Shown here: in pieces, positions 1-64,000 of the stretch
How the letters are laid out: the number at the start of each line of letters is the position of its first letter
How positions within the stretch are numbered: position 1 is the stretch's first letter
Assembly (NCBI GenBank): GCA_945869675.1
Contig: CAMBPS010000001.1
Location: 23,576 to 87,575, forward strand
DNA length: 64,000 nucleotides
Direction of reading: 5' to 3'
Source of the DNA: Prosthecobacter debontii
GTDB lineage: Bacteria; Verrucomicrobiota; Verrucomicrobiia; Verrucomicrobiales; Verrucomicrobiaceae
Program-made: the position numbers and the translations under genes
Notes under the pieces: generated by a model
Told to the model about the DNA's origin: nothing
The model's database searches: none
What the model saw: the letters and a program-made list of their open reading frames with translations, nothing else

Positions 1-3
1 GAG

Positions 4-2217
4 GTGCAAATCCTGGCGGTGAAAGAGCGCATGGAGGCCCTGGTCGCTCTAGATGATCGTCGAGCGGCCATCATCAAGTCGCTTGAGGAGCGCAAGCTCA
101 TGACAGATATTTTGCGGGCCAAGATCGACAAAGCGGAAACAATCACCACGCTTGAAGATATCTTTGCTCCCTTCCGTCCCAAGCGACGCACACGGGCCAC
201 GATCGCCAAAGAAAAAGGCTTGGAACCTTTGGCGGATTTTATCGAGGCAAACCAGCTCAGCGGTGGAGTGAAGCTGGATGAAGAAGCTGCTCCATTTATC
301 AATCCCGATCACGAGACCGAAGAACTGCGAGTGAAGGATGCGAATGAGGCGCTCTCTGGCGCGCGGGACATCATTGCCGAGCGGATCAGTGACAATGCTG
401 AAGCTCGCGCCGCTTTGAGAAAGCTTGTGGCAGATCAGGCGGTCGTCGTCTCGAAAATTATGTTTGGCAAAGAGGCCGAAGCAGATGCGCAGAAATTTCG
501 CGATTATTTTGATTGGAGTGAGCCTTTGAAATCAATCCCATCTCACCGTATGCTGGCCATTCGCCGTGGTGAAAAGGAAGGGTTCTTGCTCATGCGTGTG
601 ACGCCGCCGGAGGACACAGCAATCCAGATTATCAGCTCGCTCTTTGTCAAGGGTGGTAATGGCTGCTCAGATCAGATGAAGCTGGCCTGTGCAGATAGTT
701 ACAAGCGCTTGTTGAGTTCCAGCATGGAGACCGAGGCGCGTCTGGAATCCAAGAAGAAGGCGGATACAGAAGCGGTGCGCGTTTTTGCTGATAATCTACG
801 AGAGCTCCTGCTCGCAGCGCCCCTGGGACAGAAACGCGTGCTGGGCATCGACCCCGGTTTTCGAACAGGTTGCAAGGTGGTGGTGCTAGATGCTCAGGGG
901 CAACTCCTCTTCAATGACGTGATCTATTTGCTGGGGGAAGGCAATAGCCTGATGCAGGCGAAGACGCTGGTCATGAATTTGATCGAGCGTTACAAGATCG
1001 AGGCTATCGCCATCGGCAATGGCACTGCTAGTCGGGAAACGGAAGCCTTTATCAATAAGATAGGTATCCCAAAAGCTATCCTAGTGCTCATGGTCAATGA
1101 GAGTGGGGCCTCTATTTATAGTGCCAGTGAAGTGGCTCGTGAAGAGTTTCCCAATCATGACATTACGGTGCGTGGAGCTGTCTCCATTGGGCGTCGTCTG
1201 ATGGATCCTTTGGCTGAGCTAGTGAAGCTGGATCCAAAGAGCATCGGTGTCGGTCAATACCAGCATGATGTGGACCAGAATCAGCTCAAGAGCAGTCTGG
1301 ATAATGTCGTCATAAGCGCTGTAAACGGCGTTGGCGTAGAGGTCAATACGGCCAGCAAGCAACTGCTGAGCTATGTTTCAGGTCTAAACAGCACTCATGC
1401 GGCGAACATCGTTGCTTTTCGCAACGAGAACGGTCCTTTTAAAGCGCGCAAAGATCTTCTTAAAGTGCCACGTCTGGGCGAAAAGGCTTTCGAGCAGGCT
1501 GCTGGTTTCTTGCGCATTCGTGGAGCTGATCATCCGCTTGATTCCAGTTCGGTGCATCCTGAGCGCTATCCACTGGTAGAGAAGATGGCTTCTGATCTTG
1601 GCTGCACGGTGCCTGATCTCATGCAGAGAGCGGAATTACGTCAGAAACTGGATTTGAAAAAATATGTCAGTCAGGATGTCGGACTGCCGACGCTGCAAGA
1701 TATCATGAACGAGTTGGCGAAGCCTGGCCGCGATCCGCGTAAGCAATTCGAGGTTTTCAATTTTGCCGAAGGCGTCAATGACATGAAGGATCTTACAGTT
1801 GGCATGAAGCTGCCGGGGATCGTCACCAATGTGACCGCCTTTGGAGCCTTTGTGGATATTGGTGTCCATCAAGACGGGCTCGTGCATGTCAGTCAGCTTA
1901 GTGATACCTTTGTCAAAGATGCTGCTGAAGTGGTGAAGGTAGCCCAGAAGGTCATGGTTACAGTGACTGAGGTCGATATCCAGCGGAAGCGCATTGCCCT
2001 CAGCATGAAGGCGAAACCTGACTTTGAGAAAAAGGTAGGCGCAGGCGGTCCGCGTCCATCTGGTGCGCCTTCTGGTGGTCAACCTGGCGGTAATCGCAGC
2101 TTTGGCGGTGGTGGCGGAGATCGCAGTCGCCCCAGCGGTGGCGGTATGGGTAATCCATTTGGTGGCGGCGGTGGGGGCGATTGGTTCACTGCAGCAGCCT
2201 CAAAGGGCAAGAAATAG
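4..2217 (+). CDS. tex: Tex (YhgF) family RNA-binding transcription accessory protein; 5' end lies before the window
   Basis: YqgF/RNase H-like motif GIDPGFRTGCK, IAIGNGTASRET, HhH segment (LLKVPRLGEKAFEQ) and C-terminal S1 domain (GIVTNVTAFGAFVDIGVHQDGLVHVS). The ORF starts mid-protein compared with the usual Tex N-terminus. Confidence 0.95.
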   Translation: MQILAVKERMEALVALDDRRAAIIKSLEERKLMTDILRAKIDKAETITTLEDIFAPFRPKRRTRATIAKEKGLEPLADFIEANQLSGGVKLDEEAAPFINPDHETEELRVKDANEALSGARDIIAERISDNAEARAALRKLVADQAVVVSKIMFGKEAEADAQKFRDYFDWSEPLKSIPSHRMLAIRRGEKEGFLLMRVTPPEDTAIQIISSLFVKGGNGCSDQMKLACADSYKRLLSSSMETEARLESKKKADTEAVRVFADNLRELLLAAPLGQKRVLGIDPGFRTGCKVVVLDAQGQLLFNDVIYLLGEGNSLMQAKTLVMNLIERYKIEAIAIGNGTASRETEAFINKIGIPKAILVLMVNESGASIYSASEVAREEFPNHDITVRGAVSIGRRLMDPLAELVKLDPKSIGVGQYQHDVDQNQLKSSLDNVVISAVNGVGVEVNTASKQLLSYVSGLNSTHAANIVAFRNENGPFKARKDLLKVPRLGEKAFEQAAGFLRIRGADHPLDSSSVHPERYPLVEKMASDLGCTVPDLMQRAELRQKLDLKKYVSQDVGLPTLQDIMNELAKPGRDPRKQFEVFNFAEGVNDMKDLTVGMKLPGIVTNVTAFGAFVDIGVHQDGLVHVSQLSDTFVKDAAEVVKVAQKVMVTVTEVDIQRKRIALSMKAKPDFEKKVGAGGPRPSGAPSGGQPGGNRSFGGGGGDRSRPSGGGMGNPFGGGGGGDWFTAAASKGKK

Positions 2218-2397
2218 CCAATTCTCGAGTCATTTTCAGAAGGCGAATTGGTGGATTTGCCGTGAATACGCCTCTTCCAGGCTAGTTTCAGGCATTGTGG
2301 TTCATTCACAATGAGAGGCTTGAGTTGCTATTTAGGCTGATTAAGAGAGCTAAAAAGTGAGAGCCACCCTTTGCGCGGACAAAAACAGAAATCGTTC

Positions 2398-2425
2398 TTG
2401 CATTCCGGCTCCAAGTTTCTACTCT
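2398..2425 (+). promoter_or_regulatory. Putative sigma70-type promoter of the respiratory cluster
   Basis: TTGCAT (2398-2403), 16 nt, TACTCT (2420-2425), 55 nt upstream of the actE ATG; weak consensus match. Confidence 0.35.
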
Positions 2426-2431
2426 AATTCT

Positions 2432-2453
2432 GCTTGTGAAATTTTTCACAAGC
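2432..2453. promoter_or_regulatory. Perfect palindromic operator, Rex-box / CRP-box-like
   Basis: GCTTGTGAAATTTTTCACAAGC has 10-bp arms. It contains TTGTGAA-N4-TTCACAA (Rex consensus) and TGTGA-N6-TCACA (CRP consensus), 27 nt before the actE ATG. Confidence 0.7.
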
Positions 2454-2480
2454 TCCTGAACGGCCTTCCGCCGACACGCC

Positions 2481-3149
2481 ATGTTGAAATACTTCTTCCT
2501 CAGTTACGTCTTCGTTGCGGCCATCGTAGTGGCCGCTTTCGGCACACGCGGCAGTAAGTCCGAATTGCCGCCTATTGAGATCTTCCAAGACATGGATCAT
2601 CAGGCTAAAATCAAATACCAGGCTCACAGCGACTTTTTTGCCGATGGTCTGGGCGGTCGCCAACTGGTTAAGCATACCGTGCCAATGGGATTCGAAGTGC
2701 CTGCAAAGCCTGTTTCTTCGCCAGATGCAGCGCCTCCAGACTACGGTTTCAGCAACGGGCTTGATTACTACAGCACGGGCAAGCTCGGCGATTTTTATGG
2801 TGACGGGTTGCCAGAGCAAATCGTCGCGGACAAAGCACTCCTCCAACGTGGCGAACGTCAATATGGTATTTACTGTGGCGTCTGCCACGGTGCTTCTGGT
2901 AACGGAAAGGGAGTCACCTCGAAATATGGCATTTTAGCGGCCTTCAATTTCCATCAGACGGGCTCGATGGATCCTGCCAATGCAGGCGCATACCGCGCAG
3001 ACGGAGCGATTTTTGATGTCATCTCGAATGGTAAGGGCCTCATGGGTTCTTATGGTGGTAACCTCACTGTTCGTGACCGCTGGGCCATTGTGGCCTACAT
3101 CCGCGCCCTTCAGGTAGCGGTTAAAGAAGGAAACGTTTCTGTCCAGTAA
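2481..3149 (+). CDS. actE: Alternative complex III monoheme cytochrome c subunit ActE
   Basis: DMDHQAKIKYQ matches the ActE DMxxQxKxxxQ motif; single CGVCH heme motif; distal Met in GLMGSYG; RWAIVAYIRALQ tail; directly followed by actF. Confidence 0.85.
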   Translation: MLKYFFLSYVFVAAIVVAAFGTRGSKSELPPIEIFQDMDHQAKIKYQAHSDFFADGLGGRQLVKHTVPMGFEVPAKPVSSPDAAPPDYGFSNGLDYYSTGKLGDFYGDGLPEQIVADKALLQRGERQYGIYCGVCHGASGNGKGVTSKYGILAAFNFHQTGSMDPANAGAYRADGAIFDVISNGKGLMGSYGGNLTVRDRWAIVAYIRALQVAVKEGNVSVQ

Positions 3150-3167
3150 CACGCTCGCATTTTCGGC

Positions 3168-4469
3168 ATGAGTCACCACGTCACATTCAACGATCTCCCT
3201 CAAGGCGGCGAGAAGTTTGAGCCAGCCAAAGGCAGCAAGCTCATCAATGGTCTTGGGGCCCTAGGCGCTCTCGGGCTTTTGGTTTCGATCTACCTTTTTA
3301 GCACAAATACGGATAGCTTTGCCTACTCGTGGCTTTTTGCTTTCTTTTTCTCATTCACGCTTGTTTGCGGAGGTTGTTTCTGGATTTTGCTGCACAATGC
3401 CTCAAATTCTGGTTGGGGTATTTCTCTTCGTCGTCTTTGGGAGCAACTTGCTAACATGGCGCTGCCGCTGGCCATTCTTGGTATACCTCTTTTGATCCCG
3501 GCCGTTCAAAAGCCTTTGTATGAGTGGATGGGACACCATCGTGATGCGGCTCACCACATGAGCGAGCATGTTTCCACGGTTAAAGAAGCACTACATCATG
3601 CTTCAGAGACCAATCCTCATCTGCACATTCTCGTTCAGAAGTTTGGGTATCTTAATATCACCGCTTGGTATGTTCGCTACTTTGTTTACTTTGGCATCCT
3701 AGCTCTTATTGCTAGCGTTCTGCGCGGAAAATCGGTCAAGCAGGATCTCGATGGAGATATCAAGCATACCATCAAAGCGCGGGCTTTCTGCTGTACTTGG
3801 ATGCTTTTCTTTGCCCTGACGGTGACCTTCGCGGCTGTCGACTGGCTAATGTCTCTGGATTACTCATGGTTCTCAACCATGTGGGGTGTTTACATTTTTG
3901 CTGGCTGTGCTTGGTCCTCCATGGCGTTGACCATTCTTTTGGTGACTTGGCTGCGTGGGATGGGTTACCTGCAAAAAGTGGTTTCTGAGGAGCATTACCA
4001 CATCATGGGCAAGTTCGTTTTGGCCTTTACCATCTTCTGGGCTTACATCGCCTTCAGCCAGTACTTCCTCATCTGGTATGCTAATATCACCGAAGAGACA
4101 CGGTTTTACCTGACTCGAAACACGGAAGGCTGGCGTGATGTTTCTATCTTTATTGTGGTGGGACATTTCATTGCACCCTTTGTGCTTCTCCTATCCCAGC
4201 CGCGCAAGAAAAAGCCAGCTGTGATCAGCGGGATCTGTCTTTGGATTCTTTTCATGCACATCGTCGATATCTATTGGAATGTGATTCCTGAGCGTGGACC
4301 TTCCCTCGGTCAGGGGGTTGTTATTCCTGGTGCATGGGTGGGTGATATCGTCGCTCTTTGCACCTTTGTGGGGCTCTTGGGTTTCCTTTTCCTTCGAAGC
4401 TTGGCACGTTACAGCCTGTATCCTTGCCGCGATCCTCGTCTGCTTGAGTCCGCTAATGTTGTTAACTAA
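3168..4469 (+). CDS. actF: Alternative complex III membrane subunit ActF (NrfD-like paralog)
   Basis: About 10 TM helices; motifs DWLMSLDYSWFSTMWG, FTIFWAYIAFSQYFLIWYANITEET and YWNVIP typical of ActF; follows actE. Confidence 0.88.
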   Translation: MSHHVTFNDLPQGGEKFEPAKGSKLINGLGALGALGLLVSIYLFSTNTDSFAYSWLFAFFFSFTLVCGGCFWILLHNASNSGWGISLRRLWEQLANMALPLAILGIPLLIPAVQKPLYEWMGHHRDAAHHMSEHVSTVKEALHHASETNPHLHILVQKFGYLNITAWYVRYFVYFGILALIASVLRGKSVKQDLDGDIKHTIKARAFCCTWMLFFALTVTFAAVDWLMSLDYSWFSTMWGVYIFAGCAWSSMALTILLVTWLRGMGYLQKVVSEEHYHIMGKFVLAFTIFWAYIAFSQYFLIWYANITEETRFYLTRNTEGWRDVSIFIVVGHFIAPFVLLLSQPRKKKPAVISGICLWILFMHIVDIYWNVIPERGPSLGQGVVIPGAWVGDIVALCTFVGLLGFLFLRSLARYSLYPCRDPRLLESANVVN

Positions 4470-4477
4470 TTGTTGTC

Positions 4478-4855
4478 ATGTCTCCTCCTGCGATTCATTC
4501 TAAATCTGGTTCCAGTTTCTTCTGGGTGCTGGCAGCATTTGCTAGCTTTGCAGTTCTCTTTTTGATCATCCAGACTCTGGCCGCCAAGCCTGGTGCTGAG
4601 GACCCTCGGGCGCCTGAGCGGATCGCTAATTCGGCTGAAATCATGAAAGCCCAATCTGAGATCATCGCTAACATGGGCTTGAATGACGCCACCAAAAAGA
4701 CAGTTATTTTTGACAAAACCTTGGCTGTTCTCAATTCCCGCAAGCCATCTATCAGCACGCAAGTGGTGCCTGGCTCGCCAACTCAAATGAAGCAGGCTGC
4801 GGCACCAGCGACTCCCGCTGCTTCGCCAGCAACGGTAACACCTGCAATCAAATAA
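4478..4855 (+). CDS. Single-pass membrane protein of unknown function (positional ActG-like candidate)
   Basis: One N-terminal hydrophobic helix, a helical soluble part and an Ala/Pro tail; tightly packed between actF and the ccoN-like gene. Confidence 0.65.
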   Translation: MSPPAIHSKSGSSFFWVLAAFASFAVLFLIIQTLAAKPGAEDPRAPERIANSAEIMKAQSEIIANMGLNDATKKTVIFDKTLAVLNSRKPSISTQVVPGSPTQMKQAAAPATPAASPATVTPAIK

Positions 4856-4872
4856 CGGCCGATTTTTTCCAG

Positions 4873-6360
4873 ATGCAGACGACCTCCTCATCCGCAGATA
4901 CAGACGTTCAGGCTGACAATCTTCGCCGCGCGGCGATTGACAAGTCAGTTAAGGGCCCTGTGCTGTTCCTCTTCCTCAACGGCGCTTTTTGGTTGATGGC
5001 TTCCACCATTCTTGGTGTGCTGGCTGCCTTGAAGCTCTTTGCTCCGTCTTTTTTGGGTGACTGCCCTGTTCTTCAATACGGTCGCTTACAGCCAACCCAC
5101 TTAAATGCCCTTGTTTACGGTTGGGGTGTGCAAGCTGGTCTGGGCGTCATGCTTTGGATTATGGCTCGTCGTTCGGGGCAAGAATTGAAGAGCGGTAAAA
5201 GCGTTCTCTATGTCGCTGGTATCTTTTGGAACATAGCGGTGACACTTGGATTACTGAGTATTCTTTTTGGCGGTAGCACGTCCATCGAGTGGTTGGAAAT
5301 GCCAAAGTGGGTCTGGCCGATTATGCTTGCCGCTTTCCTTTGCTTTGCGTGGCCTATGACAACTATGTTTGCCCGTGCTTTTCGTCCCGAAGGTTTCATG
5401 GTTAGCACATGGTACATCTTGGGTGCTTGCTTTTGGTTCCCATGGATCTTCGTTACAGCGAATGTCGCCCTCCATTGCCTTCCTGGATTGGGTGCCTTCG
5501 GTGCAGGTGTTAATGCATGGTATGTTCACGCTGTGATCATGCTGTTTTTTGCTCCTGTGGCTATTGGTTCCGCTTATTACTTTATCCCCAAAATCACTGG
5601 TCAGCCTATTGCAAGTTCACAGCTCGCTCAAATGGGATTCTGGGCGTTGGCCTGCCTCGGTGGATGGACAGGAATGCAACATTACATGGGTGGACCTCTT
5701 CCTGCCTGGATGCCAGCTATTGGTTCTTTAGCTTCCGTTTTATTGCTCGTCCCGGTGGGTGTTGTGGGTCTGAATCATCACCTTACAACTCTGGGGAAGC
5801 ATCATCTCGTTGCCTCTAGTCCAACTCTTCGATTCACCTTTTTGGGAGCACTGTTCTACCCGATTTCTGGAGTGATTCTTGCTCTAATTTCCAATTTCAC
5901 TACAGGGCCGACCCTGCAATTCACCAATGCTTGGTATGGTTTCCAAATTGTGGCTGTTTATGGATTTTTCAGCATGAGTGTTTTTGGTGCCATCTATTAT
6001 ATTGTTCCTCGCTTAACAGGTTGTGAATGGCTATCAGTTCGCTTAATCCGCAACCACTTCTGGTTCTCGACCTATGGTATCGCCACTGTCGTAATCACCA
6101 GCCTTGTGGCAGGTGTGCAGCAGGGTGGGGATTTGAATCATCCTGAAATGTGGGATCAAGATTTCTATCAGTTGGTCATGAATACTCAGCCTTATATCAT
6201 CGCTCGTGCGGTTGCTTGGGGATTGATTACATGGTCCAATATTTGGTTTTTAGTTCATCTCATGCTTATGGTGGCCGGTCTCGGTCGTCGCAGTTCGGCA
6301 CCTACGCTTCTGCACCATGGTCATGATGAATCTTCTCTTCCGCACGGAGCACACGCATGA
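4873..6360 (+). CDS. cbb3-type oxidase subunit I-like (CcoN-like) protein with degenerate active site
   Basis: Colinear with CcoN motifs: YGRLQPTHLN, STSIEWLEMP, WYVHAV, YYFIPK, GPLPAW, SPTLRF, IYYIVPRL, NHFW. HH is replaced by QH and GHVH by GFQI. Confidence 0.85.
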   Translation: MQTTSSSADTDVQADNLRRAAIDKSVKGPVLFLFLNGAFWLMASTILGVLAALKLFAPSFLGDCPVLQYGRLQPTHLNALVYGWGVQAGLGVMLWIMARRSGQELKSGKSVLYVAGIFWNIAVTLGLLSILFGGSTSIEWLEMPKWVWPIMLAAFLCFAWPMTTMFARAFRPEGFMVSTWYILGACFWFPWIFVTANVALHCLPGLGAFGAGVNAWYVHAVIMLFFAPVAIGSAYYFIPKITGQPIASSQLAQMGFWALACLGGWTGMQHYMGGPLPAWMPAIGSLASVLLLVPVGVVGLNHHLTTLGKHHLVASSPTLRFTFLGALFYPISGVILALISNFTTGPTLQFTNAWYGFQIVAVYGFFSMSVFGAIYYIVPRLTGCEWLSVRLIRNHFWFSTYGIATVVITSLVAGVQQGGDLNHPEMWDQDFYQLVMNTQPYIIARAVAWGLITWSNIWFLVHLMLMVAGLGRRSSAPTLLHHGHDESSLPHGAHA

Positions 6361-7025
6361 GCAACTTCCGCACGTTCATTCTCGCACTTACTGCTAGCTT
6401 CGGTTTTCCGTGGCTTTGCCTCATCATCATTCCAGCCATCAAGTATCAGGCTTTGACGCCAGTTGCTTATGATAAAGACAAAGACGGTGTCGAGGGGTTT
6501 TATCCGCCTGCGCCTATCAATCGTCAGGGTCAATTGACCTATGCCCGTGAAGGATGTGCTCAGTGTCACACGCAGATGATACGCCCAACGCAGCTCTCTC
6601 TTGACGGCTGGCACAAAGGATGGGGTCAGGATCAAGAGGCTCGTCCCGCAGCTCCAGTGCGTTCCAATACTCTCCTGGATTATCTTGGTGAGCCATACGC
6701 TTTCTTGGGTGTTCAACGTTTGGGCCCAGATTTAACGAATTACGGCTGGCGCGCTCCATCACGTCAGGAAATGCACGTCATGCTCTATGCTCCACGCCAG
6801 CGTCATGATTGGTCGAATATGCCAGCATTCAAGAATCTCTATGAAGTGCGTCTTGCCCAAGGTCCTAAGTCTGAACTGGCCCTCAAGCTTTCCAAGCCCT
6901 TCGCTCCTGAAGTCGGCTATGAAGTGGTCCCGACTCCAGAAGCTGAGGCTTTGGTTGATTATTTGCTGTCACTTAAGAAAGATAATCCCATTCCAGGCAT
7001 CACTGCTGCCGCTGTAAAGAAGTAA
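6357..7025 (+). CDS. ccoO: cbb3-type oxidase subunit II-like monoheme cytochrome c (CcoO-like)
   Basis: YAREGCAQCHTQMIRP, GVQRLGPDL and SNMPAF match the CcoO signature; N-terminal TM helix; ATGA overlap with the ccoN-like gene. Confidence 0.85.
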   Translation: MSNFRTFILALTASFGFPWLCLIIIPAIKYQALTPVAYDKDKDGVEGFYPPAPINRQGQLTYAREGCAQCHTQMIRPTQLSLDGWHKGWGQDQEARPAAPVRSNTLLDYLGEPYAFLGVQRLGPDLTNYGWRAPSRQEMHVMLYAPRQRHDWSNMPAFKNLYEVRLAQGPKSELALKLSKPFAPEVGYEVVPTPEAEALVDYLLSLKKDNPIPGITAAAVKK

Positions 7026-7037
7026 CGCCCACCATTC

Positions 7038-7760
7038 ATGAGCGCACCCTCCAATAATTTTCAACCCGATAGCACAGATCTAGATCGCCTTCACTCTGCA
7101 GTGACGCGTGAGAAGGAAGACCTCCAGGCTGGTCGTGAACCTGCATCCATGCTTGTCATGTTCCTTGGCATGCTGGTTGCTGTGATTGCCGGTGGACAGT
7201 TCAGCGCTGTGGGAGGCAAGCAAGAATTCGGAACAAGCACAGCTTTCAATTATGAGTCAGGTGCCGATCCTCGTCCCGGTGGAGGCGCTGGTGCTTTAGC
7301 CATGGACCCATTTCAAACCGCCATGAAAAAAGGTGCAGGTGGTTACGCCGTTTGTGGTGGTTGCCATCAGGGGAGTGGTCTAGGACTTCCCGGTCAATTT
7401 CCACCTCTGGCTGGCTCTGAGTGGGTTTTAGGCGGAACTGAGCGTCTGATTCGCGTCGTCCAACACGGTCTAGTTGGTGCGATCACAGTGAAGGGACAAG
7501 GTTACAATACTCCTGGTGGTATGCAGGGTTTTGGAGCTGCCATGTCTGCAGGTGATTTCGCTAATGTGCTGACGTTCATTCGTAATAGTTGGGGCAATGA
7601 AGCTCCGATGATCACCAAGGAAATGGTCGAGAAAGTTCGCTCCACTGAGAAGCGTGGCACTCAATGGACCATGCCTGAACTTGAAACTTTCGCCAAAGTT
7701 AATGTTGAGGGCCTGATTCCCGCTGGACCTGGTGCCACAGCAGCGCCTACTGCTAAGTGA
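7038..7760 (+). CDS. Membrane-anchored monoheme class I cytochrome c
   Basis: One TM helix then YAVCGGCHQGSGLGLPGQFPPLAGSEWV, distal Met in GGMQGF, and VLTFIRNSWGN. Confidence 0.88.
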   Translation: MSAPSNNFQPDSTDLDRLHSAVTREKEDLQAGREPASMLVMFLGMLVAVIAGGQFSAVGGKQEFGTSTAFNYESGADPRPGGGAGALAMDPFQTAMKKGAGGYAVCGGCHQGSGLGLPGQFPPLAGSEWVLGGTERLIRVVQHGLVGAITVKGQGYNTPGGMQGFGAAMSAGDFANVLTFIRNSWGNEAPMITKEMVEKVRSTEKRGTQWTMPELETFAKVNVEGLIPAGPGATAAPTAK

Positions 7761-8581
7761 TTGGAGATATCATGATTTATATGACGCAGTTCATTTCTAG
7801 CAAGGTGCCATTAGTGGCCTTAGCTATGATTGCACTGCACACTATCACTGCCTGCGGAAAAATACCTGAAGCGTCTCGTGCTAATCTATTGCCAGCGATC
7901 AATATTGCTCAAAAATTAAGTCTCCAAGGCAAAGTAATTCTTTCAGGAGGCAAGCCAGCCTCGATGGGGCAGGTGATTGACGTTGGACAAAATCCTCTTT
8001 GCGCAGGCCATAGCGCTCTCACCAATCCAACCTGGAGAGTTTCTGAAGATGGCGGATTGGAGGATGTTGTCATCAGTGTTCGTCAAACGGCGCGATCAAT
8101 TAGCACTGCCAATAGTTCCCCCCTGATCAATCAAAGAAATTGTGAATTCCAGCCATTTATGACTGTAGCGCAGCCGGGTCAGACAGTGCGACTTCAGAAC
8201 AGCGACATGACCTTCCACAACATTCGTATTGTTCAGCATCAATTAGGCACTATCGCCGCAGGTGAAAATCTGGTTAATTTGGCGCAACCTGCTCGTGGTG
8301 ATGAAAATTTGCATAGCTTTGACCAACCGGGAATTTATCGCTTAGAATGTGATGTTCATCGTTGGATGCGAGCATGGGTCTATGTCCATGATGGTGTTCA
8401 TGCCGTGGCAACCTCCAAAGATGGAACGTATGAACTGAATCATGCACTGATTGATGGCGTTTACGAGGTATCAGCGTGGCATCCAATGTTTTCACAGAAG
8501 TTAACCCAAACTGTTGCCATTCGGAATGGACAGGGCAGGGCTGATTTCTCCTTTGATCTTAAAAATTCATTCAATCTTTGA
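7757..8581 (+). CDS. Putative lipoprotein with cupredoxin-like domain and C-terminal beta-sandwich; true start may be a downstream ATG
   Basis: Lipobox-like ITA-C (C33); NQRNCEFQP; His154 (TFHNI) and C198-D-V-H201-R-W-M204. Confidence 0.75.
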   Translation: MIGDIMIYMTQFISSKVPLVALAMIALHTITACGKIPEASRANLLPAINIAQKLSLQGKVILSGGKPASMGQVIDVGQNPLCAGHSALTNPTWRVSEDGGLEDVVISVRQTARSISTANSSPLINQRNCEFQPFMTVAQPGQTVRLQNSDMTFHNIRIVQHQLGTIAAGENLVNLAQPARGDENLHSFDQPGIYRLECDVHRWMRAWVYVHDGVHAVATSKDGTYELNHALIDGVYEVSAWHPMFSQKLTQTVAIRNGQGRADFSFDLKNSFNL

Positions 8582-8648
8582 TCTGCTAAACTTAGACAAT
8601 TCGTAGCCTTTTGGCTTTTACTTTTTTCACCTTTACTTCCCACAAGCT

Positions 8649-10598
8649 ATGAGCGCTGCTACAATTTCCAACGACCATACCAACGATCACGGCCATGACC
8701 ATCATGAACTGAGTTTCCTCAAAAAGTACATCTGGTCGACCGATCATAAAGTCATCGGCATTCAGTATGCGGTGAGTGGGTTACTCTTCCTGCTGTTTGG
8801 ATTCTTCCTGATGATGATGATGCGTTGGAGCATCGCCTATCCAGGTCAACCTATTCCGGGATTCGGTTTCGTGACTAGCATTCCTGTGATTGGCGATTTG
8901 TTTCAGGAAATGATTGGACGCTGGGCGCCTGGTGGCGTTGTCAATGGTGAGCTATACAATATGCTAGGTGCCATGCACGGAACAATCATGGTCTTTCTCG
9001 GGATTGTGCCTCTCGGTTTTGCTGGATTCGTGAACTTTGTCATGCCTCTCCAAATTGGCACGATTGATATGGCCTTTCCTCGTCTGAACATGTGGAGTTA
9101 TTGGCTCTTCTTCGTTAGTGGTGTCATGATGTTTGCGAGTTTCTTCTTGGGAACGGGGTCAGTGCAGACTGGGTGGACGATGTATTCGCCTTTGGCATCA
9201 ACAACAGGTTTAGCTGTGACCAATGTATGGATGCATGGTCATACTTGGTGGTTGCTTGCCATGGTGTTTAATATTTCCGCATCACTTTTGGGATCAGTGA
9301 ACGTCATCACGACGATTATCAATCTGCGTGCCAAAGGTTTGACTTGGATGCGCATGCCGTTCTTCTGCTGGGCCATGTTTATCGTTTCTTTCCTGCTACT
9401 TTTGGCTTTCCCGCCTCTTGAGGTAGCTGCGCTGCTTCAGCTTATGGACCGTGTGTTTGGCGCTAGCTTCTTCTTGCCGACAGGTCTGATGGAAGGTGGG
9501 CAACATCTGGACATCGCTGGTGGTGGCAGCCCGCTGCTTTATCAGCACTTGTTCTGGTTCTTAGCTCACCCAGAGGTGTACGTCTTGATCCTGCCTGCCT
9601 TCGCGATTCTGACTGAAGTGATCCCTGCTAATACTCGTCGTCCTCTTTGGGGTTACAAAGCCATGGTGTATGCTGCTTTGACCTTGGGTTTCCTCAGTTT
9701 CCTTGTTTGGGCTCATCACATGTATCTGACGGGCATGGGCACCATGATGTCCACCTACTTCCAGATCACCACGGTTCTGATCTCCGTTCCATCCGTCATC
9801 CTACTCACGGGTCTCATGATTTCTCTCTGGGGTGGTTCCATTCGGTTTACGCCTCAGATGCTTTTCGCTTCGGCTTTCTTGCCGATGTTTGGTATCGGTG
9901 GTCTTACGGGCTTGCCTTTGGCTTTTACCTTCATCGACCTTGCTCTACATGACACCTATTACGTCATTGGACACTTCCATTACGTGGTTGCTCCTGGGAC
10001 AATCTTTGGTCTCTTCGCAGGTGTTTACCACTGGTATCCAAAAGCCACAGGGCGAATCATGAATGATTTTCTGGGCAAACTTCACTTCTGGCCATCGCTG
10101 CTGGGAATGAATATGATCTTCGCGCCGATGTTTATTCAAGGTATGGGGGGGTTCCATCGCCGCTGGTATGATGGTGGTAAATACTTCGAGCAGACTTCCA
10201 GTGCTTCCAACTGGTTTACTGAACTTAATTCCGGTTTTTTTAGTCTGTTCGGCATGGACGTGCCAAACAATCTTCTTGGGCTGAATGTCCTGATGTCAGT
10301 TGGTGCCTTCGTTCTCGCTCTGGGGCAGGTTCCTTTCATTCTCAATTTCTTCCTCAGTATTAAAGGTGGCAAAAAAGTCGAGAACGACAATCCATGGGCA
10401 GCAACGACTCTTGAGTGGGCGGCTCCGACACCTCCTCCGCATGGTAACTTTGACTTTGAGCCCATCGTCGTTCGTGGCCCTTATGAATATAGTGTTCCTG
10501 GTATGGATCAGGATTTCTTCCCGCAGTGGGAATCAGAGCCAGGTAAGCGCGCGGAGCCATCGGCTGCCCCAGCACCAGCCATTGTTGCTCATCATTGA
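8649..10598 (+). CDS. ctaD: Cytochrome c oxidase subunit I, A-family (A1-type HPEVY)
   Basis: Heme/Cu ligands all present (GAMHG, LAHPEVY, WAHHM, GHFHY); D-channel D140 (DMAFPRLN); RR pair in GFHRRW. Confidence 0.97.
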   Translation: MSAATISNDHTNDHGHDHHELSFLKKYIWSTDHKVIGIQYAVSGLLFLLFGFFLMMMMRWSIAYPGQPIPGFGFVTSIPVIGDLFQEMIGRWAPGGVVNGELYNMLGAMHGTIMVFLGIVPLGFAGFVNFVMPLQIGTIDMAFPRLNMWSYWLFFVSGVMMFASFFLGTGSVQTGWTMYSPLASTTGLAVTNVWMHGHTWWLLAMVFNISASLLGSVNVITTIINLRAKGLTWMRMPFFCWAMFIVSFLLLLAFPPLEVAALLQLMDRVFGASFFLPTGLMEGGQHLDIAGGGSPLLYQHLFWFLAHPEVYVLILPAFAILTEVIPANTRRPLWGYKAMVYAALTLGFLSFLVWAHHMYLTGMGTMMSTYFQITTVLISVPSVILLTGLMISLWGGSIRFTPQMLFASAFLPMFGIGGLTGLPLAFTFIDLALHDTYYVIGHFHYVVAPGTIFGLFAGVYHWYPKATGRIMNDFLGKLHFWPSLLGMNMIFAPMFIQGMGGFHRRWYDGGKYFEQTSSASNWFTELNSGFFSLFGMDVPNNLLGLNVLMSVGAFVLALGQVPFILNFFLSIKGGKKVENDNPWAATTLEWAAPTPPPHGNFDFEPIVVRGPYEYSVPGMDQDFFPQWESEPGKRAEPSAAPAPAIVAHH

Positions 10599-10639
10599 GA
10601 TTTAAACCCAGAGAACTGAGCTAACCGTCACTTTTCCAC

Positions 10640-12031
10640 ATGGACATTCCTTACACAGTCTCCGCCCGCCCAGATACGGGCTTGTATAACGCCAAAGTCG
10701 GCATCTGGCTTTTCCTCGCTTCTGAGGTCATGCTCTTCGGGGGGCTTTTCTCTTCCTACATCTTCTTGCGTGTTGGTGCGGACTATCCGTGGCCAGTTCA
10801 TGAGTTGAATGTGACCCTTGGTTTTATCAATACATTGGTTCTTATTGGTTCTTCCGTCACTGTGTTGCTTGCATGGGCTTCTATCAAACTCCGTAAATTT
10901 GGAGCCTACAAAGTTTACATGGCCATCACCATCCTTTGTGCCATGACCTTCATGGTCATCAAAAGCTTTGAGTATAAAGCCAAATTTGAGCATTACTCGG
11001 TTACTCTAACGGATGGCACGATCCTAACGGGTCACTTGCCGAATGGTTTTGAGATTGAATTCGGCGATGTTAAGGAGCTCAGCCTGACGATCTCAGGTAA
11101 GACATCTGCTGTCGACGCCGACCCTGTAGGTTACGTGCTCCCCTACCTCAAAGGAACCGCCCCGAAGTTCAAAACACAGGCGGGTGTTGAGATTGACTTG
11201 AACAAAGAAAGCTTCGCAGTCTTGAAAGCCGAAGTGCTTGCAGCTGCCAAAGCTAAAGCCACCAATTCTAAAGAGCTTCCGTCAACCACGATCAAGTTAG
11301 TTGCGGCATCTCCGATGACATTCTCGGTTCCAATGTCCAAGTTCTTAGCCCGCCCAGCGCTAGACGCCAAATCGTTTACCTTTCGTGATGGCACTTCAGT
11401 CGAGGGTAAAATTATCAATGATAAGATGACTCTTGAAGTCGATGGACTGGATGTCCGCGGCACACCTGACAAAGAGAAGTCTTTGGCGTTTAACGAGCAT
11501 TATCTCGGAACTGCCTGGAAGAATGCTTTCATTCATCAGAGAGATGAAGCCATCGCTGTATTCAAAAAGGAATTCGATGACGGTAAAGGCGGCACCTCTC
11601 GTGATCCTAAAAAGAGTGCAACTCAGCAAAAGAAGCTCTTTTACGTTCACATTCACTCAGCCACTCCTGAAGCCCATACCGAAGAAGGAGGCGCGCACAA
11701 AACTGAGGCTCATGCACCAGTTGAAGAGCATGGCTCGGCTCACGCGGGTCATCATCCTGAAGTGAAGCTGGAGCGAAAAGATGTTCAGTTCTTCTCTAAC
11801 TTCACACCAAAGCTGAATAGCTACTACGCCATCTATTTCACTCTCACTGGGCTGCATGGGCTACATGTGATCGCAGGTGCTTTAGTATTGGCTTACTTCT
11901 TGGTTTTTGATGGTCGCCGTCTGCGTGAAGACCCTGAGCACATGGCCAACCGTGTCGAAGTCGGTGGCCTCTTCTGGCACTTTGTAGATTTGGTCTGGAT
12001 CTTCCTGTTCCCACTCTTGTATCTCTTATAA
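10640..12031 (+). CDS. ctaE: Cytochrome c oxidase subunit III with a large soluble insertion
   Basis: [36 protein letters not shown] and [19 protein letters not shown], separated by a ~270-aa hydrophilic insert. Confidence 0.92.
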
Positions 12032-12055
12032 CCGCACCCTTTACCGTCCCTTATT

Positions 12056-12400
12056 ATGGCTGATAGCCCTGAAGAAATTTACAAATCCATCCGCAAGATT
12101 AAGCTGATCGGCTTGGTGCTTGCTGTTTTCACCGTGCTCACCGTTGGACTTTCTTATGTAGAGCTACCTACCCATAGCTTGAATATGATGGTCGGCATGC
12201 TCCTAGCAACCATCAAGGCAGCCTTGGTCGCTTTGATTTTCATGCATTTAAATCACGAAAAAGCGTTGGTTTATAAAATCCTCGCTTTCACGGTTGCTTT
12301 CGCTGTCGCTTTATTTGTTCTTTTTTACCTCAGTAACTCTGAAGGCCTGATTGATGAGGGCTTTGAGAATTCTACTGCTATCATCGAGTCTCAGGAGTAG
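12056..12400 (+). CDS. ctaF: Cytochrome c oxidase subunit IV (CtaF-like)
   Basis: Three TM helices with LTVLTV and KAALVALIFMHL motifs; follows subunit III. Confidence 0.85.
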   Translation: MADSPEEIYKSIRKIKLIGLVLAVFTVLTVGLSYVELPTHSLNMMVGMLLATIKAALVALIFMHLNHEKALVYKILAFTVAFAVALFVLFYLSNSEGLIDEGFENSTAIIESQE

Positions 12401-12429
12401 TCATCACTCAGTATCATCATCCATCCACT

Positions 12430-12636
12430 ATGTCACTGAAACACTTCCACTACGTTTTTCTGTTTTTTGCAGTTCTCTGCGATGGCGGTTTCTGGTTGTG
12501 GACGCGTCTTCAGCCAAGTGTCTCTGCTGAACTCGGGATAGGCATTTTGGGCTCGATCGCTGGCTGGACTAGTCTTGTCCTCGTTGCTTACAGCGTTTGG
12601 TATCTTTCGAAAAAATCGAAAACGATCATCGTCTGA
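12430..12636 (+). CDS. Small two-TM membrane protein of unknown function in the oxidase operon
   Basis: 68 aa with two hydrophobic helices, MSLKHFHYVF N-terminus and Lys-rich C-terminus; co-oriented within the operon. Confidence 0.6.
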   Translation: MSLKHFHYVFLFFAVLCDGGFWLWTRLQPSVSAELGIGILGSIAGWTSLVLVAYSVWYLSKKSKTIIV

Positions 12637-12672
12637 GCCATTTCCCATCTTCAATCGTTCTCTCATTAATCT

Positions 12673-12846
12673 ATGCTGACTCTCGCCTGCGCTACTTGCA
12701 AAGCTGATCCAAACAGTGTCATCGCTCAGGCGCAAGACATTGCTGTTTTGGTGATGCTGGCGTTTCTGGTTTTAGGCATGAGTTTTGTGGGATTGATCGT
12801 CTGGAACTTTGTCCGCAAACAGCAGAAGGCTGCCGTAACCTTTTAA
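12673..12846 (+). CDS. 57-aa CxxC plus single-TM protein (absent from the ORF track)
   Basis: Translated by hand: MLTLACATCKADPNSVIAQAQDIAVLVMLAFLVLGMSFVGLIVWNFVRKQQKAAVTF*. It fills the gap before ctaC. Confidence 0.7.
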   Translation: MLTLACATCKADPNSVIAQAQDIAVLVMLAFLVLGMSFVGLIVWNFVRKQQKAAVTF

Positions 12847-12878
12847 CATTTTATCCCCCGCCCCCTCCTTATTTACCT

Positions 12879-13670
12879 ATGAGTATTTCAGACATCAACG
12901 TTTGGCTTGGTATGACGCAGAACGCTTCAGAGCATGGAGGTCTTGTGGACCACATGCTTGGTTTTGTTCACTGGTTCATGTTGGTTCTTTTCATTGGATG
13001 GTCCACCTTCTTAGCAATCGCATTTTATAAGTTTCGGGCCACCAAGAATGCCAAAGCTGATTACCATGGCGTTCGCGGTCATGCGACGACACACATCGAA
13101 ATCGGTGTTTGTATTGTGGAAGCCATTCTGCTTCTCGGTTTCGCATTCCCGCTATGGCACCATCAAGCCGATGAGTTCCCAACTGGCTCAGATACTGTGA
13201 AGATTCGCGCCATGGGGGAGAAGTTTCTCTGGAATTTCCAGTATTCGGGTAACGATAAGATGCTTAGCACCTGGGATCCACGCGCCATTTCTCAATCCAA
13301 TCAAACGGGTCGCGAACTGACTGATCCAAATGGTAAGGATGATTTTGTAAATCCGGGAACCATGAAGCTGCCCTTGGGGCGTCCCGTCATCATTGATGTT
13401 ACCAGTAAAGACGTAATTCACAACTTGGCTCTCGTTCCGATGCGCGCCGCTCAAGATGCCTGCCCTGGCGTGAAAGCGCACATGTGGTTTAAGCCAGTGA
13501 AGACGGGTAGTTGGGACATCATTTGTGGTCAACTTTGTGGCCCTGGTCATGCCCAGATGAAAGCCATGCTTGAAGTGGTTGAAACTGCTGAGTTTGACGA
13601 ATGGTCTAAGGAACAATCTAACAGTGCTGCGGTGAAGAGTGCAGCACCCGCTCCTCTGGCAGTTCGCTAA
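12879..13670 (+). CDS. ctaC: Cytochrome c oxidase subunit II (CuA), without fused cytochrome c
   Basis: Two TM helices; EKFLWNFQY aromatic loop; DVIH and CGQLCGPGHAQM CuA ligands. Confidence 0.95.
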   Translation: MSISDINVWLGMTQNASEHGGLVDHMLGFVHWFMLVLFIGWSTFLAIAFYKFRATKNAKADYHGVRGHATTHIEIGVCIVEAILLLGFAFPLWHHQADEFPTGSDTVKIRAMGEKFLWNFQYSGNDKMLSTWDPRAISQSNQTGRELTDPNGKDDFVNPGTMKLPLGRPVIIDVTSKDVIHNLALVPMRAAQDACPGVKAHMWFKPVKTGSWDIICGQLCGPGHAQMKAMLEVVETAEFDEWSKEQSNSAAVKSAAPAPLAVR

Positions 13671-13706
13671 TGCCATTTGCGGGCGTTTTTGATCCGCTAA
13701 ATTTGA

Positions 13707-13735
13707 CAAAAGTGCGGACTTAGGTCCGCATTTTT
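13707..13735 (+). terminator. Rho-independent terminator-like hairpin after ctaC
   Basis: AAAAG-TGCGGAC-TTAG-GTCCGCA-TTTTT. Confidence 0.65.
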
Positions 13736-13754
13736 CGTTTCCTCATTACCCACC

Positions 13755-14843
13755 ATGCAGATTTTCCATTGGTTTTCTCGTTTTACCCTTCTTGTGGGTC
13801 TTGTGCTCATTTGGTGGGGCGCTGCGGTGACGACCGAAGATGTCGGGTTGGCTGTTCCTGATTGGCCGCTTGCTTTTGGAAAAATCAATCCTGAGGGCTG
13901 GATGAAGGTGCCAGCTTTGTTTCTCGAACATGGTCACCGCTGGATTGCTACGACCATTGGTTTTTTGGTTTTGGGCATGTATTTCTGGCAGTTTTCGCGA
14001 TGCAAACCGAGATTGATCGAAGCTGCTGGTATTATCCTTATTGGGTGCGGCTATTTGGTTTTGATTTTCAAAGGCTTCCTCGGTCTGGCTATGGTCATCG
14101 TCGTGATGAGTTTATTATGGTTGATCATGAATTGGATTGGTCAGCGCTGGAGTCTGCTGCGTGGGCTGACGACCTTGGCTCTTTTTTTGGTGATCATTCA
14201 GGCTTCTCTCGGTGGTCTTCGGGTTTTGAAAATGTCTGATCCGTATGGCATTAGTCACGGCACTCTAGGGCAGCTGTTTTTTTGTTTGCTGGTTTTCATT
14301 TCCTTTGCCTCGTCTAGAACGTGGCATTCAGAATCGTTGGTGATTCAGAAAAATTGCCAGTCTGCGCGAGCTTGGAGTTTGATTCTCTTTTTGGCTGTCT
14401 TCGGTCAACTCATCATTGGGGCGACGTTGAGGCATACGCAGCGCATGCATTTGGCCGCGAACGATATTTTGACCACGAAGGGCCAGCTTTTCCCGCCAAT
14501 GGATCCTGCGGATGTGTTTGTGCTGCACCTGCACAAGTATTGGGGGTTCTCGGTCGCCTTACTTGTTCTCGTAGTGGCTTGGAAATCTCGTTCTTGGCTG
14601 GGCCGGGTGCCGCGTTTGCGGTGGATTTCTCCTGCACTCATGATTATGCCGATTAACCAAGTCGTTTTGGGGATTTATGTGGTTCTGACCGGCAAAAGCT
14701 TCTGGGTCACCAATCTGCATGTATTGAATGGCCTTGGTTTGCTGGTGCTGACTTTTTTACTGGCCGTCAGCGTCTGGGCTTCGACCGCCGGACTTGGATT
14801 GAATGAGCAGACAAAGGCTGACAAACCCCTGTCCCCAACCTAG
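13755..14843 (+). CDS. ctaA: Heme A synthase (COX15/CtaA)
   Basis: VPDWP, EHGHR, SHGTLGQ, HLHK and NLHV conserved His motifs; adjacent to ctaB. Confidence 0.88.
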   Translation: MQIFHWFSRFTLLVGLVLIWWGAAVTTEDVGLAVPDWPLAFGKINPEGWMKVPALFLEHGHRWIATTIGFLVLGMYFWQFSRCKPRLIEAAGIILIGCGYLVLIFKGFLGLAMVIVVMSLLWLIMNWIGQRWSLLRGLTTLALFLVIIQASLGGLRVLKMSDPYGISHGTLGQLFFCLLVFISFASSRTWHSESLVIQKNCQSARAWSLILFLAVFGQLIIGATLRHTQRMHLAANDILTTKGQLFPPMDPADVFVLHLHKYWGFSVALLVLVVAWKSRSWLGRVPRLRWISPALMIMPINQVVLGIYVVLTGKSFWVTNLHVLNGLGLLVLTFLLAVSVWASTAGLGLNEQTKADKPLSPT

Positions 14844-14852
14844 TTTCACCTC

Positions 14853-15821
14853 ATGACCAAAGATGATTCTACTGCGTCGGCTTCCGCTCTACCATTGCCA
14901 CCAGCTGTGAGTGGAGAGCCCGTGGCCTTTACCCTGAATGATTTGCTGACGCTGACGAAGTTCCGGCTCAGCGCTTTGGTAATCGTGACGACTTTTGTGG
15001 CGTTCTGGTTGAGGGCTGGGACACAAATGAATTTCTGGCTGCTCCTGCACACCATCATTGGTAGTACCTTAGCAGCCTTTGGTGCAGCTGTGTTTAATCA
15101 GCTGATGGAGATCGAGCCAGACTCTCGTATGAGCCGAACGGCAGATCGCCCCCTGCCTGCTGGTCGCATCAGTCCTTCGTTGGCTTTTGGGTTGGGATGG
15201 CTGCTTAGCGCCATGGGGTTGATTCATTTGGTGCATCGAGTCAATATGGAGGCTGCTGCTTTGACGGCGCTGACACTAGCGACTTATCTCTTCATCTACA
15301 CGCCTCTGAAAAAGCAGTCCGCTGTGAATACCTTGGTCGGAGCTGTTTCGGGTGCTTTACCGCCATTGATTGGTTGGGCTGGTGCTGCCGGTTTCTCGGA
15401 AAAAACAGAAGCATACTTTCGCTGGAGTCTTCTCTGGGAGCCTGGTGCTATTTATCTATTCATGCTTTTGTTCCTCTGGCAGTTACCGCATTTCCTGGCG
15501 ATCAACTGGATGTATCGAGATGAGTATCGCCGAGGTGGATTTGTCATGCTGGCTAATGATGATGAACTAGGTGCTCGCACTTCACGCCATGCTCTGGCCT
15601 GGGCTGTCGCTATGCTGTTGCTGATGTTTTATCCTGTTGCCTTTGGGCTGGTGAAGCTGTGGCTATTTCTTCCTGTGGCACTGCTTTTAAATGTGTGGCT
15701 TTGTCAGCGGGCCTTAGTGTTTCAAAAGAATCCTGAACGGGCGACTGCGCGTCGGCTCTTTTTTGGAACGCTGATTTATCTTCCAGTTATTTTATTGATC
15801 ACGGCCTTGGCCTGGAAGTGA
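14853..15821 (+). CDS. ctaB: Protoheme IX farnesyltransferase (heme O synthase)
   Basis: NQLMEIEPDSRMSRTADRPLPAGR, YTPLKK, GALPPLIGW, WQLPHF. Confidence 0.96.
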   Translation: MTKDDSTASASALPLPPAVSGEPVAFTLNDLLTLTKFRLSALVIVTTFVAFWLRAGTQMNFWLLLHTIIGSTLAAFGAAVFNQLMEIEPDSRMSRTADRPLPAGRISPSLAFGLGWLLSAMGLIHLVHRVNMEAAALTALTLATYLFIYTPLKKQSAVNTLVGAVSGALPPLIGWAGAAGFSEKTEAYFRWSLLWEPGAIYLFMLLFLWQLPHFLAINWMYRDEYRRGGFVMLANDDELGARTSRHALAWAVAMLLLMFYPVAFGLVKLWLFLPVALLLNVWLCQRALVFQKNPERATARRLFFGTLIYLPVILLITALAWK

Positions 15822-15855
15822 TCGTCGATAGATTGAACCAACTCCTTTTTGACCT

Positions 15856-16608
15856 ATGTCTACAGATCCAATTCCAGAGGCTCCGCGCCGCATCAATCCT
15901 CTGACCTTATGGGTGCCGATTATCTTCATTGTTCTCGGGGTGGTAGTTTTCTACAATTATCTCATCTACACCTCCATGGAGGCTAAGAAGAACAAAGAAA
16001 CCCTGACGGATGGTCAAGGCACCACACGCAGTTCCGAGCGTCCGGCTTACCTGGGGCGATTGGAGAAGGATTTGGAGCTTGTTGAGCGCAGCGGTAAGAC
16101 CGTTCATTTGGCCGATTTGCGCGGAAAGATCATTATTGCTTCCTGGGTCTTTACGCGTTGCCCGCGTGGTTGTGCTGGGGTGATCGCCAAATTAAAAAAG
16201 CTATACGCTGAACTGGGCGACAATCCGAACGTGCAGTTTATCTCCTTTACGCTGGACCCGGACGATACGCCCGAGATGATGAAAGCCTGGGCCAGCGGTG
16301 TGGGTATCAAGGATACTGACAACTGGTGGTTTCTCAATGGTCCGAAGGATGTGGTGCGCAAATACATGACCTTTTCTTTTCAATTTCGTCCGGTGCAGGA
16401 TCTCCCGGAGGCGGACCGCCTGACACCTGATGATAAATACATCCATGATTTACGCGTTGCACTAGTCGATCATGCTGGGCATGTGCGTGGGCTGCATGAC
16501 ATTATGAATGCGGATCCCCAGTTCCAAGAATACTGGGATAAACAAATCCGCACCGATCTGAACTACCTCCTCGAAGAACAAAAAAAAGCCAAAGACAAGA
16601 CACCATGA
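15856..16608 (+). CDS. sco: SCO/SenC family copper chaperone
   Basis: N-terminal TM helix, FTRCPRGC (CxxxC), SFTLDPDDT and conserved His in YIHD. Confidence 0.92.
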   Translation: MSTDPIPEAPRRINPLTLWVPIIFIVLGVVVFYNYLIYTSMEAKKNKETLTDGQGTTRSSERPAYLGRLEKDLELVERSGKTVHLADLRGKIIIASWVFTRCPRGCAGVIAKLKKLYAELGDNPNVQFISFTLDPDDTPEMMKAWASGVGIKDTDNWWFLNGPKDVVRKYMTFSFQFRPVQDLPEADRLTPDDKYIHDLRVALVDHAGHVRGLHDIMNADPQFQEYWDKQIRTDLNYLLEEQKKAKDKTP

Positions 16609-17039
16609 CAGTCACAGAACTTCCCTCTCTCTACACCATCTTTAACGCCTGTGCTCTGCTGCACATCATTCTTGGTCTGACGATGATCAAGATGGGGCAC
16701 AAGAAGGCCCATATTATCAGTATGGTGATCGCTTTGCTTTTTTCGACAGCTTTTCTGGGTTGTTATCTCTATTACCACTATTATGCAGGTCATGTCAGGT
16801 TTGCGGGACAGGGGTGGACGCGTCCGGTTTACTTCACCATTCTCTTTAGCCATATCCCTTTGGCTGTTTTGAGTCTGCCTCTGATCATCATGACTGTGCT
16901 GCCAGCCTTGCGTCAGCGCTTTGACAAACATAAGCATATGGCCAAGTGGACCGTGCCGGTTTGGCTTTACGTCAGTGTCACCGGTATCATCATTTATATG
17001 ATGTGTTACGTCTGGTACGGTCCACCGATTCGGGGTTAA
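16605..17039 (+). CDS. DUF420 family membrane protein (CtaM/YozB-like oxidase assembly factor)
   Basis: Four TM helices; HKKAHIISM, FLGCYLYYH, ILFSHIPLA, HKHMAKWTVPVWLYVSVTG. Confidence 0.9.
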   Translation: MTVTELPSLYTIFNACALLHIILGLTMIKMGHKKAHIISMVIALLFSTAFLGCYLYYHYYAGHVRFAGQGWTRPVYFTILFSHIPLAVLSLPLIIMTVLPALRQRFDKHKHMAKWTVPVWLYVSVTGIIIYMMCYVWYGPPIRG

Positions 17040-17198
17040 AAAGCCTCTTTTCCGACAAAAGATACCGTCAAAGCAAAATGGGTGTAAAAATTTGGTTGCC
17101 GGAGTCCTGAGTTGTGGCACTATCCACACCCCCGCAGATCGGACACATTGCCTTTGGAGGCTTGGCCAATGCGGATTTATCCTTCAGCAGACACAGTT

Positions 17199-17513
17199 AT
17201 GGCATACGCAATCATCAAAACAGGCGGCAAACAGTATAAAGTATCCGTGGGCGATAAGCTCGACGTTGAAAAACTCGAAGTCGCTGAAGGCGAAAACGCT
17301 ACCTTTGACCAAGTGCTTGCCGCTGGCGAAGGTGCTGACATCAAAATCGGTGCGCCAACAGTCTCCGGAGCTACCGTGGTTGCCACTGTGGTGAAGCAAT
17401 TCAAAGCACCGAAAGTCACTGCCTTCAAATTCAAGAAGCGTAAAGGCTATCACAAAACCACCGGTCATCGTCAGCCTTTGACGCGTGTTCAAGTCACGGC
17501 GATCAACGCCTAA
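17199..17513 (+). CDS. rplU: 50S ribosomal protein L21 (start corrected to ATG 17199)
   Basis: MAYAIIKTGGKQYKV...KFKKRKGYHKTTGHRQPLT. Confidence 0.97.
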   Translation: MAYAIIKTGGKQYKVSVGDKLDVEKLEVAEGENATFDQVLAAGEGADIKIGAPTVSGATVVATVVKQFKAPKVTAFKFKKRKGYHKTTGHRQPLTRVQVTAINA

Positions 17514-17558
17514 TCTTTTCAATTTAATAATCCCAAACATCCCCAGGAGATCTGAGTC

Positions 17559-17819
17559 ATGGCGCATAAGAAAGGTCAAGGAAGTGTTAAAAACGGACGC
17601 GATAGCAATAGCAAGCGTCTCGGTGTGAAAAAGTATGGCGGCGAAGCTGTCATTCCAGGTAACATCATTATCCGTCAACGTGGCACCAAGTGGACTCCAG
17701 GCCAAAACATTGGCATGGGCAAAGACCACACACTCTTCGCCCTCGTGGCCGGACGTGTCCGCTTCGACAAAGATGGTCGTCGCGTCAATGTCGATGAAGC
17801 AGCCGCTTTGACTGCCTAA
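17559..17819 (+). CDS. rpmA: 50S ribosomal protein L27
   Basis: [24 protein letters not shown]. Confidence 0.98.
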
Positions 17820-17846
17820 TTAGCATCTTCAATCATTTATTTAATC

Positions 17847-17886
17847 ATGGGCGGATTCCTTCATGGGTCCGCCCATTTTATTTTTT
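17847..17886 (+). terminator. Rho-independent terminator after rpmA
   Basis: ATGGGCGGA...TCCGCCCAT 9-bp stem followed by TTTATTTTTT. Confidence 0.85.
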
Positions 17887-17894
17887 AACTCGTT

Positions 17895-18644
17895 ATGCCT
17901 GCTGAACCCACCTCACGCACTGGACTCGCCCGTGCACTATCTAAACTTGGTCATTGCTCCCGTAGTCAAGGGGCGCAACTGATCAAGCTGGGACGAGTCA
18001 AGTTGAATGGCGTCGTTTGTCGTGACCCCGAAAAGCCTGTTCAGCTCGGTCGTGATCAGGTTGTCGTAGATCACGTTTCAGTGCAGGAGGCTAAGCAACT
18101 TTACATCCTGCTCAATAAACCACGAGGCATTGTCACAACGGCTAGTGATGAGCATGGACGGGCTACGGTCTACAGCTGTTTTGAGGGTCAAAACTTCACT
18201 CATCTCTCACCTGTGGGCAGATTGGATAAGGCCAGTGAAGGCCTTCTACTTTTCACCAACGACAACCGCTGGGCCAATGGCATTACCGATCCATCCACCC
18301 ATATGGCGAAGACCTACCATGTTCAGATGGGTTGTTTGGCCGATACCGATTTACTGGCCAAATTACAAGCTGGTATCGAGGACGAGGGGGAAGTGCTCAC
18401 GTTGCTTTCCGTCACTGCGATCCGTCAGGGGGATAAAAATGCCTGGTTAGAGATCGTCCTAGATGAAGGTCGGAATCGACACATTAGGCGTGTTTTAGAA
18501 GCCCATGGCATCGAAGTCCTGCGCCTTATCCGCGTTGCCATTGGTGGCCTAAAATTAGGGGCCTTAAACAAAGGTGCCTGGCGTCACTTAGCGCCCTACG
18601 AGGTCGCCAAGTTAAACGCCAAAACGAGAACGGAAGATCGGTGA
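17895..18644 (+). CDS. RsuA/RluB family rRNA pseudouridine synthase
   Basis: N-terminal S4 domain, LNKPRG, VGRLD catalytic motif, GLLLFTND, EGRNRHIRR. Confidence 0.93.
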   Translation: MPAEPTSRTGLARALSKLGHCSRSQGAQLIKLGRVKLNGVVCRDPEKPVQLGRDQVVVDHVSVQEAKQLYILLNKPRGIVTTASDEHGRATVYSCFEGQNFTHLSPVGRLDKASEGLLLFTNDNRWANGITDPSTHMAKTYHVQMGCLADTDLLAKLQAGIEDEGEVLTLLSVTAIRQGDKNAWLEIVLDEGRNRHIRRVLEAHGIEVLRLIRVAIGGLKLGALNKGAWRHLAPYEVAKLNAKTRTEDR

Positions 18645-18818
18645 CGGCAGGCTGTTTTCCTAGGCTGAGGATTGAATCTCATGAACCGGCACCACGACTA
18701 GATTCAATTATGGATTCAAGAGCCTGTGAAGAAGTAGCGGTCCCTAAATCGAAAGATCCTCGTTTCAATCCTGAACGTCTATTCGACATTCGCGCCGTAG
18801 CTTCTACGATCAGAGACT

Positions 18819-21803
18819 ATGCCTTTTAAGTCGCAACTTAACTTAGTAGATGATCTGTTCAGCGATCGTTCGCAGCCAACGCAGGCAGGAATGAAGCGGC
18901 TTTTTCTTGGCTGGGAAAAGCCACTAGTTCAGTCGGTGACGGAACATTTGGCGACTGATTGGAATGGCCAAGGAGCATTGGATCTGAGTGATTGCTTAAT
19001 CGTGGTGCCGACTCGCCATGCCAGCCGTCGACTGCGTGAAGCTCTGGCTGTCTTTGCTGCCACGAAAGGGGCAGCAGTTTTGCCGCCTCTTACGGTCACA
19101 CCCGATTTCCTGACGTCGCCAGATCGCTTGCTGGATATTAATGCAGCAGGGCAGGTGGACACGCTCTTGCTTTGGACTGCAGAGATGCTGCGTCTGGACC
19201 TTGAGTCGCATCGTCATCTATTTCCCATCGATCCGGTCGAGCGCACTTTTTCTTGGGCGCTAAAGACAGCTGGCGATTTACTGCAAGTGCGTGAAACGCT
19301 CAATGAAAATGGATTGAGCTTACTCGATGCAGCCAATCTGCTAGAGAAATCCGAGATGGAGCCTGAGCGCTGGCGTGATTTAGCCAAGTTAGAGCAGCAA
19401 TGTCTAGAGGCCACCGAGTCTCACGGCTTTATCGACTGGCAAGTAGTGCGCCGCCAAGCTGCGGCTGAAGGCCTATTGCCAAGCATGGTGCGTCGAATCA
19501 TGATCGTCGGTGTCTTGGACCCCTCTCTCTTGGCCATTCAAGCACTTGATCGTCATTCACGGCATGTGCCTGTGCAGGTGCTTGTGTTTGCTCCAGCGTC
19601 CACTCATAGCGCCCATTTTGACACATGGGGGCGCCCGATTGTTCAGAGTTGGTTGACTGAGCCTATTCATATAGATCGGCCCAACTTCACGATCCATCAA
19701 GGCAGCACACCTGCAGCTCAGGCCAGTGAAGCCATGACGCTCATCTCGGCGCATTCGATCCCAGGAAAAGTGGCCGCTATCGGTGTGGCCGATGTCGAGA
19801 TCGCAGCGCCTCTGGAAAAAACGTTGGGTGAGAACGGCATCGGAGCCTATGACCCAGCGGGTAAAAGCATGGGTGCTCATGGGGTCTTCCATTTATTGCG
19901 GCTGTTGAGCCAACTCTCTGCCTCGCGCTCTTTTAGCAGTGCTGCGCAACTGATGCGTTGTCCGGATGTAGCTGAGACGGTGCGGCAGAAAGCAGAAGAT
20001 CAAACAGGCTTGCGTCCCAGCCTCACACGTCTACTCAACGATCTTGATCAATTGACAGTCAAAGCTCTGCCTGACACTCTGGATGATGCCATTGAGCTAG
20101 CTCCGCGCACTTTGGATGAAACCGTCATAAGTCCGATCATCATCGGGCTTGCTTGGCTGGCGGAGACCTTAAAAAATCTCGCTAATTCCAATTTTGGAGG
20201 TGCTTTGACGGACTTTCTGGCAGAGGTCTTTTCGCAGCGCTCCTTTCAACTGGATCGCCCAAAGGACGCCGTCTTTGCTGCCATTGCCGATCAGATCGCA
20301 CAAGTGCTTGATGCGCTTGAAGGCCCCTCCGCTGGCCTTTTTCAGCCCCCCTTGAGTGCTGGCAGCCGTTTGGAATTACTTTTGAGAGTGATGAATGATC
20401 AGGTCTTTTACCCTGAGCGCGCTGCTCATGACATTGATATTCAGGGCTGGTTGGAATTGCTCTGGGAAGACGCGCCCCATCTCGTCATTGCCGGCATGAA
20501 TGAGGGCAAGGTGCCAGAGTCCATCCTCAGCCATCAATTCCTGCCAGATTCGGCTCGTCGTGCACTTGGTCTCAGAAACAATGATACCCGTTTTGCCCGT
20601 GATGCCTGTCTCATGACCTGCATCATCGAGCTGCGCAAACGCACTGGTGGGCGTGTTGATTTCATCTTTGGCCGGATTGGGTCTGCGGAGGAGCCTTTGC
20701 GACCATCCCGATTGTTATTCCAATGCCCTGATGCAGATCTTGCTGAGCGCACACTGCAATTTTTCAAGAAGGCGGAAACTCATCTCGAGCCTATGCCTTG
20801 GCAGCTTGCCTGGCAATTGCGCCCGCGGCCATTGGCTGATGATGCGCCGATTTTTCGCAAACTCAGTGTGACTCAGTTTCGTGATTATCTCACTTGCCCA
20901 TTCCGCTTCTATTTGAAACACGGTCTGAAGATGAGAGCAGCCGATGTTTCCGCTTCCGAAATGGATGCGATGAGTTTTGGCAGTCTGCTGCATCATGTTC
21001 TGGAAAAATTTGCCACCGAAAGTCCTGCGGCCAGGTCCACCGATGTAAATGTCGTTCGCAGTGAATTTCATCGGCTCCTTGAAGCGAAACTGCATGCCAC
21101 ATTCGGTGAACGGCTGACGGTTCCTGTCATGATTCAGTGTGAGTCAGCACGTCAGCGACTTTCTTGGTGGGCTGAGAAGGAAACCGAGGAGCGTGCCAAA
21201 GGCTGGCAGATTGTCGCTGCTGAGACGCGCATCAGCCCTGAGGGGAATCCCTGGAAAATCGGTCCAATGATTATTAGTGGAATCGTTGATCGGGTGGAGC
21301 GGCATCCGCAGTTGGGAATACGTTTGATCGACTTTAAAACCTACTCACCTAGCACGGCCCATAAAGGCGAACGCAAAGGTGTGGAAGATTACCATCTCGC
21401 CAAACTCAAGCGCAATGAAGATCCAGCGCAGCTGCCGCCTTGGTCGCTGACGAAAACTAGCCAAGGAGAGATGGCACGCTGGTCAGATCTGCAATTGCCG
21501 CTCTATCACCTGGCCCTACAGCAGCAGTATCCAAATGAAAAAATTCATACGGCTTATGCCACATTAGGAAAGACCAAGGGTGACGTCGGGATCGATCCTT
21601 GGCCTAATCTTGAAGGCCACCAACTCGAAAGCGCTAAAGTCTGCGCGGAGGGTATCATCAACTCCGTTCTCAGCCGCCAGTTTTGGCCGCCTCTCGAAAA
21701 GATGCCATTCGAGGATGACTTTGATCCCTTGTTTTTTGGCGATGCGCTGAAAGCAGTGGATGCGAGTTTGATTTCTAACCTGGAGACCAGATCAATCCGA
21801 TGA
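18819..21803 (+). CDS. addB: AddB-like PD-(D/E)XK nuclease partner subunit
   Basis: Degenerate helicase-like N-terminus; C-terminal RecB-type nuclease (LSVT..CPFRF, GIVDRVE, LIDFKT, QLPLY); 4-nt overlap with an addA-like gene. Confidence 0.8.
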   Translation: MPFKSQLNLVDDLFSDRSQPTQAGMKRLFLGWEKPLVQSVTEHLATDWNGQGALDLSDCLIVVPTRHASRRLREALAVFAATKGAAVLPPLTVTPDFLTSPDRLLDINAAGQVDTLLLWTAEMLRLDLESHRHLFPIDPVERTFSWALKTAGDLLQVRETLNENGLSLLDAANLLEKSEMEPERWRDLAKLEQQCLEATESHGFIDWQVVRRQAAAEGLLPSMVRRIMIVGVLDPSLLAIQALDRHSRHVPVQVLVFAPASTHSAHFDTWGRPIVQSWLTEPIHIDRPNFTIHQGSTPAAQASEAMTLISAHSIPGKVAAIGVADVEIAAPLEKTLGENGIGAYDPAGKSMGAHGVFHLLRLLSQLSASRSFSSAAQLMRCPDVAETVRQKAEDQTGLRPSLTRLLNDLDQLTVKALPDTLDDAIELAPRTLDETVISPIIIGLAWLAETLKNLANSNFGGALTDFLAEVFSQRSFQLDRPKDAVFAAIADQIAQVLDALEGPSAGLFQPPLSAGSRLELLLRVMNDQVFYPERAAHDIDIQGWLELLWEDAPHLVIAGMNEGKVPESILSHQFLPDSARRALGLRNNDTRFARDACLMTCIIELRKRTGGRVDFIFGRIGSAEEPLRPSRLLFQCPDADLAERTLQFFKKAETHLEPMPWQLAWQLRPRPLADDAPIFRKLSVTQFRDYLTCPFRFYLKHGLKMRAADVSASEMDAMSFGSLLHHVLEKFATESPAARSTDVNVVRSEFHRLLEAKLHATFGERLTVPVMIQCESARQRLSWWAEKETEERAKGWQIVAAETRISPEGNPWKIGPMIISGIVDRVERHPQLGIRLIDFKTYSPSTAHKGERKGVEDYHLAKLKRNEDPAQLPPWSLTKTSQGEMARWSDLQLPLYHLALQQQYPNEKIHTAYATLGKTKGDVGIDPWPNLEGHQLESAKVCAEGIINSVLSRQFWPPLEKMPFEDDFDPLFFGDALKAVDASLISNLETRSIR

Positions 21804-24800
21804 ACGCCATCCCCAATGAAATGATCCTGGCCTCTGCTGGCTCAGGTAAAACGTGGCAACTGACAAATCGCTTCATCGCACTCATGGGTCAGCAATTGCT
21901 AGCGGGTCAAGAAGTCACCCCAGAGCGGATCGTCGCTGTCACGTTCACACGCAAAGCGGCGGGAGAATTCTTTGACTCGATCCTTGTAAAACTGGCCAAA
22001 GCCTCCTCGGATCAGAAGTTTGCAATGTCACTCGCCGGAGATGAATCCATCGATCCCGAAGTGGTGAATGATCCACTCAGGCCCATCATGAGTCAGCTGA
22101 CGCAAGCGGATTTTCGTCAACTGCTACGCTGCTTTATCACGCGCATGCCACGCCTGTTTCTGGGCACCCTAGATAGTTTTTTTTCAGCGATCCTGCGCAG
22201 CTTTCCAGCTGAGTTTGGATTGGCGGGCGACTTTGAACTCCTCAGCGGTCATCAAGGCCGTGTGGAGCGTGAGCGCGTTTATCGACTCGTCTTTCAGCGC
22301 ACTTTGCCTGAGCTCAAATCTAGAACGGAGAGTCTTAGTGCGCAGAAGGATTTTTTGGAAGCTTTCCGCCGGGCTACCTTTGGCAAGGAAGAAGCGAACA
22401 TCCGCACAGTCTTGGATCAGTTTGTGGAAAATCAGCATGGCATTCTTCTGCATGCTGCTGGTCGCGAGCTCTGGGGAGATGCTGGCACGATCTGGCCTAA
22501 TGGCTGTCTCTGGTTGACGGAGAAGCTGGATTTGGACAAGGCTTTTCAGCATCTGTTCAGGCTTTTGGAAAGTGATGATGTCAGCGAAAAAGCTTGGGAC
22601 TTTTGGAGTGAATTCCAGGAACAGGCTCTCACTCACATTCCTGGCAGGACCATGCCTAAACGAGTCAAATTTTTCATGGAAAGAGCACTGGAATGCTGGT
22701 CAGATATTCAATCCAAGAACTGCATTATCACCGTCAATCGGCAGAAGCAAAAGATCACAGGCCGCAGTTGTGATGCCTTGAGAGACATCATCACTCACTT
22801 GGGTGGAGCTGAAATCGAGGTTAGACTGGAGCGCACACAGGGTGCCTGGCAGGTGCTTAGTTTGTTTGAAAACATCTGGTCTCAGCAGGTGCGTCGCCGC
22901 GGACGACTCACGTTTCAGGACATGGAGCTCATCCTAGCTGGCCATGAATTCACCAATGATTTGCCACGTCCGATGCTTTCCCAAGTGCCCGGAGTAGAGG
23001 AGCGACTACGTATCGACTATCGGCTGGATGCACGCTACGATCATTGGCTGCTGGACGAGTTTCAGGACACAAACTACACGCAATGGTCGGTGATTGAAAA
23101 CCTGATTGATGAAGCGGTGCAGGACACTTCTGATGAACGCACGCTGTTTCAAGTGGGTGATGTCAAGCAAGCCATCTATGCCTGGCGTGGAGGCGATACG
23201 CGGTTGTTTGAAGACATTTCCAAACGCTACAATTCAGGCGTGGAAACACGCATTCATAAGCGGCCGCTGAACGTCTCTTGGCGCTCGGGTCATGATGTCA
23301 TCAGTCTGGTGAATCGGATCTTTGGAGATAACGCAGCTTTGGCCGAAATGGAGTTGCCTCAGCAGGCTCAGGAACGCTGGCCTTGGCAGGATCATCAAGT
23401 GGCAGGCATTCATCAAACAATGCCAGGTTATGCTGTGATGCTGCACCCCGTGCCAGCTGCAGGTGAAAAAGTGCAGGAGGAAGATCGCTTTGCTCTTGTC
23501 GCGGGGCTACTTGAAGAGATTCAGCCAATCATCCATGGCCTAAGTTGTGCTATCCTCGTCCAGTCCAATCGCACCGCCAGGAGCTTAGTGGATTATCTCC
23601 GAGCGCACTCCCCCTCACGCATTCCAGTCATGTGCGAGTCTGAGATTGCGGTGGCTACGGACAATCCCGTCACGCTCGCTTTACTCAGCCTCATGCGGTG
23701 TGCTGCCCACCCTGCGGACAGCTTGACCTGGCAGCATTTGATGATGACGCCTTTCCGAGAGGTCTTTGAATCGACCGGGATGAATCTTGGCAGGTTAGCC
23801 GCAGAGGTTCTCAGACAAATCTTTGATGATGGCTTTGAAATTAGCCTGCGTCATTGGCTGCATCTGCTGGTCAAAAACGGGATAAATTTAGACGCCTTCA
23901 GTCAAAGACGGACAGAAGACTTTGCTTTGGCCGCGCGTCTCTTTGATCAGAGCGGTAGTCGTGATATCGACGAGTTTCTATTGTATGCTGAAAGCTACAC
24001 CACAAGGGAAGCGGATACTCGCCATGCAGTGCAGGTCATGACAGTGCATAAATCCAAAGGGTTGACCTTTGATTGCGTGCTATTACCAGATTTAGAAGGC
24101 GAATCCATGACTACGGTTCGGCGGGGTATTGGGGTGAAGCATGGGGAAAAGCGTCTCGTCGAGTGGGTTATGGATCTTCCTCCTGGCGATATTGTTAGAG
24201 CCGATCCTGTGCTATCTGGATATCATAACGATCTCGAGGCCGAAGCTGCTTACGAGGAGTTATGCAAATTTTATGTGGCACTAACGCGCGCTAAACATGC
24301 GAATTATCTGATTGCTACGCCCCGCTCGGAGAGGTCCACGTCGAATAATTTCATCAAATTGCTCTCCCTAACGCTTGGGGATGAAACGGAGCCTGTCATG
24401 GAAAGTTTCGGGGGTATTGCAGCAGAGATTATTTATCAAAGTAAGACGCCTACCACTGATCGACGTTGGTTTGAGTCTCTTCCAGTGAAGGCACCAGAGA
24501 CACTGCCAGAGCCGGAATGTATCACCATCATGGCGGAGGGACGCTTGCGCCCGCAGCGCCGAACACCGAGTGGTTCTGAAACCAGTAGGGTCACAGCCAA
24601 ACAAATCTTCTCACGCAGTGGTCGGTCGGCACGCTCTTACGGCACTTTGGTTCATGCTTTTTTTGAGCAGATCCTCTGGTTGGATGAGATGTCTGCCTCA
24701 ACACTGCCAGAACTCTGGGCCGCTGTTCCCTGTCTGGATGAAAGTGCTCGCATCAAAGCACTCGAAGAAGTTCACCGTTGTCTGGCCGCGCCAACGATTG

Positions 24801-25108
24801 TCCATGCGCTCAGTCGCCCTTCATCCAACGCTGAATGCTGGCGGGAAAAACGTTTCGAAATCTTGCTCAATCAAGAGTGGCTTTCAGGCACTTTTGATCG
24901 TGTCGTTATTGAGTCAGAACGCGCCACGATTCAGGACTTTAAAACAGATAAGGTGGAAAGCGGCGAAGCCTTGGCAAATCGCATTGCAGGCTACACGCCC
25001 CAATTACACACTTACCGGGAAGTCCTCTCCCGCATGACTGGGTTGCCTACCTCAGCCATTCGTTGTCAGTTAGTATTCACCCATCGCTGCGAAGTGGTGG
25101 AGGTCTAA
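21800..25108 (+). CDS. addA: AddA-like UvrD/RecB ATP-dependent helicase-nuclease
   Basis: ASAGSGKT, VTFTRKAA, DEFQDT, GDVKQAIYAWRG, MTVHKSKGL, YVALTRA and C-terminal GTFDRV..DFKT. Confidence 0.9.
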   Translation: MNAIPNEMILASAGSGKTWQLTNRFIALMGQQLLAGQEVTPERIVAVTFTRKAAGEFFDSILVKLAKASSDQKFAMSLAGDESIDPEVVNDPLRPIMSQLTQADFRQLLRCFITRMPRLFLGTLDSFFSAILRSFPAEFGLAGDFELLSGHQGRVERERVYRLVFQRTLPELKSRTESLSAQKDFLEAFRRATFGKEEANIRTVLDQFVENQHGILLHAAGRELWGDAGTIWPNGCLWLTEKLDLDKAFQHLFRLLESDDVSEKAWDFWSEFQEQALTHIPGRTMPKRVKFFMERALECWSDIQSKNCIITVNRQKQKITGRSCDALRDIITHLGGAEIEVRLERTQGAWQVLSLFENIWSQQVRRRGRLTFQDMELILAGHEFTNDLPRPMLSQVPGVEERLRIDYRLDARYDHWLLDEFQDTNYTQWSVIENLIDEAVQDTSDERTLFQVGDVKQAIYAWRGGDTRLFEDISKRYNSGVETRIHKRPLNVSWRSGHDVISLVNRIFGDNAALAEMELPQQAQERWPWQDHQVAGIHQTMPGYAVMLHPVPAAGEKVQEEDRFALVAGLLEEIQPIIHGLSCAILVQSNRTARSLVDYLRAHSPSRIPVMCESEIAVATDNPVTLALLSLMRCAAHPADSLTWQHLMMTPFREVFESTGMNLGRLAAEVLRQIFDDGFEISLRHWLHLLVKNGINLDAFSQRRTEDFALAARLFDQSGSRDIDEFLLYAESYTTREADTRHAVQVMTVHKSKGLTFDCVLLPDLEGESMTTVRRGIGVKHGEKRLVEWVMDLPPGDIVRADPVLSGYHNDLEAEAAYEELCKFYVALTRAKHANYLIATPRSERSTSNNFIKLLSLTLGDETEPVMESFGGIAAEIIYQSKTPTTDRRWFESLPVKAPETLPEPECITIMAEGRLRPQRRTPSGSETSRVTAKQIFSRSGRSARSYGTLVHAFFEQILWLDEMSASTLPELWAAVPCLDESARIKALEEVHRCLAAPTIVHALSRPSSNAECWREKRFEILLNQEWLSGTFDRVVIESERATIQDFKTDKVESGEALANRIAGYTPQLHTYREVLSRMTGLPTSAIRCQLVFTHRCEVVEV

Positions 25109-25114
25109 GTCATC

Positions 25115-27613
25115 TCACTTCTTTTCTAATAGCAGTTTGGCCTTATCTGCGGTCATGCCCATGGCAGGAAGATCAAAGCCCAAGGTGTCACCATTGGCTT
25201 TGAATCCGTTGCCGTCGACATCGACATAGATGGGATTATTGTAGGCACAGGGACGCATTTCGGCGTAATCGCTGGTGCCGTAACAAATTTTGGAGTCACC
25301 TTTTTCATTAATAGCGACGACGATAAGATGTGCATCTTGCTGAAGTCGCACCTGGATCTTTTCATCAAACTTTACGACATCATTTTTAAACATCTTGGGA
25401 TGTGTCTCACGGGTGAAATTGAGCGTTGGATCTGGGCGACTATTAACTAAGACTTGAACGCGATTGATGTCGATCCAGTCAGTGCACTGCACTCTCACCT
25501 TGAGATCAATGCTTCCTGTGGCGCGGTCATCATCTCCAGCGGTCTTGCCATTCTGTGTTGTGACTTCCAGAAAAGGACCCGTAGTCAAAATCATGTTGCC
25601 TTGTTTTGCACGAGGTGACAGTTCAGCCCAGTCAATCTTGGCAGGCTCATCGGTGCTGCTCGGTAGATAGCAGCGCCAGCATCCGACACCATTGCCATAA
25701 ACTGCGTGAGCATCTGCTACACCCACGGCAACTAGGCGGTGACCTTGGTTCAAAAGCTGACGCCAAACAAACTCGCGCACACTGCTGGCTTTGGCAGCTA
25801 AAGAACCGGGCTTACGGCTGACCTTAAAGGGTGCTTCGTATAAGATATCCGTCCCGGGACCATTTTCAGATTCCAGACCATCAATCATGTCGCCCACACC
25901 CACAAAACCACCATCAGTCATGCCGTCGCTATCTCGGTCGATGAACATGTTCGATAATTCAGGATGATTAAACTGGATCCAACGATCTGCACGCTCAGTC
26001 TGCCAGCGGCGCAGTGTCAGTGCCGTGATGCGTGGATCATCATTCCATACGGGAGCACCACCATCTTGAAGCAATGGATCAGGTTCAAAAGGAAAAGCAT
26101 TGAAATGCTGACGACTTCCCGTGAGTTCCACGCCTTTGACGGTTTTAATGTAAGGCTCGAGTCCAAGCGCTTTAATGGTCGGTTCCCAATCATAAAGCCG
26201 ATTGTGCTCTGTGGTTGGAGCGAACTCCAAATGCTCTGCGGCGATGTTGATGAGGCGTCCGTCGGTGTCACAGACATTGTCTCCACTCGGCGTGCTATGA
26301 TTATGGAAGTCAGCACTGATCCAGCCCTTCGTATCGACAAGACGTTTAAGGGTGCCTTTGAAAACAAATTCAGTGCCCGGTGCTAGGGTTACCTCCTTTG
26401 ATAGATGTCCATACTCAGGACCCCGCACGACGATGACGCGATATTTTCCCACTGGGAGTTGTACGGTGAATTGTCCTTTTTCACTGTGATACTGGTCAAC
26501 ACAACCATGGGCACGGTGCTTGGGTCCGAGATTCAGTGCAGGAGTGCCTCTGTCTAGAGGCTCAAAGTGAACTTTGCAGGGAATTGATTTTTCGGTTTCG
26601 CCGCTGATGTCAAAGCGAATGCGAGAAGCGGCGGGCATACTGATCTTTGGCGGTATTGTGGTGCCTTCACCCACGGTGAAATTTATTTTAGCCTGAGGGC
26701 GACCTAGATCGTCGATGAGTAATTCGGCTGTCCCAAGGGGAAGTTTAAAACTGTATTTACCATCGCCATCTGGATAACCGAGAATGGACTCCTTGGCATT
26801 AGCCACAGAAATGACGGCCGTCGAAATACCTTCGCCGTCAGCATCTGTGATGACGCCTGTTACGGTTCCAAAGTGGGTGTTTTTTTGCGCACGAGCCTCT
26901 CCAACAGCCTGAGCAGGTGAGGTGCCAACGGCAAAAAATCGCTGGACGACAACTTCTTGTTTTGGTTGCAGTTCGATCGTGTCACTTAGTTGCTCTATGC
27001 CCGTGAGACTTAGTGTGATGAGTGCATAACCACATTTGTGAGCAGGATTGATGGCCCCTACCCAGTAAATGTCATCTGAGGTGGTGCCTGTGGATTCAAA
27101 GCGAGTGAAGTCAGATTTTGTCGATACTTTTTGGGCTGATTCTGATTCGTTGCGCAGAATGGTCGTGATGTAGATGCCCTGCACGCCATCTTTCACACGG
27201 TATTCGTGGCGTTTAAAGATGCCGGAATTTTTGGCGGCTGTCGTGACGGATTCTACTGCTGCGGCTCCATCCTCTTTGACGTTAACGGCTTTGACATAAG
27301 AGACCTCACCATGGCCGCAGGGCCCATAGACCACGAGTTGATCATTGGCTGCCCCGCGTAGGGTGAGATCATAAAGGCAGCCGGGCGTCACGCCATCAGC
27401 CCCATAGAAAGTGCTCATATTGGCTCGGCGTAATGGGGCGTTTTGGGAGATTACAGCCTCGACTTTATCGCTCCGCAAAACAAAGTCGCCCCGGATTCCA
27501 TCTGCTTCTTTACCCTTTGGTAGTTCCTTCACTCGGCCAAGAGACGCTTCAAAAACCTCTGCACTCCAGGCAGAGGTCACACAAAGACAGAGAAGGATGA
27601 GGAGCTTTTTCAT
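25115..27613 (-). CDS. Secreted CehA/McbA-like (PHP-fold) metallohydrolase with beta-sandwich domains
   Basis: Signal peptide MKKLLILLCLCVTSAWS (ATG 27613); DFHNHS, TEHN, QFNHP, VADAH metal motifs; AYNNPIYVD tail. Confidence 0.75.
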   Translation of the reverse strand: MKKLLILLCLCVTSAWSAEVFEASLGRVKELPKGKEADGIRGDFVLRSDKVEAVISQNAPLRRANMSTFYGADGVTPGCLYDLTLRGAANDQLVVYGPCGHGEVSYVKAVNVKEDGAAAVESVTTAAKNSGIFKRHEYRVKDGVQGIYITTILRNESESAQKVSTKSDFTRFESTGTTSDDIYWVGAINPAHKCGYALITLSLTGIEQLSDTIELQPKQEVVVQRFFAVGTSPAQAVGEARAQKNTHFGTVTGVITDADGEGISTAVISVANAKESILGYPDGDGKYSFKLPLGTAELLIDDLGRPQAKINFTVGEGTTIPPKISMPAASRIRFDISGETEKSIPCKVHFEPLDRGTPALNLGPKHRAHGCVDQYHSEKGQFTVQLPVGKYRVIVVRGPEYGHLSKEVTLAPGTEFVFKGTLKRLVDTKGWISADFHNHSTPSGDNVCDTDGRLINIAAEHLEFAPTTEHNRLYDWEPTIKALGLEPYIKTVKGVELTGSRQHFNAFPFEPDPLLQDGGAPVWNDDPRITALTLRRWQTERADRWIQFNHPELSNMFIDRDSDGMTDGGFVGVGDMIDGLESENGPGTDILYEAPFKVSRKPGSLAAKASSVREFVWRQLLNQGHRLVAVGVADAHAVYGNGVGCWRCYLPSSTDEPAKIDWAELSPRAKQGNMILTTGPFLEVTTQNGKTAGDDDRATGSIDLKVRVQCTDWIDINRVQVLVNSRPDPTLNFTRETHPKMFKNDVVKFDEKIQVRLQQDAHLIVVAINEKGDSKICYGTSDYAEMRPCAYNNPIYVDVDGNGFKANGDTLGFDLPAMGMTADKAKLLLEKK

Positions 27614-27693
27614 GAGTTGGATGTATAGAACGTCCATGCTGATGATTCATTAACTGCTTTGTAGCGTTTTTGTTTGGCCAACTCAAAAAGAGC

Positions 27694-28548
27694 TCACTCA
27701 AAAACGATCGTTTTATTTTTGAAAACCAGCACTTGATCGCGCGCATGCCACCAGAGGGCTTTGGCGAGGACAGTTTTTTCTAAATCACGACCTAGACGGA
27801 CGAGGTCTTGGACGGTGTCTTCGTGGCTTACTCGCATGACGTCCTGATGGATGATCGGACCTTCATCGAGGTCAGCGGTAACGTAGTGACTCGTCGCACC
27901 GATGATCTTTACACCGCGAGCATGGGCTTGATGGTAAGGCTTGGCTCCAACAAAGGCTGGCAAAAAGCTGTGATGGATATTCAGGATTTGATTTGGGAAA
28001 GCAGCGATCATAGCAGGACTGATGATCTGCATGTAGCGGGCAAGCACGACGGTGTCGATACGCTCCTTTTTCAACAAGGCGATCTGTGCGGCCTCCTGCT
28101 CGAGTTTGTTATCCTTTGTGATTGGGAAATGATGAAACGGAATGCCGAAGCGATCTGCGGCCGGACGCAGTGTGTCGTGATTGGCGATGATCAGCGGAAT
28201 GTCCACCGGCAGATCTCCGGCCTCATGACGGGCTAGCAAATCGTAGAGACAGTGGTTTTCTTTGGTCACAAAAAGGGCGATGCGTTTTTTCACGCTGGCA
28301 AAATGAAGTCGCATCTGCATTTCGTGACGCCGCGCCATGGGTTGCAGGCGATCAAAGATCTCCGATTTCTCGAGGGTGAAGTTTTCCAGGTTCCACTCGA
28401 GGCGCATGAAAAAAGTATCTTGGTCAGGATCAATGTGTTGTTGCAGATCGATGATGTTTCCTTTGTGAGAAGAAATGAAGCCTGTGACATCGTGGACCAG
28501 TCCTGGACGATCAGGGCAGTGGATGAGGATTGTGGCAGTGTCGAGCAT
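27694..28548 (-). CDS. purU: Formyltetrahydrofolate deformylase
   Basis: N-terminal ACT domain (CPDRPGLV); LARYMQI, NIHHSFLPAFVGAKPY, GATSHYVTADLDEGPII. Confidence 0.97.
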   Translation of the reverse strand: MLDTATILIHCPDRPGLVHDVTGFISSHKGNIIDLQQHIDPDQDTFFMRLEWNLENFTLEKSEIFDRLQPMARRHEMQMRLHFASVKKRIALFVTKENHCLYDLLARHEAGDLPVDIPLIIANHDTLRPAADRFGIPFHHFPITKDNKLEQEAAQIALLKKERIDTVVLARYMQIISPAMIAAFPNQILNIHHSFLPAFVGAKPYHQAHARGVKIIGATSHYVTADLDEGPIIHQDVMRVSHEDTVQDLVRLGRDLEKTVLAKALWWHARDQVLVFKNKTIVFE

Positions 28549-28595
28549 GGGAGGTAAGGATTGGCTAACTATGATAAGCTGATGGCTGGAGACAA

Positions 28596-29699
28596 TCAGA
28601 GAGTGACTTTCTCTCGTTTTCGGCGTTCTGCCTTCAGTTGTCCGCAGCCAGCAGCGACGTCGATTCCACGTCTTTGCCTAACGGTGCAGGGAATGCCAGC
28701 CTCTTGGATGATGTGATGGAAAACTGTCCCTGCAGTTTCAATGCTTTCACGCCCATCATACCCAGCCGTCTCATTCAGTGGAATGAGATTCACATGGGCT
28801 TTGATGCCTTGCAGGAGTGAAGCGACTCTCTGGGCGTGTTCTGCCGTATCATTGACGCCTGCGATAAGAGTCCAAGCGAAAAAGATCTTACGATCTGTCT
28901 TCTCACAATAAGTCCGGCAGGCAGCAATGAGATCGCTTAATGGCCAGCGTTGATTCGCTGGGATTAAAGCAGCGCGTTCAGCCTCAGTACTGCCATGCAG
29001 ACTGACAGCAAGATTGTAGCGGTTATTTTCTGCCGCCATGCGCAGGATTCCGGGGACGACTCCGACGGTGCTGATGCTAATTTTGCTAGGGCCAATATTG
29101 GCACCCCGGGTGTCACTGATGATGCCTAGCGCCTTCATGACGTTATCATAGTTGTGCAATGGCTCTCCCATGCCCATGAGAACGAGGTTTCGAAGACGCT
29201 CGCCGCTTTCACGCAAAATACGGCGGGCGTGATGCACCTGAGCCACGATTTCTCCAGGCCGTAGATGGCGGACGAAGCCCATCTGTCCGGTGGCACAAAA
29301 AACGCAGCCCATGGCACAACCTGCCTGTGTGCTTATGCAGGCAGTGTGACGCCCCGTGTAGCCCATGATCACGGTTTCGATCTCCTGCCCATCCTGAAGT
29401 TTTAGCAGATACTTCCGCGTCAGATCATCGCTACTAAAAGCCTCCGATGCGATGGGTAAAATGTCTGTATGAAACTGGGTTCCTAACTTTGCCTCCAACC
29501 ACTTTTGCAGTGGCGGCAAGAAATCGGTGCGTTGATGCAAGTTCACATCTGCTTTGAAATGCAGAGCATTCCAAAGCGTGGCCGAATGAGAAGGACGCAG
29601 GCCATCCTGCACGATCTGCTCGCGCAATTCATCAAAGGTTAAGTCATGGAGAGAGGTTGGCACTGGAACGAATATGGCGAGTGAATCCACCTCACTCAA
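28596..29699 (-). CDS. rlmN: Dual-specificity RNA methyltransferase RlmN (radical SAM)
   Basis: CISTQAGCAMGCVFCATG, MGMGEP, VNLIP, RQRRGIDVAAGCGQL. Confidence 0.93.
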   Translation of the reverse strand: MSEVDSLAIFVPVPTSLHDLTFDELREQIVQDGLRPSHSATLWNALHFKADVNLHQRTDFLPPLQKWLEAKLGTQFHTDILPIASEAFSSDDLTRKYLLKLQDGQEIETVIMGYTGRHTACISTQAGCAMGCVFCATGQMGFVRHLRPGEIVAQVHHARRILRESGERLRNLVLMGMGEPLHNYDNVMKALGIISDTRGANIGPSKISISTVGVVPGILRMAAENNRYNLAVSLHGSTEAERAALIPANQRWPLSDLIAACRTYCEKTDRKIFFAWTLIAGVNDTAEHAQRVASLLQGIKAHVNLIPLNETAGYDGRESIETAGTVFHHIIQEAGIPCTVRQRRGIDVAAGCGQLKAERRKREKVTL

Positions 29700-29709
29700 C
29701 CTTGGTGCA

Positions 29710-32172
29710 TCAACTCCAAGCTTTCTTCAATTCTCCACCTGCGCGTTCATGGGGTAGCCAAAGAATGCCAATGGCGTCGGGCTGGATTTTATTCTTGGTG
29801 GGAGTGAGTTTGACGGTTTCTAGAGCCAGAGTTGTCGGATCAAACTGGTCACGAATCTTTTGAGTCTCGTCTTCTAGGGTTTGGTTCAGATCAACCATCT
29901 CCTGCTGGAAGCGGACGAGTTCAGCTTCAGCCGCTGCGGCCTCCTGGCCTTCACGTATGACGCGTGAAGCGCTAGTCACGGTGTTGCCTTTTATCAGAGA
30001 ACTGACTGCACCCAGACCGCTCTTGCGCCCTAGGAATGCACTGAGAATGCTGCTTCCGATGTTGACTGCAGCAGAAAGTTTGGCGCTGTTAGCCTGTGCT
30101 TTTTGGGTGTCTACTTTGACTTGAACTTTAATTGTTTTGTTCTCGATGGATTTTAGAGCCTTGGTGGTTTTTTCACGCAATTCCTCGATGGCTTTGTCGC
30201 GCAGTTCACGGGCTGTTTGGGCGATGCGGGCCTTGAATTCATCCACCTTTTCACCGGGATTTGAATAGGCTTCCAGTGCGGGGCTATAGCTGACTGCCAG
30301 GCTGTAATTGGCATACACCCAGTCGGTGTAGTCTTTTTTGATGCTGGTGTAGGTGCTGGACTTCAAGGCAGCACTGGGGAGGTCCGTGAATTCGGCACCT
30401 TCGGCGGCATCGGACTGCCATTTGGAAAGGTCCACATCACGAGGGATTTCGACGAATTTGTCCCAAATGACCCGTTGGTTGCTAACATCGATTGAATTGA
30501 CCAAGGTGACACTGCTGCGCCCTGTGATCTTACGTTTGGCATCATCAAAATTGACGATGGCGTTGCGCAGAATGGCGGGAACGTAGCAGAGTGTGTCACC
30601 ACTGATTTCACTAGGCAGGAAATATTCAGCTGTTCCTTCAGGTAGTTTGGGTTTGATCGTATGGCGCTCTGCGGCAGTCGCTGCCGTGGCTCCTGGGGGC
30701 AGGAAGCCATCGTCTTCTCCACCAGAAGCAGCGGTTTTTTTGGCTGGGCGGATCGGATCCATCAAGCGCTGGATTTGATCTCTGGCGAGCGGACCGCTGA
30801 GGTAGCTCATGATCCAGCGAACATGAAAGATGGCGGGGCCGTCTTCATGCACGTTATTCATGAGGAAGACGCGATTGCCAAGGCCTGAGATGGCGACCTC
30901 CATTTGTTTGCGGTCAAACTTACCGCCACTGCCACTGACAGCGCCTTCGAGCCCGTCTAGGAGACGAGCTTTATCACGCTCGGTTTGCAGACGCCCGATC
31001 CACCAGGTCCCGATGTTAGCCAGCGCTTTGTAATCAAGGTCCACAGGGTTCTGCGTGGCGACGAGCATGCCGAGACCAAAGGCACGAGCCTGTTTGAGCA
31101 GGATCATCATCGGCTTCTTCGACGGAGGCATCGCTGTCGGTGGTAGATAGCCGTAGATTTCGTCCATGTAAAACATGGCACGAAGAGATGTGGTGCCCTG
31201 CTGGGTGCGCATCCACCCCAATAGCTGATTCAGCAAGAGCGACACAAAGAACATGCGCTCGCTATCATTGAGATGGGCGATGTTAAAGATGGTGATGCGG
31301 GGTTTACCCTCAGCCGTGTAATACATGCGCTGGATGTTCAGCGGCTCACCTTCAAGCCAGGAGGCGAAGCCTGGGGAAGCGATGAGATTATTCATCTTCA
31401 TTGCCAGAGCGATGCGCTTAGCCTCGGGCATGAAGGTGTCGATATCGACGACACCGACTTTCCGAATCGGCGGCTGTTGGATGTGACGGACGAGATTTTC
31501 TAGCGAGACGTTTTGGCCCTTTTTCCAGCAGTGAGAGATGATGTTGGAGAGAAGGATATGCTCGGGTGACTGAACAGGATCAGCCTCAATGTCCATAAGG
31601 CCGAGCATAGAGGAAACGGTGCTTTCGATCCGATCTCCGAGAGTTTCGGCATCGTCCATTACCTCTGTCGGTGGGCAATCGAGCGAGCTAAGTATGGAAA
31701 CCGGCAGACCTGCATTGCTGCCCGGCGTGTAGATGGCCATGTCTACCGTTTCACGCAGTTTTTTAATGCGATCAGCGCTTTGCCCCCAGTCGCCGAGCCC
31801 CTTTTTCCAAAGGTCTGACTGCTGAGTGGCGAATTCGTCCACACTGATTCCTTTGCGGCGGGCATCGTCAGTGTTGACCCAAGGTTTAAACTCCTCAGGA
31901 CTCAGATTGGGGAAGGTGAGCAGCGCATTGCCGATGTCACCCTTGGGATCGATAGCGATGAGTGGAATGCCATCCAGAGCAGCTTCTTCAAGCAAGGCAA
32001 GGCAAAGTCCTGTCTTGCCTGAACCTGTCATGCCGAGCACCACTCCATGTGTAACGAGATCCTTCGAGTCATACATCACCAAGTCTTCCTGGAGTTCTTT
32101 TGTCTCCAAGTCGTAACCGCGTCCGAGGTAAAAAGCCCCGAGCTTTTCATATTGGACTGGGGTAATGGTCAT
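29710..32172 (-). CDS. HerA/FtsK-like P-loop ATPase (DUF87/DUF853-like) with C-terminal coiled coil
   Basis: Walker A GMTGSGKT, AIDPKGD, Walker B FYMDEI, QARAFG...ATQNPVDLDYK; heptad-like C-terminal region. Confidence 0.8.
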   Translation of the reverse strand: MTITPVQYEKLGAFYLGRGYDLETKELQEDLVMYDSKDLVTHGVVLGMTGSGKTGLCLALLEEAALDGIPLIAIDPKGDIGNALLTFPNLSPEEFKPWVNTDDARRKGISVDEFATQQSDLWKKGLGDWGQSADRIKKLRETVDMAIYTPGSNAGLPVSILSSLDCPPTEVMDDAETLGDRIESTVSSMLGLMDIEADPVQSPEHILLSNIISHCWKKGQNVSLENLVRHIQQPPIRKVGVVDIDTFMPEAKRIALAMKMNNLIASPGFASWLEGEPLNIQRMYYTAEGKPRITIFNIAHLNDSERMFFVSLLLNQLLGWMRTQQGTTSLRAMFYMDEIYGYLPPTAMPPSKKPMMILLKQARAFGLGMLVATQNPVDLDYKALANIGTWWIGRLQTERDKARLLDGLEGAVSGSGGKFDRKQMEVAISGLGNRVFLMNNVHEDGPAIFHVRWIMSYLSGPLARDQIQRLMDPIRPAKKTAASGGEDDGFLPPGATAATAAERHTIKPKLPEGTAEYFLPSEISGDTLCYVPAILRNAIVNFDDAKRKITGRSSVTLVNSIDVSNQRVIWDKFVEIPRDVDLSKWQSDAAEGAEFTDLPSAALKSSTYTSIKKDYTDWVYANYSLAVSYSPALEAYSNPGEKVDEFKARIAQTARELRDKAIEELREKTTKALKSIENKTIKVQVKVDTQKAQANSAKLSAAVNIGSSILSAFLGRKSGLGAVSSLIKGNTVTSASRVIREGQEAAAAEAELVRFQQEMVDLNQTLEDETQKIRDQFDPTTLALETVKLTPTKNKIQPDAIGILWLPHERAGGELKKAWS

Positions 32173-32209
32173 AAGGCTGAAGTGCCAAGTTAAATGTGCC
32201 AGAATGGGG

Positions 32210-32848
32210 TCACTTCAACTCCTTGATCCGAAGATTGCGGAACTTGTAAGTAGCACCTTTTTCGCCGTGGTGCTGGATAGCAATGGCGCCGCTGGCATCG
32301 GTGTTGTCTTCGATTTCCGTGGTGACCACACCGTTCACTTCGATCTTGAGCTTATTGCCCTTGCAGGTGATGCGGTAGGTATTCCAGTCATTGCGCTTGA
32401 AGGCGTCTCCAGCACGGGCACGAAATGCGGCTTCGCTTTCTTTATTGCCTTTGATCGGGCTGATGAACCACATGCGGCGGCCTTCATCATAGAGACCACC
32501 GGACCATTTGCGCTTGGCATCGCCATCGACTTCAGCTTGGTAGCCAAAGACTTTGTTTGGCTGAACGTGAGCCCGGAACATGAAGCCGCTGTTGGCTTGG
32601 CCTTCAGGGAGTAAGATGTCCCCCTCAAAGATGAAGTCGCTGTAAGTCTTTTCAGTGACGACGAAGAATTTTTTTTCACCTGTGAGATGCACTTCCCCAT
32701 TCACGACTTCGATCTTGCCCCAGTCATAGGCATTCTTCCAGCCGGTCATGGTCTTGCCATCAAAGAGCGGTGTGAAGCCATCATCAGCCGAAGAGGCTGG
32801 CAGGATGGAAAGAATAAACAGGATGGATAGGAGGTGATGGAGTTTCAT
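32210..32848 (-). CDS. DUF1080 (3-keto-disaccharide hydrolase-like) secreted protein
   Basis: Signal peptide from ATG 32848 (MKLHHLLSILF); GFTPLFDGKTMTGW, NSGFMFR, GYQAE, WNTYRI, IAIQHH. Confidence 0.88.
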   Translation of the reverse strand: MKLHHLLSILFILSILPASSADDGFTPLFDGKTMTGWKNAYDWGKIEVVNGEVHLTGEKKFFVVTEKTYSDFIFEGDILLPEGQANSGFMFRAHVQPNKVFGYQAEVDGDAKRKWSGGLYDEGRRMWFISPIKGNKESEAAFRARAGDAFKRNDWNTYRITCKGNKLKIEVNGVVTTEIEDNTDASGAIAIQHHGEKGATYKFRNLRIKELK

Positions 32849-32897
32849 TGAGGTTAGTGAGTATGAACGAAAGCGGCGAGGTGCCAATAGCGAATTG

Positions 32898-33836
32898 CTA
32901 CAGTTCATCATCGGGGATCTCTGCGAAAACATCCCTAGAGGGTCTTGAGCGGCCCTCGCGGAGTGCCCGAGCGTCTTCGACGTCCTGAATTAAAAGTCGA
33001 TCACTTTGAATCAGGGCTGGGGGTAGTGGAGAAAGAAGTGCGTCGATGATCGTCGGCTCGTCACTGGCGTCTCGCATGATATTTCCAGGGTGCAGATCGC
33101 TCAAAACCCAAGCTTGGTCATGCTCCCAGAGTATCCACACGACACGGCGAAAACGTGCCCGGCAGGGAACGGCGCGAATGCGTTCTAAGGCTATGAGGCG
33201 ATCTTCGTCTAAATTTTTATACGGATAGGCCAAGGGCTGCTTCACGACCAGATAGTCACCTTGATCATCAATGCCGACGAGTTCTGTGGGATGGGCGCCA
33301 GCGTCGTGGAGGACGATGAGTTTTTCCATGGTCTCGATTAGCACTGCGTCGCGCACAGTCATTTCAAAGCCTTGATCGTCTGGGTATCGGTCAATTTCAA
33401 AAGTCTTTCCCAATCCACCACTGGAATGAAGTGGGAAGAGCTTATAAACTACCTGCCAGTCACCATCTGCAAAAGGACTGGCTTCAGCCCCAGTTTTCAG
33501 GGGCTGCATGTATTGAGAGATTAAATGATCGTCAGGATCTCTGCCTAGACCCAGGCCATCAAGCCGGATTAGGGGGACTCCCCACTCTCGGGACCTTTTG
33601 GCAACAAGGGCTGCCCAAACATCAGGCGTAAACGATTGCCGGGATGGAGCTTGTCGAGCTGCTTCCTGGATTCCTTTCGCTCGCTGTCGGTTAAGGGCAG
33701 AGCAAGCTGCGCGATCTCCTTCGGAGACGAGGGCCGTCGCGATGGCTGTCTCGCGCCCTGTCCTGAAGTCGAAGTTGGATTGAGTGCTGGTGTTTCCATT
33801 CACTAGAAGAGTCATCCAGTGGTGGCGAGCATCCAT
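32898..33836 (-). CDS. Stand-alone Ser/Thr kinase-like protein resembling the polyvalent-protein kinase domain
   Basis: GAEA...VYKLF (N-lobe Lys), LVVKQP hinge, SDLHPGNI catalytic loop, PTIID metal-binding Asp. Confidence 0.65.
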   Translation of the reverse strand: MDARHHWMTLLVNGNTSTQSNFDFRTGRETAIATALVSEGDRAACSALNRQRAKGIQEAARQAPSRQSFTPDVWAALVAKRSREWGVPLIRLDGLGLGRDPDDHLISQYMQPLKTGAEASPFADGDWQVVYKLFPLHSSGGLGKTFEIDRYPDDQGFEMTVRDAVLIETMEKLIVLHDAGAHPTELVGIDDQGDYLVVKQPLAYPYKNLDEDRLIALERIRAVPCRARFRRVVWILWEHDQAWVLSDLHPGNIMRDASDEPTIIDALLSPLPPALIQSDRLLIQDVEDARALREGRSRPSRDVFAEIPDDEL

Positions 33837-33991
33837 CAACGATCAACGGCAGATGCCAAAATCTTGTTCACAATCGATTGTGAAAAACCCCTTTTGATAG
33901 AGCTGTGGTCATTGGGCTTAGTGCCCTCACGCACAGACTTTTTAGTCTGATTTTGGGTGTTGGTTATGGCCAATTTTTTATTAGTAGCCAT
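33836..33991 (-). CDS. 51-aa basic, Ser/Thr-rich ORF translationally coupled to the kinase (absent from the ORF track)
   Basis: MATNKKLAITNTQNQTKKSVREGTKPNDHSSIKRGFSQSIVNKILASAVDR*; its TGA overlaps the kinase ATG (TGATG). Confidence 0.5.
   Translation of the reverse strand: MATNKKLAITNTQNQTKKSVREGTKPNDHSSIKRGFSQSIVNKILASAVDR
33867..33884. repeat. Perfect 18-bp palindrome
   Basis: TTCACAATCGATTGTGAA equals its own reverse complement. Confidence 0.6.
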
Positions 33992-34041
33992 GATATGTAG
34001 AAGAGGCGTGGGCTAGCGAACGGTTGCGCCTTATGAAGATT

Positions 34042-34704
34042 TTATGTCCAACGTGAGATCCGGCTATCGAGCTGGAAAAATTGGCCGCTGACAGAGTGCA
34101 TGGTGTGCAGAAAGGCGATGAAGCGTGCGGTGTCTTGAGGTGTGTTTAAGGTCCCGAGGCTATGGCTGGCGAGGATGCGTTGGCGCTGATTGGCATCATC
34201 CAGGAGGCCGTGGGTCATCTTCGTCTCGAGAAAGCCTGGTAGAATCACATTGGCGCGGATACCACGCGGGCCGTATTCTGCGGCTAGGCTCTGGGAGAGG
34301 GCGATGAGACCTGCTTTGGCTGCGGCATAATTTGCTTGGCCTGTCGAGCCGCAGAATGCGCTGTAGGAGCCGATCTGGATTAGGTGACCCTGCCGCTTTT
34401 TGATCATGATTTTCAAAGCGGCCTGCGAGCAGAGAAAGGCGCCTCTAAGATGCACGTTGAGAACATCGCTAAACTCAGCCTCAGACATCTTCAAGAGCAG
34501 GGTATCTCGAGTGATGCCTGCATTGTGAATGAGCAGGTCTAGCTGACCCAAGGCACCGATGACACGCTGCACTTGGGTTTGATCTGTGACGTCCATTTCC
34601 TGCCGCGAGGGGGCATGGACAAGCCAGCCCTGGCTTTCGAGTTCGGCGCGAATGGCCTGTGCGAGGTCGCCTGATCCGCCAGTGATGAGTGCCACGGGCT
34701 TCAT
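34042..34704 (-). CDS. SDR family oxidoreductase (FabG-like)
   Basis: MKPVALITGGSG, HNAGITRD, NYAAAK (YxxxK), NVILPGFLET; start at 34704 avoids overlap with the upstream gene. Confidence 0.9.
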   Translation of the reverse strand: MKPVALITGGSGDLAQAIRAELESQGWLVHAPSRQEMDVTDQTQVQRVIGALGQLDLLIHNAGITRDTLLLKMSEAEFSDVLNVHLRGAFLCSQAALKIMIKKRQGHLIQIGSYSAFCGSTGQANYAAAKAGLIALSQSLAAEYGPRGIRANVILPGFLETKMTHGLLDDANQRQRILASHSLGTLNTPQDTARFIAFLHTMHSVSGQFFQLDSRISRWT

Positions 34705-34708
34705 GCCG

Positions 34709-36013
34709 TTATTTGGCGGGGAAGAGGATGTTTCCAAACAGTAGCCAAGCGAGCAGTAGCGTCCAAAGGATGTTCACAAATTGACCGCCAAGGAAGGCGA
34801 GTGCGGGGCGGCCCCCGCCGAGTTTGAAAAGGTCTCCGAGGCGAGTCTCCAGACCAATGCAGACAAAGGCTGCGGCGAACCAAATTTCACGTAGGCTTTT
34901 GAGGGGTTTTTCCACCGCTTTGACCGTCTCTGGCGTGAGCAGGAATGAAAACACGAGGGAAGTGGCAATGAAGCCGATGACAAATTTGGGGAAGCGATCC
35001 CAGATGATTCCAGCGCTAGGACGAGGGGCGTTGGGATTGCTGCCGCGTTCACGCATTGTCCACCAGATGGAGATGAAAAAGGCAGCAACACCGATGAGCA
35101 CATTTTGGGAGAGTTTGACGACCGCGCCAGTTTTTGAGGCGATCTCGCCGACCATTTCGGTAGCAGCTAAGACCGAACCGCTGGTATCCAATGTGCCGCC
35201 GAGCCATGCACCTGCCACGGCTTCATTCAGGCCCATCCATTTGACGAGCCAAGGCATGAGGATCATCATCGGAACGGCGCAGAGAAGAACCACGGAGGTG
35301 ACATAAGAGAGCTTCTTTTTATCGCCCTGAATCGCCCCACAGGCAGCGATGGCAGCAGACACGCCGCAAATCGAAACAGCCGTTGACAGCATGACGCCGA
35401 ACTCGTCGTCCACCTTCAGCCAGCGGGCTAGGCGGAAGGTGATATGCCAGATCACAGGGATGACAAGAGCCGCCTGAATCAGGCCGGGCAGACCTGCTTT
35501 CATGAGTTCAGGGAAGAGGATGTTGGCTCCTAAAATGACGATGCCGATCTTGATGAAAAACTCAGTGCGCACGGCGGACATCATCCAGCCAGGCGTCGGT
35601 AGCAGGTGGCTCCAGAGTAATCCAAGGCCTAGGGCAAAAACGACATACTCCAATCCCAGAGCTTTCACTTGAGCATTCGCCGCCATTGTTTGTGCCAGCC
35701 AAGCCAACGCAAAAACGACGCAGGCTCCGCCTGAAAAAGCGATCACGCGTTTCCCTAGGGAGGCGAATAGGATGACGCCAGACAATAAAATAAGCAGGCC
35801 TGAGGTCCCGCCAATAGCGAGCAGATTTTCACTGGAAAAGACTCGGCTAATGTCGGTGGCGCTGGTCCATGTGAGGCTTGGCAGCTTGAACTTCCAACCA
35901 TAAACTACGGCTGCGATGAGTGGGGCTGCCGCGATGACGGCCAGCCAGTCTTCATTTTGCCACCAGGAAAGTCGGGCTATGGCAGGGGAGTTTGTTGAGG
36001 AAGAATCAGACAT
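34709..36013 (-). CDS. YeiH/UPF0324 (putative sulfate exporter) membrane protein
   Basis: NEDWLAV, EFFIKIGIVILG, SICGVSAAIA, WLGGTLDT, VKLSQN, WDRFPKFV. Confidence 0.88.
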   Translation of the reverse strand: MSDSSSTNSPAIARLSWWQNEDWLAVIAAAPLIAAVVYGWKFKLPSLTWTSATDISRVFSSENLLAIGGTSGLLILLSGVILFASLGKRVIAFSGGACVVFALAWLAQTMAANAQVKALGLEYVVFALGLGLLWSHLLPTPGWMMSAVRTEFFIKIGIVILGANILFPELMKAGLPGLIQAALVIPVIWHITFRLARWLKVDDEFGVMLSTAVSICGVSAAIAACGAIQGDKKKLSYVTSVVLLCAVPMMILMPWLVKWMGLNEAVAGAWLGGTLDTSGSVLAATEMVGEIASKTGAVVKLSQNVLIGVAAFFISIWWTMRERGSNPNAPRPSAGIIWDRFPKFVIGFIATSLVFSFLLTPETVKAVEKPLKSLREIWFAAAFVCIGLETRLGDLFKLGGGRPALAFLGGQFVNILWTLLLAWLLFGNILFPAK

Positions 36014-36107
36014 AGAATGGAAAAAGAGACGAATAAACGAGGCGCGGGGTTGTGTTTACTCATTCTTTCGTCATTCGTGCGTCTGTCATCTGTCATTTTC
36101 ATTTCCC

Positions 36108-37280
36108 ATGCTTCCCGTTTCCGAACAACTCGACATCCTCAAACGCGGCACTGTCACCATTCACAGTGAGAAAGAACTCACCGAAAAGCTGGCCCGTGGG
36201 AAGCCTCTGCGCATCAAGTTAGGCGTGGATCCCACATCTCCAGATATCCATTTAGGTCATGCTGTCGGTTTGCGGAAGTTGAAGCAATTTCAAGAGCTGG
36301 GCCATCACATCGTGCTCATCATTGGTGATTTTACCGCGATGATCGGTGATCCGAGTGGTCGCTCCACGACGCGTCCAGCACTGACCTATGAGGATGTTCT
36401 GGCCAACGCCAAAACTTACACCGAGCAGGCTTTTCTGGTTTTGGATCGGGAGAAGACCGAGGTCGTTTTCAACGGCTCTTGGTTCAAGGAGATGCCGTTC
36501 ATGGAAGTGATCCGGCTGAATGCCCGAGTGACCCTCCAGCAAATGCTGCAACGAGAGGATTTTAAAAATCGCGTGGCCAATGGCACGGAAGTCCGCCTGC
36601 ATGAGTTGCAATATCCTATCATGCAAGGTTGGGACAGCGTGGTGGTGCGCAGTGATGTGGAGATCGGCGGTAGTGATCAGCTTTTTAACATTCTCGTCGG
36701 ACGCGACCTGCAAAAGGAGGAAGGCATGGAGCCGCAAGTCTGCATGACTCTACCCCTATTGGAAGGGCTGGATGGCGTGAAAAAGATGTCCAAGTCTCTT
36801 GGTAATTACGTCGGCCTTACGGATGCGCCAAAAGAGATGTTTGGGAAGCTCATGAGCATCCCGGATGAACTTATGGCTAAATACTATCTGTTAGTGCTAG
36901 GTGAGGTGCTTGATACCTCCATGCATCCCATGGAAGCCAAGAAGCTGCTTGCTGCTAAATGTGTGATCACCTATCACAGTGAAGAGGCCGCGAAGGATTG
37001 TCGAGACGACTGGGATCTACGCTTCAGCAAGCGTGACCTCGCCAGTGCCGAGTTGCCACTGCTGACTCTCAGTGATCGACTCGACGTCCTAGGCGTCGTT
37101 CAGCATGCTTACCTATCCGTTTTTGACCAAACTCTTTCCGGGGGCGATGTCCGCCGCCTTATTCAGGGCGGAAGCATTCAGCTCAATGGCGAGAAACTCA
37201 CCGATCCCAAAGCCGAACCTACTTGGGAGGCTGGCGCTGTTCTGAAACTGGATAAGAAGCGCAGTGTAAGGTTGGGGTGA
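36108..37280 (+). CDS. tyrS: Tyrosine--tRNA ligase (start corrected to ATG 36108)
   Basis: KLGVDPTSPDIHLGH, YPIMQGWD, GGSDQLFN, KMSKS and C-terminal S4 domain. Confidence 0.97.
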   Translation: MLPVSEQLDILKRGTVTIHSEKELTEKLARGKPLRIKLGVDPTSPDIHLGHAVGLRKLKQFQELGHHIVLIIGDFTAMIGDPSGRSTTRPALTYEDVLANAKTYTEQAFLVLDREKTEVVFNGSWFKEMPFMEVIRLNARVTLQQMLQREDFKNRVANGTEVRLHELQYPIMQGWDSVVVRSDVEIGGSDQLFNILVGRDLQKEEGMEPQVCMTLPLLEGLDGVKKMSKSLGNYVGLTDAPKEMFGKLMSIPDELMAKYYLLVLGEVLDTSMHPMEAKKLLAAKCVITYHSEEAAKDCRDDWDLRFSKRDLASAELPLLTLSDRLDVLGVVQHAYLSVFDQTLSGGDVRRLIQGGSIQLNGEKLTDPKAEPTWEAGAVLKLDKKRSVRLG

Positions 37281-37666
37281 TAGAAAAGAATGGGATTGCC
37301 CTTAACTGGGCGAGCCTCTTGCAATGCTCCTCCTTTAGCAACTGGACCCCTGATTCTGAGGAATGCCTCTAAACATTTAGAAGTAGGTTCGTTCGCCAGA
37401 ACGAGAAGTCTGGGAGATTATGTGAAAAGCTCTAGGTTTTTACAGATTCGTTTAGACATTAAAATTGGAGCTTTTATGGTGCCATGGCTAAGCATTGGCT
37501 AAATTAAAAAGGCAAGATTTTTAAGTGCTATGTTCAAGTTGTTTACCTTAGATGTGAGCGGTGGATGTGTTCTCAAAACGGATTCATCTTGTAATCACTT
37601 AAGATTTATCTTTTTCAAAGTCACAAAGCGCCCATGATGATGTCACTGGTTCAGTAACTGCATGCA

Positions 37667-38263
37667 TTGCATTTGAAACTAATTCTGCCTTTCCTCTCTT
37701 TTTCATCATTTTGCTATTTGTTTGCAGTGGCTTGTTTGTTCGCTCCCCTGAGTGCTTTTGCACAGGCTGAATTGGATGCTACATACAGTCCATTAAGTGG
37801 TGGCCGTGTCTTTGCCATGGGTATACAAGCAGATGGAAAGTTATTGAGTGGACGCGCTCTATTACGTTATCAAAGTCCAGTCTTAACAAGCATGTTTCGA
37901 TTCAATGAAAATGGCGATGTTGATCAGACTTTTGATTGCACTGGAAATTATCTTTATTGGTTTAGCAGCAGTGACAACTACTATTACACCACTGGCGTGT
38001 ATTCAGTCAGTTGCTTTCTAGATGGAACCTCAGCGATTGCAGGTAGATTCGACACGGTCTATCTAAAAACGAAGTTTTATGATGTTCCTAAAATCGTCAA
38101 ATTGAATGAAAAAGGCGACTTTGTGACATCCAATTATCCGAATGTTTGCTACAATGACGGAGTCACTGCTGACTATAGGTTCGGAAATCCGTATTTGCTT
38201 TCATTGCCTAATAATGAAGCCTTTATATTAGGTAGCTTTAACGGTTTGGGAAGCACAACTTAA
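37667..38263 (+). pseudogene. Truncated delta-60 (DUF5122-like) repeat protein in a low-GC patch
   Basis: Signal-like N-terminus; GRVFAMGIQADGKLL, RFNENGDVDQTF and KLNEKGDF repeats; ends after about three repeats. Confidence 0.5.
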
Positions 38264-38375
38264 GGCTTTCATTCTGACTGTTGCGCGGAGCACCAAGAAC
38301 GACAATGCAGCCGTAGAAGAACGCAAATGGAGATATGACTGCGAGATCATAGGCCTTGGAAACGTCTTCATTCCC

Positions 38376-39467
38376 ATGGCTGAAGTTTCATTTCCTCAAC
38401 GTTTGGTTTCGCTCGATGCGCTGCGCGGTTTTGATATGTGTTGGATTCTTGGCATGGGTGGTGCCTTGGGGGCTGTTTTAAAACAGATGGCACCGAACTC
38501 AGCACTGACTTCCGCAGTGACGACACAGCTGGAACATGTCGATTGGGCAGGCTTTCGCTTTTATGATCTGATTTTTCCGCTGTTTTTATTCATCGCTGGA
38601 GTGTCAATGGCGATAGCTTTGCCGCGTCGGCGTCAGCGTGAGGGCGGGCGGAAAACGGCGCTTCATTTGCTGGCGCGGGCACTGATTCTGATGGCACTTG
38701 GGGTGTTGTTCTCAGGTGGGTTGAAGAATGGTTGGGATGAAATTCGTTGGTTGGGTGTTTTACAGCGCATTGGTAGCGCCTCAGCTGTGGCTGGCATGCT
38801 GTCCTTAATCTTAGGCTGGCGTGGATTGGTGGTCACAGTGATGGGTATTTTGCTTGGTTATTGGCTGTTGCTTAGCCTCGTGCCTGTGCCGAACTTCGGG
38901 GCAGGGGATTTTGCCGAAGGACGAAATTTGACGAATTACTTGGATTCGATCTGGCTGCCTGGGCGGAAGCATGATGGAAACCACGACCCCGAAGGACTAT
39001 TCAGCACGCTGCCTGCCATCGCGACGGCACTAATGGGCCTTTTGGCCGGTCAATGGCTTATGAGTGCCCGGGTGGCTAGCCGAAAGGTTCTGGGGCTAAT
39101 GGTGTCAGGTCTTGTAATGATCTGTCTTGGTTGGGCTTGGCATCCTTTTTTTCCGATCATCAAAAAGATCTGGTCATCCAGCTTTGTTCTCGTCGCGGGT
39201 GGTTGGAGCGCGCTTTTGCTGGGGCTGTTTTATTGGGTCGTGGATGTGCGTGGTTGGCGGAGCTGGACGCCGCCCTTTGTCTGGGTCGGCGCTAATCCGA
39301 TCATTCTGTATCTGTTGAGTGGCTTTGGCTTTTTCCGAGTTGTTTCTGAAAGGCTGGTGGGGCATCCAGGGAAAGGTGGAGCTTGGATAACGGCTTGTGT
39401 GACGTTTGGACTGATGCTGCTGTTGGCGCGCTGGCTTTTTAAGCGGGGTGTTTTCATTAAAGTTTAG
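38376..39467 (+). CDS. HGSNAT/DUF5009-like membrane acetyltransferase-family protein
   Basis: RLVSLDALRGF, DLIFPLFLFIAG, GVLQRIG, DPEGLFS, IIKKIWSSSF, GANPI. Confidence 0.88.
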   Translation: MAEVSFPQRLVSLDALRGFDMCWILGMGGALGAVLKQMAPNSALTSAVTTQLEHVDWAGFRFYDLIFPLFLFIAGVSMAIALPRRRQREGGRKTALHLLARALILMALGVLFSGGLKNGWDEIRWLGVLQRIGSASAVAGMLSLILGWRGLVVTVMGILLGYWLLLSLVPVPNFGAGDFAEGRNLTNYLDSIWLPGRKHDGNHDPEGLFSTLPAIATALMGLLAGQWLMSARVASRKVLGLMVSGLVMICLGWAWHPFFPIIKKIWSSSFVLVAGGWSALLLGLFYWVVDVRGWRSWTPPFVWVGANPIILYLLSGFGFFRVVSERLVGHPGKGGAWITACVTFGLMLLLARWLFKRGVFIKV

Positions 39468-39553
39468 AGTGGATCGTGTCTCCTCAGTGGAAGTGTCTTT
39501 TGACACAGACGGGCATCGCCTCCAGAGTCAGTGCCCGTTTCTGCCCTAGTTAG

Positions 39554-40693
39554 ATGTTTGACCTCCTCACCACCGATCCGAATACCTCCGCACGCCGCGG
39601 ACGGTTGACGACGCCCCACGGTGTGATCGAGACGCCGGTCTTTATGCCCGTTGGCACGCAGGGCACGGTGAAAGCCATGCACCCGGATGAGCTGCGGTCT
39701 CTGAACTCGCAGATCGTTTTAGGGAACACGTATCATCTCTGGGTTCGCCCCGGCATGGATATCATCCGTGAGGCAGGTGGACTTCATTCGTTCATGAACT
39801 GGGATCGACCGATCCTAACGGATAGTGGCGGTTTCCAGGTCTTCTCCTTGGCAAAGCTGCGCAAGATCAAAGAAGAAGGCTGCTACTTTCAAAACCACGT
39901 CGATGGCACCCCCATGTTTCTTGGGCCAGAAACTGCTATGGAGATCCAGGCAACGCTCGGCAGTGATATCGCGATGCTGTTTGATGAATGCACGCCCTGG
40001 CCCTGCACGCATGACGAGGCCAAAAAGAGCATGGAACTCACCCTCCGCTGGGCTCAGCGTTGCCGCGATTGGGTGGATCAACATAGGCCGCAGACAGGTG
40101 GTGGAGCTCAGTTACACTTCCCAATTGTCCAAGGTAGCACGTTTCAGGATCTGCGTGAGCGCTGTGCTCGTGAGCTGGTGGCCATGGATTTCCCAGGTTA
40201 CGCAGTCGGCGGTCTGAGTGTCGGTGAGCCTGAAGAGGACATGATGCGGATCGCTGAGTGGACTTGCCCGATTCTGCCGGAAAATAAACCGCGCTATGCC
40301 ATGGGCCTGGGTACACCCCCGCAGATTGTCGAACTGATCGCCCGTGGGATCGATATGTTTGACTGCGTGATCCCGACCCGATTGGCGCGGAATGGCACCG
40401 CTTTTACCCACGAAGGGCTGATGAATCTGCGAAACGCGCAGTATGCCAAAGACTTCCGGCCTATCGCTGAAGACACGCATCCGATGTGTTTGGGCTTTTC
40501 CCGCGCCTACATCCGCCATCTCGTAAACACGCAAGAGGTGCTGGGTTTAAGGTTGATTTCCCTTCACAATCTGCATTTCTACGCGTCCCTCACGTCCAGG
40601 GCACGTTTAGCGATCGAACAAGGTTGCTTTGCCGAATTCCGGGCAGAGGTCATTTCCCGTTACAAGTCCCGTTCCGAAACCCCTGAATCATGA
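39554..40693 (+). CDS. tgt: tRNA-guanine transglycosylase
   Basis: TPVFMPVGTQG, LGNTYHL, TDSGGFQVFS, DECTP, GGLSVGE, DMFDCVIPTR. Confidence 0.97.
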   Translation: MFDLLTTDPNTSARRGRLTTPHGVIETPVFMPVGTQGTVKAMHPDELRSLNSQIVLGNTYHLWVRPGMDIIREAGGLHSFMNWDRPILTDSGGFQVFSLAKLRKIKEEGCYFQNHVDGTPMFLGPETAMEIQATLGSDIAMLFDECTPWPCTHDEAKKSMELTLRWAQRCRDWVDQHRPQTGGGAQLHFPIVQGSTFQDLRERCARELVAMDFPGYAVGGLSVGEPEEDMMRIAEWTCPILPENKPRYAMGLGTPPQIVELIARGIDMFDCVIPTRLARNGTAFTHEGLMNLRNAQYAKDFRPIAEDTHPMCLGFSRAYIRHLVNTQEVLGLRLISLHNLHFYASLTSRARLAIEQGCFAEFRAEVISRYKSRSETPES

Positions 40694-41043
40694 TGCTTCT
40701 CTCTCTCTCCTCCATTCTCGCTCAAGCCGCAGCTCCTGCCGGTGGCGCACCTCCAGCGGGTCTGGGTAATCCTTTGTGGTTCATGGGCCTCATGTTTGTG
40801 ATGATGTACTTTTTGCTTATCCGCCCACAGCGCCAGCGCCAGAAGGAGATCGAAAAACTCATCAGTGGTGTCAAAGTTGGTGATCAAGTCATCATGAATG
40901 GTGGAGAACATGGAATCATCACCAGCGTCAAAGATAAGACCGTCATGGTGAAAGTGGCTGACAACGTTAAGATCGAGTATGAGCGCAGCGCCATCGGCTC
41001 TGTCAGTAAAAAATCTGATGTCGTCGAAGCTACAACTGCCTAA
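40690..41043 (+). CDS. yajC: Preprotein translocase subunit YajC
   Basis: MYFLLIRPQRQRQK, KVGDQVIMNGG; lies between tgt and secDF. Confidence 0.95.
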   Translation: MMLLSLSSILAQAAAPAGGAPPAGLGNPLWFMGLMFVMMYFLLIRPQRQRQKEIEKLISGVKVGDQVIMNGGEHGIITSVKDKTVMVKVADNVKIEYERSAIGSVSKKSDVVEATTA

Positions 41044-41135
41044 TTTCCGCGAGCGAAAAAGCTTCTCATGAAACTGCTTCTGTGGTGATGATCTGCCGCT
41101 ATCTTTTTTAAATTTCCAAAAACCAACCCCACCTC

Positions 41136-43532
41136 ATGTCCCCAATCGTCACCTTCCTGATCGGCGCAGCCATCCTGCTGATGCTTCTGTTTTACATCGG
41201 CACCGTGGTGCATAAGAGCAAGCGCCTCATTGGTACGGCTCTTATCTTCCTCATGACCGCCTTTGCCGTGATCACGGTGAAAAATATGAAAATCCCGCTC
41301 GGGATTGATTTGAAGGGCGGAAGTGAATTTGTTGTGCAATTGCAAAAAGGCAAAGCTGCAGATGGCACGGTCAAAGATGTAACTTCGGAGTCTGTTCAGC
41401 AGGCCATCGGCATTCTGGAAAAACGCCTCAATCCTGACGGCACCAAGGATCTGACCATGCAGCCGCAGGGAGATGACCGCATTCTCGTTCAGATGCCGGG
41501 AGTGAAGGCTGAAGAGTTCGCTGATGTGCGGACCAAGATTCTTCAAGTCGCGCATCTTGAGTTCAGAATCGTGCATGAAAGCAGTCAGTCGAAGCTGGCC
41601 GAGATCAAGACCAACGGTGGAGTGAAGGAGCCGGGTTGGGAGGAATTTAAATACAAGACGGAAAAAGACAAAGAAGGCAAAGACCTCCCCAATCGTGGCA
41701 GCGAATTGGCGCGCAATCGCCCAGATATGGAGGGCAAGTATGTCTCCAGTGCCTTTGCCAACACAGATGCGGAAGGCTGGAAAGTTTACCTCAACCTCGA
41801 TAGCGAAGGCTCCAAACTCTTTGATGATATCGCTGCCGTTAACAAGGGTCGTCAATTAGCCATTATTGTCGATGGCGAGATCATTTCTGCACCGACCCTT
41901 CAGACCGACCACTTTGGCGGCACTGCCGTCATCTCAGGGAATTTCAATCAGCAGAGTGCTTTTCAATTGGCAACTCTTCTGGAGAACCCACTGGAAAACC
42001 CCATGCAGATTCTTTCGGAAAGTTCTGTCTCCGCTTCCTACGGGCAGTCTTCCATTGATCAAGGCAAGTGGATTGGTCTCGCAGGTTTGGCGATGACCAC
42101 ACTCTTCATGCTTGCCATCTATCGACTCGCCGGTCTTATCGCCATCGTCGGTCTGGTCATCAACTTAGCCATTCTCTTTGGTGGCATGGCACTTTTCCAG
42201 TTCACACTGACCATGCCTGGTATCGCTGGTATCGTGCTCACCATCGGTATGGCGGTGGATGCGAACGTGCTGATCTATGAACGTCTGCGTGAAGAAATGG
42301 AAGCCGGACGCACGCTTGCTGGCGCTCTAGAAGCTGCCTATGACAAGGCTTTCTCTGCCATCGCTGACTCCAACATCACGACACTGATTTCAGCCATCAT
42401 CCTTTTTGTGATTTCTGGTGGTTTGGTCAAAGGCTTTGCCATTACTCTGATGATTGGTCTGATCTCTTCCATGATCGGTGCCTTGATTGTTACCCGTGTC
42501 ATCTTCATGTGGGTGATCGACAAAGGCATCTTGACCAACATTAAGACCACCAAGATCATTCCAGACAAGGTCTTCGACATTCTTTCCAAAGCTCCTACCT
42601 TCATCATTGCTTCTCTTGTCGTCACGGCTATCTCCTTCGCCACCTTGGCTTACAAAGGCGGCTCCAGCTTTGGGATCGACTTCCGCGGCGGCGGTATGGT
42701 TCATCTTGAATTAAAGCAGGGCAAAAATATTGCCGATTCGGATCTCGATGCTGCACTCAAAGGATTAAAATTGGACAATGGGCAGCCAATCGGCAGCTAT
42801 TACCCACAGCGTAAAGGCAGCGCCACGGGTGGTGATGTCATTGCTATTCGTTGTGAATTTGAAGCCGGACCGACGATCGAGACAGCCGTCAAAGCCAAAT
42901 TTGGTGACGCCATCTTAGGTGGCCAAACTGAACGCGTTGGAGCTGTGATTGGAAATGAGTCAGCAAAGACCTCTCTCATTGCCTTGGCTGTAGCTCTTGT
43001 CTTCATTTTCCTCTACTTGCTTATTCGTTACGAGTTCGCCTTTGCTCTCGGTGCCGTTGTCGCCCTAGCTCATGACGTGCTGATGGTTCCTGGACTTTGC
43101 GTGTTGTTCGGTCAGGAGCTGAGCCTCATTCACGTGGGTGCCATGCTGACCATTGCCGGTTACTCCATCAATGATACCATCGTCGTTTTTGACCGTATTC
43201 GTGAGACTATCCAGCGCGGTGGTTCTGGATCGATCCGAGATTTGATGAATGAGGCTATCTGCAAGACCCTCAGCCGTACGCTCCTCACCGGACCGACTGC
43301 TCTGGCTCCGATGATCGTCCTCTTGTTCCTAGGCAATCCTGCCATGCTTGAGTTCGCGGTGCCGATCACGATCGGTGTTGTTCTGGGCACTTATTCCTCC
43401 ATCTTCATCGCTAGCCCTCTCGTTCTCTGGTATGCGACGAAGACTGGTCAGAGTCTCAAGCGCAAGGTCCTTGATACTCATGAGCAGGCTCAAAAGGCCG
43501 CTGCTGCGGTGGCCGCTGCCAAGACGGTCTAG
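41136..43532 (+). CDS. secDF: Fused SecDF protein translocase
   Basis: LGIDLKGG, GMAVDANVLIYERLREE, GIDFRGG, GYSINDTIVVFDRIRE, LSRT. Confidence 0.95.
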   Translation: MSPIVTFLIGAAILLMLLFYIGTVVHKSKRLIGTALIFLMTAFAVITVKNMKIPLGIDLKGGSEFVVQLQKGKAADGTVKDVTSESVQQAIGILEKRLNPDGTKDLTMQPQGDDRILVQMPGVKAEEFADVRTKILQVAHLEFRIVHESSQSKLAEIKTNGGVKEPGWEEFKYKTEKDKEGKDLPNRGSELARNRPDMEGKYVSSAFANTDAEGWKVYLNLDSEGSKLFDDIAAVNKGRQLAIIVDGEIISAPTLQTDHFGGTAVISGNFNQQSAFQLATLLENPLENPMQILSESSVSASYGQSSIDQGKWIGLAGLAMTTLFMLAIYRLAGLIAIVGLVINLAILFGGMALFQFTLTMPGIAGIVLTIGMAVDANVLIYERLREEMEAGRTLAGALEAAYDKAFSAIADSNITTLISAIILFVISGGLVKGFAITLMIGLISSMIGALIVTRVIFMWVIDKGILTNIKTTKIIPDKVFDILSKAPTFIIASLVVTAISFATLAYKGGSSFGIDFRGGGMVHLELKQGKNIADSDLDAALKGLKLDNGQPIGSYYPQRKGSATGGDVIAIRCEFEAGPTIETAVKAKFGDAILGGQTERVGAVIGNESAKTSLIALAVALVFIFLYLLIRYEFAFALGAVVALAHDVLMVPGLCVLFGQELSLIHVGAMLTIAGYSINDTIVVFDRIRETIQRGGSGSIRDLMNEAICKTLSRTLLTGPTALAPMIVLLFLGNPAMLEFAVPITIGVVLGTYSSIFIASPLVLWYATKTGQSLKRKVLDTHEQAQKAAAAVAAAKTV

Positions 43533-43556
43533 TCTTCCAGCCCTGATCGAATTCCC

Positions 43557-43590
43557 AAGGGTCATGCCTTCGCCGGTGTGACCCTTTTCT
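43557..43590 (+). terminator. Rho-independent terminator after secDF
   Basis: AAGGGTCATGCC-TTCGCC-GGTGTGACCCTT (12-bp stem with two G-U pairs) followed by TTCT. Confidence 0.7.
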
Positions 43591-43687
43591 TCAGAGACCT
43601 TTTGAGCGTCGTCGTCCTGCCCTCAAGAACGGTGCACGTTTTCATTCTTATGCTGCTAGCAGCTCAACTCCAGGATCATTTAAATTC

Positions 43688-44052
43688 TCATTGCTGAGGA
43701 TGACGATCATTCCCGTGATGGCCCAATGACTGAGCCTTTGGGGTCGAAGAGAAGACAGCACGCTTCCGTGCCATCAGGCGCTGCATAGCGGCCTGATCTG
43801 GAGCCAAGACAACGGCAGCAGACTTTTGATGGACGATCTTCAAATCATTCCAGTAGAATTGAGCTGCCACCCCGCTCCCTTATTTTGAAGGCGCTTCATC
43901 TTCTCGATGGGCGCCGAAGGAAGGTTGTCGAGCTTCATAGTTTGGCGGTCGAAGTCTGGCATGTGGATTAGCACTTTTCGCAGCTTCCAAAAGAATTGAA
44001 CAAGGATGCGGTCGGCCACTGCATCATCCGCAGTGCTCGTGGAGCTGGGCAA
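43688..44052 (-). other. Two overlapping short ORFs; possibly one frameshifted hypothetical gene
   Basis: The 70-aa (43840-44052) and 60-aa (43688-43870) ORFs share a QF[FY]W motif and switch frame near 43870-43885. Confidence 0.25.
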
Positions 44053-44207
44053 GGGTTTGCATCAGATGAGAAAAAGGTCATTTAACGGATTTGAGCGAAC
44101 TTTGCGCCCTTTTTTGTTCAATTGAGCACTTTTTGGGATGCTATTTGGCCTTGCCAGCCAAAGCAGAGCCGCTAGGCTAAAGTTGCTAAATGCACCCACA
44201 GACCAGC

Positions 44208-44738
44208 ATGGAAGACAACAAAACTAACGAAAAGGAGGCCACCGCTTTGGACCTAAAGCAGATCAAACAGATCGTTACCCTGATGGCAGAGAACGACCTC
44301 ACCTATTTTAATTTTGAAACTGACAGTTCCAAAGTCGAACTCCGCCGCGGGTCCGACTTTCAGGCTGCGAAAGAATTGCTGAAGCATCTCCCCATGGGTT
44401 CCAATGCCCCAGCTCAGATCTCCTACACTGCCCCAGCCGCGGCGGCTGCCGGCCCAGCACCGGCAGTTTCATCAGCTCCTGCTGCCACCACTGAACCAGT
44501 CGGCCCAACCATCAATAGTCCTATGGTTGGGACTTTTTATCGCGCTGCCAGCCCGACTGATAAGCCCTTCATCAGCATTGGTGACTCGGTCGATGAAAAT
44601 AGCAATGTTTGCATCATTGAGGCCATGAAGGTTATGAATGAGATCAAGGCTGAGCTGCGTGGAACCATCGCCCGCGTTTTGGTCGAAGACGGAAAGCCAG
44701 TCCAATACGGCCAACCGCTCTTTGAGCTCAAGGCCTAA
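44208..44738 (+). CDS. accB: Acetyl-CoA carboxylase biotin carboxyl carrier protein (start 44208 or 44190)
   Basis: Ala/Pro linker, SPMVGTFY, IEAMKVMNE biotinylation motif. Confidence 0.96.
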   Translation: MEDNKTNEKEATALDLKQIKQIVTLMAENDLTYFNFETDSSKVELRRGSDFQAAKELLKHLPMGSNAPAQISYTAPAAAAAGPAPAVSSAPAATTEPVGPTINSPMVGTFYRAASPTDKPFISIGDSVDENSNVCIIEAMKVMNEIKAELRGTIARVLVEDGKPVQYGQPLFELKA

Positions 44739-44845
44739 TAATGACCGTTGAGAGTGGAGATCCAGAAGACTTTCTGGTTCTACCTCTTTTCCCAGCGTCT
44801 ATCTGCCCATATCCCTCATTCTTTTAGCCTTCAGTCACTTGCTCC

Positions 44846-46207
44846 ATGTTTAAAAAAATCCTCGTCGCCAATCGTGGTGAAATCGCCGTCCGCATTATCC
44901 GAGCCTGCAAAGAACTCGATGTTAAAACAGTCGCTGTTTATTCTGAGGCTGACGTGGACTCCATGCACGTTCACCTCGCCGATGAGGCTATCTGCATCGG
45001 CCCAGGCCCGAGCAGTGAGAGTTATCTGAAGATCAGCCGCATTATCAGCGCTGCTGAGATTGCCAATGTGGACGCCATTCATCCTGGCTATGGGTTCCTT
45101 TCTGAAAAAGCTGAATTCGCCGATGTCTGCGAGCAGTGTAAAATCAAATTCATCGGCCCCAGCTCAGCGGTGATCGCCCGCATGGGTGACAAAAACTCCG
45201 CTCGAGCCACAGCTCTGGCCGCCGGCGTGCCGATCACCCCAGGATCAGACGGCATTATCCACACCGAAGAAGAAGCCTTGGAATGGGCGCGGAAGATTGG
45301 GTACCCAGTGATCGTCAAAGCCACGGCTGGTGGAGGTGGGCGTGGCATGAGGCCCGTTCTCAATGAAGCTACCCTCGGCTCCAGCTTCCAGGCTGCCTCT
45401 ATGGAAGCTTTGAAATGCTTTGGTGACGGCTCCATGTATATGGAAAAGCTCGTTGATAAGCCGCATCATATCGAGTTTCAGATCGTGGCAGATAGCCTCG
45501 GGAATGTGGTCCATCTTGGCGAGCGCGACTGCTCCATGCAGCGTCGTAATCAGAAGATCATCGAAGAGTGTCCGAGCCCGAAAATGAGTCCTGAATTGCG
45601 CAAGAAAATGGGAGACGCAGCCGTGGCTCTTTGCAAAGAAATCGGTTATGAGAACTGCGGCACGATCGAGTTTCTCGTCGATAATAACCGCAAAGATTTC
45701 TATTTCATGGAGATGAACACCCGTATTCAGGTGGAACACCCGATCACGGAAGAAGTTTATGGTTGTGACTTGATCAAGGAGCAGATCCGTATCGCTGCTG
45801 GCTTGCCACTCAGTGAGCATGTTCTGAATGCTCAGTCTCGTGGCCACAGCATCGAATGCCGAATCAACGCCGAAGACCCATCCCGTAATTTCGCCCCCAG
45901 CCCGGGCAAGATCAATCTCTGGTACACTTCGGGTGGCCGCGGTGTACGCGTGGATAGCCATGTTTATTCAGGTTACGAGGTGCCACCTTATTATGACTCA
46001 ATGATCGCCAAGCTCATCGTCACAGGAGCCACGCGGGAGATCGCCATCAGCCGCATGCGTCGTGCCCTGGGTGAGTTCGTCGTCGAAGGCATCAAAACCA
46101 CCATCCCGCTGCAAAGTAAGATCCTCACGACCGGTGACTTTCAAAGCGGTAATTACGACATCACCTGGGTGGAAAACTTCCTCCGCCAAGAGGGCGTTAA
46201 GGCGTAG
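44846..46207 (+). CDS. accC: Biotin carboxylase
   Basis: [54 protein letters not shown]. Confidence 0.98.
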
Positions 46208-46228
46208 AGCTTCGTTTTCTCATTCATA

Positions 46229-46265
46229 GCCCGTTCCTCGCGAAGCGCGGAGCGGCGGTTTTTTT
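46229..46265 (+). terminator. Terminator-like hairpin after accC
   Basis: GC-rich imperfect stem (CCGTTCC...GGAGCGG) followed by a T7 run. Confidence 0.6.
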
Positions 46266-46306
46266 ATGTTCACTAAACTAATCCATCTGCGCTAGAATGA
46301 ATCTTT

Positions 46307-46981
46307 ATGAACCTCCTCCTCGTTGAAGATGATCCTGAACTTGGTCGCCAGATGGTTGGTTGGATGTCTGATGCAGGACATGCTTTGAGGTGGGATGAAA
46401 AGGGAATGCCGGCACTGGAATGGCTGAAGAACCATGAATGTGATGCCGTTATTTTAGATGTAGGATTGCCGGATATCGATGGCTTCACGCTTGTAGAGCA
46501 TTTGCGTGCAGAGGGGATGACTACACCAGTGCTTTTCTTGACGGCGCGGGCCAGTGTCGCGGATCGTGTGCGCGGATTGGCCTCGGGTGGGGATGATTAT
46601 TTGACGAAGCCTTTCGCCGCAGAGGAGCTCCTTGCTCGAATGGATGCGCTGCATCGGCGTGCGACACATGCACAACCAGCTCAAAGGAAGATCGGGAATT
46701 GCCGTCTCGATCCTGTGAAGCGTCGCATCATCAGTGAGTCAGATACAGTCGAACTGCAGCCCCGAGAGTGGACCCTTCTGGAGGTGCTGATGAATCATGA
46801 GGGGCGGATCATGCCCAAGCAGTTTCTTCTGGAGCAAGTTTGGGATATCCGCTTTGATCCTGGCACCAATGTGGTAGACGCTATGATTTGCCGATTACGC
46901 CGGAAATTGGAGATTCCCGGCTGCGACATCCACATCGAAACCATCCGAGGGAAAGGCTATGTTTTCAAATCTGTGGCCTGA
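46307..46981 (+). CDS. OmpR-family response regulator
   Basis: VEDD, phosphoacceptor ILDVGLP, LTA, DDYLTKPF; winged-helix C-terminus (NVVDAMICRLRRKL, TIRGKGY). Confidence 0.96.
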   Translation: MNLLLVEDDPELGRQMVGWMSDAGHALRWDEKGMPALEWLKNHECDAVILDVGLPDIDGFTLVEHLRAEGMTTPVLFLTARASVADRVRGLASGGDDYLTKPFAAEELLARMDALHRRATHAQPAQRKIGNCRLDPVKRRIISESDTVELQPREWTLLEVLMNHEGRIMPKQFLLEQVWDIRFDPGTNVVDAMICRLRRKLEIPGCDIHIETIRGKGYVFKSVA

Positions 46982-48353
46982 AAAAATGCCCTCCCAGTGG
47001 CGCTTGTCACTGCTCATGGGTCTGATTGTGGGAAGCAGTATTGCTCTGACGATTTTATTGGTGCGAGCCGCTGTGAATCAGGATCTGCGGCGGGCGGATC
47101 AGGCCGTCATCTTGGACGATCTGGTGGGGTATGCCGCCATTTATGCTCACACTGGACTCCGAGGTGTGCAGGATGTCTTTTCTGCTGGTCAACACGCAGA
47201 CAGCAATGGGATTCGCATCATGGATCAGGCTGGACACATTCTTTATGAGCAGATGTCTGAGGCTATGCGGGACTATCCATGGCCCATAGTGGCCCCTACG
47301 GATCTGCACAAACGTGGGGATACCCAGCAGTCTGCGATTGCGTTTGATACGGCTCCTTATCATTTGAGTTTGGGCGCCATTCGCCTGCATGATGGAAATA
47401 CGCTTTGGTTCGGGCGCTCGAGTGTCGAAGCCGAGCGCTACCTTAGCAATATTCAGAATCATTTATGGTTAGCCGGTATTATGGCTGGACTGGTGGCCAT
47501 GCTGCCAGTGCTGTGGTATTCGTATGACGTGATCCACCCGATCAAAGCATTCACCGCTAGTGCTAAGCGCCTGCATTTGCCAGAAGGTGAAGTTCGTCTG
47601 ATCGCACCGACGGCTATTCCTGAGCTGAAAACATTGGCTTCGGTGATCAATGCGGGTTTGGATCAGATTCTTAGTCTGACTCGTGAACTTCAGTCCACGA
47701 ATGATCAGTTGGCTCATGAGCTGCGCACGCCGTTGGCGCGAATTCGTGGGAATCTAGAGGCATTACATGATCATACGGATAGTCCATTGGCGGAGGACGC
47801 TGCCGCACGCAGTTTGGAGGAGATTGATCGCGCGGCGCAGCTCGTTCAGTCCATTCTCACCATTCGTGCAGGTGACCATGGCGCTTTGCGATTGCATCGT
47901 CAGGCCACACCTGTCAGCGATCTTTTAGAAAAGCTAGTCGATCTATTTACGCCAGCTGCTGAGGATCGTGGCCTCAAGCTAAGCGTCGTGCCGGGACTCG
48001 ATCTGATGCTCAATGTGGATCGTGAGTTGCTGACACAAGCGGTAGCCAATTTATTGGATAATGCGCTGGCTTATACGCCTAAAGGTGGTGGCATTATTGT
48101 TCACTGGCATGGAGAAGGCACGGGGGCAGTGATTTGTGTGGATGACACCGGTCCCGGGGTCCACCCCGAGGAGATGCATATGATATGGGAGCGCTACAAT
48201 CGCGGTAGTGCTGCCATTTCGAGGCATCCTGGAATTGGTCTAGGACTTAGCCTAGTGCGGGCGATTGCCACTGCGCACTCCGGAATGGTGGGCGTGAATA
48301 ATCGTGAACTCGGGGGAGCCAGCTTTTGGATCAGATTGCCGCAGGGTGTCTGA
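46959..48353 (+). CDS. Membrane sensor histidine kinase (start may be ATG 46986)
   Basis: Two TM helices; LAHELRTPL (H-box), NLLDNAL, DDTGPG, GIGLGL. Confidence 0.93.
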   Translation: MFSNLWPEKMPSQWRLSLLMGLIVGSSIALTILLVRAAVNQDLRRADQAVILDDLVGYAAIYAHTGLRGVQDVFSAGQHADSNGIRIMDQAGHILYEQMSEAMRDYPWPIVAPTDLHKRGDTQQSAIAFDTAPYHLSLGAIRLHDGNTLWFGRSSVEAERYLSNIQNHLWLAGIMAGLVAMLPVLWYSYDVIHPIKAFTASAKRLHLPEGEVRLIAPTAIPELKTLASVINAGLDQILSLTRELQSTNDQLAHELRTPLARIRGNLEALHDHTDSPLAEDAAARSLEEIDRAAQLVQSILTIRAGDHGALRLHRQATPVSDLLEKLVDLFTPAAEDRGLKLSVVPGLDLMLNVDRELLTQAVANLLDNALAYTPKGGGIIVHWHGEGTGAVICVDDTGPGVHPEEMHMIWERYNRGSAAISRHPGIGLGLSLVRAIATAHSGMVGVNNRELGGASFWIRLPQGV

Positions 48354-48361
48354 GGAACATG

Positions 48362-49441
48362 CTAGAGCCTCACTTTGAATTCATCTTTGTCCGTCAGTCT
48401 TTCTGCAAAGGCAACCAGGAGCTGGATCACACTTTCTATATCCCGCAGGTCGGCCATTTCGACCACACTATGCATGTAGCGTAGTGGTAGGGAAACGAGC
48501 GCGCTAGGAATGCCATGTTGCTGGGTGAAAATCACGTCGGTATCAGTGCCCGTGAATCGTGAGGAGGACTCATGCTGGATAGGGATGTTCTTTTTTTCTG
48601 CGACATCAATGAGCCTCTGAACGATTTCAATGTGATTAGCACTGCCGTGAGTCAGGCTGGGGCCGCCACCGAGTGTGACTTCGCCATAGCGCTTCATGTT
48701 TACGGTTGGTGTATCGGTGGCATGGGTGACATCTAGGACGATAGCTAGATCTGGCATCAAACGATGAGCAACCATCTTGGCTCCATTGCCACCGATTTCT
48801 TCCTGCACCGCATTGACAGCGATGAGGGTGGAAGGAACGCGTTTCTTGCCTTTGCTGAGTCGAGCCATAACTTCGGCGATGATGAAGCCGCCGACTCGAT
48901 TGTCCAAGGCACGACCGAACAAACGATGGGGTCCAAGTTCCTCCACAGTGTCGGAATAAACGGCCGGATGCCCAACTCTGATGCCAGCCTTGGCGACTTC
49001 TTTGTCGTTGCTGGCTCCGATGTCGATCCAGAGCTCATGCACTTTGGGTGCCTTTTCATTCTCACGATCTTCGCGGATGTGGATGGCGATGTTTCCAATG
49101 ATGCCGCGCACAGTTCCTTTATCACCGAGGATATCCACGCGGCGTCCACGCGCTGTCGCGGCATCGCTTCCACCGACCCGATCGACGCTGAGAAAGCCTT
49201 CTTTGGAAATGTATTTCACCATGTAGCCGATCTCATCCGCATGCGCCTCAAACATGAGGCGTTTGGGCTTTTTGCTGGACCCTTCTAGGGTGGCCCAGGC
49301 GGTGCCATAGGCATCACTTTCGACGCGATCAGAGAACTGGCGGGTGTAATCCACCCACTTGCGCTGACCATGGAATTCAAAGCCAGTCGGGCTTGGTGTG
49401 CAGAGGAGATCAAAGAGAAATTTTTTGGAAGCTGGGGTCAT
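48362..49441 (-). CDS. M42 family metallo-aminopeptidase
   Basis: EAHADEIG, RALDNRVG, AVQEEIG, LDVTHA, TDTD, LRYMHS. Confidence 0.93.
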   Translation of the reverse strand: MTPASKKFLFDLLCTPSPTGFEFHGQRKWVDYTRQFSDRVESDAYGTAWATLEGSSKKPKRLMFEAHADEIGYMVKYISKEGFLSVDRVGGSDAATARGRRVDILGDKGTVRGIIGNIAIHIREDRENEKAPKVHELWIDIGASNDKEVAKAGIRVGHPAVYSDTVEELGPHRLFGRALDNRVGGFIIAEVMARLSKGKKRVPSTLIAVNAVQEEIGGNGAKMVAHRLMPDLAIVLDVTHATDTPTVNMKRYGEVTLGGGPSLTHGSANHIEIVQRLIDVAEKKNIPIQHESSSRFTGTDTDVIFTQQHGIPSALVSLPLRYMHSVVEMADLRDIESVIQLLVAFAERLTDKDEFKVRL

Positions 49442-49459
49442 GGTCGGTCAAGGGAAAGG

Positions 49460-50779
49460 CTATTTTTCAATGCGGTAGAGTGCTTTATCAGTGCGCAAAT
49501 AAAGCGTGTGATCGACGGCTACTGGGCTGGCCATGAGGGAGCCATCTAGGGTGTTTTGAGAAAGAATTTTGAAGGTCTTTTCAGCTGCAATGACGGTGAC
49601 CACTCCTTCACGGCTGGCGAAGTAAATTTTCCCCTCTACGACAATGGGCGAGGCACTGAACTTTCCGCCTAGCCGCTCGCGATAGTGAGCCTCTCCAGTT
49701 TTAGGATCAATGCAGCTAACGATGCCGCCATCATCGATGTAAAAAAGTAAACCATTGGTTAGAACGGGTGAGCACATCTTGGGCGCGTTCTTGTTATTTC
49801 TCCAGGTAATCTCAGGTGATTTAAGGCCTTTGTAGTTGAGAGCGATGACTTGTGATTTTCCAAAGCTAGTGCTGATATAGACACGTTCAGCATCGGCCAC
49901 TGGGCAGACGCTCATGGAAAATCCAAGGCCCTCATAAGCTACTTTCCAGAGTTCTCTGCCCGTCTCTGGCTCGTAGCCGTAAACCCAATCAGCGGCAGGG
50001 CTGACGACGACTGGCTGCTCATTCATGGTGACCATGAGTGGCGTGCCATAAGCTTTTCGTTGTTGTGGGCGTGGGTCCATGCTGCCGCTGCGGGCTGTCT
50101 TCCAGGCGACCTTTCCTGTGTTGATATCAAAGGCGGCGATGAATTGATGATCGCTGCCGTCAAAGTGGATGATGAGATGGTTACCATGCAGAATAGGCGT
50201 GGAGCCGGGACCGTTTTCATGCATGATGTGTAGCTCCTGATTTTTCCACAAGATTGCCTGGTTAGACGTATCCATGCAGATGGTGCCAAAACTACCAAAA
50301 TGGGCGTAGAGACGGCCTGCTGCAAAGATGGGGCTGGGAGAGGCATAGCTGTTTAGGGTATGTGCCCACTGCGGATCCTTGACATTCAGAACTTCAAGGT
50401 CATGCAGAATCTCGCCGCTGAGTTTCTCGACGCAGAGAACGTGAAGGCTGACGGATTCTAGAACGGTCAAAGGTTGGTCACCTGTGTTGCTAGCAAGTTT
50501 GGTTTTTGCCTGATCGGTGCTGGCGGTTTTTTCGATCGCGGTGGTTAGCCACAGATGATCGCCGACGACGATGGGTGTAGAGTGACCACGCCCCGGGAGT
50601 TCCTTTCTCCAGTGGACCCCACTCGTCTCGCTCCACGTTTCTGGTAGTCCTTTGGCTGAACTAATCCCCTGAGCGCCTGACCCGCGCCATTCAGGCCAGT
50701 CCTGAGCTTGGGTGATCTGAGTGGCGGCTAAAAGAAATGTGAGAAACAGAGGCTTCATGGTCATGAGGATTCTTTGCAC
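49460..50779 (-). CDS. Secreted PQQ-like beta-propeller repeat protein (start may be 50758)
   Basis: DWPEWRG, WRKELPGRGHSTP, YASPSP, repeated TGKVAW / TGRELW / FSASP blades. Confidence 0.9.
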   Translation of the reverse strand: MQRILMTMKPLFLTFLLAATQITQAQDWPEWRGSGAQGISSAKGLPETWSETSGVHWRKELPGRGHSTPIVVGDHLWLTTAIEKTASTDQAKTKLASNTGDQPLTVLESVSLHVLCVEKLSGEILHDLEVLNVKDPQWAHTLNSYASPSPIFAAGRLYAHFGSFGTICMDTSNQAILWKNQELHIMHENGPGSTPILHGNHLIIHFDGSDHQFIAAFDINTGKVAWKTARSGSMDPRPQQRKAYGTPLMVTMNEQPVVVSPAADWVYGYEPETGRELWKVAYEGLGFSMSVCPVADAERVYISTSFGKSQVIALNYKGLKSPEITWRNNKNAPKMCSPVLTNGLLFYIDDGGIVSCIDPKTGEAHYRERLGGKFSASPIVVEGKIYFASREGVVTVIAAEKTFKILSQNTLDGSLMASPVAVDHTLYLRTDKALYRIEK

Positions 50780-50781
50780 AG

Positions 50782-52146
50782 TTAGGGTCCTATCTCGGCG
50801 CGTTTACGACGGTAGTCGTCCCGCAGGCGTTTTAGCGAGGCTGGGATATCCGCGTCGTCCATTTCGGGTAGTGGTTCGCCCTTTTGAATGCGTTGCAGTT
50901 CTTTTTGGATGAAGGGCAGATCATCAAGTCGGACTTTTTCCAAAGCTGCACTGGCCTCGTTCTGCACCGCAGTCTGGTATTCAGCGTTGAGCTTTGCAAC
51001 AGGAGCGGCTGCGGGCAGCTCGATGGGCTTTGACGTGGGTACACCAGTAGATTCAGGCAGCATGGGGGCATCGGGCAGCTTGCCCAAGACCTCTGCTGGA
51101 ATAGCAGGTTCTTCAATGGCCGAATCTTGGTCACCAATGATGATTTTATCTTTGAGCAGGTATGAAACAAAGAGGATGCCTGCCGCCACGCCAAAGATCA
51201 TGAGATGTAAGCTAGCCCTCAGGCAGGCCCAAAGGAAGTCGTCTAACTTTTTAGCAAAGCTGGGCTGGGCACGCTGAACGGGCGTGGGTGGACGACCCTG
51301 AGCATAGCGCGGTGGCGCGGTCAGGCTTGGTGCGGAGGGCTCGGCAGCTGGGACGATTGCTGGGGATGCGCCAGGAACGAGCGCTGGTAGTGCCTTTTGT
51401 TTTTCAGAGCGCAATGCGCTGATGAGCGCCTCTTTCACTTCAGCCGCACTGGTGAAGCGCCGTGCAACTTCAGGGTGAACACAGCGGCGGATGACCGCCG
51501 CAAACGTTGGAGGTAGATTCCGCGATACGCGGGCATTCTCTGGCAGTGGTTCTTTGCCGAACATTTCATGAAGAACGGCACCTAGAGCATAGAGGTCGTC
51601 TTCTAAAGATGATTGGGCTTCATGCAGCCACGAAAGTTCGCCAGTTTCATTCTCAGCCATGCCGATACCCGTAAGTTTCATCTGCCACTCGTGCTCTACG
51701 AGCAGGGTGCGTGTATTCAGAGCACCATGAATGGTGTTGTTCTCATGAATTAAACTTAACGCATCGCAAAGTTGTAGCGCCAAGGTGTAGGCTAGTTTTG
51801 GAGTGATTTGTCGCTCGTGGATTAGATCGCGCAGTAGGCGCCCGTCCACATGCTCAGTAATCAAATATAAATGGCCTGTATGCGTGCGGCCAAAGTCATA
51901 GACAGCGACAATTCGAGGATGAACTAATCGAGCTCTGGATCTGAGTCGCTCCATGAGACGGGTGGCGGCCTCTGCCGCTGGCTCTGTCAGCACCCGAATC
52001 ATGACTTGGCGGTCTAGGGCAGGTTGCCGTGCTTTATAAACTGCACTTTCGGTCTCCTCCTGGATTTGCTCTTGGATCTCGTATTGCAGCAGACTATTCC
52101 CCAGCTCTTCAACTGAGGGAAAGACGGACGAAAGCGGTTCAGGCAT
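50782..52146 (-). CDS. Membrane-anchored Hanks-type kinase-fold protein, predicted pseudokinase
   Basis: Scaffold motifs AVYKARQPALDRQV, HPRIVAVYDFG and DLYALG present; catalytic motifs degenerate; Pro/Ala linker then one TM helix. Confidence 0.8.
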   Translation of the reverse strand: MPEPLSSVFPSVEELGNSLLQYEIQEQIQEETESAVYKARQPALDRQVMIRVLTEPAAEAATRLMERLRSRARLVHPRIVAVYDFGRTHTGHLYLITEHVDGRLLRDLIHERQITPKLAYTLALQLCDALSLIHENNTIHGALNTRTLLVEHEWQMKLTGIGMAENETGELSWLHEAQSSLEDDLYALGAVLHEMFGKEPLPENARVSRNLPPTFAAVIRRCVHPEVARRFTSAAEVKEALISALRSEKQKALPALVPGASPAIVPAAEPSAPSLTAPPRYAQGRPPTPVQRAQPSFAKKLDDFLWACLRASLHLMIFGVAAGILFVSYLLKDKIIIGDQDSAIEEPAIPAEVLGKLPDAPMLPESTGVPTSKPIELPAAAPVAKLNAEYQTAVQNEASAALEKVRLDDLPFIQKELQRIQKGEPLPEMDDADIPASLKRLRDDYRRKRAEIGP

Positions 52147-52266
52147 AAGCAGTGTGAGCTAGCTCTTTTTCGCGGCTATCCCTTCACTTGGCAAGCTCGT
52201 ATCAATGTGCATATCGACGACCACGTTTCAACGGTCGTCGAATGAATGCAATCGCCGCGTTTTGCG

Positions 52267-53460
<1,194 letters not shown>

Positions 53461-53556
53461 TCAAAGACAATAGTGAAAACAAGGCATGTCCCTTTGAACG
53501 CTTTATATTTTAGAATTGCCTTTGTTTAAGGATGTCAATACGCTGTCACTACAATT

Positions 53557-56500
53557 ATGAAAATATTGCCCCCCTTCATTCTGATGATCTGTTTCAGCCT
53601 ACAGCTGAGTATGATCTGTGGTTGGAGCCAAGATGTTCAAACCATCAAGGACGTTAATAAGACCTCCTTAGAGCCAAGTCTGACTGATAATGAGGACATG
53701 GTTGCGGTCGGGAATCGGCTCTACCTCGCTACGGATGATGAGGTTGTCGGTTCTGAATTGTGGAGCATGAATGTGGCCGGGAAATTGAATTCCCCGCAAG
53801 GTTTGTTTCTCAATTCTGCAGGAAACGTTTTCATCGCAGATACAGGAAATCATACGGTCCGAGAATTCAACGTAGCTGCAGGATCCATCACAACGCGATT
53901 GGGTCAGGCAGGCCGATCAGGCTTTGCCAATCGTATTGGTTTGGCGACGGTTCTTTCTTCACCGAAGGCTATTGCTTTTGATAGCTCAGGAAATTATTTT
54001 GTCGCAGACACAGTCAATCACGTGATTCGTAAGGTCACACCTGCGGGAATTGTATCGGTCTTTGCGGGCACGGCGGGACAATCAGGTTCTGATAATGGTA
54101 GTGCTAACACACGTTTTAATTCTCCAGAAGGTATCGGTATTGATGGTGGCGGCAATATCTTCGTTGCAGATACGGGCAACCATCTGATTCGAAAAATCAC
54201 AAGCGCAGGCGTGGTCTCAACTTTTGCTGGCGGAGCGGGAGTTGTTGGATCGACGGATGATTCTGGGACTGCGGCTCGATTTTCTTCACCACGGGGTATC
54301 GCTGTCAGGTCTTCATCAGGAGAGGTTTTTGTTGCCGATACCGGCAATCACACCATTCGCCGAATCAGCGGTGCTGGCGCAGTGACTACCCTGGCAGGTG
54401 CTGCGGGGGCCAGCGGCGTAGCAGACGGCACCGGATCCGTAGCAAGGTTTTCTAATCCTGAGACTCTTGCCTTGGGCGGCGGCAGTAATCTGTTTGTCGC
54501 AGACACTGGGAATCATACGATTCGTCAACTGGTGACTACGACAGGTGTGGTCACGACTCTTGCGGGTTCCGCGGGCGCTTCTGGATATTTAAATGCGACT
54601 GGAACCTCGGCTCGCTTCAATGCTCCCGCAGGGATTGCGGCTGACGGCCTGAACAATGTTTATGTGGCAGACACTCAGAACCATGTGCTTCGCAAAGTGA
54701 CCTCTGCGGGTGTGACAACGACGATTGTGGGTGTTCCAAATAATTTGGGTGGTGATGATGGCGTCGCTAACAGCGCTGCACTTGCTTTGACGCCATCGGT
54801 TGTCAAAGATATCTTGCCTGGAAGTCAGGGATCGGAGCCTAAAAGTCTTATTGCTGTATCTTCGGCCACCATCCCTGGGTCTCTCTTTTTTACCGCTAAA
54901 GATGCGGAAGGTAACATCGACCTATGGAACAGTGATGGGACTGCAAGTGGCACCAAGATGGTTCAGGACATTCCATATGATCTTGGCCAAGGGCCTGAAA
55001 AATTGACCAGCGTTAATGGCAATCTCTATTTCGAGGGTTTTGATAACACAAACGGCAAGGAATTGTGGAGAACAAAAAGGACGAGTGGAGGAGTTCTTGA
55101 TGGAGCTGTTCTGGCCTTGAACCTCAATGCTGGTAGTCAAGGCAGTGAAATAGACAATCTCGTTTCTTTTAATTCCAGTTCGCTCATTTTAACCGCAACT
55201 AGGGGGGCTACGTTCGGGAGTGAATTATTCAACATTCCTTCCACGGGATCAATTCCAACGGACCCAGGGCTCGGTGTGCCACCTGCTACGTTTGAAGGAG
55301 CTCCTTGGAGCTTCCGTGATCTAAGGGTTTTTGGAGGTAAACTTTGTTTTGTTGCGACAGGTATTAATTCAGATGGTGATCCAGTTGGAACGGAATTGTT
55401 TAGTGCTGACGTTGCTTTCAAAGAATTGTCTTTGGTCGAAGACATCGTGATCGATGCGGCCAGTTCGGATCCTACTCAGCTAACCATCTCAGGATCGCCC
55501 ACCTCAGGAACACTTTTTTTTGTGGCAACAACGGTGAACGAAGGCCCAGAGTTATGGTCAACGAACACTGCTCTTGATGCGGATAATACCAGCTTGGTTA
55601 AGGATATATATTCAGGTTCAGATTCATCCAACATTGAGAATCTAACGCCGATTGTCGTATTGAGCGGAACGGCACCGTCTAATCGTGTCATATTTACAGC
55701 GACTGATGGCTCAGTAACAGGTAAAGAGTTATGGCAAAGTGATGGCACGGCAGATGGCACTCTGCTGCTGAAAGACATGACTCCAGCAGAGACAAATGGC
55801 GGAAACTCAGTGTTATCCAATTTTGTCAACCTAGGTCCTAATTTGGTTGTTTTCACTCAAGAAGTGAATGGGCAACTGATCCTTTGGCGCACGGATGGCA
55901 CGACAAACGGCACGGTGGAAATTGAAGATTTTGTGATTGAGCCTGGTCGTGATGATGAGCCCGTTGGGACTGCCGTTGCTTTTAGAAAGCCCACGGTCAT
56001 TGGTAACACCCTTTATTTCATGCTTGGAGATGACCAGCTCTGGAAAACAACGGGAGCAAGTGATGCAACGACGGTTCGAGTCCAAAGGTTCCGTCAGGCA
56101 ACAGCAGGATCGGGAAGTCGAAATTTCATCCAGTTAGCAGATGGTCGCGTTGCTTTTTCTAGCTTTTCAGGTGCCCAAGGTAGAGAGCCATGGATAACGG
56201 ATGGAACAGACAATGGAACCGCGCTCCTTGATAATATTGCCTCGGGAACGGAAAGTTCGAATCCGACAAACTTTACCTCAGGAAGTAGCGGGCGCTTCTT
56301 CTTCACCGCTAGTCCGACAGGGACAACGAGCGAGTTGTACGTCGTGAATGGAAACACGGTGGAAATGTTGAAAAAAATCAATGATTCAGGAGACTCTTCG
56401 GTGACGGACTTGTATTGGAATCCGAATACATCTTTAACGCAGGCTCTCAGCATTGATCCGACACTCTATTTTTCTGCCAATGACTCGAGTGTGTCCACCC

Positions 56501-59500
56501 CAAACAAAGAGCTGTGGAAATCAAGCGGCGTTGTTGGAAATGCGGTTAAGGTCAAAGAAATCAATACAAATTTAGAGAGTTCCTCAGATCCCAATGGTTT
56601 TACCGCCATCGGAACGACCGTTTATTTTGCAGCTACGGGTCCTAATCTTGGACGTGAACTTTACAAAACGAATGGCACCGAAGCTGGAACCGTGCAGGTG
56701 AAGGATATTAACAATGGGGGCACTAATTCCTCAAACCCAAAGGAATTCGTGGTAGGACCTGGGAATAAATTGTTTTTTGTAGCGACGGGCCGGTCAATCA
56801 ATGATGCCATACAAAACACGGGTCGGGAAATCTGGGTGAGTGACGGGACAGATCTAGGCACAAAGGCTCTTAAAAACATCAACCCTCTAGAAGGAGACGC
56901 TATCGATGATACTGCCTTTACGGATTTGACGCCGAAAGCCTATCTCACGGTTGTGGGCAATCTGCTGTATTTTGTGGCTGATGATGGAACCCACGGTAAG
57001 GAACTATGGCAGTCCAGTGGTTCGGAAGCTGGAACCAAAATGGTCAAAGATCTTAATACGGTGGAGTTTACTGGATCTAATCCCACTGAACTGCGAAATG
57101 TGAATGGGAAATTATTCTTCTTGGCCGATGACGGCATTAATGGCCGAGAGCTTTGGACCCTTGGCACGACAGGGCCAATCATGGTTAGCACCGGCTCTCG
57201 CACAGGGTTGGTTACTGGAGCAGGCTCAGCCAACATTCAGCATTTGACCGTCGTGAATGATGTGGTCGCTTTTGCTGCCAACGATGAATTACTCGGACGC
57301 GAAATCTGGATGTCGAATGGCACAACCGCGGGGACCCGCATCCTTTCGGATTTTTTACCGGGAGGCAATTCATCCAATCCCTCCAGTCTTTTTGCCTTCA
57401 AAGCGAACCTGATTTTTTCCGCCGCAGACGCGGCTCTTGGTGATGAACCCAGACTTGCATTCGTTGCGCCCAAGATTTCCATTGAATATCCTACGACGGT
57501 TTCATTGCCAAGCGATGGCTCTGCTCAAGTCGATTTCACGCCTAATCCGGTGCCTCCTGTTGTCTTTGGTCAGAGTTCCACCCTGAGTTTAACGATTAAA
57601 AATAGCGGTATTAATAATTTGAGAAATGTGACGGCTCTCATCAGTGGTCTCCATGCGGCTGAATTCACGGTCACTACGAAGCCGCCGACTACTATCGCAA
57701 ACACGGAAACTCCTAGAGTGGTCGTGACCTTCAAGCCAAAGGAAGGTGGTGAGCGTGTGGCCAAACTGACGGTTCTAAGTTCGGACCCTGACATTCCTTC
57801 GTTTGTGATTCATTTGTCCGCGGATTGCAGCAAAGAAACGACGGTAATAGCCCAGCCTGCATTTGCTCACTTTGTCAAAGTCGGAACGCCTGTTACCCTT
57901 TCTGCTTCTGCGGTTTCCGCAACACCCAAGCCATTGGTTCTTCAGTGGCGCAGAAATGGCACAGCTGCGCTGGGTGCGGTCACAAACCCGCTGCTTCTCA
58001 ATGCTGCTTTAACCAATGCGGGAATCTATACCGCCCAGTTTATCAATTCGACTCCGGCAACCTTGCCAGGCACTGGCACAAGTGACCCTGCCCATCTTGC
58101 GGTCGTTGAAGATTTTTCACCTGCACGAATCCAAGCCATCCGACAGGGTGCGGCAACAAGCACAACGATTATCGAGGTGAAAGCGGCAAGTAGCGCCACA
58201 ACCCTGCCTCTGCGCTATCAATGGAAAAGATCTGCGGACAGCAATCTCACGAACCCAGAACTGCTGGTGAACAGCACGCCGTCAGCGGTCACAAAATTCA
58301 AAAACGTGACGACAGCAAAGCTTACCATTACTGGGGCTGCCGCAGCGGATAGCGGATACTATTTCTGTGAAGTCACCGAATTCGACTTTGACGGTATCCC
58401 AGCAAATGACCGTGTTCTGATCGGTGGAACAACGGAATTGAGGGTCTTTACTGCACCTCCTGCCGTGACGCCTGTTCAAACTTTGCCCATTGGGGTTGTT
58501 GGGGTGAATTACTTTTATCAGATCAGTGTGGACGCTGACCCGACCAAGGCACCCACAACGTTTACTGCCAAGACTTTGCCAGCGGGGCTTAAAATCGATG
58601 CCAAGACAGGGATCATCAGTGGCGTCCCGACGAAGGCTAGTGTGACCAATCTTCTGATTGCGGCGACGAATGGTGTCCTACCAAATCCAGCGGGTGTTTC
58701 CGTGACTCTGACCATTGTCGATGTGCCGACTGGTTTGGATGGCACCTACACGGGTCTCATTGATCGTGAACCCAATTTGAATGAGAATCTGGGCGGACGT
58801 ATCGATCTAACCGTGACCAAGGCGACGGGTGCTTTCTCCGGCTCTCTAACCATGGGCGTTCTTAACCACAAGTTTACCGGTTGGCTTGGCTTCGGCATCA
58901 GTTCCTCGCCCACGCCTTCAGCTATTCCTCCTTATACGGCCATTGTCACCGTATCCCGAGGGCTGATCTTGGCGCCGCTCACACTCACGTTTACCATTGA
59001 CGATAGCGCCAAGAATCTTCTCTCGGGGCAGGTCACTGCGTCTACTGCTACTGGCACAGTGACAGCAACCGTGAGTGGGTGGAAGCAGATTCGAAAAGCA
59101 ACGCCAACTGGTGATTCAGCTTTTGCCTATGCTGGGCTTTACAACTTTGGCATCCAGTTGCCAGCTCAAGTCAATTCTGCAGCCAATCCGAATATCGCTA
59201 ACCCAATTGTTCCTCAAGGCAACGGTTACGGTAGTTTTACAGTCGCAGCGGCAGGAACACTGACGATGGCAGGTCGCACGTCAGATGGGGAGACACTCAC
59301 AGGTGGAACTTTTGTTGGTCCAACGGGACAAGTGCTCTTCCTCCAAAATCTTTATGCGACTTCTCGAAGAGGTTCTATTCACGGTCTGCTTCAGTTAGAC
59401 ACGGGTTTATCATCAGACCTTGCTGATACGGCGGATAATACTTTGACCAGCACTCGGCTTGATTGGGTGCGTCCTGCAAATCCTGCAGCCGTCTCCGCGA

Positions 59501-60066
59501 CAACCACTACGCGCAGCTATCGCGCTGGTTTTGGCTTATCTGGCACACCTGTTCCCACTCCAATCGAATTGGAAGCTTTTGGCGGGCGCTATGTGCCACC
59601 AACCACACTTTTGAAAATCAGTGGCGCACCCGCTGCGACGCCGATCCCAACCACGGCAAATGCTAAAGTGGTCTTAACGCAAGGTGGTCTCACTTCTAAT
59701 TTCCCATCTGGGCCCAGTGCATCATTGAATCCTGATCTAGATGTAGCTGTAACTGCCACCAATACGATTGTTGTCGTCGCTAGCAATCAGGCAAAGACGG
59801 GTATCACTCCCAACCGCACGACTGGGGCCATCTCAGGCAAGTTCTCTCTCTCAGATCCAAATGCGAGAACGGTGGCTCCACTAACGCCGAACCCAATTTT
59901 GCGTGCAGTCACCTTCCAGGGACTCATTGTTCCAAATAACGTGGCAAATACCCATGAAGGAGTGGGGTATTTCATGCTGCCGCAACTTCCTACAGCCGAC
60001 AATGCCACCTTGGTCACGACGACACCGATTCTCTCTGGCAAGATGGTCTTCAAGAAGCTGCCATGA
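53557..60066 (+). CDS. 2169-aa secreted/surface protein: NHL propeller, ELWxxDGT-repeat propellers, Ig-like domains and an uncharacterised C-terminal beta-rich domain
   Basis: Signal peptide; six ADTGNHxIR NHL repeats; about 18 ELW-type repeats; LTIKNSG..L Ig-like, LQWRRNG/YQWK Ig and LPAGLKIDAKTGIISG (He_PIG-like) modules. Confidence 0.9.
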   Translation: MKILPPFILMICFSLQLSMICGWSQDVQTIKDVNKTSLEPSLTDNEDMVAVGNRLYLATDDEVVGSELWSMNVAGKLNSPQGLFLNSAGNVFIADTGNHTVREFNVAAGSITTRLGQAGRSGFANRIGLATVLSSPKAIAFDSSGNYFVADTVNHVIRKVTPAGIVSVFAGTAGQSGSDNGSANTRFNSPEGIGIDGGGNIFVADTGNHLIRKITSAGVVSTFAGGAGVVGSTDDSGTAARFSSPRGIAVRSSSGEVFVADTGNHTIRRISGAGAVTTLAGAAGASGVADGTGSVARFSNPETLALGGGSNLFVADTGNHTIRQLVTTTGVVTTLAGSAGASGYLNATGTSARFNAPAGIAADGLNNVYVADTQNHVLRKVTSAGVTTTIVGVPNNLGGDDGVANSAALALTPSVVKDILPGSQGSEPKSLIAVSSATIPGSLFFTAKDAEGNIDLWNSDGTASGTKMVQDIPYDLGQGPEKLTSVNGNLYFEGFDNTNGKELWRTKRTSGGVLDGAVLALNLNAGSQGSEIDNLVSFNSSSLILTATRGATFGSELFNIPSTGSIPTDPGLGVPPATFEGAPWSFRDLRVFGGKLCFVATGINSDGDPVGTELFSADVAFKELSLVEDIVIDAASSDPTQLTISGSPTSGTLFFVATTVNEGPELWSTNTALDADNTSLVKDIYSGSDSSNIENLTPIVVLSGTAPSNRVIFTATDGSVTGKELWQSDGTADGTLLLKDMTPAETNGGNSVLSNFVNLGPNLVVFTQEVNGQLILWRTDGTTNGTVEIEDFVIEPGRDDEPVGTAVAFRKPTVIGNTLYFMLGDDQLWKTTGASDATTVRVQRFRQATAGSGSRNFIQLADGRVAFSSFSGAQGREPWITDGTDNGTALLDNIASGTESSNPTNFTSGSSGRFFFTASPTGTTSELYVVNGNTVEMLKKINDSGDSSVTDLYWNPNTSLTQALSIDPTLYFSANDSSVSTPNKELWKSSGVVGNAVKVKEINTNLESSSDPNGFTAIGTTVYFAATGPNLGRELYKTNGTEAGTVQVKDINNGGTNSSNPKEFVVGPGNKLFFVATGRSINDAIQNTGREIWVSDGTDLGTKALKNINPLEGDAIDDTAFTDLTPKAYLTVVGNLLYFVADDGTHGKELWQSSGSEAGTKMVKDLNTVEFTGSNPTELRNVNGKLFFLADDGINGRELWTLGTTGPIMVSTGSRTGLVTGAGSANIQHLTVVNDVVAFAANDELLGREIWMSNGTTAGTRILSDFLPGGNSSNPSSLFAFKANLIFSAADAALGDEPRLAFVAPKISIEYPTTVSLPSDGSAQVDFTPNPVPPVVFGQSSTLSLTIKNSGINNLRNVTALISGLHAAEFTVTTKPPTTIANTETPRVVVTFKPKEGGERVAKLTVLSSDPDIPSFVIHLSADCSKETTVIAQPAFAHFVKVGTPVTLSASAVSATPKPLVLQWRRNGTAALGAVTNPLLLNAALTNAGIYTAQFINSTPATLPGTGTSDPAHLAVVEDFSPARIQAIRQGAATSTTIIEVKAASSATTLPLRYQWKRSADSNLTNPELLVNSTPSAVTKFKNVTTAKLTITGAAAADSGYYFCEVTEFDFDGIPANDRVLIGGTTELRVFTAPPAVTPVQTLPIGVVGVNYFYQISVDADPTKAPTTFTAKTLPAGLKIDAKTGIISGVPTKASVTNLLIAATNGVLPNPAGVSVTLTIVDVPTGLDGTYTGLIDREPNLNENLGGRIDLTVTKATGAFSGSLTMGVLNHKFTGWLGFGISSSPTPSAIPPYTAIVTVSRGLILAPLTLTFTIDDSAKNLLSGQVTASTATGTVTATVSGWKQIRKATPTGDSAFAYAGLYNFGIQLPAQVNSAANPNIANPIVPQGNGYGSFTVAAAGTLTMAGRTSDGETLTGGTFVGPTGQVLFLQNLYATSRRGSIHGLLQLDTGLSSDLADTADNTLTSTRLDWVRPANPAAVSATTTTRSYRAGFGLSGTPVPTPIELEAFGGRYVPPTTLLKISGAPAATPIPTTANAKVVLTQGGLTSNFPSGPSASLNPDLDVAVTATNTIVVVASNQAKTGITPNRTTGAISGKFSLSDPNARTVAPLTPNPILRAVTFQGLIVPNNVANTHEGVGYFMLPQLPTADNATLVTTTPILSGKMVFKKLP
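53770..54780 (+). repeat. Six NHL repeats (protein-level)
   Basis: Six copies of [FL]xxPxG[IL]..D..GN.[FY]VADT.NH.IR at about 56-aa spacing. Confidence 0.85.
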
Positions 60067-60229
60067 TCGCGTGCAGGGTTGATCGATCCTTGTTCTATGA
60101 TGATGGTCTGTTCCTGCCTATGGTTTGTCGTGATTTTGACCAAGATCGACCACTGGAGTCTCGCCATCCCATGGATTGCCTATCCATTCTGGATGTTTTC
60201 GGTCTCTAGCAGTCGTGATTTTCGCACTC

Positions 60230-60643
60230 ATGCTGACGGATCCTAGCGCTCGTTATTTGCTGCTTTTTGATGGCGTCTGTCATCTATGCGCAGCTTCGGT
60301 TCAGTTTGTGTTGCGGCATGATCAGAGTCGCCTCATTCACTTCTGTTCCATCCAGTCAGAGCACGGATCTAAGCTGTATCGTGAGCAGGGGCTAGATCCT
60401 GCTAAGCCGCAGTCCATGCTCTTTATTACTCCACAAGGGGTCTATTCAAAAAGTGACGCAGCACTTAAGCTCGCTGAAGTCATGGGGGGCACTGTGTCTT
60501 GGTTAAGCTTTCTGAAAGTCATTCCTCGTTACCTGCGCGATTTTGCATACACCTTCATTGCTACGAATCGCTACCGTCTATTTGGCAAAGCAGATCAATG
60601 CTGGCTGCCGCGTCCAGAATGGAAAGCGCGTTTTCTATCGTGA
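60230..60643 (+). CDS. DCC1-like thiol-disulfide oxidoreductase (DUF393/YuxK)
   Basis: LLFDGVCHLC (DxxCxxC), SIQS, RDFAYTFIATNRYRLFG; likely start ATG 60230. Confidence 0.92.
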   Translation: MLTDPSARYLLLFDGVCHLCAASVQFVLRHDQSRLIHFCSIQSEHGSKLYREQGLDPAKPQSMLFITPQGVYSKSDAALKLAEVMGGTVSWLSFLKVIPRYLRDFAYTFIATNRYRLFGKADQCWLPRPEWKARFLS

Positions 60644-60738
60644 GGGGCTAAGCCCTGCGACTCCTACTACCTCACATCAGTTCTAGCAGGATGGTCCAAC
60701 GGAGTGGTTTAAGCTAAAGCTTCTGGGTGTCGTGAACA

Positions 60739-60754
60739 AAAACGTGCACGTTTT
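60739..60754. promoter_or_regulatory. Perfect 16-bp palindrome upstream of the Lrp/AsnC gene
   Basis: AAAACGTGCACGTTTT, 27 nt before ATG 60782. Confidence 0.45.
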
Positions 60755-60781
60755 CAGAAGTGTGCGTAAACTATGATCCCC

Positions 60782-61261
60782 ATGGATCCACTGATTCAAC
60801 TCCTCACTCTCAATTCCAACCGCTCTACGGCTGAGCTTGCTGGTATCCTTAGCCTTTCGGAAGACGAAGTTCGTCGTCGTATCGCCGCGGCGGAGGCAGA
60901 TGGCACGATTCTGGGATACAACGCTGTGGTGGATCGTCAAAAGGCCGGTCAGAGTGGCGTCACGGCTCTTGTTGAAGTCCGAATCACGCCTGAGCGTGAA
61001 GGTGGCTTTGATCGTCTCGCCAAACGAATTGCTAAATTTGACCAAGTGCGTGAATGCTTTCTCATGAGCGGTGGTTATGACCTTGCCATCTTGGTGGAGG
61101 GCAAAGACCTGCTCGATGTGGCAAACTTTATTGCTGAAAAACTCAGCACTCTCGGTGGGGTGCTTTCCACCGCCACACATTTCCAGCTGAAAGCCTACAA
61201 GCAGGCGGGTTTCCTTGTCAATGCAGCCACTGACGAAGAACGTCTGCCTGTGAGCCCCTAG
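60782..61261 (+). CDS. Lrp/AsnC family transcriptional regulator (YugG/AlaR-like)
   Basis: N-terminal HTH (STAELAGILSLSEDEV), C-terminal RAM domain (LMSGGYDL, STATHFQLKAYK). Confidence 0.92.
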   Translation: MDPLIQLLTLNSNRSTAELAGILSLSEDEVRRRIAAAEADGTILGYNAVVDRQKAGQSGVTALVEVRITPEREGGFDRLAKRIAKFDQVRECFLMSGGYDLAILVEGKDLLDVANFIAEKLSTLGGVLSTATHFQLKAYKQAGFLVNAATDEERLPVSP

Positions 61262-61291
61262 TCCCTGAGTCACCGTTTTTTGCCCAATCAC

Positions 61292-62464
61292 ATGGACTAT
61301 CACAACAAACTTTGCACCCAGATTCGCGACCTTCCACGATCTGGTATCCGCGATTTCTTTGAGCTCGTCATTGGTCGTAGCGACGTCATTTCGCTCGGTG
61401 TCGGCGAGCCCGACAAATCCACTCCCTGGCCAATCCGTGAAGCCGTCATTCGCTCTTTGGAAAAAGGACAGACCAGCTACACTTCCAATCTTGGCCTTGA
61501 GCCGCTGCGTGTGCTCATCAGTGAGTATGTGGAGAAGCAATTCCGCGTCACCTACGACCCTAAAACGGAGATTCTTGTCACCGTCGGAGTTTCTGAAGCG
61601 CTCGACATTGCATTCCGGGCTGTTTTGAACCCTGGTGACGAAGTCATCTATCACGAACCCTGTTACGTCTCTTATTCACCTAGTATCAAAATGGCCTATG
61701 GTGTGCCTGTGGTCGTCGAGACGCGGGAGGAAAATCAGTTCGCCCTCATGGCTGCTGATGTGGAGAAAGCCATCACGCCGAAGACCAAAATCATCGCACT
61801 GAATTTTCCCACCAATCCGACTGGAGGCATCATGCCGCCGGAGGAACTGGAAAAGATTGCCGCACTTGCGGTGAAGCATGATTTGTTTGTCTTCACCGAT
61901 GAAATTTACTGCGAGTTACTGTATGACAATCGCCAACACAAAAGCATCGTCGAGTATCCTAGCATGAGGGAGCGTACGGTGCTGCTGCACGGTTTCAGCA
62001 AAGCTTTCGCGATGACAGGTTGGCGGCTTGGTTACGCCTGTGCCCCAGCTCCGCTGCGTGAGGCTATGATGAAAGTGCATCAATACTGCATGCTTTGTGC
62101 CCCGATCATGAGTCAGATTGCAGGCATTGAAGCTCTTAAAATGGGCGCTTCAGCCTATGAAGAAATGCGTCAAAGCTACGAAATGCGCCGAAACATCATC
62201 GTCAGTCGTCTCAATGGCATGGGACTGCATTGCTTCAATCCAGGTGGCGCTTTCTATGCTTTCCCGGAGATTCGCAGCACCGGTCTGACGAGCAAGGAAT
62301 TCGCCCTCGGACTACTAGAGAAAAAGAGCGTGGCCGTCGTGCCCGGAAATGCCTTTGGTGCTGCCGGGGAAGGCTTTGTACGTTGCTGTTACGCCACGGC
62401 TCCTGACTTAATCGTCAAGGCCATGGATCTGATGGAAGAGTTCGTGAACGAAGTGAGGAAGTGA
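61292..62464 (+). CDS. Class I/II PLP-dependent aminotransferase (YugH/AlaT-like)
   Basis: SLGVGEPD, NFPTNPTG, TDEIY, GFSKAFAMTGWRLG (PLP Lys), VVPGNAFG. Confidence 0.95.
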   Translation: MDYHNKLCTQIRDLPRSGIRDFFELVIGRSDVISLGVGEPDKSTPWPIREAVIRSLEKGQTSYTSNLGLEPLRVLISEYVEKQFRVTYDPKTEILVTVGVSEALDIAFRAVLNPGDEVIYHEPCYVSYSPSIKMAYGVPVVVETREENQFALMAADVEKAITPKTKIIALNFPTNPTGGIMPPEELEKIAALAVKHDLFVFTDEIYCELLYDNRQHKSIVEYPSMRERTVLLHGFSKAFAMTGWRLGYACAPAPLREAMMKVHQYCMLCAPIMSQIAGIEALKMGASAYEEMRQSYEMRRNIIVSRLNGMGLHCFNPGGAFYAFPEIRSTGLTSKEFALGLLEKKSVAVVPGNAFGAAGEGFVRCCYATAPDLIVKAMDLMEEFVNEVRK

Positions 62465-62468
62465 TTCC

Positions 62469-62834
62469 TTATTTCGCCACGTAATCGAAGACGCAGACTT
62501 TATCCAAGGTCGGCTTTAAGACGCTCACAAATTCAGCGTGGGCTGGGTGTGGTAGATACACATCCAGTCCGGCCTTATCGGCAAAGGTCACCAGGAAGCA
62601 GTGAGTGAAGCCATCATTTTTGCCTTCAGGGCTCACATTGTTACCCCACTCGAAGCCTTTGACTGTTTCCACCTTCTTGGCCAACTCGATGAAGGCTTTC
62701 TCCACGCCCTGCACTTGTTCAGGGGTGGCGGAGTCTTTGAATTTAAACAAAACAACGTGGCGGTAAGGTGCGTCAGCAGCAGGTGCGGTGGTCATAAGAA
62801 GGATAAAAGTAGTGAGAAAGAGCAGGGTTTTCAT
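62469..62834 (-). CDS. Dabb (stress-responsive A/B barrel) protein with signal peptide
   Basis: MKTLLFL start at 62834; RHVVLFKFK, GFTHCF, YLPHPAH. Confidence 0.9.
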   Translation of the reverse strand: MKTLLFLTTFILLMTTAPAADAPYRHVVLFKFKDSATPEQVQGVEKAFIELAKKVETVKGFEWGNNVSPEGKNDGFTHCFLVTFADKAGLDVYLPHPAHAEFVSVLKPTLDKVCVFDYVAK

Positions 62835-62919
62835 AAGGAATGGTGAGCCATTGACACTCGTCCAGCCAAGTTTTACAAACAAGTAGGAAAACGCGCGCTT
62901 GATCCAGCGCTGCTTTGCC

Positions 62920-63615
62920 TCAGAAATCTTGCGTAACTGCCGCACTGCCAGCACTCCACCATTTAGAGAGTCGGCCTTCTGGCACACCAGGAATCTGATC
63001 GTGATCGTAATGCGAGGTGTCGTTAAACAGGGTTAGACGTGCGCGGACAGGGCTTTTAAAGTCAACAATGTTCAAAGCCGCCGGATTCTGATCCAGATTA
63101 TCTCGGTAACGACGCGGATCAAAGCCGAGTAAGGAGCTGAGTAGCAGGCGGATGGTCGCCTTATGCGAGATTACGGCAACTGTCTGACTTGGATGCGCGC
63201 GCACGATGTCCATCAGCACTGGTAAAGAGCGTGCTGTGACGGCCAGTCCGCTCTCGCCCCCCTGAGGCGCGAAGGTGTAGGGGTCTTCTTCCCAAGCGGC
63301 AGCTTCCTCGGGGAAAAGTTCATCCACTTCAGCACGCGTGTGCTGCTCCCAGCGGCCATGGGAGATTTCTTTGAGTCCATCTCTGGGCAGGATTTGCAGC
63401 CCGTGAGGTGCGGCCAGAATACGCGCCGTTTCCATGGTCCGGTCCAGAGGGGAAGCATAGATCGCGGCAATCTTTTCTCCCGCAAGGCGTTCAGACAGTT
63501 TGCCTGCCTGACGTCGACCTTCATCAGAAAGCGCCACGTTAGTAGCCCCCGCAAAGCGATCCTCAGCAGTCAAAACGGTGGCTCCATGGCGGATGAGAAA
63601 AAGACGGGTGGTCAT
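62920..63615 (-). CDS. Histidine phosphatase family protein (GpmB/CobC-like)
   Basis: LIRHG, YASPLDRT, EISHGRWE, VISHKA. Confidence 0.93.
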   Translation of the reverse strand: MTTRLFLIRHGATVLTAEDRFAGATNVALSDEGRRQAGKLSERLAGEKIAAIYASPLDRTMETARILAAPHGLQILPRDGLKEISHGRWEQHTRAEVDELFPEEAAAWEEDPYTFAPQGGESGLAVTARSLPVLMDIVRAHPSQTVAVISHKATIRLLLSSLLGFDPRRYRDNLDQNPAALNIVDFKSPVRARLTLFNDTSHYDHDQIPGVPEGRLSKWWSAGSAAVTQDF

Positions 63616-63763
63616 GTCGGCAATGTGGGAGTCAAAGCTTTAGGTGCAAGCGCTTCAAATACTTTTGAAGGAACAGTGTCAGGGCTGGCACGCTGCCTGC
63701 GACATTTAGGCCATTCCCCCATTGAATCTACGCGATCCGTCCGCATTCATCTCATTCACCACC

Positions 63764-64000
63764 ATGCCCACCATCCAGCCACGCCGCGCAGGCATTCTTG
63801 TTCCTGTTTTTGCCATACGCACAGACGACGATCTAGGAATCGGTGATACGGGAGGTGTTTGTGAGATGATCGATTGGGCTGCTGAAACCGGCTTGGGGTT
63901 CCTGCAATTTCTGCCCATCAATGCGACTGGCGGCGACAGTAGTCCTTACAATGCCATCAGCTCCATTGCTTTGGATTACCTCACCCTAGAGATCACCCCC
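63764..64000 (+). CDS. malQ: 4-alpha-glucanotransferase, N-terminal 79 codons (runs off the window; absent from the ORF track)
   Basis: Hand translation: MPTIQPRRAGILVPVFAIRTDDDLGIGD...FLQFLPINATGGDSSPYNAISSIALDYL. Confidence 0.88.
   Translation, partial: MPTIQPRRAGILVPVFAIRTDDDLGIGDTGGVCEMIDWAAETGLGFLQFLPINATGGDSSPYNAISSIALDYLTLEITP

Follow-up and report, generated by a model that had tools for sequence, protein, structure and literature searches.

A degenerate cbb3-type module between ACIII genes and an aa3 oxidase operon in Verrucomicrobiaceae

Why should homologues of a cbb3 oxidase stand between ACIII genes and the genes of a complete oxidase of another family? The question is raised by positions 2481-17039 of the window, i.e. 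the whole stretch of 64,000 nucleotides analyzed here, which comes from a freshwater Verrucomicrobiaceae bacterium. Gene calls together with Pfam, NCBIfam and PDB matches give 17 co-oriented plus-strand genes (Table 1): actE, actF, a small membrane ORF, a CcoN-like gene, a CcoO-like gene, a c552-like cytochrome c and a type-1-copper-like lipoprotein, then a complete A1-type aa3 oxidase (CoxI-III-IV, two small ORFs, CoxII), followed by CtaA, CtaB, Sco and a DUF420 protein. The preliminary description had reported 17 tightly packed genes, three c-type haem sites and a subunit II without fused cytochrome c, and these points were borne out: the 17th gene is a membrane ORF of 57 aa; ActE (CGVCH), the CcoO-like protein (CAQCH) and the c552-like cytochrome (CGGCH) have a single CXXCH motif each; and CoxII has an intact CuA motif and no CXXCH in a sequence scan. 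Intergenic gaps from actE to coxI range from -4 to 67 nt, the ccoN-like and ccoO-like genes overlapping by 4 nt. The widest gap anywhere in the cluster is 84 nt, and a terminator scan found no convincing intrinsic terminator inside it. Contigs of assembled metatranscriptomes from close relatives (92-99% identity, DNA carry-over being possible) cover the ccoN-like and ccoO-like genes and those of the cytochrome, the cupredoxin, CoxI, CoxIII and CoxII. The gene junctions bridged by such contigs are actF/orf125, ccoN-like/ccoO-like, coxI/coxIII and orf57/coxII.

Table 1. Features of the cluster and of its upstream spacer (L082, a Verrucomicrobiales locus; L087, a Chthoniobacterales locus)
Feature	Coordinates	Strand	Evidence or remark
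tex-actE spacer, 263 nt	2218..2480		tex precedes actE here; actD abuts actE in group-1 relatives
ActE, ACIII monohaem cytochrome c subunit	2481..3149	+	CGVCH at aa 132; PF13442
ActF, NrfD/PsrC-like 10-helix ACIII membrane subunit	3168..4469	+	PDB full-length matches
orf125, small protein, one predicted membrane helix	4478..4855	+	slot between actF and ccoN in all loci
CcoN-like, cbb3 subunit-I homologue, 12-helix fold, no binuclear centre or second haem-b ligand	4873..6360	+	PF00115 E 1e-47
CcoO-like, monohaem cbb3 subunit-II homologue	6357..7025	+	PF02433; haem c site C..CH.QMIRP, GPDL, MP
Membrane-anchored monohaem cytochrome c (c552-like)	7038..7760	+	CGGCH; PDB haem-domain matches
Lipoprotein, type-1-copper-like cupredoxin domain and C-terminal beta domain	7757..8581	+	lipobox ITAC/G; weak PF00127, PF13620
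CoxI, A1-type haem-copper oxidase	8649..10598	+	PF00115 E 1e-123; TIGR02891 E 2e-159
CoxIII	10640..12031	+	PF00510 and NCBIfam match the two ends only
CoxIV, prokaryotic subunit IV	12056..12400	+	PF03626 E 2e-11
orf68, small membrane protein	12430..12636	+	coxIV-coxII slot; in loci reaching that far, plus L082, L087
orf57, second small membrane ORF, 57 aa, 17th gene	12673..12846	+	RNA contig spans orf57 and coxII start
CoxII, 263 aa	12879..13670	+	PF00116; CuA motif intact, H...CGQLCGPGHAQM
CtaA, haem A synthase	13755..14843	+	PF02628
CtaB, haem O synthase	14853..15821	+	PF01040 E 3e-49
Sco1/SenC, copper chaperone for CuA	15856..16608	+	PF02630
DUF420 membrane protein	16605..17039	+	PF04238 E 3e-36

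The ligands of CoxI are all present (HPEVY, WAHHMY, GHFHYV). In CoxIII the two membrane halves are separated by an inserted hydrophilic segment of about 270 aa, and the slot of orf57 holds ORFs of 77 aa in L082 and 86 aa in L087. The DUF420 protein belongs to CtaM, a family of assembly factors for aa3.

The ligand positions of the CcoN-like protein were mapped by HMMER alignments to 3mk7_A and 9g6b_A. Five of the seven metal/Tyr ligands are lost, which supports the earlier claim that this protein is non-catalytic. Numbered as reference then CcoN-like protein, H60 (H76) and H207 (H219) are kept; Y251 (G263), H257 (Q269), H345 (F357) and H347 (I359) are replaced; and H258 corresponds to H270, a position occupied by K in most relatives. 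The alignment also shows replacement of the cbb3 proton-path and active-site residues S240 (A252), H243 (G255) and E323 (I335). Relatives display intermediate ligand patterns (HHYQHHH, HHSQHHH, HHAQYHH, HNAQRYH). An AF2 model (pLDDT 90; against 3mk7_A, TM 0.85/0.90 and rmsd 2.3 A) predicts that the full CcoN fold is retained. The dN/dS of the gene, 0.018, is level with those of actF (0.017), coxI (0.014) and coxII (0.014), and the pseudo-cbb3 genes span 0.018-0.036. Since ligands are lost yet conservation is as tight as in real enzymes, the protein has probably been repurposed, and its labelling as an oxidase in databases is wrong. It is not obvious why a mere scaffold should have a dN/dS as low as that of a catalytic subunit, and this hints at a further role. 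Our literature search found no paper describing a degenerate CcoN.

The CcoO-like protein matches 8smr_F (4e-11) and 3mk7_B (7e-10), and its haem c motifs are conserved in 84 loci. The c552-like cytochrome matches the cytochrome c domain of a Cu-nitrite reductase (5e-19) and Thermus c552 (3e-16); its CxxCHQ and Met are conserved in 82 loci. One CXXCH is kept in each of these two proteins in every degenerate cluster examined. Cytochromes of the Thermus c552 type donate electrons to CuA, and those of the Cu-nitrite-reductase type to type-1 copper.

A check of synteny across relatives found the order conserved. Eighty Verrucomicrobiaceae loci (species) were kept out of 312 matches, and gene order is identical in all 80, with intact reading frames; the order with aa3 downstream recurs in L082 and L087. 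The trio formed by the CcoN-like protein, the CcoO-like protein and the cytochrome follows ACIII genes in every context inspected. In two loci, L083 and L085, it comes after actABCDEF with aa3 absent downstream, so that its link with aa3 is not universal. The suggestion that the trio connects ACIII to aa3 therefore stands only in part: the trio lies between them and keeps its c-haem sites, but its constant partner is ACIII, not aa3. It should be seen primarily as an appendage of ACIII and only secondarily as a linker to aa3.

The origin of the trio is shown by intact clusters. In the planctomycete Telmatocola (L081) and in Methylacidiphilales (L089), actA-F are followed by a small ORF, FixS/CcoS, an intact CcoN, CcoO and an orthologous cytochrome c. 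Because these intact relatives have the order actABCDEF-ccoS-ccoN-ccoO-cyt c, the trio is a former ACIII-linked cbb3, descending directly from a real three-subunit cbb3 that followed actABCDEF. The c552-like cytochrome, with 35-36% identity to the third gene of both clusters, is orthologous to subunit three of the cbb3 that is still intact there. FixS (ccoS) is absent from the window and from the 80 loci; a 16-aa relic persists in L087.

On the ACIII side, ActE matches 6f0k_E (E 5e-25) and 6lod_E (2e-20), and ActF matches 6f0k_F (E 1e-52), 8k9e_F (1e-40) and 6btm_F (1e-30) over its full length. The slot between actF and ccoN is filled by an ORF of 98-190 aa across loci; in the window this is orf125 (dN/dS 0.14-0.17), which has no match in Pfam, NCBIfam or PDB and resembles ActG by position. 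The picture of ActEF, pseudo-cbb3 and oxidase in one unit needs an addition: actEF are the only ACIII genes of the cluster, and actABCD are found neither in it nor anywhere within the 64-kb window, tex being the upstream gene. They form a separate stand-alone locus in Brevifollis gellanilyticus and in one Prosthecobacter isolate, and from these two relatives we infer that they lie at another locus of the window's own genome. The tex-actE spacer would be the cut point of the ancestral actABCDEF operon in this lineage and presumably holds a promoter; a promoter search upstream of actE identified none.

The lipoprotein is type-1-copper-like, as announced, with a lipobox and an H...C-x2-H-x2-M pattern conserved in 54 loci, though it matches known families only weakly (Pfam Copper-bind, 18.2 bits where the cut-off is 21.2; PDB 5fc9_A, E 0.0055). 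Its inclusion in an electron-wire module needs revising: the gene is missing from about 20 of the 80 loci (about a quarter), from L082 and L087 and from other orders, and it evolves faster (dN/dS about 0.10), so that it is not core to any wire. The cupredoxin is a lineage-specific, dispensable accessory.

Our preferred reading, held with moderate confidence, is that the dead CcoN-like protein may be a platform which holds two c-haems beside ACIII and relays electrons to aa3. A relay role for the trio is plausible on sequence grounds, and reasonable because the CcoN-like protein is non-catalytic, the c-haem sites are kept, the module is conserved between ACIII and aa3, and the cytochrome is a c552-type donor. 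The ancestral super-cluster would have been actABCDEF-orfX-ccoS-ccoN-ccoO-cyt c, joining ACIII to a real cbb3, and the window would represent its distal part. In many Verrucomicrobiota, CcoN would first have lost the CuB ligands and the cross-linked Tyr, and then the haem b3 ligand and one or both haem b ligands, the maturation gene ccoS being lost too and CcoO and the third-subunit cytochrome c retaining their c-haems. Under very strong purifying selection, the CcoN-like protein would now serve as a 12-helix membrane platform keeping both c-haems next to ACIII. The aa3 operon, its CoxII devoid of cytochrome c, lies directly downstream in Verrucomicrobiaceae, other Verrucomicrobiales and Chthoniobacterales. 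The ancestral operon would have been cut between actD and actE in the window's sublineage: actEF stayed with the ex-cbb3 genes and aa3, and actABCD moved away. Electrons from menaquinol oxidized at ActC would pass through the ActB FeS clusters and the ActA haems to the ActE haem, then to the haems of the CcoO-like protein and of the c552-like cytochrome held on the CcoN-like protein, possibly via the cupredoxin where present, and on to CuA of CoxII, haem a and a3-CuB, where O2 would be reduced. Association in a single complex, this order of transfer and the scaffold role are what we infer. In Flavobacterium johnsoniae, according to PMC8552683, electrons can be transferred to aa3 without ActE, so that ACIII can feed an oxidase without extra relays.

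The trio could instead be purely an exit or stabilising accessory of ACIII for any periplasmic acceptor or oxidase, with aa3 nearby only for co-regulation. We regard this as unlikely but deserving serious consideration: L083 and L085, the position of the trio behind ACIII in all contexts and the fact that actEF stayed with it when the operon split argue for it, whereas three separate lineages have aa3 immediately downstream, CoxII there has no cytochrome c of its own, and gaps of at most 67 nt and no terminator separate the genes up to coxI. Purifying selection as strong as on catalytic subunits would also fit a non-redox job for the CcoN-like protein, as a coupled proton/ion pathway or an ACIII regulator rather than a passive platform. 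The full 12-helix fold and invariant polar residues within the family (including D23, R99, E142, N301, H303, E385 and H395) point the same way, but this becomes improbable when proton-path and active-site residues are now non-polar (S240A, H243G, Y251G, E323I), the more distant degenerate members have diverged widely (they form many clusters below 50% identity) and the redox centre to drive pumping is gone.

Loss of metal ligands and of ccoS, together with strong divergence in distant lineages, might suggest that the pseudo-cbb3 genes are non-functional relics being lost. Such an explanation is close to refuted and we give it hardly any credence, in view of the low dN/dS, of frames intact in 80/80 species and several orders, and of transcribed genes with fully conserved c-haem sites. 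It is also most improbable that the CcoN-like protein still reduces O2 or NO via non-canonical ligands: H76 and H219 are kept and H303, H310, H395 and H462 are invariant within Verrucomicrobiaceae, but G, Q, F, I or K occupies 5/7 ligand positions, in 62 of the 180 degenerate relatives none of the six His ligand positions has a His within 2 residues, and the active-site Glu and Tyr have disappeared along with ccoS.

Parts of this arrangement are found in known systems. ACIII-cbb3 clusters occur in verrucomicrobial methanotrophs, Opitutaceae and planctomycetes (Refojo et al. 2010, cited by PMC8498564). The order actABCDEF, small ORF, ccoN, ccoO, monohaem cytochrome c is common to them and the window's lineage, and ActE, ActF, the CcoO-like protein and the cytochrome of the window are orthologous to their L089 and L081 counterparts. 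Unlike those clusters, where CcoN has 7/7 ligands and ccoS precedes ccoN, the window has lost ligands and ccoS, its module is followed by an aa3 operon, and actABCD is no longer attached. ACIII-aa3/caa3 supercomplexes are also known (PMC5928083; Sun 2018, cited by PMC8498564); cases of ACIII with an A-family oxidase are Rhodothermus marinus (PMC5928083), Flavobacterium johnsoniae (PDB 6BTM) and the Acidobacteria 'ACIII-A2 caa3 superoperon' (PMC8407424), and in these the two enzymes are presumed to be coupled directly, with no soluble carrier in between. The window resembles these super-operons in having an A-family oxidase operon after ACIII genes. In them, however, the oxidase comes directly after actF (or actG), often with its own cytochrome c domain, whereas here the three ex-cbb3 genes, with or without the cupredoxin, are interposed and CoxII lacks cytochrome c. 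Complex III-cbb3 supercomplexes (PDB 8SMR, 6XKW, 9G83) are a precedent for CcoN docking on a quinol:cytochrome c oxidoreductase.

With the Pseudomonas stutzeri cbb3 (3MK7), the window shares the CcoN fold (TM 0.85-0.90) and the CcoO haem site. Unlike in that enzyme, the binuclear centre, haem b3 ligand, cross-linked Tyr and active-site Glu are missing, at most one haem b ligand remains, ccoGHIS genes are absent, and the third subunit is monohaem and c552-like, not a dihaem CcoP. Catalytically dead paralogues are kept as structural respiratory subunits, as in cytochrome bc1 with its peptidase-like core proteins. By analogy, the CcoN-like protein may be a former enzyme under selection as an architectural part; unlike the core proteins, it derives from a terminal oxidase's catalytic core and adjoins a live oxidase from a different family. 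The cytochrome's haem domain resembles Thermus thermophilus c552 and the tethered domain of Ralstonia pickettii Cu-nitrite reductase (E 1e-16 to 1e-19); unlike these, the cytochrome is membrane-anchored and is encoded by the third gene of a cbb3-derived module.

Seventeen genes, all on the plus strand, lie between tex and rplU in the window (see table). Between actE and coxI neighbouring genes are -4 to 67 nt apart, and no gap in the whole cluster is wider than 84 nt. No convincing internal terminator was detected in the cluster, and promoter and terminator scans gave the same counts as in shuffled sequence. This agrees with the co-oriented, tightly packed unit of 17 genes announced in the preliminary description, as do the three c-type haem proteins (one CXXCH each in ActE, the CcoO-like protein and the cytochrome) and a subunit II free of fused cytochrome c: CoxII carries a CuA site but lacks a cytochrome c domain. 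CoxI has a complete set of ligands, including the Glu of the A1-type HPEVY motif, and the haem A synthesis genes ctaA and ctaB are present; judged on these features, the oxidase is an A1-type haem-copper oxidase (aa3). CoxIII contains a hydrophilic, Lys/Glu/His-rich insertion of about 270 aa (residues ~118-385) which splits its two membrane halves. Its orthologues measure 423 aa in a Verrucomicrobiales locus (L082) and 291 aa in a Chthoniobacterales locus (L087), so this insert varies between orders. ActE and ActF are homologous to solved subunits of alternative complex III (ACIII), whose full actABCDEF set is not found together in the window. The product of orf125 has no match in Pfam, NCBIfam or the PDB, and its label as ActG-like reflects its position and predicted helix only.

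Features of the window, with the evidence for their assignment
Feature	Position	Strand	Evidence or remark
tex	4-2217
actE	2481-3149	+	match to solved ACIII subunit 6f0k_E, E 5e-25
actF	3168-4469	+	match to solved ACIII subunit 6f0k_F, E 1e-52
orf125	4478-4855	+	one predicted helix; between actF and the CcoN-like gene
CcoN-like gene (ccoN*)	4873-6360	+	PF00115, E 1e-47
CcoO-like gene (ccoO*)	6357-7025	+	PF02433
membrane-anchored monohaem cytochrome c	7038-7760	+	single CXXCH
cupredoxin-like lipoprotein	7757-8581	+	H/C/H/M ligand pattern
coxI	8649-10598	+	TIGR02891, E 2e-159
coxIII	10640-12031	+	463 aa
coxIV	12056-12400	+
two small membrane ORFs	12430-12636 and 12673-12846	+
coxII	12879-13670	+	CuA site
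ctaA, ctaB, sco, DUF420 gene	13755-17039	+
rplU	17112-
ORF of 2169 aa	53557-60066	+

The catalytic status of CcoN* was analyzed by transferring the ligand positions of Pseudomonas stutzeri CcoN through alignments made with HMMER against two CcoN chains of solved structure. The haem b ligand H60 (H76 in CcoN*) and the CuB ligand H207 (H219) are kept. Lost are the cross-linked tyrosine Y251 (G263), the CuB ligand H257 (Q269), the ligand of the high-spin haem b3, H345 (F357), and the haem b ligand H347 (I359). The CuB ligand H258 corresponds to H270 in the window and to a lysine in most relatives. In the same alignments the active-site glutamate E323 is replaced by I335, and two residues of the channel have changed as well (S240 to A252, H243 to G255). 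The AlphaFold model of CcoN*, built from 79 sequences, reaches a pLDDT of 90 and a pTM of 0.90. All top PDB matches found with this model by Foldseek are CcoN chains (TM 0.84-0.90), and superposition on 3mk7_A gives TM 0.85/0.90 and an rmsd of 2.3 A at 23% identity. The model thus predicts the 12-helix fold of haem-copper oxidase subunit I, nearest to CcoN. By fold and descent CcoN* belongs with the C-family oxidases; it lacks their full CuB histidine set and tyrosine, the ligands for haem b3 and for bis-His ligation of haem b, and the maturation genes that accompany their operon (ccoS/fixS, ccoGHI). Its sequence and predicted structure are those of an oxidase that has lost its catalytic centre and kept its fold, and the lost ligand positions support its earlier designation as non-catalytic.

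When a single genome was scanned for each species, 312 loci encoding a relative were identified, of which the best 80 all belong to Verrucomicrobiaceae (Prosthecobacter, Brevifollis). The order actE-actF-orf-ccoN*-ccoO*-cytochrome c-(cupredoxin)-coxI-coxIII-coxIV-orf-coxII-ctaA is kept in 80/80 of these best loci, as far as the contig reaches. A conserved order, for which the preliminary description had proposed a survey of Verrucomicrobiota, was found again in L082 and L087. In 36 of the 80 loci (group 1; CcoN* 70-77% identical to that of the window), actABCD immediately precedes actE. In the window and 22 further loci (group 2; those among L001-L030 that reach upstream of actE, with 75-97% identity), actABCD does not adjoin actE. 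No match to ActA-D was obtained by tblastn in the 64-kb window, and a Pfam search of its large downstream ORFs for ActABCD returned an AddAB-like nuclease/helicase and unrelated genes instead. The actABCD genes stand alone on a separate contig in Brevifollis gellanilyticus and likewise stand alone in a Prosthecobacter isolate run, both of group 2. ActEF had been described as part of the cluster, which holds; the absence of actABCD from both cluster and window had been missed. Judging from these two isolates, actABCD is detached from actEF in the lineage of the window: the ancestral operon was cut between actD and actE, and actEF remained with the former cbb3 and aa3 genes. In the locus with the closest CcoN* of those compared here (L001, 97% identity), tex and actE are separated by a 1602-aa ORF (2411-7219), against only 263 nt in the window; this ORF encodes N-terminal sigma-70 regions 2 and 4 together with DUF6923 and InlB-B-repeat-like domains.

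Ratios of dN/dS were computed for the window genes against the closest relatives, L001 and L004. The value for ccoN* (0.018) is similar to those of actF (0.017), coxI and coxII (0.014 each); ccoO* gives about 0.04, the cytochrome 0.08-0.09, the cupredoxin lipoprotein about 0.10 and orf125 0.14-0.17. Freshwater metatranscriptome contigs (92-99% identity) cover ccoN*, ccoO*, the cytochrome and cupredoxin genes, coxI, coxIII and coxII, and bridge several gene junctions; they are assembled contigs of close relatives, in which DNA carry-over is possible. On the grounds of selection, transcription and synteny, both pseudogene decay of ccoN* and a chance adjacency of the cluster genes were rejected. 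One contig, from run X25, skips 140 nt inside coxI (window 9562-9703). This length is not a multiple of three and nearby loose ends read like CoxI from other taxa; the skip probably reflects cross-mapping around the conserved HPEVY motif.

Among 1.84 billion cluster representatives, searched exhaustively, 316 clusters matched with E below 1e-30. All seven ligand positions are kept in only 4 of about 130 full-length best matches, and 62 of 180 degenerate sequences lack a histidine at all six His ligand positions and up to two residues to either side of them. The named matches of a profile search belong only to Verrucomicrobiota (subdivision 3, Verrucomicrobiales, Methylacidiphilales, Chthoniobacterales) and include both intact and degenerate members. 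An intact CcoN is encoded in L081, from the planctomycete Telmatocola sphagniphila, in the order actA-F, small ORF, fixS, ccoN, ccoO, cytochrome c, P-type ATPase, and in L089 (Methylacidiphilales), which has the same core order with fixS. CcoN is near-intact in L088 (HHSQHHH), which retains fixS; in these three loci FixS directly precedes ccoN. In the Opitutales locus L084, where the gene follows ACIII, CuB is lost and the haem histidines are kept. Degenerate copies also follow ACIII in L083 (Verrucomicrobiota) and L085, where aa3 is not downstream, and precede an aa3 operon as in the window in L082 and L087. No fixS gene is present in the window or in any of the 80 loci and, in contrast with L081, no P-type ATPase gene follows the window trio (CcoN*, CcoO* and the cytochrome). 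In L087, from a Chthoniobacterales MAG, a gap of 220 nt precedes the degenerate ccoN; 16 residues encoded within it (9825-9872) share 68% identity with the FixS motif IFDQEEP... and look like a relic of ccoS.

The second and third genes of the intact clusters encode orthologues of CcoO* and the cytochrome of the window (35-39% identity), and one CXXCH is present in each of these two proteins in every degenerate cluster examined. Together with the intact ACIII-linked clusters, this orthology indicates that the trio is a former three-subunit cbb3 which was already attached to ACIII. Across the family the predicted losses form a graded series, which starts with CuB, continues with haem b3 and ends with haem b. 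A neighbour-joining tree with visible intermediate forms suggests several independent events; it counts about six ligand-loss changes, an unreliable number as the tree is crude and prone to long-branch effects. We are highly confident in this descriptive and evolutionary account of the locus.

The presence of ACIII beside an oxidase operon is well known, and its adjacency to a C-type oxidase in Verrucomicrobia was noted by Refojo 2010, as cited in PMC8498564; PMC5492636 mentions an 'unknown group' in the haem-copper oxidase tree of Muntyan et al. 2015. Although either paper may contain an earlier mention, full-text searches of the literature yielded no description of a ligand-less CcoN, of this 'cbb3' having lost its catalytic centre in most Verrucomicrobiota while being strictly conserved, of its position between the genes of ACIII and those of an aa3 oxidase (three lineages here), or of an operon splitting between actD and actE. 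In the database names seen, CcoN* proteins are called 'cbb3-type cytochrome c oxidase subunit I' wherever a function is given, and 'hypothetical protein' otherwise. This label overstates the oxygen-reducing repertoire of Verrucomicrobiota, and because of it genome studies scoring them for a high-affinity cbb3 oxidase, and deducing microaerobic respiration from it, may count a protein unable to reduce O2. Checking the seven ligand positions tells live from dead copies. The loss series documents how a terminal oxidase can become a component of a different complex, with a structural or electron-relay role.

CcoO* scores 52 bits against PF02433 (cut-off 29.6) and aligns to 8smr_F and 3mk7_B, with an N-terminal anchor, CXXCH, distal Met and GPDL. 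Its canonical motifs (C..CH.QMIRP, GPDL, MP) are conserved in 84 loci, and it can be assigned from sequence to the CcoO/FixO monohaem subunits. In L083 (11431-12417) and L087 (11506-12462) the CcoO-like proteins measure 318-328 aa, versus 210-222 aa elsewhere, because an insert of about 100 aa separates the haem motif from the C-terminal part. For the haem domain of the cytochrome, matches at 1e-16 to 1e-19 were obtained with Thermus c552 and with the cytochrome c tethered to Cu-nitrite reductase, which are donors to CuA and type-1 copper. The His, Cys, His, Met pattern of the cupredoxin lipoprotein is conserved in 54 loci; its Pfam score (18.2 bits) is below the cut-off of 21.2, its best PDB match has E 0.0055, and its single-sequence AlphaFold model has a pLDDT of 33. 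The same 54 loci share further Cys/His motifs (NPlC..H, VHdGvH, AWHP), which might make up a second metal site or point to a copper-chaperone role. In L087 the slot of the window's cupredoxin, between cytochrome c and coxI, is occupied by a FAD/pyridine-nucleotide-disulfide oxidoreductase gene (13420-14415).

The trio and the cupredoxin had been proposed as an electron wire from ACIII to the A-family oxidase. This proposal is supported in part, as a relay that is a remnant of cbb3 and tied to ACIII rather than to aa3. Degenerate clusters without adjacent aa3 (L083, L085) argue against a simple wire. The cupredoxin, present in the window, is optional, being missing in about 20 of the 80 loci. 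Also against a simple wire are the dispensability of ActE in Flavobacterium (PMC8552683) and the very low dN/dS of CcoN*, which may indicate a further role. The most economical reading is that CcoN* serves as a membrane platform, which would hold CcoO* together with the c552-like cytochrome where electrons leave ACIII; this reading is suggested by the loss of b-haems and CuB, the retention of c-haems everywhere, a constraint like that of a live subunit, and a trio that never leaves ACIII. The cytochrome would then deliver electrons to the CuA of CoxII, in keeping with the donor type of its haem domain and a CoxII without cytochrome c of its own, and the cupredoxin would be an extra carrier or a copper-handling protein. 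We give this scaffolded relay slightly better than even chances.

ACIII, the trio and aa3 may be physically associated in a supercomplex; the analysis covered gene adjacency, selection and transcription, and this association, the order of the haems and the scaffold role are inferred. Precedents for such docking are the established ACIII-aa3/caa3 supercomplexes (PMC5928083; PMC8498564) and the complex III-cbb3 supercomplexes listed as solved in the PDB (8smr, 6xkw). CcoN* might instead be a redox-dead, conformationally coupled membrane subunit, acting as an extra ion-translocating or gating element for ACIII or for an obligate megacomplex of ACIII, trio and aa3. This would explain a conservation as strict as that of live catalytic subunits and, if true, would make a terminal-oxidase core into a coupling subunit; we consider it very improbable. 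The locus bears on the exit of electrons from ACIII and on the roles of ActE and ActF, which stayed with the former cbb3 and aa3 half at the operon split; this suggests that they are the docking side of ACIII. The cluster is carried by cultured species of Prosthecobacter, Brevifollis and Phragmitibacter, which makes the model directly testable.

Follow-up and report, generated by a model that had tools for sequence, protein, structure and literature searches.

Gene Neighbourhood of the ccoN-Like Gene

In the window (the whole 64-kb stretch of DNA that was analysed), two genes of alternative complex III (ACIII) and a gene for a small membrane protein are followed on the same strand by a three-gene module resembling a cbb3 oxidase, a cupredoxin gene, and the genes of an A-family oxidase:

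2481..3149, + strand: ActE-like membrane-anchored monohaem cytochrome c of ACIII (Pfam Cytochrome_CBB3/Cytochrom_C; CGVCH motif; directly before ActF; synteny across 80 loci)
3168..4469, + strand: ActF, NrfD-like membrane subunit of ACIII (phmmer against PDB: 6f0k_F at E=1.2e-52; also 8k9e_F, 6lod_F, 6btm_F)
4478..4855, + strand: small one-TM protein of 125 aa at the ActG position (one N-terminal hydrophobic helix)
4873..6360, + strand: CcoN*, lacking five of seven haem, Cu, and Tyr ligands (Pfam, NCBIfam, phmmer, AF2/Foldseek, conservation count)
6357..7025, + strand: CcoO*, monohaem cytochrome c of the FixO family (Pfam FixO, 52 bits; PDB CcoO matches at E ~1e-10 to 1e-11; CAQCH and MP Met motifs)
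7038..7760, + strand: TM-anchored, CcoP-like monohaem cytochrome c (Pfam Cytochrom_C; weak ccoP match; CGGCH; after CcoO* in all operons examined)
7757..8581, + strand: predicted lipoprotein cupredoxin, possibly a blue-copper carrier (weak Pfam Copper-bind and CarboxypepD_reg matches; ITAC lipobox-like motif; C-x2-H-x2-M)
8649..10598, + strand: CtaD, subunit I of an A-family oxidase (Pfam COX1, 413 bits; TIGR02891, 532 bits)
10640..12400, + strand: CtaE (subunit III, with a large insertion) and CtaF (subunit IV), from profile matches
12879..16608, + strand: CoxB with the CuA motif CGQLCGPGHAQM, then CtaA, CtaB, and Sco1/SenC (Pfam COX2, COX15-CtaA, UbiA, SCO1-SenC)

The small protein at 4478..4855 has no Pfam match; a one-TM ORF of 98–153 aa occupies its position in all relatives examined, including distant ones. 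The ccoN* and ccoO* genes are translationally coupled by a 4-nt overlap (6357 versus 6360), and CcoO* keeps both its CAQCH site and its MP Met motif, which agrees with the original observation that the gene is coupled to a normal CcoO-like cytochrome. The cupredoxin gene is missing from approximately 20 of the related loci. The ligand set of CtaD is complete (H110, HPEVY at 307–311, HH at 356/357, HFH at 442/444). Genes of the ccoGHIS type are absent from the operon and from the 64-kb window, and no actA–D genes occur within these 64 kb; the window contains no second oxidase, its remainder is housekeeping in character, and an Rfam scan of it found nothing.

Ligand Positions in CcoN*

The ORF at 4873..6360 is intact and encodes a protein of 495 aa with the 12-TM fold of CcoN. 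The motifs originally read from it by eye all occur at their residues: PTHLN (74–78), IEWLE (138–142), WYVH (216–219), CLGGW (261–265), QH (269–270), NHH (301–303), KHH (309–311), and GFQI (356–359). The protein matches Pfam COX1 with 163 bits and the NCBIfam ccoN model TIGR00780 with 134.4 bits, well under the cutoff of 583.15. It aligns with Pseudomonas stutzeri CcoN (3mk7_A) at a phmmer E-value of 1.5e-29, without gaps across residues 236–338, and its AF2 model (pLDDT 86, pTM 0.88) superimposes on 3mk7_A with a Foldseek TM-score of 0.85/0.90; within the haem-copper oxidase (HCO) superfamily the C-family CcoN is closest and cNOR is the next-best structural match. Four stretches of the gene carry the comparison of ligands:

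5098..5100, + strand: codon of H76, equivalent to the haem b ligand H60
5659..5682, + strand: helix VII segment from G263 (Y251 position) to Q269-H270 (H257/H258 positions), by phmmer alignment and conservation
5773..5802, + strand: N301-H302-H303...K309-H310, cytoplasmic end of helix VIII and the next short helix, by conservation and AF2 helix limits
5941..5949, + strand: F357-Q358-I359 replacing H345-V-H347, the ligands of haem b3 and haem b, by alignment and conservation

The phmmer alignment bears out the predicted losses, namely Q-H for the CuB histidine pair, Gly for the cross-linking Tyr, and GFQI for GHVH. The CuB triad (H207, H257, H258) is represented by H219, Q269, and H270, and the cross-linked helix VII tyrosine (Y251) by G263. 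Both the proximal haem b3 histidine (H345) and its partner E323 are absent, their positions being taken by F357 and I335. The bis-His site of the low-spin haem b (H60 and H347) retains H76, with I359 at the second position; the change from GHVH to GFQI therefore costs haem b3 its ligand and haem b its second one. S240 and H243, which we take to be polar residues lining the proton input channel, correspond to Ala/Gly in CcoN*. None of the alternative alignments places a histidine at the ligand positions of helix VII or helix X, and shifting the alignment so as to regain the ligands is rejected, as the region is free of gaps and the structural match agrees. Judged by its sequence, CcoN* is a full-length, strongly conserved CcoN relative whose ligands for haem and copper have been lost.

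In favour of an enzyme of different chemistry that uses unconventional ligands (an NO reductase, NO dismutase, or N2O reductase, for example), the HCO superfamily has repeatedly evolved Tyr-less active sites (Murali et al., 2024; PMC11214002), and the structural ranking puts cNOR second, behind C-family CcoN. Like CcoN*, these Tyr-less families (NOD, N2O-red, eNOR, sNOR, gNOR, nNOR; PMC11214002) depart from the O2-reducing arrangement; in contrast to the CcoN* family, which has lost its haem ligands, they keep both haems and the metal site and are proposed to be enzymes. Every described HCO variant still has the proximal histidine of its high-spin haem, together with two or more histidines at the metal site (PMC11214002), whereas the proximal position here is Phe or Tyr, no His or Glu is conserved at the metal site, and most family members have no ligands at all. 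NOR-like chemistry is rejected on the missing proximal histidine, and an alternative haem-copper enzyme of any of these kinds is very unlikely.

Conservation, Selection, and Transcription

The ligand losses are common to all members of a subfamily of 119 homologues with 54–99% identity to CcoN*. In every one of them position 357 is F, Y, L, or W, position 359 is I, L, V, M, or T, and position 263 is G, A, or S; position 269 is Q or N (Q in 115), and position 358, flanked by the lost ligands, carries Q, H, E, or N throughout. No member of this subfamily retains HH or HVH. The suggested check for family-wide conservation of Q/H, FQI, and NHH finds it for Q269 and for the absence of histidine at 357 and 359; it does not extend to H270 (19/119), where 89 members carry R or K, or to H302 (89/119). 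Likewise, of the two canonical histidines described as kept, H76 is invariant (119/119) and H219 persists in only 76.

Loss of essential ligands is the expected outcome of decay, and the NCBIfam score far below its cutoff would also fit a decaying pseudogene or an assembly or sequencing artefact of a normal ccoN. Against this, over 200 homologues have an intact ORF, the substitutions are fixed across the 54–99% identity range, and the dN/dS ratio of CcoN* is 0.081, on par with that of the adjacent CtaD (0.074); the values for ActF and CcoO* are 0.118 and 0.102. The sequence recurs in at least 20 metagenomes that are independent of one another, which rules out sequencing error, and the AF2 model reaches a pLDDT of 86. 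Contigs from four lake metatranscriptomes cover ccoN* and its neighbours, with DNA carry-over being possible. Pseudogene and artefact are discarded on the selection, fixation, and metagenome evidence, their probability being negligible; low dN/dS, synteny across 80 loci, transcript contigs, and the prevalence of ligand-poor relatives instead support the maintained pseudoenzyme that had been proposed.

The Wider Family and Its Link to ACIII

When the 129 nearest full-length cluster representatives were scored at seven ligand positions, 71 had no ligand, 39 had one, 12 had two, two had three, one had four, and four had all seven. The distribution is sharply bimodal, with either seven ligands or at most four, and 125 of the 129 are ligand-poor. 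The ligand-complete sequences are basal in a neighbor-joining tree. One representative from the Opitutales (P0127) keeps both haem ligand sets and has lost CuB and Tyr, so that intermediate forms exist. The few names recovered from two cluster look-ups were Verrucomicrobiales, Opitutales, 'Verrucomicrobia bacterium', and one Methylomirabilota MAG. Beyond the single ORF first noted, this is a large family tied to ACIII and not a peculiarity of one gene.

The gene order ActE-ActF-small protein-CcoN*-CcoO*-cytochrome c is identical in all 80 Verrucomicrobiaceae loci, and the homologues next to actEF share the ligand losses, in line with the original expectation. The actABCD genes lie upstream in approximately 40 of these loci. 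In the clade of the window the break in the act operon falls precisely between actD and actE, so that actEF travel with CcoN*; in Brevifollis gellanilyticus, a member of this clade, actABCD are found on a separate contig (BKAG01000038). A 10-gene operon of act genes, CcoN*, CcoO*, and cytochrome c also occurs in distant ligand-less members (loci L081–L083 and L085), where no oxidase follows downstream. In every ligand-poor relative examined, actABCDEF, the one-TM protein, CcoN*, CcoO*, and the monohaem cytochrome c form a fixed module. The CxxCH sites of CcoO* and of the third cytochrome are kept wherever examined, including the distant ligand-less operons, and natural CcoN*-CcoO* fusions that are ligand-less still carry CxxCH.

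One ligand-complete relative is P0126 (CP074694.1, locus L084), which is among the closest sequence relatives of CcoN* (333 bits) and shares its N-H-H motif. Its operon has the identical gene order, actA-B-C/D-E-F, small protein, ccoN, ccoO, and monohaem cytochrome c; unlike CcoN*, the P0126 protein has all seven ligands, and its operon includes FixS/CcoS-like and P-type ATPase genes, neither of which is present in the window operon.

Remaining and Additional Histidines

The invariance of H76, next to a relic H219 that is decaying, suggests a remaining function, possibly a single-His haem, for which a pure scaffold would have no need. In canonical cbb3 oxidases, the haem c of CcoO delivers electrons to haem b at the site equivalent to H76. 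CcoN* of the Verrucomicrobiaceae might accordingly bind one haem b through H76, either five-coordinate or with a non-His sixth ligand, fed by the haem c of CcoO* and redox-active as an electron sink, a ligand sensor, or a site of new chemistry. The contrast between H76 and the poorly conserved H219 and H270 points this way, as do the mixed state of position 76 in the nearest outgroups (H or A/F), the consistently Q, H, E, or N residue at position 358, and the haem ligand sets kept by P0127 after loss of CuB and Tyr. Yet the opposing ligand position is aliphatic, Met, or Thr throughout the subfamily, and position 76 is mostly A, F, or Q in the wider family (57, 18, and 14 of the 129 representatives), with the same operon and comparable conservation; the function of the family therefore needs no His76, and a haem b at this site is unlikely.

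The histidine pairs at N301-H302-H303 and KHH had been described as new. H303 (118/119) and H310 (114/119) are indeed conserved, and N301 is invariant (119/119); H302 and H311 (14/119) vary. The N-H-H motif is also present in the ligand-complete sequences P0126 and P0128, and is therefore not new but predates ligand loss. H395 and H462 are found in all 119 homologues. Based on the helix boundaries of the AF2 model rather than on inter-residue distances, H303, H310, H395, and H462 are predicted to sit on the cytoplasmic side, either where helices VIII, XI, and XII end or within the VIII–IX loop helix, far from the former active site. The C-terminal tail, HHGHDE...PHGAHA, follows an invariant GLGRR..PTLL motif. 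An 'altered metal site' is accordingly doubtful, as half of the histidines vary, NHH predates the loss, and the sites are distant.

In its fuller form, this idea of gained histidines would have the four conserved histidines of the cytoplasmic face and the His-rich tail make up a new site for metal binding or proton handling. This is quite improbable: H395 and N301 are conserved in canonical CcoN as well and are therefore ancestral, H303 occurs in the ligand-complete P0126 and P0128, and in the wider ligand-less family H462 is mostly Asn and positions 303 and 310 are variable. A purely structural role for CcoN* leaves the invariance of H76, the four further invariant histidines of the cytoplasmic face, and the His-rich tail unaccounted for.

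A Candidate Scaffold, Probably Derived From an ACIII-cbb3 Supercomplex

Among the roles first suggested, a scaffold or electron-relay anchor has the best support. More likely than not, CcoN* is a membrane scaffold without catalytic function, a remnant of an ACIII-cbb3 supercomplex, and carries the c-type cytochromes through which ACIII passes its electrons on. Its ancestor would have been encoded in an act-ccoNO-cytochrome c operon with a working cbb3 oxidase, most likely docked to ACIII; operons of this form still exist, complete in their ligands and equipped with CcoS-like and P-type ATPase genes for assembly. The lineage of the window would then have lost the binuclear center (haem b3, CuB, and Tyr), along with the second haem b ligand and the presumed polar residues of the proton channel, and haem b would perhaps be missing altogether. 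The 12-helix body would have been retained under strong purifying selection, still holding CcoO* and the CcoP-like cytochrome c, each anchored by a single helix and with its CxxCH intact. Such a scaffold, presumably in physical association with ACIII, would place one or two c-type haems beside ActE and ActF and thereby extend the haem wire of ACIII toward a terminal acceptor. Electrons would flow outward from ACIII, and the acceptor here is likely the fully liganded aa3 oxidase encoded just downstream, possibly reached via the cupredoxin. The distant members of the family, which encode no nearby oxidase as acceptor, are not readily accommodated by a relay of this kind.

Comparison with P. stutzeri CcoN (3MK7/5DJQ) delimits what has changed. 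The two proteins share the 12-TM fold (TM 0.85–0.90), an alignable sequence (E ~1e-30), the translational coupling to a monohaem cytochrome of the FixO/CcoO type, after which a membrane-anchored cytochrome c is encoded, and individual residues (GR before helix II, E142, which is E125 in P. stutzeri, YYF.PK, N301, and H395). In CcoN*, by contrast, the histidine of haem b3 is gone, and with it the second one of haem b, two of the CuB three, Tyr, and E323; no ccoGHIS-type genes lie around the gene. To our knowledge, no HCO subunit I has been described as a cofactor-less structural relic. The ActB1 domain of ACIII, a molybdopterin-free relic, would offer an analogy within the same complex, in that a catalytic fold is retained structurally after cofactor loss; it has been described as CISM-homologous (PMC5928083).

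The succession of ACIII genes and an A-family oxidase in the window resembles the ACIII-aa3/caa3 supercomplexes of F. johnsoniae (Sun et al., 2018) and R. marinus (PMC5928083), in which ActE/ActA are believed to hand electrons to the oxidase with no soluble carrier in between. The operons and structures of these supercomplexes contain no CcoN/CcoO-like subunits, whereas in the window three relic cbb3 genes stand between actF(G) and those of aa3; the published ACIII structures come from organisms without the module (R. marinus and F. johnsoniae). There is perhaps slightly less than an even chance that the ligand-less CcoN*, CcoO*, and the cytochrome c together make up an integral, hitherto unrecognised part of ACIII in a widespread subtype, a fossilised ACIII-cbb3 supercomplex whose oxidase body has become a membrane subunit that is cofactor-free or carries a single haem. 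In the Verrucomicrobiaceae, CcoN* may additionally keep a five-coordinate haem b at H76 or a cytoplasmic His-cluster site, with a redox or sensing role. In full-text literature searches, no earlier account turned up of an ACIII-linked CcoN without ligands; PMC5492636 mentions an 'unknown group' from Muntyan et al. (2015; PNAS 112:7695) that could be related.

Implications for Annotation, Bioenergetics, and Evolution

Proteins of this family are named 'cbb3-type cytochrome c oxidase subunit I' by annotation pipelines and in genome papers, the ACIII-adjacent copy in Verrucomicrobia has been taken as a high-affinity oxidase in reviews (PMC8498564, PMC6688271), and carrying cbb3 genes is commonly taken to indicate microaerobic respiration (PMC8407424). 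Since the ligand-poor, ACIII-linked family is large, the products of genes that bear the name 'cbb3 oxidase' in these bacteria are probably not O2 reductases. A large ligand-less clade would make many cbb3 and microaerobic calls wrong; if the reading as an integral ACIII module is right, numerous 'cbb3 oxidase' assignments in Verrucomicrobiota and allied MAGs would be false, and so would the microaerobic lifestyles inferred from them.

The family suggests that ACIII and cbb3 once formed a supercomplex and that ACIII has extra subunits, which are missing from the solved structures. It would represent a natural experiment in which the body of an oxidase subunit I is maintained without its cofactors, and the bimodal ligand counts, together with the Opitutales form that keeps its haem ligands and lacks CuB, would provide a tractable series from enzyme to pseudoenzyme.

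Respiratory gene cluster of the window

CcoN*, the 495-residue CcoN homolog under study, is encoded within a single long, co-directional respiratory gene cluster (2481-16608 of the window, forward strand) that combines genes of alternative complex III (ACIII; act genes) with those of an A-family aa3 oxidase (ctaDEF/coxB):

Respiratory genes of the window
2481-3149, +, ActE-like monoheme cytochrome c
3168-4469, +, ActF (phmmer match to R. marinus ActF 6f0k_F, E=1.2e-52)
4478-4855, +, 125-aa single-TM protein
4873-6360, +, CcoN*
6357-7025, +, FixO/CcoO-like cytochrome (CcoO*), 4-nt overlap with CcoN*
7038-7760, +, TM-anchored monoheme cytochrome c
7757-8581, +, predicted cupredoxin-like lipoprotein
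8649-16608, +, CtaD, CtaE, CtaF, CoxB, CtaA, CtaB, Sco
12430-12636, small membrane-protein ORF (68 aa, approximately two TM)
12673-12846, small membrane-protein ORF (57 aa, one TM)

An unrelated Tex gene lies upstream, and the window outside Tex and this cluster consists of housekeeping genes; an AddAB-like helicase-nuclease pair (18819-25108) and a 2169-aa ORF (53557-60066) were also noted. In the closest genome relative (locus L001, 97% identity), a 1602-aa ORF at 2411-7219 is inserted between Tex and actE; the window lacks it.

The CtaD ligand set is complete (H110, HPEVY 307-311, HH 356/357, HFH 442/444), and CoxB bears the CuA motif. The N-terminus of CtaD (8649-10598; 649 aa) is rich in histidine (HTNDHGHDHHE) and its C-terminus carries AHH; compared with the CtaD model, the protein contains an insertion. 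A His-rich C-terminal tail occurs in CcoN* as well. In CtaE (10640-12031; 463 aa), an insertion of approximately 260 residues splits the COX3 domain into two halves (residues 18-123 and 387-461). The two small ORFs fall in the 480 nt (12400-12879) that separate coxB from ctaDEF; metatranscriptome contigs of three runs break here at 12515/12555 and are unlike the sequence beyond, which suggests an indel in related populations. The predicted lipoprotein (274 aa), encoded between the CcoP-like cytochrome and ctaD and absent from approximately 20 related loci, combines an amicyanin-like C-x2-H-x2-M motif with a CarboxypepD_reg-like C-terminal domain, and may act between ACIII and aa3 as a carrier of the auracyanin type.

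Loss of the oxygen-reducing center in CcoN*

The original prediction, that CcoN* has lost its oxygen-reducing center, was borne out: the ORF is intact, and every motif occurs at the residue named. When CcoN* is aligned by phmmer with CcoN of P. stutzeri (3mk7_A; E=1.5e-29), the critical region is free of gaps, Q-H falls on the CuB HH pair, and non-ligand residues fall on the Tyr and GHVH ligand positions.

Ligand positions of CcoN* and their P. stutzeri counterparts
H76: H60, heme b ligand in cbb3
H219: H207, CuB ligand in cbb3
G263: Y251, cross-linked Tyr in cbb3
Q269-H270: H257-H258, CuB ligands in cbb3
I335: E323, partner of the heme b3 His in cbb3
F357: H345, heme b3 proximal His in cbb3
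I359: H347, second heme b ligand in cbb3

CcoN* scored only 134 bits against NCBIfam ccoN (cutoff 583). An AlphaFold2 model based on a 22-sequence alignment was confident (pLDDT 86, pTM 0.88), and cbb3 CcoN chains were its best structural matches at TM-score 0.85/0.90, with cNOR and the A- and B-family oxidases ranking lower. Ligand mapping and modeled structure together indicate a genuine CcoN fold that is predicted to bind neither heme b3 nor CuB and to form no Tyr cofactor; by alignment, one of the two heme b ligands is left.

Decay of the gene and sequencing error are both ruled out by the conservation of the losses, by purifying selection and by recurrence. A search of 5.8 billion proteins gave 1223 matches, the best 120 of which (54-99% identity, approximately 495 aa) belong to Verrucomicrobiaceae (Prosthecobacter, Brevifollis, Phragmitibacter); a genome collection gave 160 loci. 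Across the 119 full-length homologs of this subfamily, position 357 is F/Y (115) or L/W (4), position 359 I/L/V (113) or M/T (6), position 263 G/A/S, and position 269 Q (115) or N (4). Median dN/dS (pairwise Nei-Gojobori, pairs restricted to dS 0.05-1.5) was 0.081 for CcoN*, next to 0.074 for CtaD, 0.102 for CcoO*, 0.118 for ActF and 0.171 for CtaE. The same DNA was present in at least 20 independent metagenomes from lake, river, runoff and drinking water. Ligand loss that is maintained in this way supports the reading of CcoN* as a pseudoenzyme. Contigs 95-99% identical to ccoN*, actE, actF, ctaD and ctaE were also found in four lake metatranscriptomes, where DNA carry-over is possible and contig depth is a poor proxy for expression.

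The histidines reported as kept or newly gained fared unevenly. H76 is invariant in the subfamily, as are H395 and H462, and the invariance of H76 is compatible with a single-His heme b; the CuB histidines H219 (His in 76/119, otherwise S/N/Q) and H270 (19/119, mostly R/K) are variable relics. Among the histidines described as new, H303 (118/119) and H310 (114/119) are conserved, H302 (89/119) and H311 (14/119) are not. The N-H-H motif was not a recent gain, since the ligand-complete relatives P0126 and P0128 (the latter 641 aa, with an N-terminal membrane extension of approximately 150 aa) have it too, and it is therefore older than the ligand loss; canonical CcoN also conserves N301 and H395. 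The helix boundaries of the model put each of H303, H310, H395 and H462 either at the cytoplasmic end of helix VIII, XI or XII or in the VIII-IX loop, a location predicted to be distant from the former active site.

Gene neighborhoods and the wider family

All 80 Verrucomicrobiaceae loci share the order ActE-ActF-small protein-CcoN*-CcoO*-cytochrome c(-cupredoxin)-CtaDEF-CoxB-CtaA. In approximately 40 of them, from a P. fluviatilis-like clade, actABCD is immediately upstream and actABCDEF is contiguous. In the clade of the window, the act operon is broken precisely between actD and actE, and Tex instead of actABCD precedes actE; in Brevifollis gellanilyticus, actABCD is found on a separate contig, stopping after actD, and actEF remain with CcoN* as in the window.

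When 1.84 billion cluster representatives were scanned exhaustively with HMMER, 1821 relatives were recovered, of which 316 reached E<=1e-30. Seven canonical ligands were scored in the 129 full-length members among the best 150: 71 retain none, 39 one, 12 two, 2 three, 1 four, none five or six, and 4 all seven. Many have a two-residue deletion at the former HH site. A rough NJ tree puts the four sequences with all ligands at the base and gathers every ligand-poor sequence into the derived cluster. The Opitutales protein P0127 keeps both heme ligand sets and H219, with A at the Tyr position and QY at HH. The finding of a ligand-poor CcoN generalizes to a large ACIII-associated family, which gene context identifies: three very distant loci (L081-L083), whose CcoN* retains one ligand at most, and the Opitutales locus L085 encode actA-B-C-D-E-F, a small protein (98-124 aa, one TM), CcoN*, CcoO* and a monoheme cytochrome c. 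No respiratory genes follow the cytochrome c gene in L081-L083; the L085 contig stops just past it. The ligand-complete P0126 (CP074694.1) resides in the same act operon, with a FixS/CcoS-like gene before CcoN and a P-type ATPase after the cytochrome c gene behind CcoO, the maturation factors expected for a real cbb3 oxidase. CxxCH is kept in all CcoO* and third cytochromes examined, including the CcoO* part of two natural CcoN*-CcoO* fusions (P0224, 706 aa; P0247, 667 aa) with a ligand-less CcoN* part.

Possible role of the CcoN* module

Oxidase genes located after ACIII clusters are a familiar arrangement (PMC5928083), and the C-type oxidase adjoining ACIII in verrucomicrobial methanotrophs and Opitutaceae is regarded in reviews as a functional high-affinity oxidase (PMC8498564, PMC6688271). 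Variant heme-copper oxidase families surveyed recently lack the Tyr but keep both hemes (PMC11214002), in contrast to the CcoN* family without heme ligands, of which our literature search found no account.

The S240 and H243 residues of cbb3, which according to Buschmann et al. in 2010 reportedly line its proton input channel, are replaced by A/G throughout the family, which argues against retention of proton conduction along the old path. The simplest account is that ACIII and a cbb3 oxidase were ancestrally encoded in one operon, probably as a supercomplex, and that this operon lost the oxygen-reducing center yet kept the CcoN body. A scaffold or electron-relay mechanism is likely but unproven: physically associated with ACIII, as we infer, the CcoN* body would serve in the membrane as a platform for CcoO* and CcoP*, single-helix cytochromes that would lengthen the ActA/ActE heme wire and, in the organism of the window, would pass electrons to the next-encoded aa3 oxidase, possibly through the cupredoxin.

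Follow-up and report, generated by a model that had tools for sequence, protein, structure and literature searches.

A deep, multi-phylum lineage of A-family haem-copper oxidases without the K-channel lysine, with a conserved buried glutamate in subunit II as its candidate substitute

Introduction

The K-channel lysine is a textbook essential residue, and mutants affected at this site (K362M, K319) show hardly any turnover, as their catalytic site fails to become reduced. The proton paths of the ba3 and cbb3 enzymes are lysine-free, consisting of Ser/Thr/Tyr hydroxyls and water and starting at a glutamate of the second subunit. The B-family ba3 enzyme has no D-channel, and its K-analogue has Thr, Ser and Tyr at positions 362, 359 and 299 of the Rhodobacter sphaeroides (Rs) numbering. 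An A1 lineage that lacks the lysine is a natural experiment on the alternative supply of reductive-phase protons, and also probes how the electrostatic tuning attributed to the lysine may be replaced.

In the Pereira/Sousa definition, the canonical K-channel comprises Lys (Rs K362; Paracoccus denitrificans, Pd, K354), Thr (T359/T351), Ser (S299/S291) and Tyr-I (PMC3084760). Helix 2 of subunit II has been described as a wall of this channel, along with helices VII/VIII (PMC9335260, PMC10095113) or with helices VIII-X (PMC6115622). Lysine-less A-family oxidases are an already catalogued phenomenon, not a new one, as many were tabulated by Degli Esposti et al. (2020 preprint; 2021, PMC8239418), including an A1 'KC-channel/hybrid' subclade hosted by Elusimicrobia, Ca. 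Calescamantes and Methylacidiphilaceae (Methylacidiphilum). This study concerns a member of a deep, multi-phylum A-family lineage that is naturally without the K-channel lysine, and the change in subunit II that accompanies the loss.

Results

Identity of the oxidase and its operon

The window, meaning the whole stretch of 64,000 nucleotides that was analysed, comes from a freshwater member of the Verrucomicrobiaceae and carries a complete cytochrome c oxidase of the aa3 type (A1). The operon is complete, in the order coxI-III-IV-II, ctaA, ctaB, SCO1:

8649..10598, + strand: coxI, subunit I of an A1-type haem-copper oxidase, 649 aa (TIGR02891, E = 1.6e-159; 1m56_A, E = 3.6e-110)
10640..12031, + strand: coxIII, 463 aa, with an insert of ~260 aa separating the conserved COX3 ends
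12056..12400, + strand: coxIV, caa3-type subunit IV family (COX4_pro)
12430..12846, + strand: two small conserved membrane ORFs in the gap between coxIV and coxII (68 aa at 12430-12636; 57 aa at 12673-12846)
12879..13670, + strand: coxII, CuA subunit II without a cytochrome c domain, 3' of coxI-III-IV
13755..16608, + strand: ctaA (haem A synthase), ctaB (haem O synthase, UbiA family) and SCO1/SenC, for cofactor and CuA assembly

The top PDB-chain match to CoxI was the R. sphaeroides chain 1m56_A (phmmer), and the CuA site of CoxII is intact (H181...C216xxxC220xxxH224xxM227). Lake metatranscriptome contigs of 90-99% identity span coxI (including 9455-10755), coxIII and coxII. A 274-aa cupredoxin-like neighbour was considered as a clade-specific partner and rejected, since it also adjoins lysine-containing oxidases. 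A ccoN-like gene adjoining the cluster is evidence that haem-copper oxidase homologues at this location can lose function.

Subunit I and the site of the lysine

The row numbering of 1M56 was verified at known residues (D132, E286, Y288, H333/H334, T359, K362 and H419/H421), and the CoxI stretch running from 'yfqit' to 'gsirf' paired with helix VIII of 1M56 with zero gaps (HMMER). The residues of interest in CoxI are:

9573..9581, + strand: Glu309-Val-Tyr311 of HPEVY, the D-channel glutamate and cross-link tyrosine
9612..9617, + strand: Thr322-Glu323, equivalent to Rs S299-H300, lower K-path, helix VI
9657..9659, + strand: Lys337, equivalent to Rs L314, where helix VII begins on the N-side, close to the mouth of the K-path
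9696..9698, + strand: Ser350, equivalent to Rs G327, helix VII
9765..9855, + strand: helix VIII segment TTVLISVPSVILLTGLMISLWGG, aligned gap-free to R. sphaeroides helix VIII
9783..9785, + strand: Ser379, equivalent to Rs A356, characteristic of lysine-less lineages and adding to the hydroxyls of the helix VIII face formed by T375, S379 and S382
9792..9794, + strand: Ser382, equivalent to Rs T359, hydroxyl retained and clade-invariant
9801..9803, + strand: Leu385 (CTA), at the site of the K-channel lysine (Rs K362 / Pd K354), from alignment and codon

A first-pass annotation of this DNA had placed Leu385 at the K362 position and Ser at that of T359, with the D-channel and all metal ligands intact, and the alignment bears out each of these readings; no lysine aligns to the K362 site. 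The D-channel set is present (D140, N129, N147, N218 and E309, with Ser at Rs S201, by alignment, and by codon for D140, N129, N147 and N218). The six His ligands H110, H444, H442, H307, H356 and H357 correspond to Rs H102, H421, H419, H284, H333 and H334; H356/H357 and H307 are the CuB ligands, and H110, H442 and H444 those of the haems. The motif AHPEVY, with E309 and Y311, is of the A1 rather than the A2 type.

The enzyme falls outside the canonical K-channel definition, with Leu385 in place of Lys, conservative changes of Thr to Ser382 and of Ser to Thr322, and Tyr311 kept. It is not of the B-family (ba3) kind either, having a D-channel, Leu at Rs362 and Thr at Rs299. Canonical A1 aa3 oxidases (R. 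sphaeroides 1M56, P. denitrificans 1AR1/3HB3) are ~40% identical over 590 residues and have in common with it the HPEVY Glu and cross-link Tyr, the full D-channel, the six His ligands, the Mg-site His/Asp, a CuA subunit II with the entry Glu, and subunits III and IV. Differences from them in CoxI are K362 to Leu, T359 to Ser, A356 to Ser, G327 to Ser and W366 to Leu; in CoxII, P108 becomes Glu and neither W104 nor T105 is kept. The gene order also differs, being coxI-III-IV-II here and coxII-I-III in the canonical operons.

Distribution of the lysine loss

The best 120 homologues (66-90% identity) all have Leu at the K362 site and Ser at the T359 site (120/120). At 52-61% identity, 15 genomic loci (L001-L015) from Verrucomicrobiota, Acidobacteriota, Marinimicrobia and Hydrogenedentota have Ile or Val at the K362 site and lysine in none (0/15), again with Ser at the T359 site. 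With the K-channel columns removed beforehand, the lysine-less clade of the window oxidase received 100% bootstrap support (run with numpy). The nearest lysine-containing relative, P0128, was considered as a transitional form and set aside, as it lies on a short contig without coxII. The gene order coxI-III-IV-II was rejected as a clade-defining trait, as the basal member P0127 has the order coxII-coxI and nevertheless the subunit II acid motif described below.

The proposal of the first-pass annotation that this is a natural A-family variant is upheld by a substitution fixed across a multi-phylum clade and by the completeness of the operon. That relatives do not keep the lysine also speaks against a local error. 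An artefact (sequencing error, misalignment or a decaying gene) or a non-oxidase role such as NO or peroxide handling is extremely improbable: the alignment has no gaps and an E-value of 1e-110, >135 homologues carry the substitution without exception, no ligand is missing and Tyr311 and the CuA site are preserved, genes for haem A and copper assembly are adjacent, and the lake metatranscriptome contigs of 90-99% identity indicate that the operon is transcribed. Nothing favours such an explanation beyond the adjacent ccoN-like gene.

Cultured aerobes such as Prosthecobacter and Phragmitibacter possess oxidases of this lineage, which abounds in freshwater and soil. A search of the literature found no biochemically characterised enzyme from the window clade.

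Polar and basic residues along the K-path

The K-path face is polar throughout the clade, with Ser382, Ser379, Thr375 and Ser350 invariant; for Ser350 and Ser379 this was seen in 23 lysine-less sequences. The counterpart of Ser379 is Ser in 93% of lysine-less and 1% of lysine-containing sequences, and that of Ser350 is Ser in 90% and 13%, respectively. The latter site, Rs G327 on helix VII, is occupied by the cross-linked Tyr in cbb3 and is a 'KC-channel' position in the scheme of Degli Esposti et al. (PMC8239418). Glu323 (Rs H300) was rejected as a compensating residue, because Glu or Asp is also common there among lysine-containing relatives.

A neighbouring helix might instead supply the missing lysine, with Lys337, where helix VII begins, taking over the K362 site in function and leaving the channel effectively conventional. 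The distribution is suggestive, as Rs314 is basic (K/R) in 26/29 lysine-less sequences, while Lys is found there in 9/79 lysine-containing ones (Leu and Ile being commonest). However, Rs314 lies at the N-side boundary, with ~19 residues between it and the CuB histidines above and with K362 ~10 residues (15 Å) deeper in the membrane, and no Lys is invariant within any transmembrane helix of the clade (23 lysine-less sequences). The side chain cannot reach the K362 site, so that Lys337 is more likely a mouth residue near Glu74 of CoxII; as a relocated lysine it was rejected for its shallow, membrane-boundary position, and we regard this explanation as very improbable.

Comparison with other lysine-less oxidases

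The published A1 'KC-channel/hybrid' enzymes resemble the window clade in that K354 (Pd) is I/L and T351 is S, a Ser stands where cbb3 has its Tyr, and E78 of COX2 is frequently retained. The likeness is one of residue pattern only, near-identical to the Elusimicrobia rows: these read 'Y A/S I S C E G I S S', and the clade reads 'Y A/S/T I/L S A/C/G E/D G M/L A/S S'. For the window the pattern is Y T L S G E, then G M A S, then E, and close relatives have A/S at the third C-specific position. The hosts differ from the published ones, being Verrucomicrobiales, Acidobacteriota, Marinimicrobia and Hydrogenedentota. Acidophilic iron oxidisers (the Acidithiobacillus rus-operon aa3, Acidimicrobium, Sulfobacillus) likewise have a hydrophobic residue at K354 and keep the D-channel, but their enzymes, classed as 'modified', have two extra N-terminal helices, a non-ionisable residue at COX2 E78, and L/M at S291, whereas the window enzyme retains the entry Glu and the polar residues.

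A buried glutamate in subunit II

Two glutamates of CoxII bear on the K-path:

13098..13100, + strand: Glu74, the K-path entry glutamate (Rs II-E101 / Pd II-E78 / bovine II-E62)
13119..13121, + strand: Glu81, a buried carboxylate in TM helix 2, +7 from Glu74, candidate substitute for the lysine

In lysine-containing relatives the Glu81 site is mostly Pro (Rs II-P108) and otherwise another non-acidic residue. A mid-helix acid in TM2 of CoxII was present in 18/18 lysine-less and 0/60 lysine-containing sequences. Glu at entry+7 is found in the window, in the 14 coxII-bearing loci of L001-L015 (L013 being without coxII), in Prosthecobacter sp. and in Phragmitibacter flavus; the basal member P0127 carries the acid pair as D...E. 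The buried Glu stays conserved down to ~31% CoxII identity, and its conservation is stricter than that of the entry Glu: in two loci, L014 and L015, the entry Glu is lost and the buried one kept. No new membrane basic residue able to pair with Glu81 appears, and a buried carboxylate left unpaired is what one typically sees in a proton carrier. To our knowledge, a mid-membrane Glu of subunit II has no described counterpart in the B or C families. The table of Degli Esposti et al. scores only E78 of COX2 and omits the second buried Glu (PMC8239418), and compensation between subunits was not found in the papers cataloguing lysine-less oxidases.

The stretch of TM2 from Glu74 to Pro91 is 3 residues shorter than its R. 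sphaeroides equivalent, and Glu81 aligns to II-P108 if anchored on the N-side or to about II-I111 if anchored on the P-side. Counted from where helix 2 ends on the N-side, it is ~10 residues in, as L385/K362 is on helix VIII. Only from helix register, depth counting and literature descriptions, we infer that Glu81 is close to the L385 site.

A mid-helix acid also occurs in two further lysine-less clades with support of their own, in B within the motif 'PHxLxLVCD' and in C as Glu at +16, so that 3/5 of the lysine-less clades sampled possess one. It is absent from CoxII in clades D and E (P0172, P0218, P0243), and a buried acid as a universal trait of lysine-less oxidases was rejected on this account. 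The covariation of lysine loss with a CoxII acid reflects few independent events.

Discussion

The first-pass annotation had described the K channel as rewired or absent. The evidence leans to rewired because the entry Glu is kept, a second Glu is buried in subunit II, and positions Rs 327, 356 and 359 are serine without exception. Judged from sequence comparison, the chances are about even that this is a functional oxidase with a K-path rebuilt from subunit II carboxylates and serines. Protons for the reductive half of the cycle would still enter at the K-site, through a path that is differently built. Uptake would occur at the conserved entry residue, Glu74 of subunit II, perhaps assisted at the channel mouth by Lys337 of subunit I, and the proton would pass to the buried Glu81, which shares a face of subunit II helix 2 with Glu74. 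From there, water and hydroxyls (Ser382, Ser379 and Thr375 of helix VIII, and Ser350 of helix VII) would conduct it to the cross-linked Tyr311. The unchanged D-channel should carry the pumped and oxidative-phase protons.

The ionisable carrier of such a path would have shifted from a subunit I Lys to a subunit II Glu. That the helix VIII lysine has been functionally replaced by CoxII Glu81, exchanging a cationic shuttle for an anionic/neutral one, is a more tentative proposition, which we rate at slightly less than an even chance. The mid-helix acids on CoxII helix 2 in two further lysine-less clades suggest that this could be a recurrent solution. The upper part of the path would then resemble the K-analogue channels of the B and C families, which have no lysine, and by analogy the window enzyme most plausibly works like the K-analogue of the B-family ba3 (T. 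thermophilus) or the KC-channel of the C-family cbb3, although it differs from both in being an A-family enzyme with a D-channel, from ba3 in having Leu and not Thr at Rs362, and from cbb3 in having three of the four C-specific positions apolar.

Another explanation dispenses with the K-path altogether, all chemical and pumped protons passing through the D-channel and Glu309, with Glu81 and the serines merely structural. The completeness of the D-channel is consistent with this, as are several other lysine-less clades that are hydrophobic (F/I/M) at both Rs359 and Rs362 and have no buried acid in CoxII. The K-path face of the window clade, however, is not hydrophobic, the entry Glu is mostly kept, and functionless retention of a charged residue in a membrane helix, here an unpaired one conserved across such divergent CoxII sequences, would be surprising. 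We therefore consider the loss of the path unlikely, if still a serious alternative to a rebuilt one.

A serine and water path of the cbb3-like 'KC' type, with Glu81 lying outside it and contacting small subunits, lipid or a cation, appears improbable. The serines at Rs327 and Rs359 do occupy 'KC' or shared positions in the Degli Esposti table, the clade pattern matches its A1 'KC-channel/hybrid' rows, and the two small membrane ORFs near coxII could encode partners of Glu81. Yet only one of the four C-family-specific positions is polar (Rs 312, 316, 319 and 327 being G, M, A and S), Glu81 shows tighter conservation than the entry Glu does, and the small ORFs, where found with coxII, were detected in only part of the clade.

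The paired change in CoxII turns the general question of how an A-family oxidase functions without the lysine into a specific and testable one. There is also a practical consequence, in that classifiers demanding a K-channel lysine will mis-sort the lysine-less A-family enzymes. Many members of the window clade are labelled 'cbb3-type' by NCBI.

Genomic Context of the Oxidase

The window carries a complete aa3 oxidase together with its assembly genes. The features considered were as follows.

4-2217, Tex-family gene
2484-3128, ActE-like cytochrome c, alternative complex III (ACIII)
3171-4460, ActF-like, ACIII
4873-6360, forward strand, ccoN-like (homologue of cbb3-type CcoN), upstream of coxI
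6357-7025, forward strand, ccoO-like
7038-7760, forward strand, cytochrome c
7757-8581, forward strand, 274-aa cupredoxin-like protein; type-1-copper-like motifs, then a CarboxypepD_reg-like domain
8649-10598, forward strand, coxI, ORF for haem-copper oxidase subunit I, 649 aa
10640-12031, forward strand, coxIII, 463 aa; ~260-aa insert between two conserved COX3 ends
12430-12636, forward strand, small membrane ORF, 68 aa, between coxIV and coxII
12673-12846, forward strand, small membrane ORF, 57 aa, between coxIV and coxII

After coxIII came coxIV, the two small ORFs, coxII, ctaA, ctaB, SCO1, and DUF420. A matching cluster, with ActB-D ahead of it, was found in a Prosthecobacter sp. and in Phragmitibacter flavus. 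The window sequence was present in lake, river, and drinking-water metagenomes, and coxI (including 9455-10755), coxIII, and coxII were covered by lake metatranscriptome contigs at 90-99% identity.

Subunit I Lacks the K-Channel Lysine

Among solved structures, CoxI best matched the R. sphaeroides aa3 oxidase (1m56_A, E = 3.6e-110), and helix VIII aligned without gaps. After the 1M56 row was rebuilt, standard numbering (Rs) was reproduced at D132, E286, Y288, H333/334, T359, K362, and H419/421, and CoxI L385 (codon CTA, 9801-9803), S382, T322, and E323 corresponded to Rs K362, T359, S299, and H300. The D-channel residues (D140, N129, N147, N218, and E309), the cross-link Tyr311, the Mg-site His/Asp, and the full set of six His ligands were retained. 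The first-pass annotation, which described Leu at the K362 site, Ser at T359, and an intact D-channel and metal ligands, was thus accurate in all details.

It had also raised a local error, should relatives all keep the lysine. The 120 best homologues (66-90% identity; named members Verrucomicrobiota, Prosthecobacter, and Phragmitibacter flavus) all had Leu at the K362 position and Ser at T359. Scanning a single genome from each species gave 15 more distant loci (52-61% identity), from Verrucomicrobiae, Spartobacteria, Vicinamibacterales and other Acidobacteriota, Neomarinimicrobiota, Thermoanaerobaculia, and Hydrogenedentota, all with Ile or Val there. The lysine was kept in 0/120 and 0/15, respectively, and Leu385 is not an error. 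With K-channel columns removed, this clade was monophyletic in 200/200 neighbour-joining bootstraps.

Among the best 150 cluster representatives at 50% identity, 112 covered the catalytic core. These had Lys (78), a hydrophobic residue (21), or Gln/Glu/His/Thr (13) at the K362 position, in a sample skewed towards relatives of the window CoxI and not an estimate of family-wide frequency. At least five lysine-less clades were recovered, each with 100% bootstrap support; they did not cluster together, and A and B were joined in only 9% of replicates.

Lysine is obligatory in the classical type A definition (PMC3084760). Degli Esposti et al. (2021, PMC8239418) have tabulated COX1/COX2 K-channel residues for bacteria and archaea and placed many A-family enzymes in 'KC-channel', 'hybrid', or 'modified' classes. 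The residue rows of one A1 group in that table, comprising Elusimicrobia, Ca. Calescamantes, and Methylacidiphilaceae, nearly match those of the window clade. The reading of a natural A-family variant with a rewired or absent K channel is supported, but the enzyme thus adds a member to a described kind rather than a new kind.

Covariation in Subunit II and Possible Proton Paths

The second transmembrane helix (TM2) of the window CoxII reads H-I-E74-I-G-V-C-I-V-E81-A-I-L-L-L-G-F-A-F-P-L-W. Glu74 aligned with the K-entry Glu, Rs II-E101, and Glu81 lies seven residues further in. The Glu81 site is Pro in the R. sphaeroides, P. denitrificans, and bovine enzymes, although its R. sphaeroides counterpart is uncertain (II-P108 or about II-I111) because E74-P91, which runs from the entry Glu to a conserved Pro, is shorter by three residues than its counterpart E101-P121. 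Lysine-containing loci mostly had Pro at this site and none had an acidic residue. Glu81 was kept in all window-clade members with a recovered CoxII, including Prosthecobacter and Phragmitibacter; the basal member P0127 had the motif D...E, and two distant loci (L014 and L015) had lost the entry Glu while keeping the buried one. Overall, an acid in the TM2 interior was found in 18/18 lysine-less versus 0/60 lysine-containing sequences. Lysine-less clades B and C carried mid-helix acids of their own, in 'PHxLxLVCD' and as Glu at +16, respectively; none was found in lysine-less clades D and E (P0172, P0218, and P0243). Subunit II changes in step with lysine loss in subunit I. No description of this covariation was found in the papers cataloguing lysine-less oxidases, and it is directly testable, since cultured hosts exist.

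The membrane part of subunit I had gained no ionisable residue. Its signatures were of another kind: Ser occupied Rs356 in 93% of lysine-less versus 1% of lysine-containing sequences, and Rs327, which in cbb3 oxidases is the helix VII site of the cross-linked Tyr (column definitions, PMC8239418), in 90% versus 13%; loss of W366 was a further signature. Ser350, Ser379, and Thr375 were invariant across 23 diverse lysine-less sequences, and Thr375, Ser379, and Ser382 fall on one helical face, being spaced i, i+4, i+7.

In published structural and simulation work, TM2 walls the K-channel and its mouth cavity with subunit I helices VII and VIII (PMC9335260, PMC10095113) or with helices VIII-X (PMC6115622). 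Glu81 and Leu385 should sit at similar membrane depth, as each lies ~10 residues into its helix, counted from the N-side. The most likely mechanism, in which we place about even confidence, is a rebuilt K-site path made up of carboxylates from subunit II and serines from subunit I. The main rival, an enzyme using the D-channel only, would draw on the intact D-channel and on clades D and E with no mid-helix acid; set against the buried acids of TM2, it seems less likely.

Other Variants and Neighbouring Genes

A separate A-family group (P0171, P0183, P0191, P0225, P0226, P0230, P0237, P0238, and P0269), mostly ~840-aa fused CoxI+III proteins, had Gln at the K362 position, with Glu at Rs N207 in seven of nine; P0199, P0258, P0236, and P0245 had Glu, His, or Thr at K362. 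Nested within the window clade were 'orphan' COX1 genes (P0125, P0131, and P0126), whose proteins kept all metal ligands, the Tyr, and Glu286 while also missing the D-channel Asp and Asn residues. Two of their loci were examined.

L081 7001-9199, orphan COX1 P0125, Acidobacteriota MAG
L082 7001-9076, orphan COX1 P0131

Neither had a coxII or coxIII nearby, and the sole gene ahead of each was a homologue of the 274-aa protein. Many window-clade A1-type CoxI proteins bear the NCBI name 'cbb3-type cytochrome c oxidase subunit I', a systematic mis-annotation.

In relatives, ActB, ActC, and ActD stand ahead of ActE/ActF. Since ActC and ActD had no match within the 64-kb window and the Tex-family gene lies upstream instead, the ACIII cluster of this Prosthecobacter debontii is, judged from gene content, split or truncated. 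The CcoN homologue fell below the ccoN cut-off (134 versus 583 bits) and had lost most catalytic residues: Gly replaced the cross-link Tyr, the CuB 'HH' pair was QH (the orthologues of Prosthecobacter and Phragmitibacter have QK and NK), and both haem histidines of helix X were replaced, by Phe and Ile. Apparently this is a non-catalytic relative of the oxidases, devoid of ligands and kept between the ACIII and aa3 genes.

Long CoxIII forms (ORFs of 358-537 aa) occurred in verrucomicrobial relatives, and forms of ~200 aa in acidobacterial and Marinimicrobia relatives. Both small membrane ORFs, candidates for additional subunits or assembly factors, were conserved in Prosthecobacter and Phragmitibacter, with weaker homologues at the corresponding place in several of the distant loci (L001-L012), located shortly ahead of coxII or overlapping its start; the 68-aa ORF had a conserved helix, 'FHxVFLxFAxxCDxGFW', with a buried Asp. 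The 274-aa protein showed conserved motifs (xHN ... CD[VI]HxWM) and weak Pfam matches (Copper-bind, E = 0.003). Its homologues adjoin lysine-less and lysine-containing oxidase operons alike in many phyla, and a role as electron donor or accessory protein is possible.

Follow-up and report, generated by a model that had tools for sequence, protein, structure and literature searches.

A stand-alone Verrucomicrobiaceae kinase gene appears to belong to a sister family of the PolyVal kinases and probably lacks an upstream peptide partner

Kinase toxins that are paired with small partners are known, HipA/HipB and HipT/HipS being examples. The PolyVal kinases (Pfam PF18762, Kinase-PolyVal) are defined by a lost C-terminal subdomain, by a Glu before strand 2, and by a Gln in the N-lobe's final strand (Iyer, Burroughs, Anand, de Souza & Aravind 2017, PMC5512222). 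They occur in polyvalent proteins of the Verrucomicrobia-Chlamydia group and of Bacteroidetes, and stand-alone members have been reported for Bacteroidetes, not for Verrucomicrobia (PMC5512222). Their retained core has been argued to be closest to that of protein kinases, and the functional precedent cited for them is that of the T7 gp0.7-type kinases (Iyer et al. 2017, PMC5512222).

Here we describe a kinase gene found in a 64,000-nucleotide stretch of DNA, which we call the window, from a freshwater Verrucomicrobiaceae MAG. The gene lies on the minus strand, as do all of the features described below, at positions 32898 to 33803; it begins at a conserved GTG at 33803, ends with a stop codon at 32900-32898, and encodes a protein of 301 amino acids. 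A first-pass annotation of the window had described a two-gene cassette in which a 51-amino acid basic peptide is translationally coupled to a polyvalent-type kinase, inserted among housekeeping genes. We consider it probable that there is one gene here and not two, namely a stand-alone kinase of a PolyVal sister family that has no partner and that is preceded by a fortuitous 51-codon reading frame and by a conserved DNA block with a probable regulatory role. The setting itself is as annotated: the flanking genes are of housekeeping type (SDR, YeiH, TyrRS, TGT, purU, radical SAM, and DUF1080), and no integrase or transposase was seen among the neighbors.

The protein is made up of an N-terminal domain of ~95 residues (DFRTGR...RAACSALNR...VPLI; 33519 to 33803), with two long helices and short strands, and a minimal kinase core of ~190 amino acids that has no C-lobe (residues ~96-285; 32949 to 33518). 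We numbered residues from the conserved GTG and judged invariance in 40 homologues. The ATP-site loop G105-A-E107-A108 (33480 to 33491), with its invariant Glu, comes before the VVYK strand that holds the invariant ATP-anchoring Lys, K121 (33441 to 33443). The N-lobe's final strand carries Q189 of a K-Q-P motif (33237 to 33239), an invariant residue that is a signature of PolyVal kinases. The catalytic loop, D236-L-H-P-G-N241 (33081 to 33098), has invariant D, H, and N residues, and the I252-I-D254 motif (33042 to 33050) supplies the metal-binding Asp equivalent to that of DFG, with I253 and D254 invariant and I252 nearly so. The Lys, D-x-H-x-x-N, and IID motifs noticed in the first-pass annotation are therefore present, and their catalytic residues (K121, D236, H238, N241, and D254) do not vary among the homologues. 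The other residues that are invariant in the 40 sequences are G105, A106, E107, A108, V119, Y120, K188, Q189, P190, L237, I253, A255, L256, and L301. The last of these is the final Leu of an acidic C-terminal tail, AEIPDDEL (32901 to 32924; family consensus FEDVxDDDL), which is found only in stand-alone copies.

Entropy is 0.8-1.6 at codon position 3 versus 0.0-0.8 at position 2, and position 3 varies 3-10x more, which indicates that the kinase gene is under purifying selection. A +1-frame ORF of 76-79 codons (33569-33799) is open in 9/12 relatives and was considered as a case of dual coding; we rejected it as a by-product, since its second codon position is the most variable one and its ATG comes from the conserved kinase start GTGAATGG. 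AF2 models the whole protein as a single globule (pLDDT 87, pTM 0.85) and the core alone with a pLDDT of 91.5. The models show the two N-terminal helices followed by a beta-rich N-lobe, and in both of them only two short helices come after the IID strand, which is why we assign no C-lobe to this kinase. H238 is separated from D254 by 15 residues and a single beta-hairpin, according to both the alignment and AF2.

Sequence searches with the kinase found no Pfam family at E<=0.1 (PF18762 and the HipA families included), no match to the NCBIfam HipA families, nothing in PHROGs, and nothing in the PDB. The first-ranked Foldseek match among viral structures (BFVD) is A0A8S5VTK9, labelled 'PolyVal Serine/Threonine/Tyrosine Kinase' (E 3.9e-5, probability 1.00); the second is an LPD-containing polyvalent protein (E 5.8e-5, probability 1.00), and kinases of T7-like phages follow. 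Against the PDB, no Foldseek E-value is significant, all being >=0.02. The whole model gives mixed weak matches that include some kinases (CK2, PRPK, and AceK), and the top matches of the core model are nearly all protein kinases, NleH1 (probability 0.98) and CK1 among them.

An hhalign comparison of the family profile to the PF18762 segment of a polyvalent protein, P0179, gives an E-value of 4.6e-4 and a probability of 33%, with the GxE, V-x-K, xQP, SD...N-x-M, and xD-x-L motifs in register. In P0179, the PF18762 domain (2148-2273) stands apart from the unit that belongs to this kinase family (2575-2869). Given this separation and the lack of a match to PF18762, we regard the family as a sister of PF18762 and not as PF18762 proper. 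Its relatives reside in proteins of 1,793-3,865 amino acids, five of which measure 3,432-3,865 amino acids; the polyvalent proteins that contain the two-part unit also carry ddrB-ParB, LPD1, ART-PolyVal, and InPase domains, and the unit is fused to ART-PolyVal in a 519-amino acid protein as well. With the structural matches to PolyVal proteins, the defining features of Iyer et al. (2017), and the domain's presence in giant polyvalent proteins, the polyvalent-type assignment of the first-pass annotation holds, and the window gene appears to be a stand-alone member of the sister family.

The N-terminal domain always accompanies the kinase core, in polyvalent proteins and in copies inserted in valyl-tRNA synthetase (ValRS) included. 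Where mechanism is concerned, the N-terminal domain and the acidic ...DDDL tail are treated as absent from, or replaced in, embedded copies, which for the N-terminal domain is at odds with this constant association. The two elements would likely serve in targeting or auto-regulation. The product is most likely an active, ATP-dependent Ser/Thr(/Tyr) protein kinase that acts alone on a cellular or invader protein, and it is predicted to do so with neither an antitoxin nor a partner gene.

The ValRS copies are a separate observation. In two genomes, G014 and G017, the sole ValRS gene runs to 1,291 and 1,404 codons, respectively, and contains a ~320-amino acid copy of the whole kinase unit between '...HF(R/K)VEV' and 'TWLTIATTRPET'. 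Going by what is known of E. coli ValRS, this site is probably the hairpin that immediately precedes the threonine-rich editing motif. In the window's own ValRS, a loop of 6 residues takes its place. We found 11 further clusters of insert-bearing ValRS (1,208-1,323 amino acids, with inserts that are 43-99% identical), and copies with intact motifs occur in at least 12 lineages; the GxEA, VxK, QP, D(L/M)HxxN, and IMDAL motifs are retained in nearly all of the inserts. The inserts cluster with the polyvalent-associated clade and not with the stand-alone clade. We found no published description of a kinase unit inserted in ValRS in the literature. The embedded copy is present in ~10/145 genomes of the family Verrucomicrobiaceae, and a distribution complementary to that of the stand-alone gene was considered and set aside because the contrast is unconvincing: in 10 genomes with an embedded copy, the stand-alone gene is intact in 3, has an internal stop in 1, and is absent from 6, and a stand-alone gene is also present in about half of the remaining genomes. 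The stand-alone copy of G014 has an in-frame TAG at codon 249.

The ValRS inserts bear on an alternative in which the product is not a protein kinase at all and is instead an ATPase, or a kinase of small molecules or RNA, that is linked to translation in the manner of Bud32 or RIO. A motif-intact copy in the editing domain of ValRS would suit such a role, as would the occurrence of PRPK/Bud32 among the weak PDB matches and the GAEA loop, which resembles the Bud32/RIO nucleotide loop. However, the nearest structural neighbors, namely PolyVal and T7-like phage kinases together with NleH and CK1, are all protein kinases, the published analysis of PolyVal kinases places the retained core closest to protein kinases (PMC5512222), and the ValRS inserts fall in the clade associated with polyvalent proteins and not in the stand-alone one. 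We therefore judge this alternative to be unlikely and retain the reading of the product as a protein kinase.

HipA acts on GltX, HipT acts on TrpS, and T7 gp0.7 acts on translation factors. By analogy, the kinases of this family might have the translation apparatus as their target, in which case the ValRS copy would be a built-in shutdown switch and the window gene would be a trans-acting version restrained by its own N-terminal domain and tail and not by an antitoxin. This extension of the protein kinase reading strikes us as unlikely. If it were true, the embedded kinase would let the synthetase shut down itself, or translation. A ValRS-embedded kinase that has kept its motifs within an essential enzyme is the part of this work that most merits follow-up.

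The kinase family has 174 close homologues, and 293 cluster representatives are found at E<=0.001; all of the named homologues are labelled hypothetical. A family match is present in 83/145 species genomes of the Verrucomicrobiaceae (54/93 of those of high quality), with many remnants that are fragmentary or contain stops, and intact copies are found in roughly half of the species. In a sample spanning the phylum, 23/301 genomes have a match, all from only two families. The named hosts among 80 species loci include Prosthecobacter, Brevifollis, Phragmitibacter, Luteolibacter, and Haloferula. Cultured carriers (Brevifollis gellanilyticus, Prosthecobacter fluviatilis, Luteolibacter algae, and Haloferula luteola) offer a route to experiments. 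Within the genus, kinase clades are 37-44% identical to one another, versus 79-94% identity for ValRS.

The surroundings of the gene change readily. The window and the closest species have the downstream genes for DUF1080, a HerA-like ATPase, radical SAM, and purU in common. The upstream neighbor differs even in the closest species, and synteny breaks inside the 51-codon ORF. We rejected a functional link between the kinase and the HerA-like ATPase, one gene away, because this arrangement is kept only in the nearest relatives. Across the 80 named species loci, no neighbor of the kinase gene is conserved beyond close kin, and the biggest cluster of upstream neighbors accounts for 3/80 loci. The patchy intact copies, the pseudogene remnants, and the changing neighborhoods indicate a turnover like that of an accessory, conflict-derived gene. 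Thus, in the Verrucomicrobiaceae, the kinase gene has the behavior of an accessory gene that originated in a conflict system.

The first-pass annotation placed the start at an ATG at 33836, which opens a frame of 312 codons ending at 32898 and which shares one base with the stop codon (TGA, 33838-33836) of the 51-codon ORF in a TGATG overlap. Both the minus-strand ORF (33991-33836) and the overlap onto the 312-codon frame do exist in the sequence. In the kinase family, however, the aligned first codon is GTG in 39 loci and TTG in 19 (58/59 species loci) and corresponds to 33803 in the window, 11 codons downstream of that ATG. An in-frame stop lies within 11 codons upstream of the aligned start in 29/59 loci, and 41/59 loci have no alternative start codon upstream of it. 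The homologues are mostly 301 amino acids long and begin with (M/V/L)-N-(G/E/D). The in-frame stretch before the conserved GTG (33804 to 33836) is specific to the window's lineage and contains ATGs at 33836 (TGATG) and at 33815, the latter being the start picked by gene callers for an identical protein, P0001; the equivalent stretch contains stops in the related loci L040 and L002. Since the family start is a GTG or TTG downstream of the ATG at 33836, the TGATG overlap is lineage-specific, and the proposed translational coupling loses its start codon: with the GTG at 33803 as the start, the ORF stops 33 nt upstream of the kinase gene.

Between the upstream SDR gene and the kinase gene is a spacer of 239 nt with 45% G+C. 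Within it, ~70 nt upstream of the kinase gene, lies a conserved non-coding block, TTCACAATCGATTGTGAACAAGATTTTGGCATCTGCCGTTGATC (33841 to 33884), that consists of a dyad, TTCAC-N8-GTGAA, and its flank. An alignment anchored on the kinase start gives its layout as TTCAC-N8-GTGAACAAG, 16 nt, and TTGATC (33884-33841 in the window). The arms of the dyad are kept and the 8-nt spacer between them varies freely. The distance from the block to the start is 64, 65, 66, 68, 69, 71, or 74 nt (68, 69, or 71 nt in close relatives) and is not restricted to multiples of three. Whichever frame is read, the substitutions inside the block are radical (M/A/V, R/W/L) and are not of a coding type. The block is confined to one sub-clade, made up of relatives with at least 69% identity. 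Searches of the upstream region found no Rfam family, no sigma-70-like promoter was found in the block, and by eye the region did not fit the sigma-54 or the verrucomicrobial LexA-box consensus. The dyad was also considered as the marker of a regulon and rejected, as the minimal dyad has 3 matches in the genome versus 3.3 expected, which is no enrichment. Judged from these patterns in the DNA, the block behaves like a candidate protein-binding site, such as an operator or promoter element, or like another non-coding 5' element, and it probably controls transcription of the kinase gene in the sub-clade.

The same block can be read differently, as part of a short leader ORF of 7-24 codons that begins at the invariant GTG of GTGAACAAG (33871) and controls translation of the kinase by termination-reinitiation in the sub-clade. 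GTGAACAAG is kept in nearly all of the sub-clade's sequences, the frame ends in many relatives at the TGA inside the kinase start, and in 10/20 distinct sub-clade sequences a frame of 23-24 codons stops exactly on the GTGA of that start. A few substitutions look conservative (L/M, V/I, A/S). Nonetheless, by our own estimate an open frame of 23 codons is expected by chance in ~40% of cases, with which the observed 10/20 agrees. The frame meets earlier stops at varying places in 8/20 sequences, the window included (11 codons), and 2 are fused in frame, and the M/A/V and R/W/L replacements occur within one close group. In addition, the left half of the dyad lies outside of the ORF and the spacer is free to vary, so a protein-binding DNA site fits better. 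A leader ORF of this kind is very unlikely in our estimation, and we keep to the reading of the block as a non-coding element.

This leaves the 51-codon ATG ORF itself (33836 to 33991), which is translated as MATNKK...ASAVDR* and for which no Shine-Dalgarno-like motif was seen by eye in the sequence before its ATG. When the 239-nt spacer is shuffled with its dinucleotides preserved, an ATG ORF of at least 51 codons arises in 12% of cases. In the ORF of the window, the first ~21 codons are confined to the window's lineage, codons ~22-39 are common only to the window and one close relative, L040, and the last 11-12 codons are a translation of the conserved DNA block. The C-terminal helix that the first-pass annotation predicted for the peptide (SIVNKILASAVDR) is thus conserved DNA read as protein. 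The ORF runs from lineage-specific spacer DNA across the synteny breakpoint and into the conserved non-coding 5' block.

Searches for the peptide point in the same direction. A tblastn search of 12 related loci, which the first-pass annotation had proposed as a check, gave matches in no genomes but the two nearest (L002 and L003) and to no more than the last 12-15 codons; in these two the frame is closed a few codons upstream of the matching part. A search of 5.8 billion proteins yielded a single homologue, P0266, which is the product of a 58-amino acid ORF of L040 that was called by a gene finder and that has a GTGA overlap with the kinase start. P0266 has residues ~22-51 of the window peptide in common with it; its N-terminus is unrelated and its stop is different. 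By hand count, the first 14 shared codons differ by ~4 synonymous and 6 non-synonymous changes, which is close to the neutral expectation. No family was found for the ORF in Pfam, NCBIfam, or PHROGs, and neither the peptide nor the kinase matches a PADLOC family at E<=1.

The frame is not kept among the nearest sequences either. On contigs L038 and L039 the kinase is 100% identical to that of the window, yet a 1-nt insertion puts the ATG out of frame, and gene callers did not call the ORF there. Stops interrupt the peptide frame in L002, L003, L043, and L048, and in L033-L037 it is fused to the kinase. Over the DNA that would encode the peptide, frames are unrelated, stopped, or fused to the kinase in loci whose kinases closely resemble that of the window (L041/L042, 96% identical; L043, 95%; L045/L046, 92%; L033, 87%; L035, 83%; L003, 81%). 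An open ORF crosses the conserved block in the window, L040, and L041/L042, and a short lineage-specific leader ORF may run through the block in these. Furthermore, the gap upstream of the kinase gene has a median of 78 nt and the upstream neighbor is divergent in 34/75 loci, and therefore most relatives have no room for an upstream peptide.

We conclude that the 51-codon ORF is a chance reading frame over non-coding DNA and not a conserved gene. The two-gene cassette, in which the basic peptide would be a real product coupled to the kinase and would neutralize the kinase, be its substrate, or regulate it as part of a toxin-antitoxin or anti-phage module, is extremely improbable. In its favor, the ORF and its overlap exist, L040 has its own called ORF, and kinase toxins with small partners have precedent. 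Against it, the ORF is not conserved within the species, nor in relatives whose kinases are 81-96% identical; the peptides of the window and of L040 have in common only the part that lies over conserved DNA, and they begin and end differently; the family does not start at the ATG needed for coupling; no partner is conserved, and most loci have no room for one; and neither PADLOC nor Pfam, with its HipA families, gave any match. The lack of a conserved upstream peptide is among the outcomes that the first-pass annotation itself named as refuting its proposal. We advise against annotating the peptide, and a false lead toward a new kinase-peptide module is thereby removed.

The stand-alone kinase can be compared to several known systems. 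A RiPP system of the class III/IV lanthipeptide type, in which a LanL-like kinase would act on a Ser/Thr-rich precursor, was rejected because the LanL/LanKC matches are below threshold and cover just the kinase core (NF038150, 14.5 bits versus a cut-off of 650), because Pfam finds no lyase, cyclase, or any other domain in the 301-amino acid protein, and because the peptide is not conserved. The HipA and HipT toxins target aminoacyl-tRNA synthetases, which echoes the ValRS fusion in relatives of the window kinase; unlike them, the window kinase has no HipA-family homology, no conserved partner, and a different kinase architecture. NleH, which enteric bacteria secrete as a type III effector, is a kinase of ~160 residues with a reduced C-lobe. 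Of the folds in the PDB, those of NleH1/NleH2 (PDB 4LRJ, 4LRK) match the core best (probability 0.98, TM 0.53 on target), but the E-value is just 0.02, the identity is 12%, and there is no homology in context. The T7 gp0.7-type kinases are small Ser/Thr kinases of phage origin that need no partner to act on host proteins, and the one from Yersinia phage fPS-53 is a weak fold match (E 1e-3), as is that from Xylella phage Cota; they differ in that there is no sequence similarity and that the window gene is chromosomal and family-wide and is not located in a phage genome.

The closest likeness is to the PolyVal kinases. The window kinase resembles them in that the C-terminal subdomain is lost and the catalytic K121, D236, H238, N241, and D254 are kept, and in that E107 of GAEA and Q189 of KQP are invariant across the 40 sequences. 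It differs from them in that its family has an obligatory N-terminal domain of ~95 amino acids and in that the gene itself is stand-alone, chromosomal, and situated among housekeeping genes, with an acidic ...DDDL tail. With this family of ~300-amino acid proteins, which Pfam does not recognize, the range of the PolyVal kinases, which lack a C-lobe, would thus extend to stand-alone genes on the chromosomes of Verrucomicrobiales.

The sole valyl-tRNA synthetase (ValRS) of some Verrucomicrobiaceae contains a complete kinase unit, consisting of both the N-terminal domain and the core with its catalytic motifs retained, inserted at a site that we take to be the CP1/editing domain. This arrangement is found in approximately 10 of 145 Verrucomicrobiaceae species genomes, among them G014 (L031:5410-9264, ValRS residues ~237-559), which is the closest species-level relative, and G017 (L032:5097-9290). 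Eleven further protein clusters (P0267-P0277) have a ValRS-embedded kinase unit as well, with inserts that are 43-99% identical. The window's own ValRS, encoded on contig C99 of its genome, is without the insert. We found no literature on a kinase unit embedded in ValRS. A second variable region, at ValRS residue ~430-440, splits the matches in genomes G001, G005, G011, G012, G016, G018, and G022, where the ValRS reading frames are 956-1,099 codons in length, which suggests another insertion, unrelated to the kinase unit, in other species of the genus.

The genome of G014 also carries a stand-alone kinase gene (locus L002, G014:C8:30055-30957), and this gene is interrupted by an in-frame TAG at codon 249 (RDAAD*PTIIDAL), placing an interrupted copy and a ValRS-embedded copy in one genome. 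N-terminal fragments and stop-containing copies of the kinase are present in G364, G370, G376, G387, G004, G401, G377, and G354, indicating that decay of the kinase gene is frequent. In short open frames (105-244 codons) at G003:C106:4514-4738, G412:C177, G406:C229, and G394:C731, similarity to the kinase family is confined to its N-terminal ~90 residues; these frames are either free-standing paralogues of the N-terminal domain or decay products.

Within the N-terminal domain of the window's kinase gene, the +1 frame holds a 76-codon ATG ORF (33569-33799, minus strand; product METPALN...LALPLTDSERK...HPGNRLRLMFGQPLLP). This frame is open with similar sequence in 9 of 12 relatives, and synonymous variation is mildly depressed across kinase codons 31-75. 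The codon-position pattern marks the ORF as a side effect of conservation in the kinase frame, and we therefore reject it as a gene.

At its other end, the kinase gene is overlapped (32898-32932) by the downstream DUF1080 gene (3-keto-disaccharide hydrolase) when the latter is taken as its longest ORF. The true DUF1080 start is likely the ATG at 32848, which precedes a signal peptide (MKLHHLLSILFILSILPASSA) and would leave a 50-nt gap to the kinase; gene callers picked the corresponding ATG on L038, a contig whose kinase is identical to the window's. One gene downstream of the kinase, adjoining radical-SAM and purU genes, lies an 820-aa HerA/FtsK-like ATPase (29710-32172, minus strand; PADLOC mads_8, E 3.6e-12; HerA models, best E 1.7e-8), around which gene order is retained only in the nearest relatives.

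The family's unit is also present in giant polyvalent proteins (P0179, P0163, P0186, P0261, and the product of a 6073-codon frame on G376:C56). P0179 (3615 aa) contains both a PF18762 kinase (2148-2273) and the unit of the window's kinase family (2575-2869), the latter directly followed by ART-PolyVal, and P0259 (519 aa) is a two-domain protein of kinase and ART. It is with the polyvalent-protein clade of the kinase family that the ValRS inserts group.
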